The notes under the pieces were generated by a model. The model saw nothing but the letters and a program-made list of their open reading frames with translations. It was not told the origin of the DNA and searched no databases. A DNA stretch of 64,000 nucleotides from Patescibacteria group bacterium (GTDB taxonomy: Bacteria > Patescibacteriota > JACPGU01): NCBI GenBank assembly GCA_028718745.1, contig JAQULF010000003.1, positions 160-64,159 on the forward strand. Reading direction: 5' to 3'. Within the stretch, counting starts at the first letter, position 1. Every line of letters starts with the position of its first letter. The translations under genes were made by a program, and so were the position numbers. Shown here in pieces: positions 1-64,000 of the stretch.

Positions 1-177
1 AAAGTAAAAAAATTGAGATTGGAATTGGGTTTTACTCAAGAAAAACTGAGCGAAGTTTGCGGGCTTCATCGCACTTATATTGCTGGTATTGAAAAAGGAA
101 GAAGGAATATTTCAATAAAAAATCTTGAAAAAATCGCCAAGGCATTGAAAGTAAAGCCCGATGAATTATTAAAATAA
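1..177 (+). CDS. C-terminal fragment of XRE-family helix-turn-helix transcriptional regulator (5' end outside window)
   Basis: Frame-1 translation ...LSEVCGLHRTYIAGIEKGRRNISIKNLEKIAKALKVKPDELLK* is a classic HTH_3/XRE DNA-binding helix pattern; stop TAA at 175-177; next gene starts 10 nt later. Confidence 0.5.
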   Translation, partial: KVKKLRLELGFTQEKLSEVCGLHRTYIAGIEKGRRNISIKNLEKIAKALKVKPDELLK

Positions 178-186
178 CTTCCATAA

Positions 187-1023
187 ATGAATAACGATAA
201 TATTGTAAAAATTTTTGAAACAAAAGTTCCTGGTATTTTAAAAAAAGCAGGAGCATATTCTCTGGAGATTAGGCGTAATGGTCTTAAAATATCTCACAAG
301 ACAAATACTGGAGAAGAAAAAAGCGACATTTTAACCAACGCCGATCTTAAAGTGCAAGAAGTTATTCTCAATGAGCTTCTAAAAACACACCTCAGGAAAT
401 GTATGTTGGTAAGCGAAGAGAACACCAGATATATTGATAGATTTGCAAAGAAGAGCAACTATTTATTAAGTATTGATCCGATAGATGGTACATTGGCTTA
501 CGCTAAAAAACCAAGATCAAAAAAATTTCAAATAATAATCCAACTCAAAAATCAGTATGAAATATTAATAACTGCTATTTACTATCCGGCATATGATGAA
601 TTGTTATATATTGCCAATGATAAAGTAATGCTTAATGGTAAAAAGTTAAAATTGGGGAAAAATAAATCTAGGAGTGATATCGCGACAAAAGATGATTTAT
701 CGATCAGGGCACGAAGATTTTTTAGCAAGAATGGCTTGAACCCAATTGACTATAAAAGCCATCCGAAAATTCCTGGGTACATATATTTGGTAAAAAGCAA
801 GTATGGTGGATTTTATAAAAAAAATATCAATGCTTATGATGGATTGGTTTGGGCACATCTAGTCAATGCTATGGGTGGCAGAACAATCGAAATAGTTTCC
901 GGAAAAGAAATCGGCAAGGATTATAATTTCTTTAATATAAAAAGAGAGACATTAAGAGGAAGAAATAGATTAGTGCATCCAGGAGAATATATGGCAATAT
1001 TTAATATTGATAAACAAATATGA
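187..1023 (+). CDS. Inositol-monophosphatase/CysQ-family phosphatase
   Basis: VSEEN metal-binding Glu pair and SIDPIDGT signature (DPxDGT motif of IMPase/FBPase/CysQ superfamily); 4-nt ATGA overlap with next gene suggests an operon. Confidence 0.55.
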   Translation: MNNDNIVKIFETKVPGILKKAGAYSLEIRRNGLKISHKTNTGEEKSDILTNADLKVQEVILNELLKTHLRKCMLVSEENTRYIDRFAKKSNYLLSIDPIDGTLAYAKKPRSKKFQIIIQLKNQYEILITAIYYPAYDELLYIANDKVMLNGKKLKLGKNKSRSDIATKDDLSIRARRFFSKNGLNPIDYKSHPKIPGYIYLVKSKYGGFYKKNINAYDGLVWAHLVNAMGGRTIEIVSGKEIGKDYNFFNIKRETLRGRNRLVHPGEYMAIFNIDKQI

Positions 1024-1688
1024 ATATGAAAAAAATAATTATAAATGCTGACGATTTTGGAATGAGCAGAATCTTTAATAATGCAATATTAGAATTGCTA
1101 GAAATGGATTTTATAAAATCAACCTCCGTTTTAGTTACAAGAGGTATTGAGAATCAACTAGATCAGGTAGAGAAGCTAAAAGATCTAAAAAACCAAAAAG
1201 ATATTTCAATCGGTCTTCATTTCGAATCGGACAAAAATGATCAAGATTATAATAATCTGATACAAAACATCGATAACCAAAACGATATATTTATCAAATA
1301 CTTGGGAACTAAGCCAACCCATATTGATAAACATAAACAGGTTTATTCCAAAGAAGAAGCAAAAGCAATGGTTGATTTTGCTGTTAGAAACAATATTTTT
1401 ATCCGCAATAGCTCCTCTGGGCTTATCCAAGAATATAAAAAAAGAGTTAAAACGAGCGATCGTATCATATTCTTATTGGAAGAATCAATGGATGATATAA
1501 AAAGTAAATTGCTGAACAAAGTAAATGAAAACGAGATTATGGAGATAATCGCTCATCCCAGAAGGTTTGACCCTGCTTGCAAATCATCCCTTAATAAGGA
1601 TCGAGAAAAAGATTATAATAACATATTAGAATTGGTTCCATTCTTAGAAAAAAATAATATAGCAATTATAAATCAAAAAGATATTTGA
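1020..1688 (+). CDS. YdjC/ChbG-like carbohydrate deacetylase family protein
   Basis: N-terminus MKKIIINADDFGMS matches the conserved NADDFG start of the YdjC family; TGA stop. Confidence 0.5.
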   Translation: MNMKKIIINADDFGMSRIFNNAILELLEMDFIKSTSVLVTRGIENQLDQVEKLKDLKNQKDISIGLHFESDKNDQDYNNLIQNIDNQNDIFIKYLGTKPTHIDKHKQVYSKEEAKAMVDFAVRNNIFIRNSSSGLIQEYKKRVKTSDRIIFLLEESMDDIKSKLLNKVNENEIMEIIAHPRRFDPACKSSLNKDREKDYNNILELVPFLEKNNIAIINQKDI

Positions 1689-1790
1689 TATTTTTGCTTT
1701 TATGTTTTTCCAATAACCACTGTTCTTCTTTACTTTTCTCCTTATTTTTGCTATATTGTAAGGAGTAAAAAAATCGAAATTCAAAATAGC

Positions 1791-1925
1791 GTGCCGACGA
1801 GAGTTGGCACGCAAGAAACACCGGCGGAAATTTTGGAATTCGGCGGCGGCATTCGGGCGGAGCAATCCTGCCCCCCCATCAGGATGCTCCGCCCGAGGAT
1901 TCAAATTCGGGATTCGAAGATTTTT
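1791..1925. ncRNA. GC-rich highly structured element (candidate small RNA, or a terminator complex) in a convergent intergenic gap
   Basis: About 135 nt at ~65% GC embedded in ~30% GC sequence. A 7-bp hairpin GCGTGCC-N10-GGCACGC (1790-1813) is followed on the minus strand by a T-run. A long bulged hairpin GGGCGGAGCAATCCTG-CCCCCCCAT-CAGGATGCTCCGCCC lies at 1855-1893. The overlapping ORFs 1644..1904 and 1791..1973 are likely artefacts of the GC tract. Confidence 0.3.
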
Positions 1926-2072
1926 CGCGCAGTGTTTAATAATTTCGATTTAACGAGATTTTTTAATTTTTGAACATATATTCAGCGCAATTAAAACCGA
2001 CAGTAAGAGTCGGCTTTTAAGGTTTAAAACTTTACTTTATCTAATATCAGAATTTGACGATCATAAACATTC

Positions 2073-3083
2073 TTACGCAATCTGCAATTGTTCCTGAAAA
2101 CTTCTTTTCTCCCGTTTTTCTATATCCATAACAGTTATAAATAAATCGGGCTTCTCATCTATTTCCCTCAATCTCTTCTCGGAAATCTTTACATATTTTT
2201 CATTTACATCAATGCCAATATAATTTTTCCCTAATTTCTTCGCCGCCATAGCGGTCGTCCCACTACCGACAAAAGGATCTAGCACAACTGCATTCTTTGA
2301 AAAAACCGACAATTTAATTAAATATTCGCAAATTGCTAATGGCTTAACAGTTTTGTGATCATTATATTCTCCTTTTTCTTTTTTGGTTGGTTTCGGCAAT
2401 AAAAAAGTTTTATCTATCAACTCATTGATGCTTTCAACAGTAAATACATTAGCAGGATACATATTATCATCGCCAATCCTTACATTAGTATTGAATAATC
2501 CCACTTCATATTTGAGCATATTATTGAGATATGTTTGACTAGTAGGTTTTTGCGCCATTGCTATAGGTTCGAAACATGATTTTATCTGCGGCGTTTTCCA
2601 GCCACTTAACTTTTCTTTAATTTCTTCTTTATCTTTTTCATCAGCATTCATTTTATTAATGAAATGGTCAACTCCCATCGCCTTAGCTTGATTTTGAGTG
2701 TAAAGCCACATGAAAGAGTCTCTGATTTCAAAACCGGCATCATCAATCGCTGAGGCCATTCTGTGATATAACCTTGGACTAGAAAATGAAAAGAAAAAAC
2801 CTCCGGGCTTTAGAACTCGGAAAATTTCTTCCGAGATTTTTAAATACCAAGTGTAAAATTTTCTACCCTGTTCTCGATCAAATTTCATGCCAGCCGGAAG
2901 CGATGTTACAACTTGCTGATTATTTTGATTCGACACTTCGTCATAATCCCAATTATTATCCAGTTTATCTAAAAAATATGGGGGGTCTGTCAAAACAACA
3001 TCGATAGAATCATTTTCAATTTGAGATAATAATTCCAAGGCATCACTGCAAATTATATTGTTTAAAAATTTACTGTTTTTCAT
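2073..3083 (-). CDS. Type II DNA methyltransferase, beta-class (N6-adenine or N4-cytosine)
   Basis: Motif IV VVLTDPPYF near the N-terminus and motif I VVLDPFVGSGTTAMAA near the C-terminus (IV-before-I order = beta-class amino-MTase); overlaps the upstream ORF by ATGA. Confidence 0.8.
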   Translation of the reverse strand: MKNSKFLNNIICSDALELLSQIENDSIDVVLTDPPYFLDKLDNNWDYDEVSNQNNQQVVTSLPAGMKFDREQGRKFYTWYLKISEEIFRVLKPGGFFFSFSSPRLYHRMASAIDDAGFEIRDSFMWLYTQNQAKAMGVDHFINKMNADEKDKEEIKEKLSGWKTPQIKSCFEPIAMAQKPTSQTYLNNMLKYEVGLFNTNVRIGDDNMYPANVFTVESINELIDKTFLLPKPTKKEKGEYNDHKTVKPLAICEYLIKLSVFSKNAVVLDPFVGSGTTAMAAKKLGKNYIGIDVNEKYVKISEKRLREIDEKPDLFITVMDIEKREKRSFQEQLQIA

Positions 3084-3826
3084 TTTTTGTTTTTAGAATC
3101 AGGATTTTTACCATTAAATTCTTTATAAAGAATTCTATAAATTATTTTTCTCACATCCTTGTCAAAATTTTTAACAAAATTCGCATCTGCTAATTTTATA
3201 ACCCTGCCTTTTTCGTCATAAACCCACCTGTTTCTGTCGGCTCTATTGCATTTTTGACATTGAGGAATAATGTTTCCGGGAACAAGCGACTTATTTGGAT
3301 CCATATGTGATTTTTGCAAAATCGTTTTTGTCGCCGGCCAATGAAAATGCGGTTTTCCCTCTTGTGAACCACAAGTGGCACAACGGTAGTTGTACTTTTC
3401 TTTTATTGTATCCCAATTGTCAGTTTCAGCAATTCTGTGTCCCTTTTTAAATCCGGGATAAGGTTGTTCTAAAGTATAAAGTTGATACGATCCTCTTTCT
3501 ACTTTTAGTACAATGTTGTCTCGTCCACCTGCGATTATCCACCAACCGGCTTGCGCGCCCAAATGCCTAGCTTGCTGGACATCGTTTGTATTTGGATAGT
3601 AGCTGCGAACAAATTTAGTGAGTTCTTCTTTGCTGACTTTTCTGGTTTTTGGATAATCATAAGCCAGATAGACTAAAACCAGTGCATCTTTTGTAAATTT
3701 GTGCTTCGAACCATAGAGTTTTGGCAATTTGACTCCAAATTGATTCAGATATTTTTTATGGTATTCACCAATTGTTTTGTAAATACTCTCTATAGATTTT
3801 TTGTTTAAAACAAGACTATCTAGCAT
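3080..3826 (-). CDS. Putative Type II restriction endonuclease, HNH (beta-beta-alpha-Me) family
   Basis: Translationally coupled (4-nt overlap) to the MTase. C-terminal Cys4/HNH pattern YRCATCG...HFHWP...N...PQCQKCNRADRN resembles KpnI/Hpy99I-type HNH REases. Specificity unknown. Confidence 0.5.
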   Translation of the reverse strand: MLDSLVLNKKSIESIYKTIGEYHKKYLNQFGVKLPKLYGSKHKFTKDALVLVYLAYDYPKTRKVSKEELTKFVRSYYPNTNDVQQARHLGAQAGWWIIAGGRDNIVLKVERGSYQLYTLEQPYPGFKKGHRIAETDNWDTIKEKYNYRCATCGSQEGKPHFHWPATKTILQKSHMDPNKSLVPGNIIPQCQKCNRADRNRWVYDEKGRVIKLADANFVKNFDKDVRKIIYRILYKEFNGKNPDSKNKK

Positions 3827-3975
3827 ATTTGCTTGATTATTGTTTTTATTATTATTTGATTCTACTTTACTCTATTCCCCTTTCTTGTAAAGAGTTTTTT
3901 ACTTTGTTTGCTTTGTTTATTTTTCCACCAAAATCCCCTATTGCAAAAAATATACTTCATAATAAAATGAATGTA

Positions 3976-4061
3976 ACGATGCTAATCCGCTAATGAATGC
4001 GAATGACGCTAAAAAATTCCTCTATTCGCTATATTCGCGTTAATTCGCATATTAGCATCGT
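3976..4061. promoter_or_regulatory. Imperfect ~86-bp palindrome with ATTCGC/GCGAAT hexamer repeats in the divergent promoter region between the REase gene and gene 4093
   Basis: acgatgctaat (3976-3986) is the exact reverse complement of attagcatcgt (4051-4061). Inner arms atgcgaat / attcgcat (3997-4004, 4043-4050) also pair. ATTCGC recurs at 4025, 4033 and 4043. Confidence 0.4.
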
Positions 4062-4092
4062 CTTAAAATAACTAGGATTAAATTGATATCAG

Positions 4093-6336
4093 ATGTTTAT
4101 AACCAAAGTTGGTAAAATCTTATCGCGCCAAAAAAATCCCGACCGCTATACTTTGGTCTCTATTTTTAAACCCGATTCGCAGCAGCAGAAAGATCACGGT
4201 ACGATCTATATGATTATCGAAATCCTCTCTTCCGACCCTACTATGGGCCGAGTGGCTAAAGTGATTGAGAAGATTTTGATTGAGAAGTATTATGAAAATT
4301 TGGAAGATGGGTTAACTAGTTTTGAAGCGACTTTGAAAATTATCAACGAGAAACTAGCCTCGCTGGCTGATGAGGGTGAAATCGGCTGGATTGGCAAAAT
4401 CAATGCCGTCATCGCAATTTTGGAAAAAAACATTTTGCATGTTACTCAAACCGGCACTACCGAAGCTTATATGGTTCGGGGAAGCACAATTACCCACATT
4501 ACCGAGAACCTTTCGTCAGCGAGTGAAAAACCAAATCCTCTAAAAACTTTTATCAACATTGCTTCCGGCGAACTTGATCTTGGGGATAAAGTTATTATTT
4601 CAACCTCGGAGCTTTTTTACCATTTCTCGCTGGATGATTTGCGAAGAATCAACGCTAAATTTCCTCCAGCCATCGCCGCTGCTTATATTGTCAAAATGTT
4701 AAGGAAAGAGGAAATTGAATCCATTAATACTTTGATTTTGGAATTGGATGAATCCGATTCTGAAACGGAAGGAAATATCGGTAAAAAGATTTTTACCCAA
4801 GGCGAGCAAAAAATAGTTGAACAATATGAGAAAAAGTTTATCCCTTTTTGGAAGTTCTTTTTGAGATTTTCCAAAAAAGGATTGGAAAGGTCTAAAGAAG
4901 TTTATGGTAATAAGGTTGTCCCGGGAATCTCCCGTTTTGCCCAGGAAGCCAATAAGAAAGTGAATGAAAAACTGGAGAAAAAAGACATTCCCCTTTTGAG
5001 GAAAAGCAAAGCGGATCGAGAACTTTTTGGTTTGGTACCGGAATTAGTAAAGTCGGCTAAAACAAACAAAGATAAAAAGTCCGAGAGGAGCGATGAGCCT
5101 GAAGTAAATCTTTTTCAATTGCAAAGAAAGACTGCTCCTTCATTCATTTCAAAGATATTTAAATTTATCGCTCGCCAGGCCAAAGAAAAAAATCAAGTTT
5201 TCATTATCGCCGGCATCCTACTTTTAGTACTATTGGCAACCTCCGGATTAATTTCTTATCAAAAAAGATCGGCTGCAGCCAAGAAAACGCAAATCGAACA
5301 GGCTTATAATTCTTTGAAAACCAAGGTGGAAAGCGCCATTAAAGCCAATGAACTGGGAGACTCCAAAAAAGCTCAATCGCTTCTGACAGAAGCGCAGAGC
5401 GATGCTGCCAATTTCCCCTCTTCTTCATATTTAAAGACCGAAGTTCTCGCTTTGGAAAAAGAAATCAATGATTCCATGGAAAAGATATTTAATATCCAGC
5501 GCTTTGATTCAACAAATTCCCTTATTAACTTTACCGCACTTGATCCGACTATTAAGCTGACTAATGTCATGAGAATTGGAAATACTGTTTATGTAATTGA
5601 CAAAGAAAGACATAAGGCCGCGACCTACAATTTGGAAGCAAAAACAACCGAATCATTGCAAAATCTTTCTTATGATGGTGTGATTGAAAAAATAGCGCTT
5701 CTAAGCGACAAATCCAGTGCGGCTTTGCTCGCTTCAGGGCCTGCTAACCTTTATATATACAATTCCAAAACCAATTCCACCCAGCAAGCTACTCAAATCG
5801 GCGGGACTGCTTGGCCGGAAGCTGTAGCCATCGCCAGCTATATGAACAATATCTACTTGCTCGCACCGAACGATAATCAGATTTTCAAATATACTTCTTT
5901 GGTCGGAAGTTATTCTACTCGCAATAATTATATTTTAGACACCATCTCCTTGGATTTGAAAGATGCGGTTGATTTGGCTATAGATGGAAGCGTCTACATT
6001 TTAATGAAAAACGGAGACGCACTGAAGTTTATTTCCGGACAAAAAATGGAATTTGGCTTTACCGGATTACCAAACAATGTTAATGCCGACCAGAAGGATC
6101 CGAATGCCAAAATGGTTAATCCGATTCGAATTATCACAAATGTCGATATGGCCAATCTTTATGTCGCTGACGCAGGCGCGAAAAGAGTCGTGGTTTTTGA
6201 TAAAGACGGCAAATACAAAACCCAATTCGTATCTAACCAATGGAATGATATGAAAGACATCGCCGTTTCATGGGAGAACAAAAAACTCTATGTGCTATCC
6301 GGAACAGAAGTATTTGAAGTAGATATTTCTAAATAA
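4093..6336 (+). CDS. Membrane protein: cytoplasmic N-domain (possible degenerate PP2C/SpoIIE-like fold), single TM, extracellular NHL/beta-propeller-like C-domain
   Basis: TM helix FIIAGILLLVLLATSGLISY mid-protein; C-terminal NLYVADAGAKRVVVFDKDGKY resembles an NHL repeat; N-domain has PP2C-like spacing (ILHVTQTGTTEAYMVRG...DLGDKVIISTSELF) but lacks the catalytic Asp residues. Confidence 0.4.
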   Translation: MFITKVGKILSRQKNPDRYTLVSIFKPDSQQQKDHGTIYMIIEILSSDPTMGRVAKVIEKILIEKYYENLEDGLTSFEATLKIINEKLASLADEGEIGWIGKINAVIAILEKNILHVTQTGTTEAYMVRGSTITHITENLSSASEKPNPLKTFINIASGELDLGDKVIISTSELFYHFSLDDLRRINAKFPPAIAAAYIVKMLRKEEIESINTLILELDESDSETEGNIGKKIFTQGEQKIVEQYEKKFIPFWKFFLRFSKKGLERSKEVYGNKVVPGISRFAQEANKKVNEKLEKKDIPLLRKSKADRELFGLVPELVKSAKTNKDKKSERSDEPEVNLFQLQRKTAPSFISKIFKFIARQAKEKNQVFIIAGILLLVLLATSGLISYQKRSAAAKKTQIEQAYNSLKTKVESAIKANELGDSKKAQSLLTEAQSDAANFPSSSYLKTEVLALEKEINDSMEKIFNIQRFDSTNSLINFTALDPTIKLTNVMRIGNTVYVIDKERHKAATYNLEAKTTESLQNLSYDGVIEKIALLSDKSSAALLASGPANLYIYNSKTNSTQQATQIGGTAWPEAVAIASYMNNIYLLAPNDNQIFKYTSLVGSYSTRNNYILDTISLDLKDAVDLAIDGSVYILMKNGDALKFISGQKMEFGFTGLPNNVNADQKDPNAKMVNPIRIITNVDMANLYVADAGAKRVVVFDKDGKYKTQFVSNQWNDMKDIAVSWENKKLYVLSGTEVFEVDISK

Positions 6337-6337
6337 A

Positions 6338-8026
6338 TTACATTTTTTCTCTCGCTTCGATTCCCATCAAAGCAAGGCAATCTTTTAAAACGACCTCGGT
6401 CGCTTTTATTATTTTAAGGCGAATAGCTTCTCTCTCATCGCCGATAATTCGGCAATTATCATAAAATTTATGAAATTCAGTCGCAATCTCATGCGCGAAA
6501 AATGGGATTTTATAAACCTGATAATTCTCACCCACTTCTTTAATTAACTCCGGGTATTGGGAAAGTTTTTTAATTAAATTAATTTCGTATTTAAAATTTT
6601 GATTTTGGAGTGACGGACGATAGTCCGTTATCTTTCCTGTGACAGACTTTCGTCTGTCATTCCGATTAATCTTCGAGAGTACGCTATGTATCCTAGCTGA
6701 CGCATACTGAACATAAAATACCGGGTTCCTCGAGCTCTGCTCTTTTGCCAAATCCAAATCTATATCAATATGATGCCCATAATCTTTTGAAATGAAAAAG
6801 TAGCGGGCTGATTCTAAACTCATCTCCTCCGCTGCTTCGCGAAGAGTGATGAAATTCCCCTTTCTCTTGCTCATCCTGACTTCCTTGCCGCCCTGCATGA
6901 GATGAACCAGTTGAAAAATGATTAAATCCAGTTTGCCTTCATGCTTTAAAATTTTTGCGACAGCTTGCAATCTCCCCACATAACCATGATGATCGGCTCC
7001 GAGAAAAATAATAATTTTACCAAATTTTCGTTGTGAGAACCTTTCATAAAGATAAGCGACATCCGACATTAAATAAGTGAAATTACCATCGGTCGTTTTT
7101 ACTACGCGATCTTTTTCGTCGCCATATTCGGAAGTTTTCAACCAATAAGCTCCTTCGTTTTCATAAACCAGATTCTTGGCTTTAAAAAAATCCCACATTT
7201 TATAAACCAGTTTCTCTTTGAAAAGGATTGATTCGGTAAACCAGCGATCAAACTTGATCCCGAGAAACTTTACATCTTTTTTTATAAATTCATCGAGAAT
7301 TATTTTCGCCGCCATCTCTCCTGTTCTCTCATAGTTTCGCCTGATCCATTCAATTCCTTTTTGCTTTTTTATTTTTCGCGCCACTACATCAATATATTCT
7401 CCGCCATAAATGTCTTCGCCTTCCACTGTTTCGATTTCTAAATCCAAATTTTTATAAACTGACTTAGCTAAAATTTTAACCTGATTTCCGGCATCATTCA
7501 CATAATACTCGCGTTTAATATTATAGCCGTTTTTTGCCAAAACATTCGAAAGCGTATCACCGGAAAATCCTCCCCTGCCGTTTCCAAGAGTTAATGGTCC
7601 GGTGGGATTGGCGGAAATGAATTCAACTTGAATTTTCTTCTCCTTGCCGGAATTATTTGAACCATACTTGCTTTTTTCTTTTAAAATGTTGCTTAATTCT
7701 TTCAAATAAACTGATGAATTTAAAAAGAAATTGACATATCCGTCGCAAGCCTCAACTTTTGCGATTTCTTTGGCGGGCGTTAAATTTAACGCCCCTACGA
7801 TTTCGCCGGCGATATCTCTTGGATTTCTTTTTAACTGTTTAGCGAGAATGAACGATATATTCGTCGCAAAATCTCCATACCCCTCCCTCTCCGGCACAGA
7901 AATATCGTATTGATCAATTTCAACTTTGAAAAGTTTTTTGACAACCTTATCGATTTGTTTGCGAAGTAATTCTTTCATGGTATTTTTATAGAGGATCCTT
8001 TCTCCACTTGTCTTTAGCAAATTCAT
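6338..8026 (-). CDS. argS: Arginine--tRNA ligase
   Basis: Class I HIGH-like region SANPTGPLTLGNGRG, Arg-tRNA synthetase core FLGADHHGYVGRL, MSKRKGN (KMSK-like), C-terminal DALR-type anticodon-binding region; contains a 23-aa in-frame insertion encoded by a REPIN-like repeat (see findings). Confidence 0.9.
   Translation of the reverse strand: MNLLKTSGERILYKNTMKELLRKQIDKVVKKLFKVEIDQYDISVPEREGYGDFATNISFILAKQLKRNPRDIAGEIVGALNLTPAKEIAKVEACDGYVNFFLNSSVYLKELSNILKEKSKYGSNNSGKEKKIQVEFISANPTGPLTLGNGRGGFSGDTLSNVLAKNGYNIKREYYVNDAGNQVKILAKSVYKNLDLEIETVEGEDIYGGEYIDVVARKIKKQKGIEWIRRNYERTGEMAAKIILDEFIKKDVKFLGIKFDRWFTESILFKEKLVYKMWDFFKAKNLVYENEGAYWLKTSEYGDEKDRVVKTTDGNFTYLMSDVAYLYERFSQRKFGKIIIFLGADHHGYVGRLQAVAKILKHEGKLDLIIFQLVHLMQGGKEVRMSKRKGNFITLREAAEEMSLESARYFFISKDYGHHIDIDLDLAKEQSSRNPVFYVQYASARIHSVLSKINRNDRRKSVTGKITDYRPSLQNQNFKYEINLIKKLSQYPELIKEVGENYQVYKIPFFAHEIATEFHKFYDNCRIIGDEREAIRLKIIKATEVVLKDCLALMGIEAREKM
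6604..6665. repeat. REPIN-like paired-hairpin palindromic element, copy 1 (inside argS coding sequence, in-frame)
   Basis: tttggagtGACGGACgataGTCCGTta ... tGACAGACtttcGTCTGTCattcc: two hairpins in inverted orientation, same family as copies at 27936, 36685, 37084 and 43165. Confidence 0.7.
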
Positions 8027-8534
8027 TTTGTATTATTACATCTGCATATATTTGGTCGCCATTCTCTATTTTTACATCTGGTCTGGAAATAAGGACATGA
8101 AGATCAACCTTAGAAAGTGGGAGACCGACTAAACTGGCCGCTTTTTGTAATTGATAATTCTCATTATCACGATATCTTTTTATTGCTCCCTCTAACTTAT
8201 CGGTTGGCATATCACCAGGGCTTGAGCCTGCCCCAAAAATCACAACGCCACCGTCTTTTATTTCATCTGGAACAGAAAAGCGCTGGAGCGAATCATAATC
8301 ACTAATCAAGTATCGAGGAATTTTTTGTTGTGAGTATTCCCTGCTCAATCTTTGGCTAAGAGTGGTTTTGCCTACATCCCAATCATGCGATGCCGGTCCC
8401 GCAATAGTAACTACAACAAAGTCTCGCTCGGCAAGAAGTGCTTCGGTTTTTTTAATTATTTGTTCTACGCCCTTTTCAAAAGGATATTCCCTCTTTTCTA
8501 CTATAGGTGTTATTTTTTCTTGAAATTCTTTCAT
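7986..8534 (-). CDS. Hypothetical protein with degenerate P-loop (possible nucleotide kinase-like)
   Basis: VVVTIAGPASHDWDVGKTTL resembles a Walker A with an insertion; overlaps the argS start by 41 nt; no confident family assignment. Confidence 0.35.
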   Translation of the reverse strand: MKEFQEKITPIVEKREYPFEKGVEQIIKKTEALLAERDFVVVTIAGPASHDWDVGKTTLSQRLSREYSQQKIPRYLISDYDSLQRFSVPDEIKDGGVVIFGAGSSPGDMPTDKLEGAIKRYRDNENYQLQKAASLVGLPLSKVDLHVLISRPDVKIENGDQIYADVIIQNEFAKDKWRKDPL

Positions 8535-8815
8535 AAAAAAATTTATTTTTCAAAAACCAATTCTCTCCTTTTGTCATCCTCGAACTCTATTTCGTGATTA
8601 CAAAATTATATATAAGAATCACGAAGAGAATATCGGGGATCTATAATTAATTTGTGATAAATTATTTAAAAGCATCTCCCATATTCTATTAAAAGATCCT
8701 TGATTTTCTGTTGATCCGCCAGTTGGCGGACATCAGAAGCTCGAGGATGACAGATTAAGGATGGTTTTCGCGCTTAATTTTAAAACTCTAAAGAATTAAT
8801 TCCGGAATTCAGTCT

Positions 8816-10015
8816 TTAGACTTTTATTTTTACAAACTTCCTCTTCCCCACCTGCACAATCATCCCATCATGAATCCCCAGAACTTCTTTCGAATCTTCT
8901 ATTCTCAAATCGTCAATCCTTACCGCACCTTGTTCAACCAATCTTCTGGCTTCGCTTTTGCTAGTGGCTAATTCCAATTTAAAAACTAAATCTACTATAT
9001 TTATATTTTTATCTGAAATCTTTTTTTCTTCCATATCTTGCGGTTTTTCATGCTCTTGGAATTGTTTGTTGAACACTTCGCCGGCTTTTTCGGCTTTATT
9101 ATGATCATAAAATGCCTCGACAACTTCATGGGCCAATTTGAATTTGATATTGCGCGGATTTTCTCCTTTTTTCATAGCATCCGCAAACATTTTTATTCCT
9201 CCGTCCGGAATATCGGTCAAAAGCTCAAGGCCGGGCAAAATCATTCCATCCGTCCAGCTCATTACCTTGCCAAACATTTCCTCGGGTGAATCAGAAAGCG
9301 CAATAATGTTTCCTTCGGTCTTACCCATTTTCTTTCCTGTCGGATCTTCCAGAAGTTTTGTCGTTATTACAAACTTTTCTTTGTTCAGCATTTTTTTCAT
9401 CAAGGTTCTGCCGGCCAACATGTTGAACATCTGATCATTGCCACCAATTTCACCATCAACATCCATGGTGACAGAATCGTAAGCCTGAAAAACCGGATAT
9501 ACAAATTCATGAAGATAAATTTCTTTTCCTTGCTTGATCCTTTCCTGAAACATATCCCGCTCCAACAATCTTGAAACTGTAAAATGAGACATTAACTCCA
9601 ACATGTCTACCGGCTTTAATTTATTGGTCCATTTCTCGTTATGCAAAAAACGAATATTCGTTTTTTTAAAATCCAAAATCCGGCCGATTAGCTTTTTATA
9701 ATCCTTGGCATTTTCCAAAACCTGTTTTCGGGTTAATTTGACCCTGGTGGCCGTTTTATCCGTTGGATCACCTATTTGGGCGGTAAAATCCCCAATCAAA
9801 ACGATAACTTTGTGTCCGAGATCTTGAAATTCTTTTAACTTTCGCAAAGGAATGGAGTGCCCAATATGAATATCTCCCGTCGGATCAATCCCCATATATA
9901 TGGTTAGTTTTTTCCCAGATCTTAATTTCTCCTCCAAAAACTCTCGGGTGGGAAATATATTTTCCACTCCCCTATTTAATAAATGCTGAATTTTCGCCTC
10001 ATCAATTTTTGCCAT
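8816..10015 (-). CDS. tyrS: Tyrosine--tRNA ligase
   Basis: HIGH motif GIDPTGDIHIGH, KMSKS-like KMGKT, C-terminal S4 domain (RRLVEQGAVRIDD). Confidence 0.9.
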   Translation of the reverse strand: MAKIDEAKIQHLLNRGVENIFPTREFLEEKLRSGKKLTIYMGIDPTGDIHIGHSIPLRKLKEFQDLGHKVIVLIGDFTAQIGDPTDKTATRVKLTRKQVLENAKDYKKLIGRILDFKKTNIRFLHNEKWTNKLKPVDMLELMSHFTVSRLLERDMFQERIKQGKEIYLHEFVYPVFQAYDSVTMDVDGEIGGNDQMFNMLAGRTLMKKMLNKEKFVITTKLLEDPTGKKMGKTEGNIIALSDSPEEMFGKVMSWTDGMILPGLELLTDIPDGGIKMFADAMKKGENPRNIKFKLAHEVVEAFYDHNKAEKAGEVFNKQFQEHEKPQDMEEKKISDKNINIVDLVFKLELATSKSEARRLVEQGAVRIDDLRIEDSKEVLGIHDGMIVQVGKRKFVKIKV

Positions 10016-10090
10016 AAAAATAGTTATTGGTATCTAGAAGTATAATACAATGAAGAACATTTTTATTCAACAAAAATAAATCTCTCGGCT

Positions 10091-10118
10091 TTGACATTTG
10101 AAATTTGACATTTGAGAT
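10091..10118 (+). promoter_or_regulatory. Tandem 14-bp direct repeat TTGACATTTGA(A/G)AT x2 upstream of PBP1A
   Basis: ttgacatttgaaat / ttgacatttgagat at 10091-10118; the motif recurs in the GT4/PEGA divergent region (20602-20657). Confidence 0.4.
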
Positions 10119-10129
10119 TTCTATCATAC

Positions 10130-10158
10130 TTGCCACAAATCTCGGGTTCTGGTATTAT
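10130..10158 (+). promoter_or_regulatory. Sigma70-type promoter for PBP1A (-35 TTGCCA, 17-bp spacer, extended -10 TGgTATTAT)
   Basis: TTGCCA 10130-10135; TG at 10150-10151; TATTAT 10153-10158; ~35 nt upstream of ATG 10193. Confidence 0.45.
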
Positions 10159-10192
10159 ATTCATTGTCACATCAAAGTAATTAACCTAAACA

Positions 10193-12790
10193 ATGTATAT
10201 TCCTTCAAAAAAATCCCGTCTTTTTAAACGAAGAAATAATATGGTTTCCGGAGAACACTATAGTTTTTCATCTTCGAGTAGTTCCGGTCCCTTGGGAAGA
10301 TATTCACCCGAAACCAGAAGGAAAATTTTAAAATATCTTCTCTATGGAGCGGGAATTTTTGTATTTCTTATCATTACCCTTTTTGTCTGGTACTCTCGCG
10401 ACCTGCCCAATCCGTATAAAATTAATGGCCGAGATATTGCTCAATCGACCCAGATTCTCGATCGCAACGGCAAACTACTCTACGACATTCATGGCGAAGA
10501 AAACCGAACTTTGATGAAAATCGACGATATTCCCGAGAATATAAAAAAGGCTACGGTCGCCATAGAGGATCAGGATTTTTACAAGCACATGGGGATTGAT
10601 CTGAAAGGTGTAGCCAGAGCTTTCTTTTACGACATCGTCCATCGCAACGCTACTCAAGGAGGATCCACGATTACCCAGCAATTTGTCAAAAATGCGCTTT
10701 TGACTTCAGACAAGAGTGTAGCTCGAAAAATCAAAGAGCTTATTTTGTCTATTGAAATTGAAAAAGTCTATTCCAAAAATGAAATTCTGGGAATGTATCT
10801 GAATGAAATTCCTTACGGTAATAATGCCTATGGAATCTATTCCGCTTCCAAAACCTATTTTGGCAAAGAACCAAAAGATCTGACATTAGCCGAATCGGCA
10901 CTTCTAGCTTCTGTTCCGCAAGCACCAACCTATTACAATCCTTACGGATCTAATACCGATGTTTTGATGGCCCGAAAAGATTATACACTGGATAAAATGG
11001 TTGAATTGGGATTGACCACCAAGGCGGATGCTGATGTTGCGAAGAAAGAAGAAATAAAATTTGTCCAGCAAGATCAAGGAATTTTGGCGCCTCATTTTGT
11101 TATGTATATCAAAGATCTGTTGGCGCAAAAATACGGCGAAGATCGGCTTCAGCAAGGCGGATTGATTGTAACCACTTCCCTTGATTTGGACAAGCAAAAG
11201 ATCGCTGAAGATGTCCTAACCAACAGCAAAGCAAATTTGAAAGCTAGCGGCGCTTCAAACGCGTCTCTGGTTTCAATGGATCCAAAAACCGGTGAGATAT
11301 TGGCAATGGTGGGAAGCGTTGATTATTTTGATACTGCTAATGATGGCAATGTTAATGTGTCCATTCGTCCTCGGCAACCGGGGTCGAGCCTAAAACCTTT
11401 TATTTATGGTTTGGCTTTTAATAATCTGGGCTATGCTCCTTCCACTATGATGATGGATGTACAAACCGATTTCGGCCAAGGCTACAAGCCGGGTAACTAT
11501 GATGGCCAATTCCGCGGCCCAGTTTCTATTCGAAAATCTCTCGGCAATTCATTGAATATTCCGGCTGTCGAAACATTAGCCATGGTGGGCGTAAAAAACG
11601 CCACTGACTTTGCTCAAAAAATGGGGTTGACTACTTTGACAGATCCGGATCGTTACGGATTGTCTCTGGTTCTTGGAGGCGGAGAAGTAAAACTTTTGGA
11701 AGAAGTAAATGCTTACTCTGTCCTTGCCAATGGTGGTATAAAACACGATATTCATTCAATTTTAAAAATTACCGATAGCTCCGGAAAAGTTTTGGAAGAA
11801 TACAAATCCAGTGAAGATAAGGGTACAAGAATTCTTGACGAAAATCCGAATTACTTGGTAACCAATATCTTATCCGATGATAATGCCCGTGCCGAAATAT
11901 TCGGTATGGGCGGAGTTCTGACGCTTCCGGGACGGCCTGTCGCCGCAAAAACCGGAACGACTGATGAATATCGCGATGCTTGGACATTTGGCTATACCCC
12001 ATCGGTTGTTACAGGGGTCTGGGCGGGAAACAATAATAATGCCGAAATGAATCATGGATCCGGCGCTATGGTAGCCGCTCCAATTTGGAATAGTTATATG
12101 AAACAAATTCTATCCGGAACACCGGTAGAACAATTTGCCGTTCCATCCGGAATAGTTCATGTTCCGGTGGATGCTTTGACCGGTATGCTGCCGCTTTCTA
12201 ATCTTTCTCCGGAGACAGCTCAAAAATTGCCTACCGCTGACGGAATTTTCTGGAGCAAATTCCAGCCTCAAGCGACAGATAGTGTTCACAAAGTAATAAA
12301 AGTCGTCAAGGGCGGTGATAAATTAGCCGATTCAGATTGCCCGGACAGCATGACTGAAGAAAAAGTATTTTTGGAATTTCATTCAATTAACCCTTCCAAT
12401 CCGAATTGGGAAAATGCGGTTGTGGCTTGGGCCAAAGCAGCCGGGCATAACAATGTCCCAACCGAAAAAGAAAGCTGTAAAGACGCGGTCAAAGAAAATC
12501 AGCCGACAATTACTATCAACTCCCCTCTTGCCAATGCCGATATCAGCGGAAAATTAACCATCATCATCTCCTATATCGCAAAAAAAGATGTTGATAAAAT
12601 CGAGTATTATATTGATGATGAAAAAATCGCCGAGAAAAAATCCGGCGATCCTACCAATGCCGGAAATAATTTCAATCTTGAAGACTTTGCTCTGCCGGCA
12701 ACTCTTTCCGGAAAAGCTAATATCAAAGTAGTTTTGACCGATAAGCTCGGTTTGAAAGCGACCGATGAGGTCTCGGTGAATATCAAGTAG
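10193..12790 (+). CDS. mrcA: Class A penicillin-binding protein 1A (bifunctional glycosyltransferase/transpeptidase)
   Basis: GT51 motifs (AIEDQDFYKHMGID, GGSTITQQ), transpeptidase SSLKPF (SxxK) and KTGTT (KTG); N-terminal TM anchor; alternative start possible at M17. Confidence 0.85.
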   Translation: MYIPSKKSRLFKRRNNMVSGEHYSFSSSSSSGPLGRYSPETRRKILKYLLYGAGIFVFLIITLFVWYSRDLPNPYKINGRDIAQSTQILDRNGKLLYDIHGEENRTLMKIDDIPENIKKATVAIEDQDFYKHMGIDLKGVARAFFYDIVHRNATQGGSTITQQFVKNALLTSDKSVARKIKELILSIEIEKVYSKNEILGMYLNEIPYGNNAYGIYSASKTYFGKEPKDLTLAESALLASVPQAPTYYNPYGSNTDVLMARKDYTLDKMVELGLTTKADADVAKKEEIKFVQQDQGILAPHFVMYIKDLLAQKYGEDRLQQGGLIVTTSLDLDKQKIAEDVLTNSKANLKASGASNASLVSMDPKTGEILAMVGSVDYFDTANDGNVNVSIRPRQPGSSLKPFIYGLAFNNLGYAPSTMMMDVQTDFGQGYKPGNYDGQFRGPVSIRKSLGNSLNIPAVETLAMVGVKNATDFAQKMGLTTLTDPDRYGLSLVLGGGEVKLLEEVNAYSVLANGGIKHDIHSILKITDSSGKVLEEYKSSEDKGTRILDENPNYLVTNILSDDNARAEIFGMGGVLTLPGRPVAAKTGTTDEYRDAWTFGYTPSVVTGVWAGNNNNAEMNHGSGAMVAAPIWNSYMKQILSGTPVEQFAVPSGIVHVPVDALTGMLPLSNLSPETAQKLPTADGIFWSKFQPQATDSVHKVIKVVKGGDKLADSDCPDSMTEEKVFLEFHSINPSNPNWENAVVAWAKAAGHNNVPTEKESCKDAVKENQPTITINSPLANADISGKLTIIISYIAKKDVDKIEYYIDDEKIAEKKSGDPTNAGNNFNLEDFALPATLSGKANIKVVLTDKLGLKATDEVSVNIK

Positions 12791-12800
12791 AAAAATTCAA

Positions 12801-12832
12801 GGGGACTCCACAGGAGTCCCCTTTTTGTTATA
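12801..12832. terminator. Bidirectional intrinsic terminator between PBP1A (+) and the secreted-protein gene (-)
   Basis: GGGGACTCC-acag-GAGTCCCC followed by TTTTTGTT on plus and by a T-run on minus. Confidence 0.6.
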
Positions 12833-12858
12833 TTTTCAAGAGGTGAAGTGATAAAGAT

Positions 12859-13716
12859 TCACTTCTTTTTTTTGGTTGTGGCGGTTTTGACGGGAATCTT
12901 CACTTTAACCATAGCCAGAGTGTTGGACCATTCCTGACCGCTCATCGTTCCCATCATGTGCGGCCGTCCATTGGCATTGAGTTTGGGCGAGTTTTTGTCT
13001 GGCACATCTTCGCCATTAATATCATACCTCATGGTACCGCGAAGATATGTGCCCCCTTTTTGAACATCCACAACAGTGAGTTGTGCAATCCGCCCAAAAT
13101 GTCCCAACCTCTCACTTCCCAACCGTTTTATTCCCTTACTGCAATCGCACCGGTTCCCAGCCTTATCGACAGGCCACGATGCCATACTAGCAATACGGAT
13201 ATCACAGGCGATGAACTTGTCGCCGACTTTTACATCGACATCCGGCGGGTAAAGTTTGCAGAGCGGTGCCTCCGTGTTGGCATAAACGCAGAAAAAAATA
13301 TCCGGCGATGTTTCCATTACATAGTAATAAGGTAGATGCCGCATTCCGTTCGGAGATGGAAGCCGCGGATTATCTATGCGGCTGTAAATCGTAACGCTCT
13401 CATTTTCTCCTCCCCAGGTCTTCTGGAAATCCGCCACGATGCCGCCCCTTTTCATAAAAACGAAGGGTGCTTGGCAAACGGTTCCTTCTTTGTGTTCGTA
13501 GTATTGCGAGTATTCGCACAACACCGGCCGCTCAAATTCCTCAAAAAGCGACGGGTATTCCGGTGAGACAGCGACCATCTCCCCATTCACTTCTTCGAAG
13601 TTAAGCTGGCCGATAGCGACCGGCGGATGAAGCGTTTTGGCGGTCGAGACCGCCGGGATTGCAAACAGAGCCGACAGCACTGCCACAACGATCAAGCTGA
13701 TCTTTGCGTTTTTCAT
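12859..13716 (-). CDS. Secreted Cys-rich hypothetical protein (start re-called at MKNAKISL...)
   Basis: Signal peptide MKNAKISLIVVAVLSALFAIPAVSTA preceded by GGAGG RBS; 8 Cys; lies in GC-rich (~50%) island; the tracked ORF start at 13863 is probably an upstream extension. Confidence 0.45.
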   Translation of the reverse strand: MKNAKISLIVVAVLSALFAIPAVSTAKTLHPPVAIGQLNFEEVNGEMVAVSPEYPSLFEEFERPVLCEYSQYYEHKEGTVCQAPFVFMKRGGIVADFQKTWGGENESVTIYSRIDNPRLPSPNGMRHLPYYYVMETSPDIFFCVYANTEAPLCKLYPPDVDVKVGDKFIACDIRIASMASWPVDKAGNRCDCSKGIKRLGSERLGHFGRIAQLTVVDVQKGGTYLRGTMRYDINGEDVPDKNSPKLNANGRPHMMGTMSGQEWSNTLAMVKVKIPVKTATTKKKK

Positions 13717-13932
13717 GAGTTGACCTCTTCCTCCGGGCTCGCCGGATATTTTGTTTTGATTGGTAAGATGCTTTATCTCACGGGCGTATTGCCATACGCC
13801 CCTACAAAGTATATTTTGGCTTATTATACAAGGTTTTTTGAAAGAATGCAAGAGAGAAATCAAATAGTTATATACTAAGAAAAAAATTATAAAAACCTTA
13901 CTAAGAGTTTTTATTTATAAAAAACACCTCTA

Positions 13933-13960
13933 TTGACACAATTTTTAAAAAGAGTACTAT
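13933..13960 (+). promoter_or_regulatory. Promoter for rSAM operon (-35 TTGACA, 16-nt spacer, -10 TACTAT) in the AT-rich gap
   Basis: TTGACA 13933-13938; TACTAT 13955-13960; GGGAGG RBS 14011-14016, 7 nt before ATG 14024. Confidence 0.4.
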
Positions 13961-14023
13961 TTAATCAGTGCCATTTATTAGATGGTCGGCACATTTAAAA
14001 TCTAAACGCGAGGGAGGCCTGCG

Positions 14024-15427
14024 ATGATATTCAACTCTAGTGTTGCCTACATGAAATCGCCATTCATGCAGGTCGTCCGAGACGGAGACTTCGCTATAAT
14101 CTGGCACTCGTTGTTTGGCTATCCGCGAATTGTTCCTATCGAGACGCTCAAGTTTCTTGAATCGTTGTCGGAACCGACAATGATTCAGTCACAGCTCGGT
14201 AATGAACTAGATAAGGAAAGCCGAGAAACAATCGAGGAATTCGCGCACTGTTATTTCCTCATTCCAAAAGGTTTTAACGATCGAGCTTTCCTCGAAGAAA
14301 AGATGAGGGAAAGAGAAAAAGAAATTAGCAGTGGTTCACTGATTGACCATCTCGAGCTTATCATGAGCGAGGTGTGCAATTTTCGTTGTACCTACTGCAT
14401 CCATTTCAATAATCTGGAAACCTCCGACCGCATCAATAATCCCGAGAAATTCATGCGGTTTGAGATGGCCAAGGAGGCTGTAGATCAGTACTTCGAAATT
14501 CTCCGTGAACATGGAAAGCATACCATCGAAATCAATTTTGGCGGAGGCGAACCGCTGATGGCATGGTCGGTTATCAAGCAAGTGCTTGAATACTGCCGCG
14601 CCACCTATGGTTCGGAGTTCGAATTGCAATTCTCGATCAACACAAATGCTTCCTTTATCACGCAGGAGATCGCTGAAACTCTGAAGAAATATCGGGTTGG
14701 AATCGCTTCCAGCCTCGATGGCTTGCAGGAAGAAAATGACCGCGTTCGGCTAACAAAGTCCGGTGGCGGAACATTTTCCCAAATCCTGCTGGGATTCGAT
14801 AAGCTAGTGCAAGTGGAATACCCACTTGAAGGAATTGCCGTAACAGTAACCGAGAAGAATTTCCGCGGACTGAACGAGTCGATTGTTGACTGGGTGATAG
14901 CTCGCGGAATGAAAGACATTAGGATTGATATCGATGTTCTCGATATGGTAGAAATACCAGTTGAGGATATCGTCGCGAAACTAATGCGCATTCGGAGCTA
15001 TGCGATGAAACAAGGCATCGATGCTCCCGGTTTCTGGTCGCGGCCAGCCGAGAATCTCAATGAGTCAACGCTCGAAAGCCGCGTCGCGTTCTGCGGCGGG
15101 GTTCGCGGCAACAGCATCTGCATAGATCCATCCGGAGATATTTACGGATGCGGCTACAGCACAACTCTACTCGGGAATCTCTCGGAAATTCGATCGCTTC
15201 ATGCGCCCAACTCTGCCTACTATCGCTTCGTGAAAAGCCGTCTTACTGGAGCGATGGAGATGTGCAAGGGATGTATGATCGAGGGGCAATGCGGCGGCGG
15301 CTGCAATATCACGCAGGAATTCGTTCGAGCCACTAAAACTGCTAAAATCGAGCGGATGTGCGACCTTTACCGCCGAATGACTCAAGAAATTCTCCGAGAA
15401 CAACTGCGAGAAGCAACGGCATCATAG
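14024..15427 (+). CDS. Radical SAM / SPASM-domain peptide-modifying enzyme with N-terminal RRE-like extension
   Basis: CX3CX2C (EVCNFRCTYCIHF) at ~aa 117 after a ~115-aa N-terminal extension, GGGEPLM SAM-binding motif, C-terminal SPASM signature CKGCMIEGQCGGGC (Cx2Cx5Cx3C) plus additional Cys (CGGVRGNSIC...GCGYS). Confidence 0.8.
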   Translation: MIFNSSVAYMKSPFMQVVRDGDFAIIWHSLFGYPRIVPIETLKFLESLSEPTMIQSQLGNELDKESRETIEEFAHCYFLIPKGFNDRAFLEEKMREREKEISSGSLIDHLELIMSEVCNFRCTYCIHFNNLETSDRINNPEKFMRFEMAKEAVDQYFEILREHGKHTIEINFGGGEPLMAWSVIKQVLEYCRATYGSEFELQFSINTNASFITQEIAETLKKYRVGIASSLDGLQEENDRVRLTKSGGGTFSQILLGFDKLVQVEYPLEGIAVTVTEKNFRGLNESIVDWVIARGMKDIRIDIDVLDMVEIPVEDIVAKLMRIRSYAMKQGIDAPGFWSRPAENLNESTLESRVAFCGGVRGNSICIDPSGDIYGCGYSTTLLGNLSEIRSLHAPNSAYYRFVKSRLTGAMEMCKGCMIEGQCGGGCNITQEFVRATKTAKIERMCDLYRRMTQEILREQLREATAS

Positions 15428-15469
15428 CCAAAAATTTCCCAGGCCACAACCAGGGGGAGGTGAAAGCTA

Positions 15470-15562
15470 ATGAAAACAAAGGGACGGCCGACCCTCCAAG
15501 TCAGGAGGCTGCCGAGTCTGAAGGTGTGCAACACCTGCCGACAACAAAGCAACTGCCACTGA
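15470..15562 (+). CDS. Candidate 30-aa precursor peptide MKTKGRPTLQVRRLPSLKVCNTCRQQSNCH (three Cys in C-terminal core)
   Basis: ATG 42 nt after the rSAM stop, preceded by GGGGGAGG (15453-15460) at 9-nt spacing; same strand; followed by an intrinsic terminator; not in the ORF track (too short). Confidence 0.35.
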   Translation: MKTKGRPTLQVRRLPSLKVCNTCRQQSNCH

Positions 15563-15596
15563 TCGTGGTGGCGAACAACGATTTACCGGTCTGTAC

Positions 15597-15642
15597 GGGA
15601 CTAAGGGAAAATGCTATACTCCCCTTAGTCCTGTTTTTATTT
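15597..15642 (+). terminator. Intrinsic terminator ending the rSAM-peptide transcription unit
   Basis: GGACTAAGGG (15598-15607) / CCCTTAGTCC (15622-15631), 14-nt loop, then TGTTTTTATTT. Confidence 0.6.
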
Positions 15643-15656
15643 ACTATATTAAACTT

Positions 15657-16172
15657 ATGCCAAAGCTTTCTTTAAGAAAAACTACAAATTTTGACAAAAA
15701 ATACTTTGCCAAATGGTGGAGAGATGAAGATCTGATTAAATTAACCAGTGGCGTTTTGGAACCCATTTCTGAAAAAGAAATAGAAAAATATTTGTCCGCA
15801 ATGGTGAAAAGCCGAACTGACTATCATTTTATGATTGTTTTTGATAAAAAAGTCATTGGCCATATTGCTTTGGCCAAAAGAAGAAGTGGTTGGTATGAAA
15901 CACAAATCGTAATTGGCGAAAAAGCATATTGGGGAAAGGGACATGGCGCAAAAGCGGTTCAATCACTGCTTAAAAAGGCTAAACGATTGAGTATCTCAAA
16001 AATCTATTTGGAAGTTAGACCGGACAATCTTAGAGCGATTCGCGCTTATGAAAAATGCGGTTTCAAAAAAATAAAAACGATGTACTATCCAAAAAATAAG
16101 TATCTGCCAAAAACATTGAGAATGGAATTGAAATCGGAGCTCTTGACCCCCTCTCCCAAAGTGCTAGAATGA
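15657..16172 (+). CDS. GNAT-family N-acetyltransferase
   Basis: Acetyl-CoA binding motif region YWGKGHGAKAV, typical GNAT length; AT-rich host-like composition. Confidence 0.65.
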   Translation: MPKLSLRKTTNFDKKYFAKWWRDEDLIKLTSGVLEPISEKEIEKYLSAMVKSRTDYHFMIVFDKKVIGHIALAKRRSGWYETQIVIGEKAYWGKGHGAKAVQSLLKKAKRLSISKIYLEVRPDNLRAIRAYEKCGFKKIKTMYYPKNKYLPKTLRMELKSELLTPSPKVLE

Positions 16173-17137
16173 AAACAAATAAGAACTTTCGAGTTTTAAA
16201 TAATTTTTTTATGCGAAACAAAAATAAAAACCAATCCGGAATCGCTCTCATCACCACGATAATTTTGACTTCGATAATGTTATCTTCGATGGTTTTGATT
16301 ACCAAAGAAATGACTGATGAAGCCAGGAATTCCATTCGCATCGATAACTCCATGATCGCCTACTACGCCGCCGAAGCGGGGGTGGAAGATGCGCTGCTGG
16401 AATTTCGGTACGATCATAGCGCGGAGATATCAAAGGAAAACGATGCCAACCCAGCCATTGTTGATGTTGCCTGCACGCCGCCGGATAATTTCAACTGCAC
16501 CCCCAGAACCGTAAATCTTAGCACCAATGCACGAGATTATAATGCGAAATCTTTTAATACATCCTACTATGATGTTCTTATGTGGAACAGGGTCAAAAGC
16601 ATTTTGAACCAAAAAATTTTGCGTGACGATACGGCAGAGTTTGTGGTGCCAAATATGGTAGATAATGTTATTTTAGATTGGAGTTGGGATTCGGAAATAG
16701 ATACTCAAAACAGTGGTTTTAGGGTAGAAATAACTGTATATAATGAGGATGGAAGTATGGTACCTATAGAAAAGGATGGGAAAAAATTTACTGATCCAAG
16801 CACAAAATCGATAAAACTATATAGTTCACTTTTGGGTTCTGGTAAAAAAATAATTAGAATAAAGCCGGCTTATGTAGATAAAGGAAGTTATGACCCAATC
16901 ACAGAATCTTATTCGGAAGGAAAATCTCTTCCAAGTGGGATCACACCTTCTATAAATTTAAACATAAACCAGACACCTAATTCAAATTTTATAGCCGGCA
17001 CAATCACAAAAATTGAATCGGTTGGATATTATGGTGGGGTGGCTAGAAAAATCAGCGCTACAGTAGATCGCCCATCAGGAAATATCTTAAATATCTTTGA
17101 TTATGTTATTTATAGTGGAGGTGACCTAATAAAATAG
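16169..17137 (+). CDS. PilX-like type IV pilus minor pilin / pseudopilin
   Basis: N-terminal QSGIALITTIILTSIMLSSMVLI hydrophobic segment followed by IAYYAAEAGVEDAL matches the PilX_N pattern (QRG-aLi...AfqAAEAGl). Confidence 0.5.
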   Translation: MKTNKNFRVLNNFFMRNKNKNQSGIALITTIILTSIMLSSMVLITKEMTDEARNSIRIDNSMIAYYAAEAGVEDALLEFRYDHSAEISKENDANPAIVDVACTPPDNFNCTPRTVNLSTNARDYNAKSFNTSYYDVLMWNRVKSILNQKILRDDTAEFVVPNMVDNVILDWSWDSEIDTQNSGFRVEITVYNEDGSMVPIEKDGKKFTDPSTKSIKLYSSLLGSGKKIIRIKPAYVDKGSYDPITESYSEGKSLPSGITPSINLNINQTPNSNFIAGTITKIESVGYYGGVARKISATVDRPSGNILNIFDYVIYSGGDLIK

Positions 17138-17150
17138 ATTAAGAAATTCA

Positions 17151-17182
17151 AGAGCCCCCGGGTTCCGGGGGCTCTCTTTATG
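17151..17182. terminator. Bidirectional intrinsic terminator between convergent genes
   Basis: AGAGCCCCCGG-gtt-CCGGGGGCTCT perfect 11-bp stem, followed by CTCTTTAT on plus and by a T-rich run on minus. Confidence 0.6.
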
Positions 17183-17200
17183 TGGAAGGTTTTTAACCTG

Positions 17201-19231
17201 TTAGTAGGTGAATTTCTGGACATTGTTCTTTGCGGTAGAACCATCGCTAACATAAACAATGCCACCAGAAGTTATTGTGATGCCAACCGCAGCCAGAAAT
17301 TGGCCATCAGCCGATCCGAGAGATCCGATGGAATACAGAAATGTTCCAGTATTTGTAAAAACCTGAACTCGGTTGTTCCCGAAATCCATCACATATATAT
17401 GGTTTGAAGAATCAGAACCCATATATGACGGAAGACTGAAACAACCATTACCGGAACCACTGCATCCCCATTTCGCCACAAAAGCACCATCAGAGGTAAA
17501 CTTCTGTATGCGATTTCCACCGCTTTCCGATACATAGATGTTATTTTGACTATCAACAGTTATTCCCCATGGCTTGTTAAACTGGCCGTCGCCAGTTCCT
17601 TTTGAGCCCCATTTTAGTAGGAAGTTCCCATTGATGTCAAATTTTTCTATGCGGTGATTTACTGTATTGCCAACTGTGGATGTATCATCAACCACATAGA
17701 TATTGTTCAGCAAATCGAAGGCACATCCCTTCGGCTCATTAAACTGACCATCCCCCATGCCAATGCCCCCGAACCGCCGTAGAAAGACATGAGATGAGTC
17801 GAGCAAGATTACTCCTTCTTCTACAATTGCGATTGTGCCGTCCACCTTGCTGACGCAGACCGCCTCGGGAACGCTCAAATTCGTGGTTCCCAAAATTGCC
17901 GGTCCGATGTAGGCGATGTGAGCACCGTTGGCATCGGTCACATCCACGCGGTTATTGTTCTGATCAACCACATAGACATTGCCCGAATTATCAACAGCCA
18001 GACCGCGCGGATTGTTGTATTGCCCGTTTCCCGATCCGGTTGTCCCCCACTTGCTCACGAAATGCTGCTGCGGGATGGTTGTCGTGCACCCCGTAGTGTT
18101 GAAACTACACGCGGAGCACGAAAGCGTTCCGTCGGTAAATCCCCGACTAGCGCAGGTCGCGCCGTTCAGATTCGCGCCGTCACACTGCTCGGAACCATTG
18201 ATCACGCTGTCTCCACAGTAGGCGCCGATTACCGTGTGCGGTTGACAGGAAGTGTCACAGTAAAAACACTCCGTCCCGTATTCCGACACACAGGCTGTGT
18301 TTGTATTATTCGCACCGTTGTCGCAAGTTTCGAGTCCATTGATGGTGCCGTCTCCGCAATAATTGCCGGAGGCAGTGTGAATGGACTGTTCGAGATTCGC
18401 GATCAGCGTGCTATTGTTTGACAGCGTCGTCATCGCCTCGGAAATCGAGGTCGCCGTTGACAAATCCAACGATGCCGCGGTCGCGTCAGTCTGAACTTGC
18501 GCCGTCATGGCCGCAATTTGTTCATCCGTATAGGATGTTGACAGAGGTTGCGCATTCGCGATGATTTCTTGCGTCACCAGTTCGCTGAATGGGTTTATAT
18601 CGACCACATTCCGCGTGATGCGCGTGCCTCGCGATTTGATCATGGCCCGCATTTTATTCGGGCCGCCACCGACCACGAAGACAAAGATGCTGTCCGGGTC
18701 GATGTTTGTTGGGATGTCTACGGAAAAGTTCCCGTTTTCATCCGTCCTTCCGTGGGCAACCTCATTTCCCCTCTGTTCTCCTCTTTCATTAACCATGATT
18801 ATTGTAACGGTAACGCCGCTCTTCCCTCTCAAGCCGTTATTCGGTGTTGCTGCCAAGCGCCCCGAAACGCGTCCCAGCGAAACTCCTTCAGGTGCCAGGA
18901 CGAGCCCCGTAATTGTTGTTCCCTCCACGCAGTTGAGCGTGGGAATCATCCCGACGCTGTTTCGCGAAATCATGAGCAGATCATTCGAGAGAACTTTTCC
19001 GTCCGGCGCGTTGGGAGGAATAGCCACATCGGCGCGGCTTTTTTGCGCATCCGAAAGCGGCAAGACATCCAAACTGGCGCGAGCCGTCATAAGCACATCA
19101 TTGGAACGGATGTACCCATCCCCCGAAACATCCCCGCATAAAGCCGAAGCTGCCCGAGGATTAGCGGCCAGAAGAATAGCCGCAGCAATCACAGTCAGTA
19201 ACCACTTTGTCCAGATTTTCATATCCCGCAC
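17201..19231 (-). CDS. Secreted protein with dockerin-like N-terminal repeats, Cys-rich EGF-like region and NHL beta-propeller repeats
   Basis: Signal peptide; dockerin duplicated motif DVSGDGYIRSNDVLM / NAPDGKVLSNDLLMI; Cys-rich CGDGTINGLETCDNG...; NHL repeats (YVVDQNNNRVDVTD, YVSESGGNRIQKFTSDG); GC ~50%, unlike flanks. Confidence 0.6.
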   Translation of the reverse strand: MRDMKIWTKWLLTVIAAAILLAANPRAASALCGDVSGDGYIRSNDVLMTARASLDVLPLSDAQKSRADVAIPPNAPDGKVLSNDLLMISRNSVGMIPTLNCVEGTTITGLVLAPEGVSLGRVSGRLAATPNNGLRGKSGVTVTIIMVNERGEQRGNEVAHGRTDENGNFSVDIPTNIDPDSIFVFVVGGGPNKMRAMIKSRGTRITRNVVDINPFSELVTQEIIANAQPLSTSYTDEQIAAMTAQVQTDATAASLDLSTATSISEAMTTLSNNSTLIANLEQSIHTASGNYCGDGTINGLETCDNGANNTNTACVSEYGTECFYCDTSCQPHTVIGAYCGDSVINGSEQCDGANLNGATCASRGFTDGTLSCSACSFNTTGCTTTIPQQHFVSKWGTTGSGNGQYNNPRGLAVDNSGNVYVVDQNNNRVDVTDANGAHIAYIGPAILGTTNLSVPEAVCVSKVDGTIAIVEEGVILLDSSHVFLRRFGGIGMGDGQFNEPKGCAFDLLNNIYVVDDTSTVGNTVNHRIEKFDINGNFLLKWGSKGTGDGQFNKPWGITVDSQNNIYVSESGGNRIQKFTSDGAFVAKWGCSGSGNGCFSLPSYMGSDSSNHIYVMDFGNNRVQVFTNTGTFLYSIGSLGSADGQFLAAVGITITSGGIVYVSDGSTAKNNVQKFTY

Positions 19232-19411
19232 CTCTTTCTGTTTTTCGATTTTTGTTTATTTCAACCAAAGCCATTGGCTTGGTTTAACAATATGTGAGTT
19301 GTTAATGTGCCAAATCATACCCATTCGTGGTATCCGGATGATAATTATATTATTTGGGTCGTAATTAAAAAATAGCACTATTAAGCTAAAAAGTCAAGGG
19401 TTTTTGGGATA

Positions 19412-20557
19412 TTACCTATCGCTAAGTTCGTTAAGAGCTTCCAAAGTTTCCTTCGCGCACTTTTCCCACGAAAACTCCTCCGCTAGTTCATAGCCACGCC
19501 GCACCATTCCCTCTCGTTTTCTTTTATCTTTGAGAACTTTGGTAATTGCCAGACATATTTCATCTGTTTTATTTGGATTAACAAGTACGGCTGCATCTTT
19601 AAATAGTTCCTGAAAAACCGGAATATCAGAAGCCACCACCGGCAAGCCCGCTAAAAAAGCTTCTACTACCGGAATTCCAAAACCTTCATAGCTGGAAATA
19701 AAAGTGAAAAGCTTGGCATTATGCAGTAAATAATCTTTTTCTTCTTCCTTCACATATCCGGTAAAAACCACCCTTCCCTGCAAATTATATTTGGCAATTA
19801 ATTCATCTACCAATTCATAATCCTTATTTTTACTGCCAGCCAAAACTAACTGTAAATCGGCTCCAGTTGATAAAACCTCATAAAAAGCTTTGATTAGATT
19901 GGCGATATTTTTCTTTTTTTCAACCCGGCCGATAAATAAAAGAAAAGGTTTGGTAATTTTAAATTTCTCCGCAATCACTTCCCATTTGACATCCTGATAA
20001 TTTTCCTTTTTATTAATCGGAGCGTCGTAGCCCAAATAAATCACTTTAATCTTATCTTCGCGCGCTCCATAAAATTTTATCAGATCATCTTTAGTGGTTT
20101 GCGATATGGTAATTATCTTGTCGGCAATCATCAGCGAATAGCGGGTCGAGAAATCCAGATAATATCGATCAAAAGCCGAATAGCTTTCCGGAAAATACTT
20201 GAAGGCCAAATCGTGAATAGTAGCCACCTTTTTCCCCGGAAATGGAAGCAGCGGCAAAACATGGGCCGGAATAAACATTAGATCCAACCGATCTTTCCAT
20301 AATTGAGCCGGCAAGCGAATCTGCGACCATAATCTGGGGAAAGGAATCTCTTTCAAACGAAAATTAGCCGGTAATTCCAAAAGCTCCAAGTCATTAGCTT
20401 TGGGCGTGTATAAAACATAAGCGTTATGCCCGGGATCATTTGGCCCATCTATTTTTTTTAGCCAATGAATCAGTTTGGAAGAATAGATTTCTATTCCCGT
20501 TTTATTTTTCAAATTTTGCCTGACATCGATGCCGATTAACATTTTTTTATTATACAA
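19412..20557 (-). CDS. Glycosyltransferase family 4 (GT-B, RfaB-like)
   Basis: C-terminal EGFGIPVVEAFLAGLPVV (E-x7-E region) and FIGRVEKKKNI typical of GT4. Confidence 0.8.
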   Translation of the reverse strand: MYNKKMLIGIDVRQNLKNKTGIEIYSSKLIHWLKKIDGPNDPGHNAYVLYTPKANDLELLELPANFRLKEIPFPRLWSQIRLPAQLWKDRLDLMFIPAHVLPLLPFPGKKVATIHDLAFKYFPESYSAFDRYYLDFSTRYSLMIADKIITISQTTKDDLIKFYGAREDKIKVIYLGYDAPINKKENYQDVKWEVIAEKFKITKPFLLFIGRVEKKKNIANLIKAFYEVLSTGADLQLVLAGSKNKDYELVDELIAKYNLQGRVVFTGYVKEEEKDYLLHNAKLFTFISSYEGFGIPVVEAFLAGLPVVASDIPVFQELFKDAAVLVNPNKTDEICLAITKVLKDKRKREGMVRRGYELAEEFSWEKCAKETLEALNELSDR

Positions 20558-20601
20558 TAAAAAAATAAAATTCTAAATCCCAATTTCTAAATTCTAAATA
20601 A

Positions 20602-20657
20602 TGTCAAATTTCAAATCTTTGATTCTATATTTTTTGAATTTTGTATTTGAGATTTGT
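20602..20657. promoter_or_regulatory. Inverted plus direct copies of the PBP1A-upstream motif in the GT4/PEGA divergent intergenic region
   Basis: tgtcaaatttcaaatc (20602-20617) is the reverse complement of the 10091 motif; tttgaattttgtatttgagattt (20633-20657) is a near-direct copy of tttgaaatttgacatttgagattt. Confidence 0.35.
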
Positions 20658-20678
20658 TTAGGATCTAGTGCTTAGAAT

Positions 20679-22082
20679 TTGGAATTTACTTATTTTTATG
20701 ATAAAATAAGTTTTATGAGCAAAAAGAGGAAGTTATTCCTAAAATTTTTATATTACTTTTTTATTTCCCTAGTTTTATTAGCCTTAGCCGCCGTATGCTT
20801 GGGTATTATTTTTTATGCCTCGGGATACCAATTCAACTGGAAAGCCAGGAAGATAGAAAAAACCGGTATGTTGATGATCAATTCCCAAGAAGATAGTCTG
20901 AAAATTTTTATTGATAAAAAACAAGTCGAGGCTGTTCAAAGCCGATCGGTTGTAGTTCTTTCTTCCAGTTACACTTTGACTATCCTTCCGGGAGAATATG
21001 ATTTGGAAATTCAAAAAGACGGTCGCATACCTTATGATGAACGAATTAAAATAGAACCCGAACTGGTAACTAAAATCAGTGATGTCCTGCTGCTGCCGGA
21101 CAAAATCTCTGACGAAAATATCTTAACTCGTGAAATGACTAGTTATTCTTTTTCTCCGGATAATAAAAAAATTGTTTATCAAACTCCGGATAATAAAGTT
21201 TTGACCTACAACATTAATACAGCCGGAGAAAAAATGCTGGATGAGAAAACTATTCCGGAAAAAATTGCCTCCTATACTTGGGAGGTGAATAGTGGTAGAG
21301 TGGCTTTGAAAATTAATAAAAAAGAAGGAAATTATTATTATATTTTGGATCCGGAAAACCTGCAAAATTCTTTCTTTTTACAGGATAAAGTGTCTTCTTC
21401 GCTTTTTTTTGATAGTATCTATTTTTCTAATTTTAATCCTGATGAATTTTTTGGAATTAATAAAAACACTCTTTATAAAATTAATACCCATTCATCACAG
21501 ACGGAAAAAATAGCTGATGATATCAGTCATTTTATCCAAAAGAAAAGTTTCTTCTATTTTTTGGATAAAGATGCTTCACTAATTCAGTATGATCCGAGAA
21601 GTTATAGAGCCACTATCATTTTGGAAAAGTTTGAACTGTCCGATGATTTTGACCTTGTAGAATTAAATAATGCGGGCGATATTTTTATCAAAAACAAAGG
21701 CACCCTCTATAAGATTAATGACAAAAATGACCTGGCGCTAATAGATAAAGCCGTAGAAGATCTAGTCGCCGCGGAGAGTCAAAACCAATTTTTATATACC
21801 AGAGAGTTTGAAATTTGGATTTATGATAGCAACACCAAACAGAGCAAAATGGTCACCCGTTTCAGTAAAAAAATTGAAAATTTGCAAGAATTTTTTAACA
21901 GCCGCTACCTTATCTATCAGCAAGGCAAAGATATCGAGGCGATAAAAAAGGACGGCAAAAATAATCAGACCGTTCATAATGATGTGGAAAATGTTAGAGT
22001 CTTTGACAAGAATAAAATTATCGTGGTAGAGCAGAAAGACAATCAAAAGGTTTTTAAGATTATTGACCTAACAGTGAAGTAG
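20679..22082 (+). CDS. Membrane-anchored PEGA-domain protein with C-terminal beta-rich domain
   Basis: N-terminal TM (FLYYFFISLVLLALAAVCLGIIF); PEGA-like segment (KIFIDKKQVEAV...YTLTILPGEYDLEIQKDGRIPYDERIKIEP). Confidence 0.4.
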   Translation: MEFTYFYDKISFMSKKRKLFLKFLYYFFISLVLLALAAVCLGIIFYASGYQFNWKARKIEKTGMLMINSQEDSLKIFIDKKQVEAVQSRSVVVLSSSYTLTILPGEYDLEIQKDGRIPYDERIKIEPELVTKISDVLLLPDKISDENILTREMTSYSFSPDNKKIVYQTPDNKVLTYNINTAGEKMLDEKTIPEKIASYTWEVNSGRVALKINKKEGNYYYILDPENLQNSFFLQDKVSSSLFFDSIYFSNFNPDEFFGINKNTLYKINTHSSQTEKIADDISHFIQKKSFFYFLDKDASLIQYDPRSYRATIILEKFELSDDFDLVELNNAGDIFIKNKGTLYKINDKNDLALIDKAVEDLVAAESQNQFLYTREFEIWIYDSNTKQSKMVTRFSKKIENLQEFFNSRYLIYQQGKDIEAIKKDGKNNQTVHNDVENVRVFDKNKIIVVEQKDNQKVFKIIDLTVK

Positions 22083-22797
22083 CAACTTTCTTTCTCAATT
22101 TATTATTTTTGGGATCAGGATCTACTTGAGAAGCTCGAACTACTAGCCGCTTATAATTGGTTCCCACCGGCGTACAGGTCATCAAAGATAAAATTGATTC
22201 ATTATCGTTTTGATTCAAAACGCTCAACTCTTTGGGTGAAACTACCTTCATATCAAAGACTTTGTATGTATATCGATTACCTCCATAATTTACATAAATA
22301 ATATCCCCTACAACTAATTTATCCAAAATACTGAAAATCGTATTAAATTTTCCATTGCTCCACCAATAATAAGATGAGTGTCCGGTAATAAAAACATTGC
22401 CCTCTTCTCCGGGAAAAGCTGTATCAAAATAATGCACTACGCCCTCTAAAAGCAATTTGTCAACCTCGGATTGAGCGCGAGTTTTGGCAAAAACTATAGG
22501 GGCTTGTACGCCGATTTTGGGTATCATCAGCGTATTATCAGGTCCGATATCTACTCCTATCTCGGGAAATTGGACTCCCCACCATTTGCCGGAGTGGTCA
22601 TCAACATAATTAACATACCACCACCATTTTACATTGTTCCAAGCCGCCGGACCATTGATAACAGCGTAGACTGCAGTAAATACAAGAATAGCGACTATAA
22701 TAAATTTCAGACTCTCAAAAACCATTCCTCCAAAAACCGCCAGTTCGCGCTTTAGCCAACGAGGAATGATGCTTTTTTTGTTTTCGTTTTGAAACAT
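22060..22797 (-). CDS. Sortase (class A/E-like transpeptidase)
   Basis: N-terminal TM, catalytic His in FITGHSS, catalytic Cys in LMTCTP (TLxTC-like), conserved Arg downstream (RLVVRA). Confidence 0.6.
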   Translation of the reverse strand: MFQNENKKSIIPRWLKRELAVFGGMVFESLKFIIVAILVFTAVYAVINGPAAWNNVKWWWYVNYVDDHSGKWWGVQFPEIGVDIGPDNTLMIPKIGVQAPIVFAKTRAQSEVDKLLLEGVVHYFDTAFPGEEGNVFITGHSSYYWWSNGKFNTIFSILDKLVVGDIIYVNYGGNRYTYKVFDMKVVSPKELSVLNQNDNESILSLMTCTPVGTNYKRLVVRASQVDPDPKNNKLRKKVATSLLGQ

Positions 22798-22839
22798 AAA
22801 AAAATTTAAAAAGTAATGAATTTCGTCAATAGACCATGA

Positions 22840-23202
22840 TTAGCGTCGTAATAGTATCATTATACCAATAACTACTATGGCTATAGCTAGAAATACAATA
22901 GCTAAAATCCAACCTGTTTTAATTTCTTTAGCACTTTTATCCTTTCTGTAAGAAGGTACCAATAAACAAACTAGACCGGCTATAAACCATAAAAAAGAGA
23001 GTGGGAGTAATATAACTGAACCCTGTGCATGATATGTTGTTGGTGCTTTTGACCCAATCAAGACTACTCCTATTAATTCAATTATAACCGCTATTAACAT
23101 AGTCAATCTAATATCCATGTCTTTCAGGCGCACATATCTTTTCTCTCTTCTCTTTTCTACAGACCCGTTAGTATTATTTACTGGCAATTCTGGTTCTATC
23201 AT
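22840..23202 (-). CDS. Small polytopic membrane protein, hypothetical
   Basis: Three predicted TM helices; no recognisable motif. Confidence 0.3.
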   Translation of the reverse strand: MIEPELPVNNTNGSVEKRREKRYVRLKDMDIRLTMLIAVIIELIGVVLIGSKAPTTYHAQGSVILLPLSFLWFIAGLVCLLVPSYRKDKSAKEIKTGWILAIVFLAIAIVVIGIMILLRR

Positions 23203-23251
23203 AGTTTTTATTTTAATTGTATTTTATTTTATTGGTATAACAACATATTAA

Positions 23252-23314
23252 TGCCGTCGGTGGGAGTTGAACCCACATGGTATTGCTACCACACGATTTT
23301 GAGTCGTGCGCGTC
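23252..23314 (-). repeat. Diverged duplicate of the 3' ~63 nt of tRNA-Leu (anticodon stem-loop, variable arm, T-arm, acceptor 3' strand), lacking acceptor 5' strand and D-arm
   Basis: 46 nt (23269-23314) identical to 23343-23388 of the intact tRNA; T-loop (TTCAACT vs TTCGACC) and acceptor 3' strand (CGACGGC vs TTCGGCC) differ; no complementary 5' acceptor strand upstream. Confidence 0.6.
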
Positions 23315-23326
23315 CTGTATAAGAAA

Positions 23327-23410
23327 TGGCCGAAGTGGGGGTCGAACCCACATGGTATTGCTACCACACGATTTTGAGTCGTGCGCGTCTGCCAGTTCCG
23401 CCATTCGGCC
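23327..23410 (-). tRNA. tRNA-Leu (anticodon CAA), class II with long variable arm
   Basis: Minus strand GGCCGAA-TG-GCG-GAACTGGCAGA-CGC-G-CACGA-CTCAAAA-TCGTG-TGGTAGCAATACCAT-GTGGG-TTCGACC-CCCAC-TTCGGCC-A; 7-bp acceptor, 3-bp D-stem, U33, anticodon CAA, 15-nt variable arm; CCA not encoded. Confidence 0.75.
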
Positions 23411-23648
23411 ATTTTCTATACAGGATAAATCTGCCAGCCTGCCCGTCCGAAACTCGCACTGGCAATAACAGAATGTAATTCGTTTTGCCAGTAAGAGTGT
23501 AGGCGGGTTCCGCTATCTCGGCCGAAAACTAATTCAAAAACTATTATACTATAAAGTAAATCTTTTTCCAATAAAATATCCTTCTTTCCCTCTTGCCCTC
23601 TACTCTTTTCTAATATAAGATAAGATTATATCAAACAAAAACAAACTT

Positions 23649-25277
23649 ATGTTTTCTTTATTTGCAAAAAAAGCAATACCGGTTAAAGAAAGAATCACCA
23701 AAAAACCGCATCCGGTTGTTCTAATTATTTTGGACGGTTATGGTATCTCTCCTATTCGCGAAGGAAATGCAGTCTGGAATGCCAATACACCCAATCTGGA
23801 TTCTTACGAAAAAAAATACCCAAAAGCGCTTTTGCATACGGCTGGAAATGAAGTTGGCCTTCCTTATGGTGAATTTGGCAATAGCGAAGTTGGACATTTA
23901 AATATTGGTTCGGGTCGAGTAGTTTATCAGCCATTGCTGCGAGTTTCCAATGAAATTGAAGCTGGAAATTTATATAACAACGAGGCGATGGACGGCATCA
24001 AAAAACATCTTAAAAAAACCGGGGGTGCATTGCATCTGATGGGACTTCTCTCCCCCGGCGGCGTTCATTCTCATATTGAACATCTTTTTGCAATTCTTGA
24101 TTGGTGCAAAGATAACAAAATCAAGAAAATATTTATTCATGTTTTTACCGACGGAAGGGATGCCCCGCAAAAATCCGGCGCGGAATACATAGAAGATTTA
24201 ATTAAAAAAATTGAAGAGCTAAATATCAATGCTCAAATAGCCTCTCTCTCCGGACGATATTTTGCTATGGATAGAGATCGCCACTGGGATAGATTAAAAA
24301 AGGCTTATCAGGCCTGGATTGGAACGGGGAAAAATAGAAACGATAATCCTTCCGATGCAATCACTGAAAGCTACAAAGAGAAAAAAACGGATGAATTTCT
24401 AGATCCCGTTGTTATAACCGATAAAGATGGCAAACCACTGGGGCCAATATCTGGCGGGAATGCTTTATTAATGTTCAACCTTCGTCCGGACAGATCTCGC
24501 CAAACCTTAATGTCTTTTGTAAGCAACTCATTTGGCAGTTTCAAAACTAAAAAAATTGACGATCTTTTTGTGGCAACCTTGACCGAATATGATCCAAAGC
24601 TAAAAGCAAAAGTGGTATTCCCGGAAAAAGATATTAAAAATCCCTTGGGCGAGATATTATCAAAAAAAGGTCTGAAACAATTTCATATTGCCGAAACAGA
24701 AAAATACGCGCATGTCACTTATTTCTTTAACGGCGGCCGAGAAAAACCTTTCAAGGGAGAAACCAGAGTTATAGTCCCTTCGCCTTCTGTTCCAACTTAT
24801 GATAAAAAACCGGAAATGAGCTGTGAAAAAATTGCTATCAGAGTTTTGGAAGAATTGGAAAAAGGAAAAGAAGATTTTTTCGTAATTAATTTTGCCAATG
24901 CCGATATGGTCGGACATACCGGAAATTATAAAGCGATTCTAAAAGCCGTGGAAGCGGTTGATCAATGTGTTGGAAAAATAGTCGAAAAAACTTTGATCCT
25001 TGGCGGAGCAGCAATAATCACAGCCGATCATGGCAATGCCGAAGAAACTATTAATTCTCAATCGAGCGAAAAAGACACGGAACATAATATCTATCCGGCT
25101 CCTTTTATTGTCATCAGCCACGATTTGGAAAATAAAAAAGAAACCTTGAACTTCAAAGAAGCTATTTCCGAACCGATTGGTTCGCTAGCTGACATAGCAC
25201 CAACTATTTTGGATTTAATGGGAATAGAACAACCTACGGATATGACGGGGATAAGTTTGTTGAACAGCTTGAAATAA
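23649..25277 (+). CDS. gpmI: 2,3-bisphosphoglycerate-independent phosphoglycerate mutase
   Basis: HPVVLIILDGYG, GNSEVGHLNIGSGR, LSPGGVHSH, FTDGRD - canonical iPGM motifs. Confidence 0.9.
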   Translation: MFSLFAKKAIPVKERITKKPHPVVLIILDGYGISPIREGNAVWNANTPNLDSYEKKYPKALLHTAGNEVGLPYGEFGNSEVGHLNIGSGRVVYQPLLRVSNEIEAGNLYNNEAMDGIKKHLKKTGGALHLMGLLSPGGVHSHIEHLFAILDWCKDNKIKKIFIHVFTDGRDAPQKSGAEYIEDLIKKIEELNINAQIASLSGRYFAMDRDRHWDRLKKAYQAWIGTGKNRNDNPSDAITESYKEKKTDEFLDPVVITDKDGKPLGPISGGNALLMFNLRPDRSRQTLMSFVSNSFGSFKTKKIDDLFVATLTEYDPKLKAKVVFPEKDIKNPLGEILSKKGLKQFHIAETEKYAHVTYFFNGGREKPFKGETRVIVPSPSVPTYDKKPEMSCEKIAIRVLEELEKGKEDFFVINFANADMVGHTGNYKAILKAVEAVDQCVGKIVEKTLILGGAAIITADHGNAEETINSQSSEKDTEHNIYPAPFIVISHDLENKKETLNFKEAISEPIGSLADIAPTILDLMGIEQPTDMTGISLLNSLK

Positions 25278-25389
25278 AAGATAAAATATAAAAAATAAAA
25301 AACAAGAATTAAAAACTTAAAAATAGATTTATTTTTGCATATTTAAGTATTTGTTTTTTATCTTTTATTTTTAATTTTTTATATTTCTA

Positions 25390-27516
25390 ATGAAATCCAA
25401 CATTTTCTCTCCCAAAAGTATCGCCATCATCGGTGCTTCTCCTCACAAAAAGAAGCTTGGTTTTCAAGTTTTAAAAAATGTTATCGATGGCGGATACAAA
25501 GGGAAAATTTATCCAATTAACATTGATCCATCTATCCGTCATATTCAGTCTCATAAATCTTATTCTTCTGTCCTAAAAGTCCCAGGCAAAATCGACATGG
25601 CAGTATTTGTCATCCCGGCCAAATTTGTTCCCCAAGCTCTACAAGAATGTGGGAAGAAAAAAATAAAATTGGCTGTAATAATTTCTGCAGGTTTCAAAGA
25701 AGTTGGCGGTGAGGGCGTTGAACTTGAAAAACAGATTTTGAAAATCGCCAAAAAATCCGGAATAAGAATATTGGGGCCGAATTGCCTTGGTTTTATAAAT
25801 ACTAAAATAAAATTGAACGCTTCTTTTGCCCCTTCAATGCCTTCTGATGGAAATGTTGCAGTGGTATCCCAATCAGGTGCAATTTGTACTGCGATTCTGG
25901 ATTGGGCAAGCAAAAACCACATTGGTTTCTCAAAATTTTTCTCTTTGGGCAATAAATCTGATATCACAGAATTAGACCTTCTCCCCTATTTGGCCTCCGA
26001 CAAACAAACGAGCGTGATAACATCTTATCTTGAAAATGTTGCCGGAAATAATGGCGGTGATGATTTTCGAGGAGTAGCCGAAAAAACTACCCTCAAAAAA
26101 CCAGTCGTAATTTTGAAGGCTGGAATCAGCGAGAAGGGTGCCGCCGCAATTTCATCGCACACTGGATCGCTTGCCGGATCAAATCAAGCTATCTCATCTC
26201 TTTTTAAGCAGAGTGGGGTTATTCGCGCTAATTCTCTTGAAGATCTTTTCGATTATGCAGAAGCTTTTTCTTTGTTGAAAGCTCCAACCGGAAATCGCGT
26301 TGCAATTATTACCAATGCCGGCGGACCGGGAGTTATGACTACGGATGCGATTGAGGGGACAAAATTAGAATTGGCAACTTTAACAAATGAAACCCAAGAG
26401 AAGCTAAAAAAAGTTTTGCCACCGGCGGCGAATATTCACAATCCTATTGACCTCGTTGGAGATGCTGATGATCTTCGCTACAAAAACGCTTTAAACATTA
26501 TTGAAACGGATAAAAATGTTGATTCAATTTTAGTTTTATTAACACCCCAGACTTCCACAAAAATAGAAGCTACCGCTGAATTAGTTTTAAAGAAAATAAA
26601 GAAAAGTAGTAAAACAATTATTCCAATTTTTATGGGAGGCAAAAGAGCTAATCATGGCATTGATATTTTTGAGAAAAATCATTCTGCAGTTTTCGAATAT
26701 CCCGAGCGCGCCGTTAAAGCTTTGGAAAAAATATCTTTCTGCCAATCGTGTGAGATGGGAATACGAAAAATCTACCCACCCAAGATTTTAAAAATAAAAA
26801 AATCAAGGAAAAATAAAGTTAACAAAATTATTGTAGGGGCACGGCGTGCCGTGCCCGAAAATCAACCCACCTTAATTGCTGGTTCAACCGCTGATGAGAT
26901 TTTAAAACAATATGATATTCCGATTTTGAAATCTTCTCTCGCAAAAGCGAGAAGTGAAGCAATCAAAAAAAGTAAAAAAATCGGCTTTCCCGTTGTTTTT
27001 AAAATTGATTCTCCCGATATCATCCATAAAAGCGATGTGGGCGGAGTAATCGTCGGAATAAAAAATGAAAAAGAAGCCGGCGTCGCTTTTTCAAAAATAA
27101 TGTCAAATATAAAAAGGAATGCTCCTCGCGCCAAAATCAATGGCATTATGATTTATGAAATGGTATCCCTTGGAATTGAATTTTTTATCGGAGCAAAAAG
27201 AGACCCGACTTATGGCCCTTTAGTTGGTTTTGGGTTGGGCGGTGTTTTCGTAGAGATTCTCAAAGATGTTTCTTTCCGCCTCGCTCCCCTATCTTACTTT
27301 GACATTGATAAAATGATTGGAGAATTAAAATCTGCAAAAATAATTTCCGGCGCTCGCGGTAAAGGTTCACTGGACAAAAAAGGTATCGTTGATGCGCTAA
27401 TTAAAGTTTCCAATCTCATGATCAACCACCCACAAATTTCTGAACTTGATATCAACCCCCTAGCAGTTTTTGAAAATCGCGTTGTGGCGGTAGATAATCG
27501 GTTAATTATTTTGTAG
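25390..27516 (+). CDS. Acetyl-CoA synthetase (ADP-forming), fused alpha/beta subunits
   Basis: N-terminal CoA-binding (SIAIIGASPHKKKLGFQV), succinyl-CoA-synthetase-like ligase-CoA domain, C-terminal ATP-grasp; ~700 aa as in archaeal/CPR Acd. Confidence 0.85.
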   Translation: MKSNIFSPKSIAIIGASPHKKKLGFQVLKNVIDGGYKGKIYPINIDPSIRHIQSHKSYSSVLKVPGKIDMAVFVIPAKFVPQALQECGKKKIKLAVIISAGFKEVGGEGVELEKQILKIAKKSGIRILGPNCLGFINTKIKLNASFAPSMPSDGNVAVVSQSGAICTAILDWASKNHIGFSKFFSLGNKSDITELDLLPYLASDKQTSVITSYLENVAGNNGGDDFRGVAEKTTLKKPVVILKAGISEKGAAAISSHTGSLAGSNQAISSLFKQSGVIRANSLEDLFDYAEAFSLLKAPTGNRVAIITNAGGPGVMTTDAIEGTKLELATLTNETQEKLKKVLPPAANIHNPIDLVGDADDLRYKNALNIIETDKNVDSILVLLTPQTSTKIEATAELVLKKIKKSSKTIIPIFMGGKRANHGIDIFEKNHSAVFEYPERAVKALEKISFCQSCEMGIRKIYPPKILKIKKSRKNKVNKIIVGARRAVPENQPTLIAGSTADEILKQYDIPILKSSLAKARSEAIKKSKKIGFPVVFKIDSPDIIHKSDVGGVIVGIKNEKEAGVAFSKIMSNIKRNAPRAKINGIMIYEMVSLGIEFFIGAKRDPTYGPLVGFGLGGVFVEILKDVSFRLAPLSYFDIDKMIGELKSAKIISGARGKGSLDKKGIVDALIKVSNLMINHPQISELDINPLAVFENRVVAVDNRLIIL

Positions 27517-27578
27517 AAAACAAAAGGCCCGACTTTTTTGTCGAGACCTTTCAGGAAAATTTATTGTTGAGAATTGCA

Positions 27579-27609
27579 ATCGGGTCACTAATACCCGATT
27601 TTTATTATT
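27579..27609 (+). terminator. Intrinsic terminator after acetyl-CoA synthetase gene
   Basis: ATCGGGT-cactaat-ACCCGAT followed by TTTTATTATT. Confidence 0.55.
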
Positions 27610-27935
27610 ACCCCCTCCCATTTTTTTTCTTCTTCTTTTCTTTTTTTCTCGATTCGGCGGATCCTATTTCCCCTTCTGCGCGCCGCTCTTATTTCTTCAT
27701 TTGTCAGAAGACGCCCCTTCCTTTTCACTTCTTCTTCCGGATACAGGCTTTTCGGTAAAAAAGATGCTCTTTCCACCGGAACCATTCTTCTCCATGAGCG
27801 CTGGTATCTGTTTATTTCTGCCGCTCTCATTTCCCCTGCTTTTGCAAGTGCAGAATTTCTCTTCAAATCACTCACCTCCTTTGTTAAATGACATTTTTTC
27901 TTATTCTATCAAAAAAATATATTTATATCAAATCT

Positions 27936-27997
27936 TTGGAATGACGAACGATAGTTCGTTAATTTGAAAATGACAGACTATCGTCTGTCACTCCAAA
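27936..27997. repeat. REPIN-like paired-hairpin palindromic element, copy 2 (intergenic, downstream of recJ)
   Basis: tttggaatGACGAACgataGTTCGTtaa ... aaTGACAGACtatcGTCTGTCActccaaa. Confidence 0.7.
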
Positions 27998-28049
27998 CTC
28001 AAATAAAAAAACATTTGCTATTTGACATTATAATTTAAAACTTAGAAAT

Positions 28050-29621
28050 TTATTTTAGGTCTTCTATTTTCAATTCCAGCGTCCGCCTGCTCCCCCAAAC
28101 ATTCTCCGTAATTTTATAGACCACATCTATATCTTTTCCGTAATAAAATTGGTCCCCCATTTCTCCGTGGTTGAAAAGGATGGCGGAAAATTCTACACCG
28201 TCTTTAATTAATTTTAATTTTGTATGAGTATTTTCTTTGCCCACTTTTTTCGCTTCTTTTACTTTGACGCCATGAGTAATGAATATCGGTTCGGGATTTT
28301 TATCACCGAATGGCTCGAATTTTTTAATCTCATCAAATAATTTTTTTGTAATATCCTTAAATTCAATTTCTTTTTCTATATTGAGAAATGAAATCAGATC
28401 TTCGTCCTTTAATTTTCCCTCTCCATATTGAGATACCTGCGTTTGGAAAAGTTCATAGTCCTCTGTTTTCAAAGAAAATCCGCCCGCACCTTTGTGTCCA
28501 CCATAATTAATAAATATCTTTTCAAAAATCGAGAGCGTTTCTATGACATTAAATTCTACATCTGAACGAACCGAACCTTTAATTAGATCTTTATCTTGAG
28601 ACATGGCAAATACCGGCCGGGAAAATTCCCCTGAAATTCTTCCGGCAATTAATCCGATAATCCCCGAAGACCATTTTTCATCTTTTAATAAAATTATTTT
28701 TTCAATTTCTTTTTTCTTATATTCCGATTTAATGCTATCAACTATTTTTGAAACCACTTCTTGCCTTTCGCGATTTAGTTTTTCCAGCCGCATCGCCAAC
28801 ACTCCCGCTTCCCCCTCATCACGAGTTAAAAGTAATTCAAGGGCGAGGGCCGCGTGCGCCATTCTACCGGCAGCGTTAAGCCGGGGGGCGATTTGGTAAC
28901 CAATCATGTAGGGATTAGAGTTTTTTAAATCTACCTCGGCAACTTTTTCCAAAGCCTTTAATCCGGTATTGCGAGTCTTGGCCAAAACCACCAAACCAAA
29001 ATGCGCGATGATTCTGTTTTCGCCAAGCAACGGAACAATATCGGAAACTGTTCCCAAAGCAACCAGATCCAAATACCATTTTAAATATCCTTCTGAAATA
29101 ACCTCTTTTTTTCTTTTTTTATTTATCGCGATCACCAATGCATGAGCGAGTTTGAAAGCCACCCCTACTCCGGCCAGATCCCTAAAGGAATATGTATCGT
29201 CGCTTCTTTTAGGATTTATCACAGCCACCGCATTGGGCAAAACCTTTGGCGCCTCATGATGATCGGTAACAATAATATCAATCCCTTTTTTCTTGGCGTA
29301 AACTATTTCGTCTTTATTGCTAATGCCATTATCAACTGTAATAATTAAACCTGTTTTTTTGTTGGCAAGAAAATCAATTGCTTTTTTATTTAATCCATAG
29401 CCTTCCTGCATTCTGTGGGGAATATAGAAGCTGACATTCGCTCTCGCCCCGCCTCTTGCAGGCGGGGTTAACTTTTCCAAAATTCCATAGACAACTGCAG
29501 TAGCGGTAATGCCGTCCACATCATAGTCGCCAAAGACTACGATATTTTCTTCTTTTTCAATTGCTTGGAGAATGCGTTTAACCGCTTTATCCATATCTTT
29601 GAGTAAATACGGATCCCCCAT
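28050..29621 (-). CDS. recJ: Single-stranded-DNA-specific exonuclease RecJ (DHH family)
   Basis: DHH motifs FGDYDVDGITA and IVTDHHEAP, DHHA1 region with GGHKGAGG. Confidence 0.85.
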   Translation of the reverse strand: MGDPYLLKDMDKAVKRILQAIEKEENIVVFGDYDVDGITATAVVYGILEKLTPPARGGARANVSFYIPHRMQEGYGLNKKAIDFLANKKTGLIITVDNGISNKDEIVYAKKKGIDIIVTDHHEAPKVLPNAVAVINPKRSDDTYSFRDLAGVGVAFKLAHALVIAINKKRKKEVISEGYLKWYLDLVALGTVSDIVPLLGENRIIAHFGLVVLAKTRNTGLKALEKVAEVDLKNSNPYMIGYQIAPRLNAAGRMAHAALALELLLTRDEGEAGVLAMRLEKLNRERQEVVSKIVDSIKSEYKKKEIEKIILLKDEKWSSGIIGLIAGRISGEFSRPVFAMSQDKDLIKGSVRSDVEFNVIETLSIFEKIFINYGGHKGAGGFSLKTEDYELFQTQVSQYGEGKLKDEDLISFLNIEKEIEFKDITKKLFDEIKKFEPFGDKNPEPIFITHGVKVKEAKKVGKENTHTKLKLIKDGVEFSAILFNHGEMGDQFYYGKDIDVVYKITENVWGSRRTLELKIEDLK

Positions 29622-29845
29622 TTTTTCATAATCCGGTGAGAAAAATTCCTCCGCTTCTTTTTTATTTTTGATATCGCGATTATAAATAAGCTGAATTATA
29701 ACATCGTCCCAATCCTTGAATTGCTTTTTAAGTTCTTCATCAAATGTTTTAGCAACTTTCTAACTTTTATGCATAGCTATATAATAACAAAAAAACAAGA
29801 ATTAATAACTCTTGCTTTTTACCAAAAAAAATGTTTTGGCTTAAT

Positions 29846-29900
29846 TACTTACTACTTACTACTTACTACTTACTACTTACTACTTACTATTTACTACTTC
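29846..29900. repeat. Heptanucleotide satellite (TACTTAC)x6 + 2 degenerate units abutting the ftsQ stop codon
   Basis: tacttac x6 (29846-29887), then tatttac tacttc; on the mRNA strand this is (GTAAGTA)n beginning with the TAG stop. Confidence 0.8.
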
Positions 29901-30790
29901 ACTATCACTCTTCCATTCACCGACAAGATCACATATTCCGTAATCTTTTCTCCTTGTTGAAAAACTTTGGATAACTTATCCAATTGCTCAACTACATCAG
30001 CTCCGGTATCAAAAACTATATAGAAGCCGCTATTTACATGCGCTTTCAATTCGAAGGTTGTTTGGTTGATGCTGTAGATTGTAATCCCAAGGCCAAATCT
30101 TTTTTTCAAACTCTCATCTACTACATTAACGAAATCGATAAATTCTTTGGTAACAATGCGATCTCCAACTTTTACAGGTAATCCCGCCTGATCAATTATG
30201 GTGGGCATTTTTAAATCTTCCTTCATGTCAGACATAACATAACCATTATTGTCTAGAAGATATTTGCTTTCCCCCACTTGCCAAATAATAGTACTGGGTT
30301 TTTCTTGTATTTTGATTTTTAATTTCGATGGAAACACTTTGTAAACTCTGACATCATCTATTCTTTTGTAATAATCCAGCAATACATTTTTTACCTGGCT
30401 GGTATTAAGCAAAAAAAGATTTTTATTGTTGATGTTTCTTTCTTCAAGAAACTTAACTATATCTCCCTCCAATAATATCTGATTATTTACCACGACTATC
30501 TTTTTTATCTTAAAAACTTCCGAGAAAAGCAAAACATAAGCGATACCGGCTAAGCAAAGTAAAACAAAAAGTATTTTCCAGTATGGAATGTAAAGTTTTT
30601 TTTCTGGTCGGCCAAAAACCTCGTTGGCATAATGTTTGGGAACGCTTTTACCTTTGCGAGATTTGAGATGAAAAGATAATCCAAATCTTTTTTGTTTGGC
30701 ACCCTTGTAAATATCTACTCGCTGTTTTCTGGTAATCTGGTTTTTGTTTCTCCGTCGGAACATTTTATTATCCCTCCAAAAACTTTTCAC
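29894..30790 (-). CDS. ftsQ: Cell division protein FtsQ/DivIB-like (TM + POTRA)
   Basis: Basic N-tail, single TM (ILFVLLCLAGIAYVLLF), POTRA-like region, position at end of dcw cluster after murC. Confidence 0.6.
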   Translation of the reverse strand: MKSFWRDNKMFRRRNKNQITRKQRVDIYKGAKQKRFGLSFHLKSRKGKSVPKHYANEVFGRPEKKLYIPYWKILFVLLCLAGIAYVLLFSEVFKIKKIVVVNNQILLEGDIVKFLEERNINNKNLFLLNTSQVKNVLLDYYKRIDDVRVYKVFPSKLKIKIQEKPSTIIWQVGESKYLLDNNGYVMSDMKEDLKMPTIIDQAGLPVKVGDRIVTKEFIDFVNVVDESLKKRFGLGITIYSINQTTFELKAHVNSGFYIVFDTGADVVEQLDKLSKVFQQGEKITEYVILSVNGRVIVK

Positions 30791-32234
30791 CTATTTTATA
30801 CACACTTCCCGCACCGATTGTTAAAACCACCCATTCACCTTTCTTCAGATTTTTATTCATGTATTCAACTACCTTATCGTAACTGTGAATGTAAAGAGCC
30901 TCTACACCATTACTTTTTATTTCTTCTACAACATCCTCTGCGCTAATCCTCTTTTTGTCTTCTTCGGTATCGCGAGTCTCATAAATGCCGGGAACAATCA
31001 CAAGATCGGCATTGCCAAATGAATAGCCAAATTCTTTTTTGAGCAAATATGTCCGACTATATTGATGTGGTTCAAAAATCGCCAAAATCTTTTTGGTTTT
31101 GAAAAACTTTTTTGTTCCCTCGAGTGCATATTTTATTTCGGTAGGATGATGCGAATAATCATCTATAACAATGATTCCATTTTTCTCGCCTTTTATTTGG
31201 AATCTTCGATTGGTGCCGCGAAAATCAGACAATACCTCGCGAACAACATCCATGTCTATTTTCAAATGATTGGCTACAATTATCGCCGCGCAGGCATTGG
31301 CGATATTGTGTTTTCCGGGAATGTGCAAATGAAAAGACCCCAGATCGGTTCCATCACTCAAGCTAAAAAGAGTTTCGCCTTCTTTCTGGCGAACTTCTTC
31401 GACTTCCCAATATTGGTCTAAGCTTTCTCCCTGCATCCTGTTTTTGCTGCCGAAACCAAAACCAACGACTTTGCATTTAGCTTCTTTGGCGACTTCTAAA
31501 CAATTGTTATCATCCGCAGAAATGATTAATAATCCATTCTCTGGAATATGACTCACAAATTTTTTGAAGGCCTTCTTTATATCTTCAATATCTTTGTAGC
31601 AATCCAAGTGGTCTGCCTCGACATTTGTAATTACCGTGATTTCCGGATAAAGGTCTAGAAACGAACGGTCATATTCGCAGGCTTCGGCTACAAAATATTC
31701 GCCTTTCCCGGATAAAAAATTTCCTCCGATGTTTTTTACTTCTCCGCCAATCATAGCAGTGGGATCTAATCCCGCATCTTTTAAAATCAACGAGATCATT
31801 GTGGTGGTGGTGGTTTTACCATGCGTCCCCGCAATTGCAATTCCTCTTTTTCTTTTCATCATCTGACCCAAAACGAAGGATCTTTTTACAATCGGTATTC
31901 CATATTCCAAAGCTTTTTCCAGCTCGGGATTGTTTTTGGGAATAGCCGAAGAAACTACCATTACATTAATGTCCCTGGAAATGTTCTGCTTCTTTTGCCC
32001 TATAAAGACTTTGATCCCAGCATCTTCCAGTTTCTTGGTTATTGACGACTCTTTCATATCGGAACCGGAAACTTTAAATCCCAAATCTTTCATGATGAAG
32101 GCCAGTGCGCTCATACCAATACCGCCTATCCCGATGAAATAGCAGTTAGCGCTCGATCCGGAAAATATTTTATCATAAGGGCGAAAAAGAAGCCTGACTC
32201 TCCTTCTGATCCCCCAGAGTAATTTTCTTAACAT
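30768..32234 (-). CDS. murC: UDP-N-acetylmuramate--L-alanine ligase
   Basis: GIGGIGMSALA nucleotide-binding start, Mur ligase middle GTHGKTTTT, C-terminal domain; dcw synteny. Confidence 0.9.
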   Translation of the reverse strand: MLRKLLWGIRRRVRLLFRPYDKIFSGSSANCYFIGIGGIGMSALAFIMKDLGFKVSGSDMKESSITKKLEDAGIKVFIGQKKQNISRDINVMVVSSAIPKNNPELEKALEYGIPIVKRSFVLGQMMKRKRGIAIAGTHGKTTTTTMISLILKDAGLDPTAMIGGEVKNIGGNFLSGKGEYFVAEACEYDRSFLDLYPEITVITNVEADHLDCYKDIEDIKKAFKKFVSHIPENGLLIISADDNNCLEVAKEAKCKVVGFGFGSKNRMQGESLDQYWEVEEVRQKEGETLFSLSDGTDLGSFHLHIPGKHNIANACAAIIVANHLKIDMDVVREVLSDFRGTNRRFQIKGEKNGIIVIDDYSHHPTEIKYALEGTKKFFKTKKILAIFEPHQYSRTYLLKKEFGYSFGNADLVIVPGIYETRDTEEDKKRISAEDVVEEIKSNGVEALYIHSYDKVVEYMNKNLKKGEWVVLTIGAGSVYKIGEKFLEG

Positions 32235-32310
32235 AGATAAAAAATTAGTTTTAAAACCAATAGCTATTTTAGCATAAAAAGGGCTTATCTCAAAACTTAA
32301 ATCTTTCCCA

Positions 32311-32345
32311 TACTTACTACTTACTACTTACTACTTACTACTTAC
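32311..32345. repeat. Heptanucleotide satellite (TACTTAC)x5 overlapping the murG stop and last codons
   Basis: tacttac x5 at 32311-32345; encodes ...SK* of MurG then continues into the murG-murC spacer. Confidence 0.8.
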
Positions 32346-33480
32346 TACCCGCTACCATTCCCAATATCTCCTCGGCTATAATATGCGCGCTATTTTCCGG
32401 AAAAATGTTTTTCATATTTTTTACCATAGAGTCTCTCGTTTTCTTGTCTTTCATCAAAAAATCTATTTCTTCATATAGTTTTTCAGCGGTTAAAAGATTT
32501 TCGTCCAATACTGATGCGATTTCATTTTTCTGTAGAAATTTTGCATTCTTGTTTTGATGATCGGCAGCGGCAGATGATAAGGGAATCAAAATCGCCGGTT
32601 TTTTTAAAGCAACAATCTCTGCAATTGAATTTGCCCCGGCGCGACTTACAACCAAATCGGTATTATTCAAAAAATCTTTTAGCTCTTCTTTCGCGTAACC
32701 AAACTCCAAATATCTTTCTCGTTCCGGCTTGCTTAATAATGAACGCTTATCCCTGAAGTATTCTTCATTATTTTTTCCGGTTTGGTGAATAAGATTGTAG
32801 TTGGCAAGAATTTTATTTAACAATTCATCGATCAATTCATTAATTCTTCCCGAACCTTGGCTTCCTCCCAAAACAAAAATAATTTTTTTTGTTTTATCTA
32901 AACCGTATTGTTGAAAAAAGTTTTTCTTATCGCTTTTTATATTCAGAAGTTCTTTTCTTACCGGATTTCCGCTAAAATAAGTTTTCTTTATAGAAATTCC
33001 CTTGTAGATATCAACCGGAAAACCAAGATAGACTTTCTTAGCAAATGGCAAAAGTATTTTATTGGATAATCCTATTACAGAATCCGATTCATGAATAACA
33101 AAAGGTATTCGCAATAATGCAGCTGCCAAGCAAAAAGGTACAGTGACAAACCCTCCCTTGGCAAAAATAATATCTGGTCGATTAAATAACAAGATAAAAA
33201 AAGATTGAACAAATCCAATCAACATCAAAAAAATATCGCTGAAGTTTTTTATGTCAAAATATCTTCGAAGCTTTCCCGTAAAAATGCCCTTATATCTCAA
33301 GCCGTATGTCCCGATCAATTCTTGCTCAATGCCATGTCGGCGGCCTATATACAAAAAATCAACGCTAACATTTTTAGCTTTGGATATTTTTACCAGCTCA
33401 TCAATGATCGCAAGATTGGGAGCCACATGACCGGCCGTCCCACCACCTACGAAGATTATTTTAAAATGTTTTTCTTCCAT
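32338..33480 (-). CDS. murG: UDP-N-acetylglucosamine--N-acetylmuramyl-(pentapeptide) pyrophosphoryl-undecaprenol N-acetylglucosamine transferase
   Basis: FVGGGTAGHVAPNLAI (G-loop), GT28 C-terminal GGSQGS. Confidence 0.9.
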   Translation of the reverse strand: MEEKHFKIIFVGGGTAGHVAPNLAIIDELVKISKAKNVSVDFLYIGRRHGIEQELIGTYGLRYKGIFTGKLRRYFDIKNFSDIFLMLIGFVQSFFILLFNRPDIIFAKGGFVTVPFCLAAALLRIPFVIHESDSVIGLSNKILLPFAKKVYLGFPVDIYKGISIKKTYFSGNPVRKELLNIKSDKKNFFQQYGLDKTKKIIFVLGGSQGSGRINELIDELLNKILANYNLIHQTGKNNEEYFRDKRSLLSKPERERYLEFGYAKEELKDFLNNTDLVVSRAGANSIAEIVALKKPAILIPLSSAAADHQNKNAKFLQKNEIASVLDENLLTAEKLYEEIDFLMKDKKTRDSMVKNMKNIFPENSAHIIAEEILGMVAGSK

Positions 33481-33488
33481 AAATTGTT

Positions 33489-34607
33489 CTACCTACTCTG
33501 CCCTTTTGATATATTCAACAATATGCCCGATGCCAGCAACACCATAATCAGTGAAGTTCCCCCGTAACTGATAAACGGCAATGGAACACCGGTTAATGGC
33601 ACTAAGGCTACCATCGTACAGATATTTAATATAGCTTGAAAAATTATCCAGCTGGTTAGGCCAAAGGCCAACATCTTTCCAAAAAAATCCGGACTATTAC
33701 GAGCAATCAAATATCCTCTCCAAGCAAAAACTACAAATAAGGCTATGGGGAAAATCATAACTTTTATAAACCCCAATTCTTCCGCAATAATTGCAAAAGC
33801 CGAATCGCCTACCGCTTCGGGAATATACCCGGTATATTTTTGGCCTGACTTTCCAAAACCTCTCCCCCACCATCCTCCGGAACCGACTGCTATCAAGGCT
33901 TGATTAACATGAAATCCCATGCCAAGTGGATCCTTTTCCGGATCGAGAAACACTAATAGCCTTTGCATTCTATATGGCGCTGCCTTAATCAAGGTGGCAA
34001 TTGCAAGTGTTGCCCCTCCCAAAATAGTTCCCATAAAAACAAGTCTGGCACCAGCTATAAAATACATTGCGATAGAAACAGAGGCAATTACCAAAAAAGT
34101 TCCCAGATCGGGTTGTTTGACTAACATTGCTCCTACAAAAAGAATTATTCCGCAAAAAGGTAAAAATACTCTTTTGAAAACATTAATATTTTTTCTGTTG
34201 TCCTCAAACCAGCTTGCCCAAAAAATAATTAAAGCTAGTTTTAATATCTCTGATGGCTGAAAAGGAAAGCCGATATTAATCCAGCGAGTAGCCCCATTAT
34301 AGCTAAACCCAACTCCCGGAATAAAAACTATAGCTGTCAAAACAACGCTGATTATTAATAGAGGAAGAGCTATTTTTTTGTAAATATGATAATCTATTTT
34401 CTGCGCTAAAAACCAAACTACTATCCCGCCTCCCGCAAAAGCCAATTGTTTATAAAGATAAAAATTGGTGTAACCGAAATTCTCAAAACTAATTACTGAA
34501 GAAACCGAGGATAACATTATCAAACCAAAAGCCAACAACACAAAAGTTGTTAACGCCAAAATAATATCTATCTTTGGTTTTTTGAATCGTGAACTAAGTA
34601 TAGCCAT
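33489..34607 (-). CDS. ftsW: SEDS-family peptidoglycan glycosyltransferase FtsW/RodA
   Basis: 10-TM SEDS topology, conserved PEAVGDSAFAIIAEELGF and PLPFISYGGTSL motifs; dcw synteny. Confidence 0.85.
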   Translation of the reverse strand: MAILSSRFKKPKIDIILALTTFVLLAFGLIMLSSVSSVISFENFGYTNFYLYKQLAFAGGGIVVWFLAQKIDYHIYKKIALPLLIISVVLTAIVFIPGVGFSYNGATRWINIGFPFQPSEILKLALIIFWASWFEDNRKNINVFKRVFLPFCGIILFVGAMLVKQPDLGTFLVIASVSIAMYFIAGARLVFMGTILGGATLAIATLIKAAPYRMQRLLVFLDPEKDPLGMGFHVNQALIAVGSGGWWGRGFGKSGQKYTGYIPEAVGDSAFAIIAEELGFIKVMIFPIALFVVFAWRGYLIARNSPDFFGKMLAFGLTSWIIFQAILNICTMVALVPLTGVPLPFISYGGTSLIMVLLASGILLNISKGQSR

Positions 34608-34708
34608 AAAGTTGTCATCCTCGAGCTTCTGTTGTACTCAACAGAAAATCAAGGATCTAATTTTTTATTTGTATTATTCGTATATTCGTACCGATTTGTA
34701 ATTCGTAG

Positions 34709-36064
34709 TTATTTCAACTTGTTAACCTCTTTGATAAACCTCTTACCTCGATCAAACTCATTGATAAATAAATTGAAACTTGCTCCTCCGGGAGAGAGTA
34801 GTATCGTATCTCCTTTTTTACTTAAAGAATAAGCTTTTTTAACCGCTTCTTTCATATTTTCAACTTCAAAAATATTTTCCGCCTTATAATCAAAACTAAA
34901 TTTCTCTTTTATTTTATCAGAAAATGATCCCGGAAGCAGCACTGTTTTTAGATTGCGCGTCTCAATTTTTTCTGCCAACTCATCTACATCCCCCCCAAAC
35001 ATTTTGTCCACTCCGCCCAAAATCAAAATCGGTTTTTTGAATTCTTCCAAAGCAAAGTTAACTGCGGAAGGATGAGTAGCGGTTGTATCATTTATAAAAG
35101 TTCTACCTTTAATTTTTGCGACTGACTCTTTCCTACCTTCTAGTCCCTTAAAATCTCTAATCACTTTTTTGATATCGGCATTTTCTATCCCAAATATTTT
35201 GGCGAATTTAAACAAAGCGTCATCATTCGTTCCGTCAAAAAATACTTTTTTGCTTTTTGCGTCCTTAATGATCTTCTGTAGTTTCTTGTTAGTAATTAAA
35301 ATATCATTCTTTTTTTGGAATCGATAAATATCTCTTTTTGCTTCAATATAGTTTTCGTATGAAAAATGGAAAGAAATATGTTCCGGATAGATATTTGTAA
35401 TCACTGCGACATCCGGACTTCGCTTTGCATATCTCGCGTGGTGAAGTTGAGCCGATGATAATTCCAAAACCACGATTGATTTCTCATCCGCTTCTTCCAA
35501 ACAATCAAAAACTGATTTGCGTATATTTCCTCCAAAAAAAACTTTGTTAAAAATTGTTGGTTCGGTGGCTTTGTCCCCGAACCTTACCAAAAGTCCGCCT
35601 TTTTTATCAATCCGACTTTTTATCAAATCAAAAATCATCGCTGTCACGGTCGACTTGCCTTTGGTCCCTGTAATTCCAATTTTAAATGAAGGTGAATTTT
35701 CAAAAAATATCCCAATATCATTTTCTACCTTTACTCCGGCTTTCTGCGCAACGCGTAAAAAATCGCTATCGTCTTTTACTCCCGGATTGCGAATAACAAA
35801 ATTGGAATTGGTAAAATATTTTTCCAAATGCTCGCCCAATCGAAATGTAATTTTTTTACCCCGCCCTGGCGGGGTTAACTTTGCAACCGAGCTTTTTAAT
35901 TCCTTTTCACTTTTTGTATCAGTAACTAAAACCTTGGCGCCTAGTTTTGCAAAAAACTTCGCCGTTCCAACTCCCCCTCCATGCAAACCCAAACCCCAGA
36001 CCAAAACTTTTTTGCCTTTATACTTTTTTTCTAGGTTTTTTGTAATATCATTTTTTGATTTCAT
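34709..36064 (-). CDS. murD: UDP-N-acetylmuramoylalanine--D-glutamate ligase
   Basis: KVLVWGLGLHGGGVGTAKFFAKLGAKVLVTD Rossmann N-terminus, GTKGKST P-loop; contains GC-palindrome-encoded KLTPPGRG insertion. Confidence 0.9.
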   Translation of the reverse strand: MKSKNDITKNLEKKYKGKKVLVWGLGLHGGGVGTAKFFAKLGAKVLVTDTKSEKELKSSVAKLTPPGRGKKITFRLGEHLEKYFTNSNFVIRNPGVKDDSDFLRVAQKAGVKVENDIGIFFENSPSFKIGITGTKGKSTVTAMIFDLIKSRIDKKGGLLVRFGDKATEPTIFNKVFFGGNIRKSVFDCLEEADEKSIVVLELSSAQLHHARYAKRSPDVAVITNIYPEHISFHFSYENYIEAKRDIYRFQKKNDILITNKKLQKIIKDAKSKKVFFDGTNDDALFKFAKIFGIENADIKKVIRDFKGLEGRKESVAKIKGRTFINDTTATHPSAVNFALEEFKKPILILGGVDKMFGGDVDELAEKIETRNLKTVLLPGSFSDKIKEKFSFDYKAENIFEVENMKEAVKKAYSLSKKGDTILLSPGGASFNLFINEFDRGKRFIKEVNKLK

Positions 36065-36124
36065 ACATTAACTTTTTATTTAGTAAAAATGAAATCATCC
36101 CGAGTACTCGAGGAACTACATTAT

Positions 36125-36652
36125 TTATAACTTATATTTTTCTTTTATCATTTTTGCAACTTTCTTTGCGGAAATCTTAGTATTATCTATATTTAAGTTT
36201 TTAACAAAAGGAATCGGTAAAAATAAATTAAATTCTTTCAAACAACTATTTAGTTTTTTGGCTGTTCTTATTTTGCCATGATATTTTCTGGATTCCCCAA
36301 CAACTCTTTTGCATAACTCTTTTTTATCGCTATAAAGCTGGGCGAAACAAATTTTCCCATTATATTTTTTAACCTTTCTTATAACATCCTTCACAAATTT
36401 GTCATCATGATCGCGCACATAACAAAAAGTAAAAATCAGATTAACATTGTTCTTAGCTGCTAACTCTATCATCTCTAATCGAAGTCGCGAGGAAATTTCA
36501 AAAAAGTTTTTTTCGCCAAATTTAAGTACAGAGGTTATTAGATCTACTGTTAGGTGATTATGAAAAACCTTATAACCAGTAAGCTTTGCTAACTCCTTTG
36601 CGACTGTTAATTTTCCCGTTGCCGGCGGTCCATAAATAAAAACTAAGTTCAT
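36125..36652 (-). CDS. P-loop kinase-like protein (AAA_33/CPT-like)
   Basis: Walker A IYGPPATGKLTVA at N-terminus; ~175 aa; inserted within the dcw cluster. Confidence 0.4.
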   Translation of the reverse strand: MNLVFIYGPPATGKLTVAKELAKLTGYKVFHNHLTVDLITSVLKFGEKNFFEISSRLRLEMIELAAKNNVNLIFTFCYVRDHDDKFVKDVIRKVKKYNGKICFAQLYSDKKELCKRVVGESRKYHGKIRTAKKLNSCLKEFNLFLPIPFVKNLNIDNTKISAKKVAKMIKEKYKL

Positions 36653-36684
36653 AAATTTTATTTTAATTCTTTTTTCATTTTATT

Positions 36685-36756
36685 TGACAAACTATCGTTT
36701 GTCACTCCAAAATTCATGATTATCGCATTTGGAATGACGGACGACAGTCCGTTATC
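36685..36756. repeat. REPIN-like paired-hairpin palindromic element, copy 3 (intergenic, immediately downstream of RAYT gene)
   Basis: tGACAAACtatcGTTTGTCActccaaa - 16-nt spacer - tttggaatGACGGACgacaGTCCGTtatc. Confidence 0.7.
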
Positions 36757-36767
36757 TTTTCTTAATT

Positions 36768-37394
36768 TTAATCTTCTATATTTATATCATTCGCGGGATA
36801 ATAATAAAAGCAATCAAACAAAAAATCTTTTCCTCTTTTTGTTAGCCAATGCTTGTAACTGCAAAAATTAAAATTTTCCAATTCCTCAAAATTTTTTACC
36901 AAACCGTGCTTTATTGGATTTTGGTGAATATAATTGAATATCTTAAAGAAATCTCGTTCGCCTCTTATGCAATAATCCCAATACTGATAAAATACTTTTC
37001 TTCCCTCACAATCGTCCATCTTATTTAAAACTCTCGCAATCGAAGAATTCAAACGATTTGCGAAATAGGAAATCTTTTTTTGTTTGACAGCCTTACGGCT
37101 GTCATTCCAAGGATTTTCTAAAAAATCTAGCATACCACTGTTTGTATTTGGAGTGACACCCGTGAGGGTGTCGTCCTCAATAGAGTTTAACTTTAGCAAC
37201 AAATGATAATGGTTTTTCATTATCGCAAAAGCATAAAGTGAAATTCCTAATTCTTTAATTAAGTTGTTAATTATGTTTAAAATTATTCCCTCTCTTCCGG
37301 AAAAATAATTTTTCTTTTCAAAACACCTTGTTGTTAAAAAATAAACTTCATTTTCTAATTCTAAATGAAACGGCCTGTGCTTATTTGATTTCAT
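36768..37394 (-). CDS. IS200/IS605-family Y1 (HUH) transposase, REP-associated tyrosine transposase (RAYT)-like
   Basis: HUH motif NHYHLLL; C-terminal catalytic-Tyr motif NYIHQNPIKHGLV (YIxxNPVkaGLV of Y1_Tnp); HUH-to-Tyr spacing inflated by ~33 aa that are encoded by a REPIN-like element (37084-37176). Confidence 0.7.
   Translation of the reverse strand: MKSNKHRPFHLELENEVYFLTTRCFEKKNYFSGREGIILNIINNLIKELGISLYAFAIMKNHYHLLLKLNSIEDDTLTGVTPNTNSGMLDFLENPWNDSRKAVKQKKISYFANRLNSSIARVLNKMDDCEGRKVFYQYWDYCIRGERDFFKIFNYIHQNPIKHGLVKNFEELENFNFCSYKHWLTKRGKDFLFDCFYYYPANDINIED
37084..37176. repeat. REPIN-like paired-hairpin element, copy 4 (variant with compensatory stem changes), in-frame inside the RAYT gene
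   Basis: ttGACAGCCttacGGCTGTCattccaagg ... tttggagtGACACCCgtgaGGGTGTCgtc; conserved flanks TTGACAG...GTCATTCCAA and TTTGGAGTGAC...GTC. Confidence 0.55.
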
Positions 37395-37395
37395 T

Positions 37396-37755
37396 TTATT
37401 TCCTAAAATCTATCCCACCTGCTTTTTTATTGGTATGCCCGACGCGCTTAACATCCTCAACCGGAAATCTTGTTTCGTATTCTTCCAAAACATCATCGAT
37501 AGCCTTCTGGGAATCGACTCCGCAAATGTGGGCTATTTTTAAAGCAAGAAAAGTAATATCACCAATAAAGTTTTCTACTTCACCCATATTTTCTTTTATT
37601 AACTTTTCCTGTTCTTTAGCGTCCACCCATTTAATTATATTCCAAAATTCTCCAATCTCCTCGCTCATATTAAGCAGGAGATCCTTTACTTCGCTGACAT
37701 TCCCCCATCCCCTTTCCTTATTAAATTTTTCGATTTTGTCCTGTGTTTTTTTCAT
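37396..37755 (-). CDS. MazG-like nucleotide pyrophosphohydrolase domain protein
   Basis: EEIGEFW...DAKEQE...GDITFLALKIAH pattern typical of small MazG/NTP-PPase all-alpha proteins. Confidence 0.55.
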   Translation of the reverse strand: MKKTQDKIEKFNKERGWGNVSEVKDLLLNMSEEIGEFWNIIKWVDAKEQEKLIKENMGEVENFIGDITFLALKIAHICGVDSQKAIDDVLEEYETRFPVEDVKRVGHTNKKAGGIDFRK

Positions 37756-37759
37756 AAAT

Positions 37760-38431
37760 TTATTTTAAGCTTTCTAATATCTTTTCAAATTCTTCTCCAT
37801 ATTTTATTTCAAATTTTTCTAATCTTCCGGTTGCGGGATGGGTGAACTCAATCCGTTTTGCGATGAGCGCAAATCCATTGGTCTTCAATCCTTCAACTCT
37901 ACCGTTATAAAGTTTATCGCCTACAATCGGATGACCGATATAAGCCATGTGAACGCGAAGTTGATGTGTGCGGCCAGTTATTGGTTCTAATTTAACTAAA
38001 GTGTATTCATCCGCAATTCTTTTTAAAGTTTCAAAGTTTGTTACCGCCTTCTCTCCATTTTTTACTACCCATCTTTTTTGGCGAATTTTATAATCTAATC
38101 CAATCGGCGCATCGATGGTTCCTTTTTTCTTATCAAATATCCCGATCACAATCGCATGATAAATTTTTTTAACTTTCTTTTCGCGAAATTGTTGCTCAAG
38201 ATTTTTCTGCGCCTTTTCATTCTTGGCAATTATAACTAGTCCCGAAGTGAATTTATCTAAACGGTGCACCAATCGTAGGGGCACGGCGCGCCGTGCCCCT
38301 ACATTGTTCAAATAATTAATTATATTGTTAGGATTATTGTCCCGCGGCGCATCCACCTCAATCCCCGCCTCTTTGTTTACAACCAAAATGTCAGCGTCCT
38401 CAAAAACTATTTTAACTAAATTATTAATCAT
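37760..38431 (-). CDS. RluA-family 23S rRNA/tRNA pseudouridine synthase
   Basis: Catalytic motif HRLDKFTSGLVIIAKN; contains the perfect 24-bp palindrome encoding GARRAVP. Confidence 0.8.
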   Translation of the reverse strand: MINNLVKIVFEDADILVVNKEAGIEVDAPRDNNPNNIINYLNNVGARRAVPLRLVHRLDKFTSGLVIIAKNEKAQKNLEQQFREKKVKKIYHAIVIGIFDKKKGTIDAPIGLDYKIRQKRWVVKNGEKAVTNFETLKRIADEYTLVKLEPITGRTHQLRVHMAYIGHPIVGDKLYNGRVEGLKTNGFALIAKRIEFTHPATGRLEKFEIKYGEEFEKILESLK

Positions 38432-38548
38432 AGTATAAAAAATTAAAAATAAAATATAAAAAATAAATATTTAAATACATAAAAACAAAAATATTTTTAA
38501 ATTTTTAATTTGTGTTTTTTATTTTTGATATTTTATTTTTTTATATTC

Positions 38549-39577
38549 CTATCTTACTCCTCCTCCCATAATCCCAATCACAATTCCCAAAACAGCAGCA
38601 ACTGCACCGATTACCCAAAACCGCATCGTAATCTTCGTTTCCGGCCAACCGATAGCTTGCAAGTGATGATGAACAGGAGCTGATAAAAATATCTTTCTTT
38701 TAAAAAACTTTTTTGAAAATATCTGAATTAAGCTTGATCCTGCTTCTACGACAAAAACTATCCCGATAATTGGTAAAACAAAAACAGAGTCCGTCAGCAT
38801 AGCCACTACGCCCAGTGCCGTACCCAGAGCAAACGCTCCTGAATCCCCCATTAGAAACCGAGCCGGGAAGATATTAAACCAAGTGTAGGCCAGCGTCGCC
38901 CCGATCATCGCCGCGCAAAAACCTGCTATGCCATAGTTACCTTGTACCATAGCGATTACGGCAAAAGCGCCAAACGCAAGGCTCAAAAGGCCTCCTGCAA
39001 GCCCATCCAGCCCATCCGTAATATTAACGGCATTGGCGGTCGAGATAACAACCAGCGCAAACAGCGGTATGTAGAAAAACCCAATATTAAAATCACCCAC
39101 GGCGGGAACATGGAGCATACTATAATCAAGTTTGAAGTAGAAATAAAGCGCGCCAATTACAGCAATGCCCAATATCAGCATAAATTTCAGCCCTGACCTT
39201 AAGCCCCCAGCCCGATTGCTGGATCCTCGGATATTGAGGTAGTCATCGACTAATCCCACCATACCCGCACCAAAGAAGGCAAATAGCGGCAACCAGGTTT
39301 GGTTACGGCTTAGATTAAGGATGAGTGTCACAATGACGACGGTAGCAATAGCAACAATGCCTGCCATAGTTGGAAAATCCCGCGCGTGTTTCGCGGCCTG
39401 TAAGCTATGAACTATGGGAGTTGCCTCGCCGCTTGTAGACGAATGAGTACGAGCCTTCTTCCACCACTTATACTTGAATGCGAAGTGAGTATAGATGGGA
39501 GTAAAAGCCATTGCTAAAAGAAAAGATGTTACTGTCAAAACTAGAATTCTAATAATATCACTTGATTGAAATTGCAT
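38549..39577 (-). CDS. mraY: Phospho-N-acetylmuramoyl-pentapeptide transferase
   Basis: NAVNITDGLDGLAGG and polytopic topology; dcw synteny. Confidence 0.9.
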   Translation of the reverse strand: MQFQSSDIIRILVLTVTSFLLAMAFTPIYTHFAFKYKWWKKARTHSSTSGEATPIVHSLQAAKHARDFPTMAGIVAIATVVIVTLILNLSRNQTWLPLFAFFGAGMVGLVDDYLNIRGSSNRAGGLRSGLKFMLILGIAVIGALYFYFKLDYSMLHVPAVGDFNIGFFYIPLFALVVISTANAVNITDGLDGLAGGLLSLAFGAFAVIAMVQGNYGIAGFCAAMIGATLAYTWFNIFPARFLMGDSGAFALGTALGVVAMLTDSVFVLPIIGIVFVVEAGSSLIQIFSKKFFKRKIFLSAPVHHHLQAIGWPETKITMRFWVIGAVAAVLGIVIGIMGGGVR

Positions 39578-39598
39578 TTTTCTCTCCTTTTATATTAA

Positions 39599-40798
39599 TT
39601 ATTTTTTTATAACTTCCACTATTTTCTCCATATGCATTCCATGCGATCCTTTTACTAAAATAATATCTCCGCTTTTTATATTTTCTTTGACTGAACTGAT
39701 TGCTGATTGAAAATCCGGAAACCAAAATACTTTTCCTTCCATTTTCTTTTCCGCTTCTTGAAAAATGAATTTGGATTCTTCGCCAACCGCAAAAACTAGA
39801 TCAACCTTACCAACCAGCATCTTTCCAATTTCCCGATGAAATTCTTGTGATTTTTCACCTAGCTCTAGCATATCGCCAAGTACCGCGATCTTTCTTTTCT
39901 TATCGCCCAAATTATTCAATGTCTGAATTGCGGCTTTCATGCTCTCCGGGTTTGCATTGTAACTATCATCTATAATCATTGAATCATTTATTCCTTTAAT
40001 CATATTTAATCTTCCTTTTTCCATCTGAAATCCTTCCGCTGCCCAAATACAATCTTCCAGGCTCATTTCACAAATCAATCCGCAGGCAATTCCCGCCAAA
40101 ACAGAATAAATCAGATGTTCGCCAATTATATTCAGATGAATTTTTTTGGATTCTTTTTTATAATGAACAGTAAAATCGATTCCATGAATATCGGATTTAA
40201 TTCCGTCAGCATATAAATCGGCTTTCTTGTTTAATCCAAAGAAAAAGGTCTTTCCTTTATTTCTCTTTTCCATCTCTCTAACATTGGGATCGTCGTAATT
40301 GAGAATCGCCCAACCATTACTATCTAACGCTTCAATCAACATTCCTTTTTCTTGCGCGACATTTTCTAGTGAATGAAAAAATTCAAGGTGCGAACTGGCA
40401 ACACGGGTGATAACAGCGATTTTTGGTTTTATAAATGAAGTCAGGTATTTAATATCGCCAAACCGATCTGCCCCCATTTCCAAAATAGCTTTCTCAAAAT
40501 GAGTTTTTTGAAACACTGATTTTAAAAAACCCAATGAGATATTTTTTATCCAGCCCAAAGGAAACTTTTCAACCTTCAGTCCCAAAAGAGCCGTCGGAAC
40601 GCCAACTTCTTCATTCTGGTTCGCCCTGGTCTTACCAACAGAAAATTTGGAAGATAAAACCTGATAAATCGCTTCTTTGGTGGAGGTTTTTCCAATACTT
40701 CCCGTAATAGCAATGATATCAATTTTATTTCTTTTCAAATATCTGGTCGCAAAACTTTTTAAAATCAATTGATATGCTTTTTTTAATCTTTTCTTCAT
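39599..40798 (-). CDS. murF: UDP-N-acetylmuramoyl-tripeptide--D-alanyl-D-alanine ligase (start re-called at ATG MKKRLKK; track ORF extends to a TTG at 40834)
   Basis: IAITGSIGKTSTKEAI P-loop, Mur ligase domains; TGGTATAAT-like -10 element just upstream of the ATG. Confidence 0.85.
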   Translation of the reverse strand: MKKRLKKAYQLILKSFATRYLKRNKIDIIAITGSIGKTSTKEAIYQVLSSKFSVGKTRANQNEEVGVPTALLGLKVEKFPLGWIKNISLGFLKSVFQKTHFEKAILEMGADRFGDIKYLTSFIKPKIAVITRVASSHLEFFHSLENVAQEKGMLIEALDSNGWAILNYDDPNVREMEKRNKGKTFFFGLNKKADLYADGIKSDIHGIDFTVHYKKESKKIHLNIIGEHLIYSVLAGIACGLICEMSLEDCIWAAEGFQMEKGRLNMIKGINDSMIIDDSYNANPESMKAAIQTLNNLGDKKRKIAVLGDMLELGEKSQEFHREIGKMLVGKVDLVFAVGEESKFIFQEAEKKMEGKVFWFPDFQSAISSVKENIKSGDIILVKGSHGMHMEKIVEVIKK

Positions 40799-40861
40799 AT
40801 CTATATTATACCAAGAAAATGAACTATTCGCCAATTTCCGGGCGCGGGCACCGCGCCCCTA

Positions 40862-40896
40862 CTTAATACTTAATACTTACTACTTACTACTTAACC
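40862..40896. repeat. Heptanucleotide satellite (CTTAATA)x2-(CTTACTA)x2-CTTAACC abutting the ftsI stop
   Basis: Same unit family (phase-shifted TACTTAC) as at 29846 and 32311. Confidence 0.75.
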
Positions 40897-42665
40897 AAAC
40901 CCTTCTCTCTTTTTATCTGCTCTTCCTTCCAAACATCATCCGGTGGTATCTGGTAATAATTCAAAATATTCGCCGCTAATTCTCCGAATATAGGAGCTGC
41001 CGTAGATTCCGCCCAGATTACATCGCGAGGTACATTAATTCTGGTTACAATCACAAAAAGCGGATTATCGGTCGGGCCAAAACCAATAAAGGAACCGATA
41101 AATTTATCTGTTTCGTATCCTCGAAAATCTTTCTTGGGAATCTGCGCCGTACCGGTTTTACCACCAATTCTGTAGCCCTTTACTCGAGCTTGTTTCCCAT
41201 GGCCTCTCTCGGCAACACTAATCATCATATCCGTTATTTCATGGGCTGACTTTTCGCTTAAAACTCTGCCGATCACTTGCGGCTCTACTTTTTCTACTTT
41301 ACCATTTTTATCAATATATTCTTTTACAATATGTGGTTTTACCATCAACCCCCCATTTGCCACCGCGCCCATAGATTGCGCCAACTGAACCTCGGTTGTG
41401 TTAATACCCTGGCCAAAAGACATTGTCGCCAAATCAACCGGTATAGCATCTTCTTGAGGCTTCACGGCGCCCGGAGATTCACCGTCAATTTCAATCCCCG
41501 TTCTTTTGCCAAAACCAAAATTATTTATATATTTATAAAAATTATCCGTACCGGTTTTTTGCGTCATCCAAACCATTCCCACATTATCAGAGTTTTCCAA
41601 AACTTGAGTCATAGTCTCATAACCATAGGGTCTCTTGACACTATTCCAAATAACCGCATCCTGAACCTGAACTTTGGCATCAAAATATTCTCCCGTATCC
41701 GGCGTTACCGCTCCGCTATCGATACCGGCTGTCATCGCGATTAATTTAAAAACCGATCCCGGTTCATAAGCATCGGCTGTCGCCATACATTGGAAAACGC
41801 TATAATCTTTAACTTCCGTATATTTTGCCGGTTCATAAGTTGGAAATTCGGCTAGAGCCAGGATTCCGCCGCTTTTGGGGTCCATCACCACGATTGAGCC
41901 GCTATCCGCTTTATGCTGTTCAACCGCTCTGGCAATAATATCTTCTGCGTAATACTGAATTACATGGTCAATCGTAAGAACTACATCTTTACCATTTTTA
42001 GGTAGCACAACTTTACTATCAGCCACTGTTATCTGGCGACCCAAAATATCTCTTTCGGAAATCAATTTGCCCTGCTCTCCCTTGAGAACATCATTCAAAT
42101 ATCCCTCAACTCCATATTGTCCCTCTCCTTGATTATCGACAAAACCAAGAAACTTTGCCCCCATACTCCCTTCCGGGTAATCCCTGTAGGTTTCGGGAAT
42201 CAAAACAACTCCAGGCAGCTTCAAATCCTCAATCTTTTTGCTAATCTCATCGCTTAGCTTCCTTTTTAAGGGCGGAATATAAACTTTTTTTTCAGAGAGT
42301 AATTGATTGATTTCTCCGGCTGGCATGTCAATTATCGGACCCAGCTTACTAGCTAAGTCAGCCGCATCTTCCACTTGATTAGGAATTATCATTACCGACC
42401 AGAGAGTTTTATTAGTTACTAGGGGAAATTTGGTATCGCTATATATATCGGTAACAAATATCTCCCCTCTGGCCGGCATTATCTTTTCTTCTTTGTATCT
42501 TTGATTGTAGGCTAGCTCTTGGTAGTGGGAATATTTGATAATTTGTTTTTCAAAAAGACGAACTCCGATTATCCCAAAAAGCCCCATCACAACAATAAAA
42601 ACGATAAATATTCTCGCTTTTATATTCCCCTGCTCTTCAATTCTTATATTATTACTCCCCCACAT
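40887..42665 (-). CDS. ftsI: Class B penicillin-binding protein (FtsI/PBP2-type transpeptidase)
   Basis: N-terminal TM, SxxK (GSVFKL), SDN (ENSDNVG), KTGT; dcw synteny. Confidence 0.85.
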   Translation of the reverse strand: MWGSNNIRIEEQGNIKARIFIVFIVVMGLFGIIGVRLFEKQIIKYSHYQELAYNQRYKEEKIMPARGEIFVTDIYSDTKFPLVTNKTLWSVMIIPNQVEDAADLASKLGPIIDMPAGEINQLLSEKKVYIPPLKRKLSDEISKKIEDLKLPGVVLIPETYRDYPEGSMGAKFLGFVDNQGEGQYGVEGYLNDVLKGEQGKLISERDILGRQITVADSKVVLPKNGKDVVLTIDHVIQYYAEDIIARAVEQHKADSGSIVVMDPKSGGILALAEFPTYEPAKYTEVKDYSVFQCMATADAYEPGSVFKLIAMTAGIDSGAVTPDTGEYFDAKVQVQDAVIWNSVKRPYGYETMTQVLENSDNVGMVWMTQKTGTDNFYKYINNFGFGKRTGIEIDGESPGAVKPQEDAIPVDLATMSFGQGINTTEVQLAQSMGAVANGGLMVKPHIVKEYIDKNGKVEKVEPQVIGRVLSEKSAHEITDMMISVAERGHGKQARVKGYRIGGKTGTAQIPKKDFRGYETDKFIGSFIGFGPTDNPLFVIVTRINVPRDVIWAESTAAPIFGELAANILNYYQIPPDDVWKEEQIKREKGLVK

Positions 42666-42789
42666 ATATTTTTATTATAACCTTTTTATCTCTTATTAAA
42701 ATAAAATAAACATAGGCAAAAATCACCCTATGTTTTTAAAAAGCTTTTTTCTCCCGAAAGGATCCCTTTGGGATTTTTGTTAAAATAAA

Positions 42790-43149
42790 TTATTTCTTGG
42801 CCAACGCTCCTCCATTGCCGCTAAAATATTTTAAGTCTTTAACCGGTACCATTGATAATCCTCCCGCTTTCTCCTTGGCCTTGTTTAGCGATTCCAATCT
42901 CGCCGCCTCTACCTGCAATCTCTCATTTTCCGAAACAACCTTGTCTTCTTGTTGTTGAAGTTCCTGCAAGGCATATCCTTTGGTCGTAATCTGATTGGAT
43001 TGAGCCAAGTAAAATAGACTGATCAATGAAAATATAAGAACTGTCACAAATCCCAAGGCAACCGGGCCAAGTCTTAATCCCTTTCTGGAATAGGTAGAAT
43101 TATATCTGCCAATCCCGCTCTTTTTTCTTTTAAATCTTATAAATTTCAT
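42790..43149 (-). CDS. ftsL: FtsL/DivIC-like septum formation protein
   Basis: Single TM then coiled coil (QELQQQEDKVVSENERLQVEAARLESLNKAKEK); positioned between rsmH and ftsI. Confidence 0.5.
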   Translation of the reverse strand: MKFIRFKRKKSGIGRYNSTYSRKGLRLGPVALGFVTVLIFSLISLFYLAQSNQITTKGYALQELQQQEDKVVSENERLQVEAARLESLNKAKEKAGGLSMVPVKDLKYFSGNGGALAKK

Positions 43150-43164
43150 TTTTGTTTTTTATTT

Positions 43165-43235
43165 TAGACAGACTGTCGTCTGTCATTCCAAAATTCAGGA
43201 TTAGCATTTGGAGTGACGGACGATAGTCCGTTATG
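43165..43235. repeat. REPIN-like paired-hairpin palindromic element, copy 5 (ftsL-rsmH spacer)
   Basis: taGACAGACtgtcGTCTGTCattccaaa - 12-nt spacer - tttggagtGACGGACgataGTCCGTtatg. Confidence 0.7.
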
Positions 43236-43248
43236 TTTTTAAAATTTC

Positions 43249-44124
43249 TTACCCTCTTTCTGCAATACGCATCTTCGCGCTCCTACTCATCGGATTGGTA
43301 ACCTCTTCAGCTCTTCCCGCTATAATCACTTTTTTGTTTATAATTTTTAATAATCCTTGTCTCGCGCTTTCTCTCAAAAAGTTTTTTACAATCCTATCTT
43401 CTCCGGAATGAAATGATATGACTACTAATCTTCCGCCTTTTTCTAAAATCTTTAAACTGTTTGTTAATGCTTTCTTTAAATTTTCCAGCTCATTATTTAC
43501 TTCTATTCGCAAAGCCATGAAGGTTAAAGTTGCCGGATGGATTTTGCCTCTTTGAAACTTTACTGATTTAACTATGTCGGCAAGCTCCATAGTGGTCTCT
43601 ATTCTTTTTTTCCTGCGCGCTTCCGTAATTGCCTTAGCGATTACCCGGGCAAATCTCTCATCTACGGTTTTAAGTATTTTCTCAAGCTCTTCTCTGGTAT
43701 ATGAATTGACCACTTTCTCTGCCGTCAAACTACCGTTTAAGTCTAACCGCATATCCAATTTCTCATTTTTTAAAAAGGAAAAACCTCTCCCACTTTCCTT
43801 TATTTGAAATAAATTCGTCCCCAAGTCGAATACAATTCCAGCGACTTGGTCCAACTTAAATGAAAGAGCGATGCGATCAACATCGACGAAATTACCGTTA
43901 TATAAAGATAGGTTTTTATAAGATTTAAATGTATTCTTTGCGTGATCATATATCCCCTTGTCTACTTCTATGCCAATTATCTGACCCTTGAAGTTTTTTT
44001 TATTTAATATCTCTTTCGTATGCCCCCCGAAACCAAATGTGGCATCTATGTAGGTACCGCCTTCTTTTACATTCAATGCGTCAACGGCTTCCTGAAGCAA
44101 TACGGTTTTATGAAGTGCTTCCAT
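43249..44124 (-). CDS. rsmH: 16S rRNA (cytosine1402-N4)-methyltransferase RsmH (MraW)
   Basis: YIDATFGFGGHTKEIL SAM-binding motif, SFHSGEDRIVK; dcw synteny after mraZ. Confidence 0.9.
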   Translation of the reverse strand: MEALHKTVLLQEAVDALNVKEGGTYIDATFGFGGHTKEILNKKNFKGQIIGIEVDKGIYDHAKNTFKSYKNLSLYNGNFVDVDRIALSFKLDQVAGIVFDLGTNLFQIKESGRGFSFLKNEKLDMRLDLNGSLTAEKVVNSYTREELEKILKTVDERFARVIAKAITEARRKKRIETTMELADIVKSVKFQRGKIHPATLTFMALRIEVNNELENLKKALTNSLKILEKGGRLVVISFHSGEDRIVKNFLRESARQGLLKIINKKVIIAGRAEEVTNPMSRSAKMRIAERG

Positions 44125-44163
44125 TAGTTTTATTTATATGTTAAGTGAAACTGGAATAATCTT

Positions 44164-44318
44164 GGTCTGAAGTCATTTTTTGTTTTTATCTAAATTTTAG
44201 GATGGAGGTGCTCTCTCGAACATAAATGCTCAAAAGAGAAATTTTGTTTTTGTTTTAAAGGGTTTATCCCGCCAAAGGCGGGATTTTCCCGCCGAAGCGA
44301 GGTTTATGACTTCAGACC
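44164..44318. repeat. 155-bp segment bounded by perfect 13-bp inverted repeats (GGTCTGAAGTCAT / ATGACTTCAGACC) containing GGCGGG/CCCGCC/GGCGGG alternative-pairing hairpins, in the mraZ-rsmH spacer
   Basis: 13-bp IRs at 44164-44176 and 44306-44318; internal cccgccaaaggcgggattttcccgcc allows mutually exclusive 6-bp stems. Confidence 0.4.
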
Positions 44319-44368
44319 TTTTAAACAAACCTTGAAACCCTCCTAAAAGGTTTAACTAAATTATTAAA

Positions 44369-44800
44369 CTATACGCCGAATTCTCTTAGCTTATCTGCAA
44401 TATCTGAAGAATTTTTCTCTATATTGGCTTCATATTTCTTCCAGTCGGATTCGTTCCAGATTTCAATCCGGTTATAAAGTCCTGCCGCAACGATATTCTT
44501 TTTTAATGAAGCAAAATCCCTTAGATATTGAGGTAATACGATTCTCCCCGCTTTATCGGGAGTTATTTCCATGGCTCCGGCTAACATGATACGGCCATAA
44601 TCTCGCGCTGATTTGTCGGTAGTTGGCATACTGCTGATTCTTTCAGCAATCGTTTCCCACTCTTTTTTAGGGTACATGAATAAGCAATTTTCCAATCCTT
44701 TTGTAACCACAACTCCATCTGCAAGCTGGGCTCGGTATTTTGGCGGGGTGATTATTCTTCCCTTTTCATCAATTGTGTATGAATACTCTCCTATGAACAT
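44369..44800 (-). CDS. mraZ: Transcriptional regulator MraZ
   Basis: Duplicated SpoVT/AbrB-like halves with DEKGR and DKAGR (DXXXR) motifs; first gene of dcw cluster. Confidence 0.85.
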   Translation of the reverse strand: MFIGEYSYTIDEKGRIITPPKYRAQLADGVVVTKGLENCLFMYPKKEWETIAERISSMPTTDKSARDYGRIMLAGAMEITPDKAGRIVLPQYLRDFASLKKNIVAAGLYNRIEIWNESDWKKYEANIEKNSSDIADKLREFGV

Positions 44801-44869
44801 GCTTTTCTGGTTATTAACCCTCCTATTTGTAATAATTCTTCCTAAATTCGTAGCGATTTGTGTTTATTA

Positions 44870-44910
44870 GTTATCCACTTTTCCCCACTCTTATCCACAA
44901 TTCCCCACTC
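44870..44910 (-). promoter_or_regulatory. Candidate MraZ operator: four GTGG(G/A) repeats at 10-bp periodicity upstream of mraZ
   Basis: Minus strand GTGGGGAATT GTGGATAAGA GTGGGGAAAA GTGGATAA; matches the known MraZ-box architecture (direct GTGGG repeats spaced one helical turn apart). Confidence 0.5.
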
Positions 44911-45063
44911 GATGGATATATTCTAATCCTTTTTTAACGATTTTGCAAGCATAATCAAGCATAAAAAAAATGACTATTTCTAGTCATTTTTTGTTTTTAG
45001 CAGTCAATTTGTGGATAATTTAATGAGAATAATTATCAAAATGCCCATTCCCCACTTCTCCCC

Positions 45064-45561
45064 CTAAACCTTCTTCCTTCTCATCAAAACAAATACTTCA
45101 ATAACAATAAAAATCATAAATGCGCCCAGTATTCCGGCGATAATAAATAGATATGTCATAATGTTGCTGCCGGCGCTCGTCACATTAAAACTAGCCGCGA
45201 CATCTTGATTGAGATCTTTATAATCGCTGATTGTCGCGTAAAGCTTATATAATCCGGGTTTGGTGACTTCGGGAATCGCAATGGAATCCATAAAAGAAGC
45301 TTGAGTTTCAATCGCTTTTAGAACTTTTGAATAGGCTATTTCCGTACCGGCAGAATCTTTCACGGAATATTCTATCTTTAAATCTTGCCTGGTCGTATTT
45401 TCCGGCCATTTAATATCTGTTTCAAAATAAACCGGCGTGCCGGCTTTAACTGTAGAATATTGCGCCGGTATGCTAATAGTTGCGGCCATAGCCGACGCAA
45501 AACCCGGCAGTAACAATGCCGCCAGAAACAAAAGTGTAAATAGTATTGTTTTGAATTTCAT
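45064..45561 (-). CDS. Small secreted surface protein with C-terminal TM anchor and RRKK tail
   Basis: Signal peptide MKFKTILFTLLFLAALLLPGFASA; C-terminal hydrophobic helix + MRRKKV. Confidence 0.4.
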   Translation of the reverse strand: MKFKTILFTLLFLAALLLPGFASAMAATISIPAQYSTVKAGTPVYFETDIKWPENTTRQDLKIEYSVKDSAGTEIAYSKVLKAIETQASFMDSIAIPEVTKPGLYKLYATISDYKDLNQDVAASFNVTSAGSNIMTYLFIIAGILGAFMIFIVIEVFVLMRRKKV

Positions 45562-45562
45562 A

Positions 45563-46627
45563 TTATTTGATTTCTGAAAACATCCCCTGGCTATAAACTT
45601 TACCCCCTATTTTAACGGGTGAAGCATGTATTTTTACGGGAATTCTCTTTTTGTTTTTTGTTAAAACTTGTGTAACAATAAATTTAATTTTTCCTTCTGC
45701 TTGCTTTTGAAACCCCTCCATTGTTTTCTTTAATTTATCTTTTGGATGGAGATCGTCCGCTCGCATAGAAAGAAGTTTAGCTCGAGAATAACCCATAAGT
45801 TTTTCAGCCGCTTTATTGCAATCTACCAGCCGTCTCGTATCAGCATCCGCAATAAAAATAGCTTCCGTAGCATTTTCAAATAATGTACGATACTTCTGCT
45901 CCATATTATCTCTTATTCTCAATTCTTTTTCTTTTTTAAAAATTCCTTTTTCTTTTTCTAAAAAAAAGAAATACATTATTAATAAAACTATAATCGATAA
46001 AATAATTAATATAATCGGAATAATAAGATTGAAATAAATTACCTGTTGAGACCGTTGAATAATGTTCTTTTCAACACTAAGGGTCATTTCTTTTTCAATA
46101 TCCCCCCAAGCCATGCAGTCTTGATAAAGTTCATTTTTATATTGGTGATAGCTTCCCGCAACTATCAGAGAGTAGGCCGTATTAATATCTTTTTTATCCA
46201 TCGAATCAAACGCCCTCGCCTCTAAGTCAAATAATAAGAGATTAATCCTGTCTAAGTCCTTCAAAAGATCGTCAACTTTGTCTTTTACTTCTTGCGATCT
46301 TTGGCTTTGATTTAAAAGAATTCTTGCATCTCTTGTGAGAAGATTATCCAGCTTAATCCTTGTAGCATCATATTTGGCTTTATGGTCCTGTAATCCCTTA
46401 ACATCCTCTTTTTGCGCATGAAGTAATGCCGAATGAGCTTGATCTGTTAATATAGAATCATAGTTAACCACTTGTTCTACCATCAAGCTTAACGGTGCTT
46501 CAATATCTTTTATCTGCCGAGTATTATCAAGGGTATTGCCTAGCATCTTATAGGTAACGCCCATTTGAACCATACCCAAAATAATAATCGCCAAAAAACC
46601 AAATAAAATTTTTGTACTTGTCTTCAA
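45563..46627 (-). CDS. Membrane protein with C-terminal PAS domain (no output domain)
   Basis: N-terminal TM, second TM, C-terminal PAS fold (QKYRTLFENATEAIFIADADTRRLVDCNKAAEKLMGYSRAKLL...). Confidence 0.5.
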   Translation of the reverse strand: MKTSTKILFGFLAIIILGMVQMGVTYKMLGNTLDNTRQIKDIEAPLSLMVEQVVNYDSILTDQAHSALLHAQKEDVKGLQDHKAKYDATRIKLDNLLTRDARILLNQSQRSQEVKDKVDDLLKDLDRINLLLFDLEARAFDSMDKKDINTAYSLIVAGSYHQYKNELYQDCMAWGDIEKEMTLSVEKNIIQRSQQVIYFNLIIPIILIILSIIVLLIMYFFFLEKEKGIFKKEKELRIRDNMEQKYRTLFENATEAIFIADADTRRLVDCNKAAEKLMGYSRAKLLSMRADDLHPKDKLKKTMEGFQKQAEGKIKFIVTQVLTKNKKRIPVKIHASPVKIGGKVYSQGMFSEIK

Positions 46628-46775
46628 AATCGCCTCCTTCTAAATATAAATAATAGTTGGTTCCAAGCTCCTGCTTGGAACCTTAATGTACATCTGGAAG
46701 TTTTAAAATTATTTTTTGAATACATTATTGTACATTCATGGTTCAACGCGGGAGCATTGAACCAACACTATGTTT

Positions 46776-47690
46776 TTATTTTTTACTGAATATATTAAAA
46801 ATAGAATCCAACATTGAAACCCCCAAAATCTCATCTGCGTTCTCTTCAGCTATCACGCATCCCATAATAGCGGGTGCATAGGCATGCGCCCCAAAAACTT
46901 TATTACCCATATAATTTAGATATTCGGGCACCTCTTCCACATGTTCTTCCACAAAACCATTCTTACCATATAGCTTCAAATGATCCAGACATTCCTTGGC
47001 TGCTTCGCTTTTTATTTCTTGAATTAATACGCCCTTTTTATTATCTTGACCGATAAATTCCGAGCGACTAAGCAGCAACCCCTTTTCATCAATAAGATAA
47101 ACTTCGTTGGTCGGGCTTTCTATGGTTTCTTGCATGATACTGCTTATTTTATCCAATTCTATATCAAAAGCAATTCTTCCAATTATCTTAGTTGTGTCCG
47201 CGCTATCATAAATCGGACCGATGATAGCATAATAATCATTTTTTCTTAGAGGATCATAATATTGCGTAAATGTGGTGTCTTCTCTTTTTGCTACAAAATA
47301 AGGATGCTGACCATAATCTGTATTGGGGAGATCTATGTCTCCAACAATCACGATCCCCTCTTTAGTTAGAACACTTATCCCCGAAATTGTACTTTTGAGA
47401 TCATTTATCGTTTTTTTCGCAGCTTCTATTTTGGAAGTATCATTGGGATTTAGAGCCACCTCTTTAAAAACAATCATTGAGCTTAGATTTAATAGCCTTT
47501 CTTTTTGAAATTCAAGAAACATATTGATCTGCGCGGCTTTTTCATTTGCCAGCATCTGCAGATTTTGTTTATGAGTATCAATAAGCATCTGCTTTTGAAT
47601 ACGAGCCATATTAATACTAAACCCCGTAAGCGCAATAAAAACAACACAAAGACATAATACTATCCAATTTTTTTTAAAAAAAGCATTCAT
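46776..47690 (-). CDS. Membrane-anchored extracytoplasmic sensor-domain protein (Cache-like), hypothetical
   Basis: N-terminal TM followed by ~270-aa extracytoplasmic domain with Cache-like alternation; no output domain. Confidence 0.35.
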   Translation of the reverse strand: MNAFFKKNWIVLCLCVVFIALTGFSINMARIQKQMLIDTHKQNLQMLANEKAAQINMFLEFQKERLLNLSSMIVFKEVALNPNDTSKIEAAKKTINDLKSTISGISVLTKEGIVIVGDIDLPNTDYGQHPYFVAKREDTTFTQYYDPLRKNDYYAIIGPIYDSADTTKIIGRIAFDIELDKISSIMQETIESPTNEVYLIDEKGLLLSRSEFIGQDNKKGVLIQEIKSEAAKECLDHLKLYGKNGFVEEHVEEVPEYLNYMGNKVFGAHAYAPAIMGCVIAEENADEILGVSMLDSIFNIFSKK

Positions 47691-47737
47691 GATAATATCT
47701 TATTCCAAATACCTAATTCTAAAATAATTTAGAAATT

Positions 47738-48790
47738 TTATTTTTTCTTTCGTCTGATAATAAAATAGATAACAATCCCAATAGTAATAAGAACTACCCC
47801 CCCACCGATCAAAGCGATAGTAATGAGCTTTATACCGTAAATGGAAGACATTTTTACCTCAAATACTTGTTTGAAAATGTCATTTACATTGGCGCCATAC
47901 TTGGTCGCTACAATCAAAGTATATTTTCCGTTTTTTAAATTCAGGTTTGAAAAATCTTTAGTTACTACTTTCTCTGTCTCTACTACAACATTCCCTTTTT
48001 CATTATAGACTTCGTTGTTTTTAGAATCTAGTATCCTGTAACTTAATTCAACAGGAGTGGTCACGGTACCAAAATTTTCAAAAATCAACTGCGCCACCAA
48101 ATCGCTGGATTTGTTCAAGATAGCGTCATTGATATTTAATTTAATATCAAATAATTGCGCCGGAAGGATAATCGGTACTGCAACCGGAATTTCTGGCACC
48201 GGAACAGAAGCCGGAGCCGGCGTGGGAGTAACCACAGGAACAGGCACCGGATTGATTATGGGAGCGGAGACAGGGATAATAGCCGGAGCCAGATCTTGAG
48301 TTATGTTTATTATGGCTGGTGAACCAATAATAGCCGTATTGCTGCTCAACCCATCTAATGAAAAAGATTCGGCATCTATAAAAATAGATGTGACGCCGGT
48401 TTTTTTGGCAAGAAATGTTGCTGTCCCAAAATTGGTAACAGAATCAAATCCTCCCGGAAAACCTGCTGTACGAACCAGTACACCGGTATTATTATTTAGC
48501 TCTTCATAGCCGGGCTCATTGATTGAAATCCAAGTGTCGGCATAATTCCATCTTTGAACGCTAACCAATTCCGGTAAAAATTTGATTGAAAATCGCACCG
48601 TATAATTTTTGCCAGCCGTTGGTATAGCCTTTGTAGTAAGCGTAAATTGCTCCCCCGCTTTTACATTAACCACAACCGGGTTAATTTGTAAGGTTGTACT
48701 AGCGGCAGCGTTAACAGAAGCTGCATGTAAAAAAAGTGAACAGATGAAAATTGAAATTATTAGACTGGAAAAAAATTTTATTATTCGCAT
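47738..48790 (-). CDS. Secreted surface protein with Pro/Val-rich linker and C-terminal TM + RRKKK anchor
   Basis: Signal peptide, PVPVPVVTPTPAPASVPVPEIPVAVP linker, C-terminal hydrophobic helix + basic tail. Confidence 0.4.
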   Translation of the reverse strand: MRIIKFFSSLIISIFICSLFLHAASVNAAASTTLQINPVVVNVKAGEQFTLTTKAIPTAGKNYTVRFSIKFLPELVSVQRWNYADTWISINEPGYEELNNNTGVLVRTAGFPGGFDSVTNFGTATFLAKKTGVTSIFIDAESFSLDGLSSNTAIIGSPAIINITQDLAPAIIPVSAPIINPVPVPVVTPTPAPASVPVPEIPVAVPIILPAQLFDIKLNINDAILNKSSDLVAQLIFENFGTVTTPVELSYRILDSKNNEVYNEKGNVVVETEKVVTKDFSNLNLKNGKYTLIVATKYGANVNDIFKQVFEVKMSSIYGIKLITIALIGGGVVLITIGIVIYFIIRRKKK

Positions 48791-48800
48791 AGTTTTGTTT

Positions 48801-50483
48801 TTATGCTGCGGGTTCTATTTTACCCCAATTAACCATTAGTAAATTGAAATCAAAAATGTCTACTGATCCATCTCGATTAATATCGGCTGGATTGTCTGCC
48901 CCTATCTTGCCCCAATTCAATAGCAGGGCGTCCAAGTCCAAACTATCAATCTTTCCATCGCGAACGATGTCTGATCCATTCACCACATTCAAAAACCAAT
49001 TCGATTCTGCTTTGGGCTGGGTTGCTAGAGCGATCACCGCCGTAACTGTATAATTTTGGGTAGTTCCATCTGCGGCGGTAACAGTAAAAATTTGTGAAAT
49101 CGTAAAATTGCTGGATATAGCACTGGCCGGACTAACCAAAACACCCGTAAAAGTAATCGTCGGCACAAGCTCGGTAATGGCTTTGGCGGTGGTACCAAAA
49201 GGCATAGTTACAACAATTGTATGAATAGCTTCGTTGATTACTGTTTCGCCTAATTGTCCCGGAACGCTGAAACCGGTAATTGCCTTAGTCGAGCTTGCCG
49301 CCGGAGAATAGCTTCCCCCGCTAGAAGGCGATGCCGTAGGGTGGATAACCACGGTAACGGCATAATCTTGAGTTGTTTCGTCAACAGCGTTAACAGTATA
49401 AATTTGCGAAACTGTAAAATCAGTAACTGCCACACTGGCCGGATTAACCAAAGTACCGGTAAAAGTAATCGTTGGCACGAGTTCGGTAATAGCATGAGCC
49501 GTAGTGCCGGAAGGCATAGTAACAACAATCGTATGTGCATCCTCATTGATAATGGTTTCACCTAATTGGCTGGGAATAGCAAAAGCGGTGATCGCTTTAA
49601 GATCGCTTAAAACCGTCATCCCCGCATCAATATAATAAGGAGTAAAACTAACATTACCGGAAACACCTGTCTGAATATTTGTTTTAACAGCCGTCCCCCA
49701 CCAGTTCCTTGTAACATCCAGCATAGTGCTGCTTTGATTTGTTACCCCACCCGTGGCTAGACTTATATTTCCGATAAAATAATTACGATTAATCAATGGC
49801 GTAGTTCCCAGAATGTCTCCCGCAACTTTGATCGCAGCACTATTCGGAGATATTCCTAATGCATTAACCATAAATTGGTTAAGTCGGACAATCACCCCGC
49901 TATAATTGCTACCGGCTTCAAATAAAATTCCATTGCCCAAAGAAGCAAAAATATTATTTTGGATTAAACCACTGGGAACTGATGACAAAGATACTCCAGT
50001 GATGTGATTGGTAAGCTTGCAATTATCTAATGAGAGATAACCGACATTCTGCGCATTAATTGCCGTATTATTAGCATCCGCATCTATCGTTGAGTGAGGT
50101 GTTTGGTCAATGGTGAAACCATCAATTATAATTGAAGGAGCGATGGCATCTATTGTAGATAAAGACCCATCCGGAAGGCCTCTAATAATAGTGGAAGCGT
50201 AACCCGCCCCTTGAAGAGTTAAAGATTTATTTATCTGCAAATCTCCATCATATGTTCCTGCCGATACGCTAATCACATCACCACTACTAGCGGCATCAAT
50301 GGCTTCCTGAATAGTTAAATAATCATCCGGCACATTGATTGTCCCCGCTCTAGCGGGGTTTTTTGAGGCATTAAAAACAACAAAAATACTGGCTAGAACC
50401 ACGAATATAAATGCAAAAACCCATAAAAAAATCTTTGGTTTTCCCGAATATTTAGAATAAATGTCTAAAAAAAACTTTTTCAT
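48801..50483 (-). CDS. Secreted protein: parallel beta-helix (pectate-lyase/NosD-like) + two ~90-aa internal repeats + C-terminal dockerin
   Basis: Signal/TM N-terminus; beta-helix repeats (NNIFASLGNGILFEAGSNYSGVIV...); duplicated AITGF(S/A)VPGQLGET(V/I)INE...TITFTG module; dockerin DGKIDSLDLDALLLNWGK...DINRDGSVDIFDFNLLMVNWGK. Confidence 0.55.
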   Translation of the reverse strand: MKKFFLDIYSKYSGKPKIFLWVFAFIFVVLASIFVVFNASKNPARAGTINVPDDYLTIQEAIDAASSGDVISVSAGTYDGDLQINKSLTLQGAGYASTIIRGLPDGSLSTIDAIAPSIIIDGFTIDQTPHSTIDADANNTAINAQNVGYLSLDNCKLTNHITGVSLSSVPSGLIQNNIFASLGNGILFEAGSNYSGVIVRLNQFMVNALGISPNSAAIKVAGDILGTTPLINRNYFIGNISLATGGVTNQSSTMLDVTRNWWGTAVKTNIQTGVSGNVSFTPYYIDAGMTVLSDLKAITAFAIPSQLGETIINEDAHTIVVTMPSGTTAHAITELVPTITFTGTLVNPASVAVTDFTVSQIYTVNAVDETTQDYAVTVVIHPTASPSSGGSYSPAASSTKAITGFSVPGQLGETVINEAIHTIVVTMPFGTTAKAITELVPTITFTGVLVSPASAISSNFTISQIFTVTAADGTTQNYTVTAVIALATQPKAESNWFLNVVNGSDIVRDGKIDSLDLDALLLNWGKIGADNPADINRDGSVDIFDFNLLMVNWGKIEPAA

Positions 50484-50600
50484 TTTTGTTAATCCGTCTT
50501 ATCTGCTCATCTTGAGCGAAAGACAGACCCCCTCCTTCTTATCCACAAGTTTTACATCTATATTTTACAACTTAATAATTAAATTGTAAATGCAAGCAAA

Positions 50601-53600
50601 TTATTTTACGGTTATATCCCAATATAATCCTACATCTTTTAACCAAGTTAATCCTTCAACCACCGGTCGGAAATATTCTCTGATTGTGCCGCTGACATTT
50701 GGCGCTTTAATGGTGAAATTAAATTTGGCGGTTTCCCCGGGATTGACAGTTTCCTTATCAATTTTGGTAGGGCGATTATTTGACAGCCAATCGGTATTTT
50801 TAATAATTGAGTCTCTATCCAATGGATTGCTGGTTCCCAAATGTACCGGATTTGCACCGTTTTGATTCCAGACAGCCGTTCCGGTATTTTTATATTCAAC
50901 CCATAAATTAGCCGTTCCATTTTTATCTAAGGTAATGAATGGGCTTTGAGAGATATATTCAGTGTTATAAAAAGTTGAAACAGATCCTTTTTCTACGGTA
51001 ATATCCCAATAAATACCAATATCCTTCATCCAGGTTATTCCTTCTACGACCGGGGTAAAGTATTCTCTGAATTTGCCGGTTTTATCATTAAATCCGGTAA
51101 TGTTAACATTGAAAGTGCCTATTTCTCCGGGCCGGACAATGTCTTGGCTTAATTTTGCCGCTCTATTTACACTAATCCAAGATGAATTAGAGAAGGAACT
51201 TGGGCGATCAAAACCATTGGAAGTCCCAAGTCTTACCGGATTTGGTCCGTCTTTGTACCAAGTAGCCGAACCGGTATTTTTGATAGTTAGAATTAAACTG
51301 GTGTTTTCTCCGCTTTTGATTATAGGATAATTGCTTTGAGTAATAAATCCATAAGAGTAATTTCCCGGATTGGAATCTATGGAATAATTAAACCCGCCCG
51401 TATTATTGCCGGTATTATTATTGCCCGCAGTGGGAGTCCGATAAACAAGAGCATATTTATTGCCAATGGTCTTCGTACTTAAAATAATTTTATTAATAGA
51501 AGTATCATTGCTAAATCCGGCAGCCAGCAACCAAGCATTTTGCGCGGCGTCAAATTGATATAGAGAGATATCACTTTTGGCTACTCCGCTTGGAAGCGAG
51601 CTGGAATTGTAAGTGAATGATAACGAAACCGGTTGGCTAAATGCGGTAACATTAACACCATTAACAGTTGCTAAAACATTGTAAAGCTTATTGCCTAAAG
51701 TAGTGTAGCCGTCAATCGGACCACTAGCAACATCAGAAGTGGTTATCGTAATAGAAGTATTAGATGAAACCGCGCCGGATGGAACATTGATATTTAAAGA
51801 GCTTCCATCGGAATTTGTAAGAGTGGTCGCTCCGCCCAGACTAGCCGTAACCGTAACTTGACCATTGGTTGTATTTGGAATAACTGGGTTCGGATTGCCT
51901 CCACCGCCGCCTCCGCCGCCTCCGCCGCTACTATCATTATCCGTAATATGAGCGGTAACGCTAGCAATCGCAAAGCCATTGTAATTTAGATCGGCGCCGA
52001 CAACCGCGTGAGAAATAGTTCCCGTATGATTGCCTTGTACAATCGCGTCATCAACCGCTGTTACAGTAACTGTTTGAGGCGTATTCCAATTGGCGCTGGT
52101 AAAAGTTAAAACCGTTGGATTAACTGTTATTTCGGCATCGGGTGTTTCAGTAATAACCACATTGGCGGATGGCTGGGTATCCAAAACCAAAGTGTAACTG
52201 TCAGTCGTTCCGCTTTCAGAAACATTGGTAATGCCGCCGGATTCAAAAAGAGTAATGCCGGCAACATCATTATCAGCAATATTGGCGGTAACTGGAATTA
52301 CATCCAAACCGTTGTACGCAGCATCCAAGCTGACCGTGCTAAAAGTAAGACTGTCGTTATGCGCTCCTTCTACAACATTATCATTAACCGCGTTAACATT
52401 TATTGTTTGAGGTGTAGTGTAATTAGCCGGCGTGAAAACCAATGAATTATTATCTATGGAAATTTCAGTGCCGGTTATCGCGATATTAACAAGAACATTA
52501 TTGGTTGGAACCGGACCGGATAAAGAAATATCCAGAGTATCCCCCGCTCCGCCTTCGATAACATTAACGGTTTGAGTGGATAAAACTACTGTCGCGCCAT
52601 CATTGTCAATGATATTTGCGGTAACATTTGCCACCGCGATGCCATTAAATATCGGATCAGCGCTGGTGGCCGCGTGTGTAATTAGACTCGTATGAGTGCC
52701 TTCCACTATGGCATCATCCACCGCAGAAACCGTGAAGGTTTGAGGCGTATTCCAGTTATAGGGCGTGAAAACAATGTTAGCCGGGACAACATTGATTTGA
52801 GCGGCATCAAAACTTGGCGTGATCGTAACATTGCTAACCGGCTGATCGCCCAAAACTATGGTATATGTATCGGTAACTCCGGCTTCAGAAACCCATGTAG
52901 ATCCACCGCTTTGAGTTACGGTGGTAGTAATCGGAACAACATCATCGCCATTATCTGAAATAGTCGCGGTTATTTGCGCGGTGAGACCATCAAAAGCTAA
53001 ATCGGCGCTACTAGCGGTGTGATCCACAAACCCCGTCTGACCCGCGCTTTCATTGAAGGTATCATTAACCGCGCTGATATAAATGAATCTTGGAATATCC
53101 CAGGTTGCCGGAGTAAAGGTAACGCTGCTGGATGAAACGGTTAGATCATTATTTGGCGCGAGAGCGATAGTAACATTACTGGTTGGAATATCATTAAGAA
53201 CCACAGTGTACATATTGTCCGGAACGAACAAAGTTGCGAATCCATCAAAGGACCCGGCCGAAGTTTTATTATCATCTGGCGCGCTCGTAGGATCATTAAA
53301 ATCTGAAACCCCTGCAAAATACCCACCGGCAAAAATCTTTCCGGAATTATTAACAGCGATAGAATAGTAGTCACTATCGCCCGAATTGCCGCCAGCAGTT
53401 TTAGTAAATCCATAAGTTCCATTTGCATTTATTTTTGTTAAAAAGGCATGATAATTAACCGTATCATAACCGGCAATCACTTTAAAATCAACTCCGGCAG
53501 TAGGGTCAAAGTCAATCCCTTCCGCGCCATTGGAAGCGGTACCGGAAATATAAACATTATCAGATGAATCAACAGCTATTGCATTAGCTTCAACATCTCT

Positions 53601-54857
53601 TCCTACATCACCGATCTGAAGAACACTCTGATAAACACCGCTGAAATTATATTTAGCTAAAAAAGCGTCAAAATCACCCGTAGCGGTAAGGGAATTCGGT
53701 CCGCTTTCTGGGTTAAAGTCAGTAGTGCCAGTAAAATATCCTGCTAAATAGATATTTCCTAAACCATCAACTGCAATCCCCATTAACTGATCATAACCGG
53801 GGGCCGTTGCCTTTATTGTCTTACTAAAAACATAATTACCGGAAGAATTTATTTTGGTAAAAAAAGTTTCTCCAACTACGGCTGAATCTTTTATGTCAGT
53901 CCCAGCAGTTGGGTCCAAATCTACAGAACCAGCAAAAATTCCAGCGAGATAAACATTATTAGAGCTATCAACAAAAATTCTACTTCCAGAATCGGTTCCC
54001 GCCCCGCCAATCGTATAAGTATAGCCGTAAGATCCATTGGCATTTATTTTGGTAAAAAACGCGTCCAAACTAGCAGTATCTGAAGTTTTAGAATCAGCCG
54101 GTCCAGAGCCGGTTGTATTAAAATCAATCGTTCCTGAAAAATATCCCGAAAAATAGACTGAATCATCCGGACCAATTACTAATGAGTTCGGAAAAATCGA
54201 TCCTGCTACACCCGCGTCAAAAACATAGGTGTATCCATAAGATCCATTGGAATTAATTTTAGTTAAAAAGATATTGGTAACATTGGCCGGTGAAGAAGTT
54301 TTATTGTCTACTCCGGCGGTCGGATCAAAATCAACCGTGCCGGCAAAAAGACCTAACGCGTAAGCATTGCCGGAAGAATCTGACTTAATCCCCATCAAAT
54401 GTTCGCTTTTAATTCCGCCCATATTATAAGCATAAGCCAGCGTTCCGTCCGAATTAACTTTGGATATAAAAATATCACTGCCTGAAGCGCCTGCCCTATT
54501 CATTAAAGGAGTAGAAAATCCTCCATTAGAAACTACATCTTTTACACCAACCGTGGGGTCTATGTCAGCAGTGCCATTAAACCCCCCGCCAATGTACATA
54601 TTTCCATTATTATCTAAATCAACAGCTTCTAATGTATCCAATACCGTTCCTCCAACCTGAAAAGTATACCCGTATGAAGGAGCCAGATTCCCCCCTTCCC
54701 GAAGGTTGAGAGCGCCTCCTGAAGGAGTTAGTGTAATTCCGGCTAGCGCTTTAACACCTGATAAAGGAATTAAAATAAAAGACAGAGCCAAAACGGCTGC
54801 AATTATTACATTCCATTTATTACTTTTTTGAGAACTTCGGTTTGGGCTTTTTTTCAT
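50601..54857 (-). CDS. Giant secreted surface protein (1418 aa): SBBP-like beta-propeller repeats, ~5 tandem Calx-beta/cadherin-like domains, Gly11 linker, two C-terminal copies of a conserved ~110-aa module
   Basis: Signal peptide; repeated GT(V/I)DF(D/N)PT...; repeated ...VTA(N/H)I(A/T/I)DND... domains; SSGGGGGGGGGGNPNP; C-terminal modules ending ...EYF(T/R)PVVEG(I/L)TW(M/L)KD(I/V)G(I/L)YWDITV. Confidence 0.6.
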   Translation of the reverse strand: MKKSPNRSSQKSNKWNVIIAAVLALSFILIPLSGVKALAGITLTPSGGALNLREGGNLAPSYGYTFQVGGTVLDTLEAVDLDNNGNMYIGGGFNGTADIDPTVGVKDVVSNGGFSTPLMNRAGASGSDIFISKVNSDGTLAYAYNMGGIKSEHLMGIKSDSSGNAYALGLFAGTVDFDPTAGVDNKTSSPANVTNIFLTKINSNGSYGYTYVFDAGVAGSIFPNSLVIGPDDSVYFSGYFSGTIDFNTTGSGPADSKTSDTASLDAFFTKINANGSYGYTYTIGGAGTDSGSRIFVDSSNNVYLAGIFAGSVDLDPTAGTDIKDSAVVGETFFTKINSSGNYVFSKTIKATAPGYDQLMGIAVDGLGNIYLAGYFTGTTDFNPESGPNSLTATGDFDAFLAKYNFSGVYQSVLQIGDVGRDVEANAIAVDSSDNVYISGTASNGAEGIDFDPTAGVDFKVIAGYDTVNYHAFLTKINANGTYGFTKTAGGNSGDSDYYSIAVNNSGKIFAGGYFAGVSDFNDPTSAPDDNKTSAGSFDGFATLFVPDNMYTVVLNDIPTSNVTIALAPNNDLTVSSSSVTFTPATWDIPRFIYISAVNDTFNESAGQTGFVDHTASSADLAFDGLTAQITATISDNGDDVVPITTTVTQSGGSTWVSEAGVTDTYTIVLGDQPVSNVTITPSFDAAQINVVPANIVFTPYNWNTPQTFTVSAVDDAIVEGTHTSLITHAATSADPIFNGIAVANVTANIIDNDGATVVLSTQTVNVIEGGAGDTLDISLSGPVPTNNVLVNIAITGTEISIDNNSLVFTPANYTTPQTINVNAVNDNVVEGAHNDSLTFSTVSLDAAYNGLDVIPVTANIADNDVAGITLFESGGITNVSESGTTDSYTLVLDTQPSANVVITETPDAEITVNPTVLTFTSANWNTPQTVTVTAVDDAIVQGNHTGTISHAVVGADLNYNGFAIASVTAHITDNDSSGGGGGGGGGGNPNPVIPNTTNGQVTVTASLGGATTLTNSDGSSLNINVPSGAVSSNTSITITTSDVASGPIDGYTTLGNKLYNVLATVNGVNVTAFSQPVSLSFTYNSSSLPSGVAKSDISLYQFDAAQNAWLLAAGFSNDTSINKIILSTKTIGNKYALVYRTPTAGNNNTGNNTGGFNYSIDSNPGNYSYGFITQSNYPIIKSGENTSLILTIKNTGSATWYKDGPNPVRLGTSNGFDRPSSFSNSSWISVNRAAKLSQDIVRPGEIGTFNVNITGFNDKTGKFREYFTPVVEGITWMKDIGIYWDITVEKGSVSTFYNTEYISQSPFITLDKNGTANLWVEYKNTGTAVWNQNGANPVHLGTSNPLDRDSIIKNTDWLSNNRPTKIDKETVNPGETAKFNFTIKAPNVSGTIREYFRPVVEGLTWLKDVGLYWDITVK

Positions 54858-55038
54858 TTTTGAAAGATTAGTTATTAGTTATCATCATCCTACCACATTC
54901 TAAAAAGTTTGTCAATACAGCTATTTTTAAAATTTGAACCTTAAAGTAAAAATATAGAGAAAATTTCATCCAGAGCGAGTACACGAGCGTGGGATTACAT
55001 TAATTTCTTCTCACTTATTTTCTTAATTTTTTAATTTT

Positions 55039-57849
55039 TTATTTAACTATTATTTGCCAATATATTCCAATATCTTTCATCCATTTTACTCCATCCACAA
55101 CCGGTGTAAAGTAGGCTTTGTAAGTTCCGGGGGTTGCGGGAGCTTTAAGTTTAAACTGAAATCTAGTATTCCAACCTGGTCTGATCTCCGGATGCATTAT
55201 AGCAACCGCCCTATTTGCCGACAACCAATTGCTATTGGCAAATTCGCTAACATAATCTCTTTGCTGATTTATATTGCCATAAGAAGATCCGGAACCAAGA
55301 CGAACTACATTATTGCCATTATTAAACCAAGTGGCGGTGCCGGTATTTTTTACTTCAATCCAAACATCTATCAGATCTCCCGGATTTGCTTCGGCAGGAT
55401 ATGGAGACTGATATATCAATTGATAATCATAAGTCCCCAGCATTAGTTTCGCCCTGCGGGCTATTTCTTCCGGAGAAAGTTCCACTATGGGTTGAGTTTG
55501 AAATTGGATCTGTTCTATAATCTCTTCCCGTTGAGGTGTTGATGGCGGTTCCAACCCTTCTTCGTCATTTGGAACGGGGTTATAATATGCCGGCGGCGGA
55601 TTTGATGGGGCAGAAGAAGTATAAGTTGCAAAAGTCGTAAAATGTTTCGTCCAAACAGCAAGATTGCCATCATCAAGACTGATTTTACAATCTTCCGGAC
55701 TGCCATTTTCAATTAGGTTTGCTATCGCCCAACTCTGGCCATCGTCAAGGTTGTTAATGCATGCCGTTGTAATTTCTGTGAAAAGGCCCCCTCTTGAATA
55801 ACCAATTCTCTCTCCGGCCTTTCCTTCAAAAGTTAGTTTTACCGGATTATTAAAAGTTAATTTAGTATCTGCAAAACCAACATCTATCGCGGAATCAACT
55901 ACCGCGCCCGGCAATGATAAAGTTGTTACTTGGGGAACATCCATGGCCCCCGTCCAAGATGTATCACCGTCCGCTGTGATAGTGGTTCCGGAAGGAATAT
56001 TTACAGATACCGTCCCATCACTAAGAGTTTTGGTAATATTTATTTCCGGTATGGAAGAGGCTACGCCGCCAGAGGTAAATGCGCCCAAATCTATTTGAGA
56101 ATTATCAGAACCTAAATCTACATTTACATTAACTGTATCTGAAGTACCAAGAGAGCTTGAGACTAATAATGATTGGTTATCGCCTGAAATAGTTTGGGGA
56201 GTATCATTCGTTACTTCTGTCGTTAAACTGGTGCCGGTATTTATAAGCAATGTCCAACCTTTATTGCCGGAAACATCGCTAAGAAGAGCCCAAACATCAT
56301 TAGTAAAAGTCGCGGTATCCCCTTCTCCTACATCTCGGGATATTCTCAAATGATTATTCATCCAGTGAAAAGTTAATTCTTTATCAGCGCCATTACTCAA
56401 AGCATTTTGTACTGCTGTTATACTATCCTCGCTTAATTGTTCGCTAAAAATAAGAGCTGCGCCATATAAATTTGGTCTGCTGCCGCCTAAATATGGTAAT
56501 TCATAACCGGCATCTCCGCTGCCCAAAACTCCGCTTGTAATTCTTGGCGCGGCCTTATCTTCGGCCGTAACATTCATCATCGCTGTTTGTTCATTACCGG
56601 AAAGATCTTTTATACTCAAATGCCCCGCCGGATTTATCGTTACGATCGGGGTATCATTAGCCAAATCGCTATCAAGAAATAAAGTTACTTTTCCATTATC
56701 TTCACTTAAGCTACTAATGGAATAATCACCATATCCGTCTATTGAAACTTGAAAATCAGCGGTAGTTAACTGACTTTCATCTAAATCTTCATCAAAAAAC
56801 ACTTCCACTTCATTGCCGGATATTGTGCGAGCGCTTAATAATTGTGGCGGAGCAACATCTAAACTCGTAGTATTAACTCCAACCGGTAGTGTATTGGATA
56901 GCATCGCCTCATGCGGGTTAGAACTTCCCGGATCAAGTATTTCTACATTTACCGCCGAAAAAGGACTATCAGCTCCAACATTGATTCCTCCCGATAATGT
57001 ATCTACTTCTACCGTAAAGCTTTCGTTGAATGAACCAGTATCACTATCAGCGCATCCACCGGTAGTATAGTTAACACTTGCATAGCCCTCATTAACCGCG
57101 CCATAGCTTCCACTGCCGATACCGTATGATTGCAATCCGGCTTCAACCGCTATAATTGCGCAGCCGCCCGAGACATTAGTATAAGAAAAACTGCCGGACA
57201 AATTAATCTGATCTCCGCTATTTACTATTCCGTTTCCGTCTAGATCGGTATAGCCAAGAGTAACGCTATTGATAGTAATGGACGAAACCGGAGGTTCAGG
57301 AGGAACAGTATTAACCCCAACCGGCAGTGTATTGGATAGCATTGTCACGGGTGGGTTACCGCTTCCGGGATCAGATACGAGCACATCTACCGCCGAAAGT
57401 GGGCTATCAGCTCCAACATTGATTCCTCCATTAATTATGTCAGCTTCTACGGTAAAAAGTTCATTAAATGAAATGGTGCCGCTATCAGGACCGGAGCAAT
57501 CACCGGAGGCGCTTATTTCTGTATAGCCCTCATAATAGCTGCTATCGCCGCCAAGACCATAATTTCTCAAATCAGCATTAGGCGATATTAGCGCGCAACC
57601 ATCAACTATTCCTATATAAGAAGCTGATCCGGAAATATTGATTGAATCTCCAGCGTTCACTATTCCATTTCCGTCCACATCGGTATAGCCAAGAGTAACA
57701 CTATTGATTACGATAGCGCTACCAATTGCTTTTGTCGCAGACTGTTTGTTATTGGAAAAAATAAAATAAGAACTTAGGGAAATCAAAATAATAACCGCTA
57801 TTATAAAAATAAGTTTTTTTGCCCAATCTTTTTTTATCTTTGTTATCAT
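55039..57849 (-). CDS. Large surface protein (936 aa) with N-terminal TM anchor, tandem Ig-like repeats and the shared C-terminal ~110-aa module
   Basis: N-terminal TM LIFIIAVIILISLSSYFIF; duplicated ITINSVTLGYTD(V/L)DGNGIVN(A/S)GD module; C-terminus ...KAYFTPVVDGVKWMKDIGIYWQIIVK. Confidence 0.55.
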   Translation of the reverse strand: MITKIKKDWAKKLIFIIAVIILISLSSYFIFSNNKQSATKAIGSAIVINSVTLGYTDVDGNGIVNAGDSINISGSASYIGIVDGCALISPNADLRNYGLGGDSSYYEGYTEISASGDCSGPDSGTISFNELFTVEADIINGGINVGADSPLSAVDVLVSDPGSGNPPVTMLSNTLPVGVNTVPPEPPVSSITINSVTLGYTDLDGNGIVNSGDQINLSGSFSYTNVSGGCAIIAVEAGLQSYGIGSGSYGAVNEGYASVNYTTGGCADSDTGSFNESFTVEVDTLSGGINVGADSPFSAVNVEILDPGSSNPHEAMLSNTLPVGVNTTSLDVAPPQLLSARTISGNEVEVFFDEDLDESQLTTADFQVSIDGYGDYSISSLSEDNGKVTLFLDSDLANDTPIVTINPAGHLSIKDLSGNEQTAMMNVTAEDKAAPRITSGVLGSGDAGYELPYLGGSRPNLYGAALIFSEQLSEDSITAVQNALSNGADKELTFHWMNNHLRISRDVGEGDTATFTNDVWALLSDVSGNKGWTLLINTGTSLTTEVTNDTPQTISGDNQSLLVSSSLGTSDTVNVNVDLGSDNSQIDLGAFTSGGVASSIPEINITKTLSDGTVSVNIPSGTTITADGDTSWTGAMDVPQVTTLSLPGAVVDSAIDVGFADTKLTFNNPVKLTFEGKAGERIGYSRGGLFTEITTACINNLDDGQSWAIANLIENGSPEDCKISLDDGNLAVWTKHFTTFATYTSSAPSNPPPAYYNPVPNDEEGLEPPSTPQREEIIEQIQFQTQPIVELSPEEIARRAKLMLGTYDYQLIYQSPYPAEANPGDLIDVWIEVKNTGTATWFNNGNNVVRLGSGSSYGNINQQRDYVSEFANSNWLSANRAVAIMHPEIRPGWNTRFQFKLKAPATPGTYKAYFTPVVDGVKWMKDIGIYWQIIVK

Positions 57850-57880
57850 TTTAGTATTTTACCGCTTTATAACTTTATAA

Positions 57881-58954
57881 CTATTTAACCTTTATCTCCC
57901 AATATATTCCAATATCTTTCATCCAATTAATTCCATCAACAACGGGTGTAAAATAGGCTTTGTAAATACCCGGGGTTGCGGGAGCTTTAATATTAAATTG
58001 AAATTTGGTGCTTTGTCCCGGCTGAACTATCGAATCTAGCATGCCAACCGGTCTATTTGCCGATAACCAATCGCTATCTACAAATTCTGACGCGTAATCC
58101 AATTGTTGGTTTGAATTTCCGTAAGCGGAACCCGATCCTAATCTTACAGGGTTAGAGCCATCAGCCAGCCAAGTTTGATTGCCGGTATTTTTTAATTCCA
58201 CCCAAACATTAGCTGTCTCCCCGGAATTTAGTTCTGCCGGATAAGGAGATTGGCTGACTAATTCATAATCATAAGAATTTTGCGCGTCATATTTCAAAAT
58301 CCATCCCGAATAAATCGTATTGGCACCGCCATCATAAAGGCTGGGAAACTGATCTTGGTTCAGCTCTACCAATCTCGTCCATTTTTCAGCATCGCCATAG
58401 ATTTTTAAAGCGATCGCTTTTAGATCATCGCCGGGTTGGACTTCGTAATAACCGGAGGTAAATTGGTTTGTATTATTTTGATTTGGCGAAACGGGTGGAA
58501 CAAGTGGAACAACCGGAATGGGTTGAGCTATTTCCTGCGGTTTTTCCAAAATCGCTTCCCTTTCTGCCGAAGTTAAATTGAGACTATTGATATTAAGATC
58601 ATATTTCAAAACCCAATCGCTATAAATATTATTTGGCATTGTAACCAAACTGGGGTATCTATCTTGATTTAATTCCACCAATCTCGTCCATTTAGAGCTA
58701 TCGCCATAAAGATTTTGCGCGATATCCTTCATGGATTCCCCCGCTCCCACCACATATTCACCAAATAATTGATCAGCTAATCCTGCCGTAGCAATATTAT
58801 TGTCCGAAACATTGGTAATTGGTTGCGATAAACTGTTGTCCGCCATAACTTTGGAAAAAGGAGTAACCAAAAAAGCAAGTACAAAAAGACTTACTATTAT
58901 GAAAAGTGCTACTTGGATTTTTTTATTTTGTTTTGTGTTTTTGTACTTGATCAT
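57881..58954 (-). CDS. Surface protein with two LysM-like motifs and the shared C-terminal ~110-aa module
   Basis: N-terminal TM; two copies of ...GD(S/D)(M/L)K(D/A)IA...YGD(S/A)(S/E)KWTRLVELNQD(R/Q)(Y/F)PSL...(D/G)W(V/I)LKYD; C-terminus ...KAYFTPVVDGINWMKDIGIYWEIKVK. Confidence 0.5.
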   Translation of the reverse strand: MIKYKNTKQNKKIQVALFIIVSLFVLAFLVTPFSKVMADNSLSQPITNVSDNNIATAGLADQLFGEYVVGAGESMKDIAQNLYGDSSKWTRLVELNQDRYPSLVTMPNNIYSDWVLKYDLNINSLNLTSAEREAILEKPQEIAQPIPVVPLVPPVSPNQNNTNQFTSGYYEVQPGDDLKAIALKIYGDAEKWTRLVELNQDQFPSLYDGGANTIYSGWILKYDAQNSYDYELVSQSPYPAELNSGETANVWVELKNTGNQTWLADGSNPVRLGSGSAYGNSNQQLDYASEFVDSDWLSANRPVGMLDSIVQPGQSTKFQFNIKAPATPGIYKAYFTPVVDGINWMKDIGIYWEIKVK

Positions 58955-58979
58955 TTTTGTTTTTTAATTTTTTATTTTC

Positions 58980-61900
58980 TTAATATTTTAAAACCCACCC
59001 GGCATAAATAACATTGGCGCCGCCGGCATAGAGGCTTGGATATTGAGCTTGATTGAGTTCTACCAATTTCACCCATTGACTGCTATCGCCATAGAGTTTT
59101 TGAGCGATCCACTGTAAATCATCACCGGGTTGAACCGTATAAACTCCGTTGCTTGGCTGTTGGGAGGCGGGCTGCTCCGCGGGTGTTGTTGAGGGGGTTG
59201 GTTGGACCGGTTGAAATGTTCCGTCATTGACATTGATTTCCCAGTAAATACCAATATCTTTCATCCAGGTGATGCCGTCGGCAACAGGAGTAAAGTAGGC
59301 TTTGTAATTTCCATTTGTCATCGGCGCCTTAATCGTGAACTGGAATCTCGCGTTCCATCCCGAAATAATTCCAAGTGGTGAAATAGCAGTTGGTCTATTT
59401 TGAGATAACCAATCGGTATTTGCAAATTCACTATTGTAATCTTGCTGCTGATTGCTATTCCCATAGATTGAACCAGAACCAAGACGAACATTATTTTCCC
59501 AAGTAGCTGTGCCGGTATTTTTTACTTCAACCCAAACATTGGCTGTTTCCCCGGGTTTAAGAGTGGTCGGATATGGAGATTGATAAACCAACTCATAATC
59601 ATAAGTTCCTAGCTGTTCTGGCGGTATTGGAGCAAAACCAAGATCATATTTCAAAACCCAGCCTGAATAAAGCGTGTTGGCCCCCCCATCATAAAGACTT
59701 GGAAATTGAGCTTGGTTTAGTTCAACTAACCTCATCCATTTATTAGAATCACCATAAAGATTTTGCGCGATTGATTGCAAAGAATCTCCCGACTGGACTG
59801 TATATTCACCAAGTAAAGGAGTGACTGGCGGCGTAACCGGAGGAATTACCGGAGGAATTACCGGAGGAATAACAGCGCCGGTTTTTAATGTACCAAAAAC
59901 CGCAAAAGTAGAAAAGTGATTTATATGCGCGGTAATTGTATGCGCCACAGTATCCAAAACACTTGGCACCAAAATCCAAATTTTTGCGGTTTCATCCCAA
60001 TAATATAATTTCAATGAGCTTTCATCAAAACTGTTCAGTAATAAATTATTTCCATAAGGTATCGTGATTGTAATATTGCCGTTAAGACTGGTAACTTTTA
60101 CATTGTTTGAAACTAGAAATGCATTGATATCAAATGCGTTTAATAATGATAATCCTAAAGGTGAAGCTGGAGGATTGTTTTCATTGGTTAGCGTTATATT
60201 GATATTCCCATTGATTGTGCCGGCGGGAATATTTACACGAACAGAACCATCGGCTAGAGAAATCGTTCCCCCGCCGGCAGAAGTGATTACTCCTGAACCT
60301 ATAAGTGAAACCGGTTGAGGTGGCGGCGGAGTAGATCCTCCCCCACCTGATGGCGGAGCCGGAGCAATGGTTACTGTGACAGTATATGGCTGAATTGAAA
60401 GATCAGCAGCCGTAACCGTATATATTTGCGGAGTTACAAAGTTGTTAGCAACACCGGAAAGCGGGCTGACTGATGCACCGGTAATTGTGATGGTTGGAAC
60501 GAGTGCAGTTACATTGGTTCCATGAGGAACTGTCAACGCAATCGTATGAGCCGGTTCATTAATTGTAGTCCCACCCACTTGGCCGGGTACGGTAAATGCC
60601 GTAATCGCCTTGTCCGAACTTAAAGGAGGGGTGATTGTCCAAGCATAAGTAGCTGGAGTCGCATCAACATTTCCAAAAGCGTCAATTGCTCTTACATTAA
60701 AGGTATGAGCAGCAACTGATAAACCGGTATAGTTCTTTGGACTTGTACAAGGCGAATAACCACCGGAATCAATCTGACATTCAAAAGTACCTGCTTCGGT
60801 AGAATTAAACGAAAATGAAGCCGAAGTTGAAGAGGTGCTTAGTGGCGGATTGGTTAGAATCGTAGTATTCGGATTTAAAGTATCAATGGTAAATGTGCTT
60901 GCCGACTCAACAAAACTGCCTTGATTTTGAAAAACATCTTTTGCGCGTACGCGAACTTTCATGTTTATATTTTCTTGAAGATTAAAATCAGTTCCCGCAT
61001 CCCAAGAAATAGTCTTATTATTGCCAATAATTTGTCCGCTGCCAACATCTCCGGTCAAGGTAGTAATTGGCACAACCCAGCTAGATGTACCATCGTCTAT
61101 TTCGGCTTCAACCATTATAAAAGCAGTACTATCATCTGTTAAATCATAATAAATTGTAACTATTTTTGATCCATCAGTAGCCTGGGCGGCGGAAACATTT
61201 GAAACAACCGGTTTTTTCACATCAATGGTAATAGCGGAAGAAGTGAAATAACTGCTCGGGTCTACCCCATCGCTGGCTTTTCCTCGTATATAAACCGTCC
61301 CGTTAAAATCACCGAGATCAGCGGCGGCATTCCAAACGAAGGTATAATTATTTCCACTCGGCGAAGTTGCCAAACCGGTAATGCCACTATCATCAGGATC
61401 ACCGGTTGCTTCCGTCATGGTTAACTCTTCCCCCGCAAAAGCGCCGGTTAGAGAATATTGTCGCGAGATAATATCGCACGGGTCAGAATCTGCGTCTGAA
61501 AGAGTGTAAGTAACATCAAAGAAGCCATCATCTGTTTTTTGACTGCCTACAACATTGGTAATTAAAGGAGCTGAATTTCCGCTTGTTGTGGTAACTGGTC
61601 CTATTTCCGTCGCGTTTACCTTGTTTCCAGCCTTATCATATATCCAGATATTAAAGAAATATGGAGTTGAAGCCGTTAACCCTGTAACTGTTGTTGAAAC
61701 CGCTCCATTATAATTTTCAAAACCAAGATTTGCATCGTCTAATTTTGTCCAAGGAATATCTGATTCTGTAACTCCGGCGCTCGTTTTCCTAAATATCTTG
61801 TATTCTTTGAAATTAGTATCCGAGCCGGCTAATCCAAAAGTTAAGCTAGTAGAAACATTGGTAGTGGAATCAGAATCAACCAAATCGCCCGGTGCTATCG

Positions 61901-63821
61901 GATCGGTAGTATCTTTGGTTATATTCGGTTGGTTATCAGTTCCGACATTGCTAAATAGATCGGTATCTCTTAAATATAAAGTAAAGGTTGTTAAACCGGA
62001 ACCATCCAAAGCACCAAATCCCGTTAGATCGTTCATGGTCGTTACCCCACTGGCGCAAGAAACCCAGGAAGAATTATCTATCGAACATTCCAAATTGTTG
62101 AAATCATTAGCGGTAAATGAAATCACCTTCGATGCATTAACAAAATCACCCGATACCGGAGATACGATACTTACGATCGGCGCGACCACTTGCTTTAAGA
62201 TCGTATCCGTAGCGTTATTTCCTTGATTACCAAGAGCGTCAACCAGATAAACAGTCAGAGTAAGCGTGCCATTATCAAGACTGCTAACATCTATCGGAGA
62301 TATGGTATCTGTCCCCGTTGATATGAAACCGCTTCCCGTAACTGCAGGCGTAAGAACATTTGTATCGTCAATTGAATAATTGTAAGTTGTTCCTATTTCA
62401 GCAGCAGTAAAAGTAAACGAAGCGGTTGTTTGATTGATACTGTTAATAGAGACCTGGTCAAAAGCCACAGCATAGCCGCTTGGCGCTACATTATCTACCG
62501 TGAACGGCCCAGTTGATGCGGGATTGCTGTTCTCATCACCGTCCGTAACTATAAATTGGAAATAGACATCGTTGACAGAAGTAGTCGGAATCTCCACATG
62601 GCTTGACCAGGTTAATGTATATTCGGTGCCGGAAAAATCAGTGGCGGGAACAAATGTGGAGGCCGGAGAAAAAGTCATTGATCCATCAGCAACCGCTGTC
62701 CAGCTGCCACCAACTCCGATTTTATATTGAGCGCTTCCTGACTTGAAAGTAGAAGTATCAACTGCCCCATCCGGATCTTTGACGCGGAATTTAATATCTA
62801 CCTGCCCGCTTCCATCCGTTGTTTGCGTCGCGGATCCAAGTACATCATCAACCGTATGGCCGAGAACCGGGGGTTGGTCCGCGGCAAGCGTTGTTGTATT
62901 TATATCTGGGACCGTTTCTTCCAGGCCAACCTTATCTACTGCCCAGATTTTGAAATAATATGTAGTTGAATTGGAAAGCCCGGTTATGGTTGTGGTCGTC
63001 GTGGTTCGACTTAAAAGAGCCGCATCTTTGACAGCATCCCATTTCACTGCCAAACCTGACTTGCCCTGGACATCAGCTTGCGCTAAAGCGTCAGCTTGTA
63101 CCGGCAGACCGGTTGAATACCATATTTCATAATGATCAAAGTTTGCTTCGGTCACTGCTGTCCAATTCAAAACTTGCGAAGTTGAGCCGGTAGATCCGGC
63201 AACTAATGCGGTTAACCCTGTTGGGGCAGTAGTATCAATTATAATATTTTTATTAAATCCCAATGATCCCACGACTCCCGGGGTGGGAAGTGTTAGGATC
63301 GCATCATTTCCAACTGTATCTTTGATAGTGCCGCCATTTAGGACCAATGATGTAGTTGCGACATAATCCAGATCAGCCGAATTGTCGCTGGCTCCCACAG
63401 TATAATCAAAGGTTAAAGTATTGGTGCCGGTACCGGAACTGTAAGTTGCTGCTCCTCCACTATTTAGCGCTAAGGAAGGAGGTCCGCCCAATACATTGAC
63501 TATTTTTGAAAAAGTAACTTGAATAGAAACCGGAGCTCCCGTAGTATAAGCGCCATTAGCTGTAGAAGAAGTAACATTGGTAACACTGGCTTGAGCGGAG
63601 AAATCCCAATTGATATTATTTCCGCCATTAATATTTGTTCCCGCATCGGTTCCATTGACAACCGTTCCCCCGCTGGCATCTGAATATGAAGGTGAAACAT
63701 AGTTTATGGTTTGTGTTGCGGGCGCATGAATCAGCCAATGTGTTAATGGGGTAACCGGCGCCAAGGTCAAAATATTTCCTGACGCACCGGATAGAGTAAG
63801 CTGATTGGTTACATCTTGCAA
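58980..63821 (-). CDS. Giant surface protein (>=1613 aa; N-terminus probably beyond window end) with many Ig/fibronectin-like domains, the AITAFTVPGQ module, shared C-terminal ~110-aa module and two LysM-like motifs
   Basis: No signal peptide at tracked M (frame appears open to the window edge); KAITAFTVPGQVGGTTINEPAHTIALTVP module shared with 48801 ORF; PPVIPPVIPPVTPPV linker; C-terminal ...KAYFTPVADGITWMKDIGIYWEINV then LysM-like tail. Confidence 0.55.
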   Translation of the reverse strand: MQDVTNQLTLSGASGNILTLAPVTPLTHWLIHAPATQTINYVSPSYSDASGGTVVNGTDAGTNINGGNNINWDFSAQASVTNVTSSTANGAYTTGAPVSIQVTFSKIVNVLGGPPSLALNSGGAATYSSGTGTNTLTFDYTVGASDNSADLDYVATTSLVLNGGTIKDTVGNDAILTLPTPGVVGSLGFNKNIIIDTTAPTGLTALVAGSTGSTSQVLNWTAVTEANFDHYEIWYSTGLPVQADALAQADVQGKSGLAVKWDAVKDAALLSRTTTTTTITGLSNSTTYYFKIWAVDKVGLEETVPDINTTTLAADQPPVLGHTVDDVLGSATQTTDGSGQVDIKFRVKDPDGAVDTSTFKSGSAQYKIGVGGSWTAVADGSMTFSPASTFVPATDFSGTEYTLTWSSHVEIPTTSVNDVYFQFIVTDGDENSNPASTGPFTVDNVAPSGYAVAFDQVSINSINQTTASFTFTAAEIGTTYNYSIDDTNVLTPAVTGSGFISTGTDTISPIDVSSLDNGTLTLTVYLVDALGNQGNNATDTILKQVVAPIVSIVSPVSGDFVNASKVISFTANDFNNLECSIDNSSWVSCASGVTTMNDLTGFGALDGSGLTTFTLYLRDTDLFSNVGTDNQPNITKDTTDPIAPGDLVDSDSTTNVSTSLTFGLAGSDTNFKEYKIFRKTSAGVTESDIPWTKLDDANLGFENYNGAVSTTVTGLTASTPYFFNIWIYDKAGNKVNATEIGPVTTTSGNSAPLITNVVGSQKTDDGFFDVTYTLSDADSDPCDIISRQYSLTGAFAGEELTMTEATGDPDDSGITGLATSPSGNNYTFVWNAAADLGDFNGTVYIRGKASDGVDPSSYFTSSAITIDVKKPVVSNVSAAQATDGSKIVTIYYDLTDDSTAFIMVEAEIDDGTSSWVVPITTLTGDVGSGQIIGNNKTISWDAGTDFNLQENINMKVRVRAKDVFQNQGSFVESASTFTIDTLNPNTTILTNPPLSTSSTSASFSFNSTEAGTFECQIDSGGYSPCTSPKNYTGLSVAAHTFNVRAIDAFGNVDATPATYAWTITPPLSSDKAITAFTVPGQVGGTTINEPAHTIALTVPHGTNVTALVPTITITGASVSPLSGVANNFVTPQIYTVTAADLSIQPYTVTVTIAPAPPSGGGGSTPPPPQPVSLIGSGVITSAGGGTISLADGSVRVNIPAGTINGNINITLTNENNPPASPLGLSLLNAFDINAFLVSNNVKVTSLNGNITITIPYGNNLLLNSFDESSLKLYYWDETAKIWILVPSVLDTVAHTITAHINHFSTFAVFGTLKTGAVIPPVIPPVIPPVTPPVTPLLGEYTVQSGDSLQSIAQNLYGDSNKWMRLVELNQAQFPSLYDGGANTLYSGWVLKYDLGFAPIPPEQLGTYDYELVYQSPYPTTLKPGETANVWVEVKNTGTATWENNVRLGSGSIYGNSNQQQDYNSEFANTDWLSQNRPTAISPLGIISGWNARFQFTIKAPMTNGNYKAYFTPVADGITWMKDIGIYWEINVNDGTFQPVQPTPSTTPAEQPASQQPSNGVYTVQPGDDLQWIAQKLYGDSSQWVKLVELNQAQYPSLYAGGANVIYAGWVLKY

Positions 63822-64000
63822 AACAGAACTTTGGAAAGAAACTGTTCGCGCGGTTGTGCCGGTTATTGAAAGGTTATTCCAGATGTTAGCGCCACTAATA
63901 GTTTGCGCGCCAGTTCCATTGAAATCAATCGTGCTAGTACCGGCCGTAAAAGTCCCGCCATTATTAGTCCAGTTGCCCCCGACACTATGAGTAAATGTTG

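Follow-up and report, generated by a model that had tools for sequence, protein, structure and literature searches.

The nine open reading frames between position 45064 and the end of the 64,000-nucleotide window, the whole stretch of DNA analysed here, all lie on the minus strand. A preliminary description had treated these 19 kb as a single cluster; comparison of gene order with related loci resolved it into two units, a variable set of genes encoding proteins with a shared module, referred to below as FW, and a conserved five-gene cassette. The cassette encodes a dockerin protein, a cohesin protein, a dCache protein (46776-47690), a TM/PAS protein (45563-46627) and, at 45064-45561, a small Ig-like protein anchored by a C-terminal TM segment, and is directly followed by mraZ and the dcw cluster. 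While the gene order of its 45064..47690 portion is also found in the related loci L079 and L081/L082, the set of FW genes and the gene content of the locus differ from one relative to the next. The CPR origin suggested earlier is confirmed by the 350-aa cohesin protein: an NCBI protein from the MAG of a 'Patescibacteria group bacterium' matches it at 100% identity.

Architecture of the FW-containing proteins

The largest of the four FW proteins is encoded at 58980..64000 and is truncated at its N-terminus where the window stops. The listed ORF starts at a TTG at 63821, giving 1613 aa, but the frame remains open to position 64000 and comprises at least 1672 codons. The 1613 aa given previously is a lower bound because the ORF passes the window end, and the ortholog in L079, a close relative, has 3296 aa. 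The domain order of this giant is fn3 and Ig-like repeats, a DUF5018-like Ig module (AITAFTVPGQ..., 60357..60674, identified by BLAST against the 560-aa dockerin protein), a ZU5-like module ending in ...INHFSTFAVFG (59856..60308), a LysM (59634..59813; NCBIfam PRK11198, E 1e-11), FW (residues 1406-1533; 59223-59606) and a second LysM at the extreme C-terminus (58983..59150). The L079 ortholog lacks this second LysM and ends immediately after FW. Between the two orthologs FW is the best conserved segment, at 82% identity versus 28-76% elsewhere, and the passenger diverges to 28-67%.

The next gene encodes a 357-aa protein (57881..58954) made solely of a signal peptide, two LysM-like modules (58595-58768 and 58283-58453) and a C-terminal FW (57884-58276). 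The LysM-like motifs noted before are therefore real, with two copies each in this protein and the giant. Those of the giant pass the Pfam cut-off of 20.9 bits (25.4 and 22.4 bits), a third scores 17 bits, and the fourth is recognisable only through its 51-58% identity to the other copies. The 936-aa protein (55039..57849) has an N-terminal hydrophobic anchor, two copies of an unnamed ~150-aa repeat, a Big_5 domain (56590-56820), a ZU5-like module with the motif HFT (55594-56082) and a C-terminal FW (55042-55434). The 1418-aa protein (50601..54857), identical to the public protein P0057, consists of a signal peptide, a region of SBBP repeats (~53223-54680) that supports the predicted beta-propeller, four Calx-beta-like repeats (~51903-53225), a ZU5-like module without HF[ST] (51420-51872) and two C-terminal FW copies (50985-51359 and 50604-50972); its ortholog in the related locus L001 has 1543 aa and lies directly upstream of mraZ. 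As read from the sequence, the 1418-aa and 357-aa proteins contain AXA-type signal-peptidase sites (KALA|G, KVMA|D), and cleavage there would leave both in need of a retention module.

Three proteins of the locus, the giant and the 936-aa and 1418-aa proteins, may carry a ZU5-like module. That of the giant gave a profile match to P0190 (E 4e-8), which itself scores 32 bits on Pfam ZU5 (cut-off 21), so that the link runs through this one intermediate sequence; a direct match of the module to Pfam was not found. The structure model was poor (pLDDT 61) and a fold search with it returned no significant match. The module is 46% identical between the giant and its ortholog, and HF[ST] is kept in seven of nine ZU5-like modules, the ortholog's included. 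Like the autoproteolytic ZU5/GPS modules of PIDD, UNC5CL, NLRP1/CARD8 (FIIND) and Nup98, these are beta modules of ~150 aa between passenger and anchor with HF[S/T] on the last strand; unlike them, they gave neither a direct Pfam match nor a confident structure, and HF[S/T] is absent from the module of the 1418-aa protein. ZU5 autoprocessing in bacterial surface proteins is a prediction of PMC3482391. Where HF[S/T] is present just before the anchor, in the giant and the 936-aa protein, the module may self-cleave, after which the passenger may stay on the anchor non-covalently.

The FW module and its relatives

Searching the six-frame translation of the window with an HMM of the shared module yielded exactly five copies in the four consecutive genes, two of them in the 1418-aa protein, as had been noticed. 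At 123-131 aa they are longer than the ~110 aa first estimated, and three of the four genes end in the module as described; in the 58980 gene it is subterminal, followed by an 80-aa tail with LysM. An alignment of the five copies shows 44-68% identity and 33 invariant columns, including four tryptophans, and pairwise BLAST E-values of 1e-26 to 9e-59 place their similarity far beyond chance.

By family and fold, the module belongs to the bacterial FW (four-tryptophan; N_BRCA1_IG, PF16158) domains of Ig fold, which bears out the initial guess of an NBR1-like or Ig-like domain. Although the window copies score 17-27 bits, below the Pfam cut-off of 28, PF16158 is matched by 121 of 126 relatives at E<=1e-4 (best E 7.8e-71). 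An AlphaFold (AF2) model of the module has a pLDDT of 90.7, and its top Foldseek matches in the PDB are the FW domains of human NBR1 (4OLE; E 1e-6, TM 0.65-0.73) and ILRUN (6VHI), with Chaetomium Nbr1 FW (7VQO) also matched. The best PDB sequence match of a 33-module profile is again 4OLE, with the KNTGxxxW motif aligned. An enzyme fold for the module was ruled out by these FW-fold matches. The motifs KNTGxxxW and APxxxGxY are common to the locus modules and NBR1, and a near-C-terminal position has been noted for bacterial FW proteins (PMC3357945). However, identity to the solved NBR1 and ILRUN structures is only 14-18%, and the four tryptophans that are invariant among the window copies partly mismatch those of NBR1, one of which aligns with a phenylalanine. 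Whereas NBR1 is cytosolic, the locus modules are extracytoplasmic, and modules of this type usually come as tandem repeats whose fusion partners are secreted enzymes, LysM and giant adhesin-like proteins in place of PB1/ZZ/UBA or XRE domains.

An exhaustive HMM search placed 6,959 representative clusters in the FW family. Its members usually carry FW in tandem and at the C-terminus of proteins with N-terminal export signals: tandem arrays comprise 2-15 copies among the relatives, each of the 150 top relatives has between two and nine copies, the last copy lies within 30 aa of the C-terminus in 114 of these 150, and 116 of 137 top relatives have an N-terminal hydrophobic segment. Among 126 relatives, a biased sample restricted to top-scoring, multi-copy proteins, the fusion partners are extracytoplasmic enzymes, foremost peptidoglycan hydrolases (Amidase_2 in 11, SpoIID in seven, M23 and CHAP in two each), together with eight subtilases and several glycosidases; dehydrogenases are tagged with FW as well. 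A peptidoglycan hydrolase is fused in about one-sixth of the relatives, and about 80% lack a recognisable wall enzyme. FW and LysM are neighbours both in the window and in L008/L009.

A cohesin gene next to the dockerin gene

The 560-aa protein (48801..50483) has an N-terminal hydrophobic segment, a beta-helix with similarity to the NCBIfam NosD family (~49674-50312; E 4e-18), two DUF5018-like modules (~49023-49658; Pfam DUF5018 is matched on this protein) and a C-terminal dockerin (48834-48971) that passes Pfam when scanned alone (23.7 bits against 22.9). Both the dockerin and the beta-helix had been anticipated, as had the AITGFxVPGQ module common to this protein and the giant, which is DUF5018-like and 40-49% identical between them (BLAST E 1e-28 to 1e-29). 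The second dockerin referred to earlier exists (24.7 bits) but lies outside this region, at the N-terminus of an NHL protein (17201-19231).

The preliminary description missed a candidate partner for the 48801 dockerin in the adjoining gene, which starts 10 nt downstream. Its 350-aa product (47738..48790) has a signal peptide, a divergent cohesin domain (~48296-48709), a Pro-rich linker, an Ig-like domain and a C-terminal TM helix followed by RRKKK. The cohesin assignment is transitive: Pfam Cohesin is matched by eight of 19 family members (best E 7.6e-10), and a direct Pfam or PDB match of the 350-aa protein itself was not found. This dockerin-then-cohesin adjacency occurs in four contexts, namely the window, L079, L081/82 and L083, and orthologs of the 560-aa protein adjoin the cohesin gene in L079, L081 and L083. 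We propose that the 350-aa protein is a membrane-anchored receptor for the dockerin of the 560-aa protein.

Non-cellulosomal cohesin-dockerin pairs occur across bacteria and archaea. As in cellulosomes and such pairs, the dockerin here is type-I-like with two Ca-loop repeats, and the cohesin-family domain belongs to a cell-anchored protein encoded by an adjacent gene. In contrast to those systems, there is a single cohesin and no multi-cohesin scaffoldin, the cargo is a NosD-like beta-helix with DUF5018-like repeats and no glycoside hydrolase, the anchor is a C-terminal TM helix in place of SLH or sortase, and the pair is linked to dCache/PAS genes.

Probable display on the cell envelope

In other single-membrane bacteria, SLH, CWB2, GW and LysM repeats hold proteins on the wall. 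Like these, and like choline-binding repeats and SH3b, FW is a C-terminal repeat on autolysin-type hydrolases, proteases, glycosidases and adhesin-like giants, co-occurs with LysM and is better conserved than the passenger domains, although it is unrelated to them in sequence or fold. Because of its C-terminal tandem architecture, the hydrolase fusions and its 82% conservation, we infer that FW is probably a cell-wall attachment tag, a non-covalent anchor alongside LysM.

Counting against an anchor, the only characterised FW ligands are proteins or peptides and not glycans. If FW acted as a protein-protein interaction domain as in NBR1, it would dock these proteins on another envelope protein, such as an S-layer lattice or a pilus, or on each other, through a peptide tail, much as the FW of CtNbr1 has a pocket between beta1 and beta6 that takes up the N-terminal tail of Ams1 (PMC9233695) and that of NBR1 binds MAP1B (PMC3357945). 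The best fold matches in the PDB are indeed the FW domains of NBR1 and ILRUN, yet at so low an identity to both the type of ligand need not be conserved; the co-occurrence with LysM and peptidoglycan hydrolases points to the wall, and the neighbours of FW genes in 78 loci include no conserved candidate partner, neighbours being common to close relatives only. We consider such docking improbable. Still harder to credit is a sorting or secretion signal that a dedicated export or attachment machine would recognise and that would afterwards be removed, comparable to the T9SS C-terminal domain. A ~125-aa beta-sandwich close to the stop codon of very diverse cargo would suit that role, but the giant has another domain after FW, the copy number in the arrays suits avidity-based binding instead, and no conserved machinery gene accompanies FW across the same 78 loci.

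It is also possible, though in our view unlikely, that FW, with LysM, is the business end of these proteins, binding a host or prey surface or its peptidoglycan, and that the locus would serve episymbiotic attachment, as first suggested. The genome is a Patescibacteria MAG, the cultivated members of this group are all described as episymbionts, and the FW subfamily came almost exclusively from CPR genomes, in a biased scan with patterns derived from the window copies. The Amidase_2, SpoIID, M23 and CHAP fusions would then be weapons attacking the host wall, and the gene set varies between relatives, as host-interaction genes would. In the 936-aa and 560-aa proteins, the long hydrophobic segment at the N-terminus may remain uncleaved as a membrane anchor, leaving the C-terminus distal; the FW of the 936-aa protein would then sit at the tip, which fits binding another cell. 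Peptidoglycan exposed on a host could be the ligand of LysM and FW just as well. However, a conserved FW on a divergent passenger is the reverse of what a host-specificity determinant would lead one to expect, the tagging of proteases, glycosidases and dehydrogenases is what a general retention tag would show, and the 1418-aa and 357-aa proteins, with plausibly cleavable signal peptides, have no other hold on the cell. The conservation of FW and its fusions to autolysin-type enzymes, proteases and glycosidases thus fit wall attachment, probably to the cell's own wall, better than a host-specific adhesin tip.

The locus is a surface-display locus, real but fairly ordinary, and the secreted, surface-displayed role first ascribed to it is compatible with the hydrophobic signals at the N-termini, the LysM modules that bind the wall and the predicted membrane-anchored cohesin. 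We favour, with evenly balanced confidence, a CPR cell-envelope display locus of two parts. In one, a set of modular proteins that varies between relatives and is exported by Sec (at least 1672, 357, 936 and 1418 aa) would face outward with fn3, Big_5, Calx-beta-like and DUF5018-like repeats and an SBBP propeller, and would end in one or two FW copies, joined by LysM in two of the four; FW would bind the cell wall non-covalently, through peptidoglycan or a polymer attached to it, and so hold the proteins on the organism's own wall once the signal peptide is cleaved. In the other, the dockerin of the beta-helix/DUF5018 protein would engage the cohesin encoded by the adjoining gene, whose product may be fixed in the membrane by its C-terminal TM helix, with the dCache and PAS sensor-type proteins encoded next to it.

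A shared FW module in four adjacent genes

From position 45064 to the end of the window, nine ORFs separated by short gaps run in the same direction on the minus strand. The products of four of them, a giant protein (58980..64000) and proteins of 357 aa (57881..58954), 936 aa (55039..57849) and 1418 aa (50601..54857), have in common a module of 123-131 aa that occurs twice in the 1418-aa protein. The preliminary description had recognized this repeat, at a shorter length of ~110 aa, and alignment of the five copies bears it out: they are 44-68% identical with 33 invariant columns, and their pairwise BLAST matches have E values of 1e-26 to 9e-59. A search of the six-frame translation of the window with an HMM of the module recovered these five copies, both of those in the 1418-aa protein included, and no others. 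The placement of the module at the very end of all four proteins held for three of them; in the giant a linker and a LysM domain come after it. The size of 1613 aa initially listed for the giant did not hold, as its frame is open to base 64000 and is therefore truncated by the window end; the ortholog in a closely related locus, L079, is 3296 aa long.

Against Pfam, the four window proteins scored 17.1-27.1 bits on PF16158 (N_BRCA1_IG), the Pfam family of the "four-tryptophan" (FW) domain that occurs in the autophagy receptor NBR1, all slightly under the gathering score of 28 bits. Among 126 scanned relatives found with the window profile, 121 match PF16158 at E<=1e-4 (best E 7.8e-71), and the window copies thus belong to this family by transitivity. 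An AlphaFold2 model of the FW copy from the 357-aa protein (pLDDT 90.7) was compared with the PDB using Foldseek, and the top four matches were chains A-C of NBR1 (4OLE) and ILRUN (6VHI), with E values of 1e-6 to 1e-5 and TM scores of 0.64-0.76. The human NBR1 FW domain (4OLE) matched at E 1e-6 and TM 0.65-0.73, and the fungal Nbr1 FW domain (7VQO) appeared lower in the list. When profiles were searched against PDB sequences, the five window copies gave matches at chance level only, and a profile of 33 diverse modules had 4OLE as its best match, at only E 0.013, with the motifs KNTGxxxW and APxxxGxY common to both. Four tryptophans are invariant in the window copies and three are at least 90% conserved across the 33 modules; in a partial alignment to 4OLE, the tryptophan of KNTGxxxW is matched and a phenylalanine lies opposite the NBR1 tryptophan in APALEGTYTSHW. 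Given the Pfam-matching relatives, the PDB matches of the predicted fold and the link from the 33-module profile to 4OLE, we regard the assignment of the module as FW/N_BRCA1_IG as settled at the level of sequence and modelled structure. The initial guess of an NBR1-like or Ig-like domain was therefore correct, and the modelled fold is an Ig-like beta-sandwich superposable on FW structures rather than the enzyme fold against which that guess had been set.

The LysM-like motifs noted earlier also proved genuine. The giant has the order LysM-FW-LysM, and the 357-aa protein consists of a signal peptide followed by LysM-LysM-FW and nothing more. Both LysM copies of the giant (25.4 and 22.4 bits) exceed the Pfam cut-off of 20.9 bits for PF01476. 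In the 357-aa protein the second copy reaches 17 bits and the first has no Pfam match; both are 51-58% identical to those of the giant, and the NCBIfam LysM protein PRK11198 matches the 357-aa protein and the giant in two stretches each (E 4e-13 and 1e-11, respectively). Elsewhere in these genes, residues ~45-340 of the 936-aa protein comprise two ~150-aa repeats (INSVTLGYTD(V/L)DGNGIVN(A/S)GD...) that match no Pfam family even at E<=10. The G+C content of the surface-protein genes (48000-64000) is 0.40-0.45, compared with 0.35-0.39 at 28000-48000, and their GC skew is ~0, although the dcw (division and cell-wall) region, on that strand too, has a skew of -0.2; this shift may reflect either a composition rich in Gly, Thr, Ala and Ser or a different origin.

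The FW family and its probable role at the cell wall

Word-indexed searching for homologs of the module yielded no more than 19 short proteins. The family came into view only when 1.84 billion representative proteins were searched exhaustively with the profile: 6,959 relatives were identified at E<=1e-3, of which 946 reach E<=1e-30. All of the 150 best-scoring relatives carry 2-9 copies, the last of which lies <=30 aa from the C-terminus in 114, and a hydrophobic export segment is present in 116 of the 137 with complete N-termini. The domains fused to the module in the 126 relatives scanned with Pfam are those of extracytoplasmic enzymes: Amidase_2 (11 proteins), SpoIID (7), Peptidase_M23 (2), CHAP (2) and subtilase (Peptidase_S8; 8), with several glycoside hydrolase families, glucose/sorbosone dehydrogenase and DUF4832 as further partners. 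Using patterns from the window copies we also retrieved 78 genomic loci, with 247 FW modules on 98 ORFs. Almost all of these are from Patescibacteria (CPR), spanning Saccharibacteria, Microgenomates, Berkelbacteria, Kazan, Peregrinibacteria, Gracilibacteria and Parcubacteria; as patterns of this origin bias the scan toward close relatives, we do not claim that the module is exclusive to CPR.

SLH, CWB2, GW and LysM repeats are C-terminal repeated modules found on autolysins, proteases, glycosidases and large adhesin-like proteins. The FW module resembles them in being repeated and C-terminal and in occurring on hydrolases of the autolysin type, on proteases and glycosidases, and on adhesin-like proteins of very large size, and its presence on proteins this varied is the signature of a cell-wall retention module. 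It adjoins LysM, a peptidoglycan-binding domain, in two of the four window genes. Moreover, the 1418-aa and 357-aa proteins have signal peptides whose cleavage sites, as read from the sequence, are of the AXA type, such that these proteins would leave the cell if they had no retention module. By analogy with the known repeats, we infer that the FW module may anchor its proteins by binding the cell wall, a reading whose chances of being right we consider evenly balanced.

The wall that is bound could instead be that of a host cell, and comparing the giant with its 3296-aa ortholog one region at a time bears on this alternative. The FW module is 82% identical between the two proteins and the DUF5018-like region 76%, followed by passenger residues 637-1049 (67%), the first LysM copy (58%), the ZU5-like module (46%), residues 200-636 (46%) and the N-terminal residues 1-200 (28%). 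An anchor that is conserved while its passenger evolves fast suits a constant ligand on the cell's own surface better than a host-specific one, and binding of the host wall, to which this pattern is the poorer fit, seems unlikely; for the FW module itself, the sequence comparison leaves host contact somewhat disfavoured. Another alternative, that the module docks onto a protein partner, can draw on the eukaryotic FW domains, which bind peptides or proteins (PMC3357945, PMC9233695), and we consider it quite improbable for the modules described here. Such protein or peptide cargo binding has been described solely for eukaryotic Nbr1/NBR1; in bacteria, FW domains have been described as widespread, situated near the C-terminus and without an assigned function, and of the proteins that contain them only XRE-FW regulators have been discussed (PMC3357945, PMC9233695). 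Our literature search found no paper tying PF16158 or NBR1-like domains to CPR, peptidoglycan or cell-wall binding.

Extending the proposal of a wall anchor beyond this locus is more tentative. The extracytoplasmic FW module could be a general anchor of CPR that replaces SLH, CWB2 and sortase and would be used by autolysins, proteases and giant surface proteins, and its homology to the cargo-binding domain of NBR1 would then mean that the FW domain of eukaryotes descended from a bacterial envelope-binding module; on balance we doubt this broader reading. If true, FW would constitute a previously unrecognised class of wall-binding repeat.

A conserved dockerin-cohesin cassette beside a variable gene set

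The 560-aa protein encoded at 48801..50483 has the features initially attributed to it, namely a beta-helix, which is right-handed and NosD-like (NCBIfam E 4e-18), a dockerin, and a module in common with the giant, which is DUF5018-like and present in two copies. Its C-terminal dockerin scores 18.3 bits within the whole protein and 23.7 bits if the scan is confined to the last 76 aa, with a Pfam cut-off of 22.9 bits for Dockerin type I (PF00404), and both D-x-D/N-x-D-G loops are visible (DGKIDSLDLDALLL and DINRDGSVDIFDFNLLM). The search for a cohesin partner that the preliminary description had proposed led to the adjacent gene, which begins 10 nt downstream (47738..48790) and has a product of 350 aa. 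In this protein a signal peptide and an N-terminal domain are joined through a proline-rich linker to an Ig-like domain, and the C-terminal TM helix has RRKKK after it. The 350-aa sequence is 100% identical to one deposited at NCBI from a Patescibacteria group bacterium MAG, and the 1418-aa protein too is present in the public collection. Neither this protein nor its family profile matches Pfam at E<=10 or any PDB sequence (phmmer/hmmsearch); of 19 homologs aligned with it, 8 match, across this N-terminal domain, Pfam Cohesin (PF00963; best E 7.6e-10). A dockerin gene lies immediately upstream of the cohesin homolog in four independent contexts (the window and the related loci L079, L081/L082 and L083), and it is this retained adjacency that suggests the predicted cohesin-dockerin pair.

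The order dockerin, cohesin/TM, dCache, TM/PAS and a small Ig-like, C-terminally anchored protein is kept in three contexts: the window (45064-50483), L079 (8082-13971) and L081 (5404-9956). Neither the dCache nor the PAS protein contains a kinase domain or any other output domain, and in L079 two paralogs of 234-238 aa without the PAS part take the place of the PAS protein. The 19 kb had been described as one cluster; the region 45064-50483 is a conserved cassette separate from the FW genes.

Outside the cluster, at 17201-19231, a 676-aa NHL/beta-propeller protein has an N-terminal dockerin right after its signal peptide (24.7 bits, cut-off 22.9) and is, as judged from its sequence, a possible second client for the putative cohesin at 47738-48790. 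A cellulosome was considered and rejected. Cellulosomes comprise a scaffoldin with several cohesins and dockerin-bearing carbohydrate-active enzymes, whereas the window contains one putative cohesin domain and its dockerins are on a beta-helix/DUF5018 protein and an NHL propeller, neither of which has a glycoside hydrolase.

Directly downstream on the minus strand is a complete dcw cluster (mraZ, mraW, PBP transpeptidase, murE, mraY, murD, ftsW, murG, murC and ftsQ). In L079, a close relative (PBP 85% and MraZ 85% identity), the giant terminates right after its FW module, and its gene directly precedes that of the dockerin protein; L079 lacks the 357-, 936- and 1418-aa genes, with no remnants of them detected at that position, where a 63-aa hydrophobic ORF (7757-7948) has no match. 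L001, a Microgenomates MAG, has a 1543-aa ortholog of the 1418-aa protein immediately upstream of mraZ. In L008, which is likewise a Patescibacteria genome, mraZ is preceded by three large genes in addition to one whose 3288-aa product combines LysM with three FW modules. As the proposed check of synteny and variability brought out, the place upstream of dcw is kept within the lineage and the set of FW genes turns over. A general linkage of FW genes to dcw was rejected: mraZ is near only L001, L008 and L079, all of them relatives, and nearby in none of the other 75 of the 78 loci, so that the linkage represents lineage synteny. A scan for promoters and terminators gave site counts at chance level, and operon boundaries could therefore not be drawn.

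Within the dcw cluster, ~2.4 kb (36125-38431) between mraY (38549-39577) and murD (34709-36064) contain a 175-aa ORF of no known family, an IS200-like Y1 transposase fragment (E 2.4e-6) and an RluA-type pseudouridine synthase. This segment looks like an insertion, as mraY is directly followed by murD in L079.

A candidate ZU5-like joint and the meaning of the locus

Just before the LysM/FW region, the giant (59856-60308), the 936-aa protein (55594-56082) and the 1418-aa protein (51420-51872) each contain a ZU5-like module of ~150 aa. The module has no direct Pfam match even at E<=10, and a database-wide profile search returned a single relative (P0190, E 4e-8), which matches Pfam ZU5 (PF00791) at 32 bits (cut-off 21) and terminates in THFSLY. 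In eukaryotic ZU5-type domains, autoproteolysis takes place at HFS. The module ends in NHFSTFA in the giant and KHFTTFA in the 936-aa protein, and HF[S/T] is present in 7 of the 9 ZU5-like modules detected, that of the giant's ortholog included, despite an overall identity of only 46% for the module there, and missing in the 1418-aa protein and its ortholog. An AlphaFold2 model from a four-sequence alignment reached a pLDDT of 61 and gave no Foldseek match at E<=0.001 (GAIN 4dlo ranked 12th, E 0.22), and the profile matched no PDB sequence. Autoprocessing of ZU5 has been predicted for bacterial surface proteins (PMC3482391), and the ZU5-like module may act as an autoproteolytic joint that connects the passenger with the anchor. 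We treat this self-cleaving joint, suggested by motif and position, as a lead and not a result.

The surface-display reading proposed for the locus at the outset is supported. All of its parts belong to catalogued domain families, and as it stands it is typical of the variable clusters that encode modular surface proteins. Its points of interest are the extracytoplasmic branch of FW, the conserved dockerin-cohesin-dCache-PAS cassette and the candidate ZU5-like joint; the cassette and the possible self-cleavage are leads open to test. The FW branch is very large and uncharacterised, and by analogy probably serves in wall anchoring. The CPR make up a large share of bacterial diversity, and little is understood of how their envelope is assembled and decorated. 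If FW is a common CPR wall tag, the surface proteome of any CPR genome could be listed by a simple sequence criterion, and the module could serve to display proteins on these uncultivated cells or to label them. The bacterial relatives of the NBR1 FW domain would, in that case, gain a functional context for the first time.
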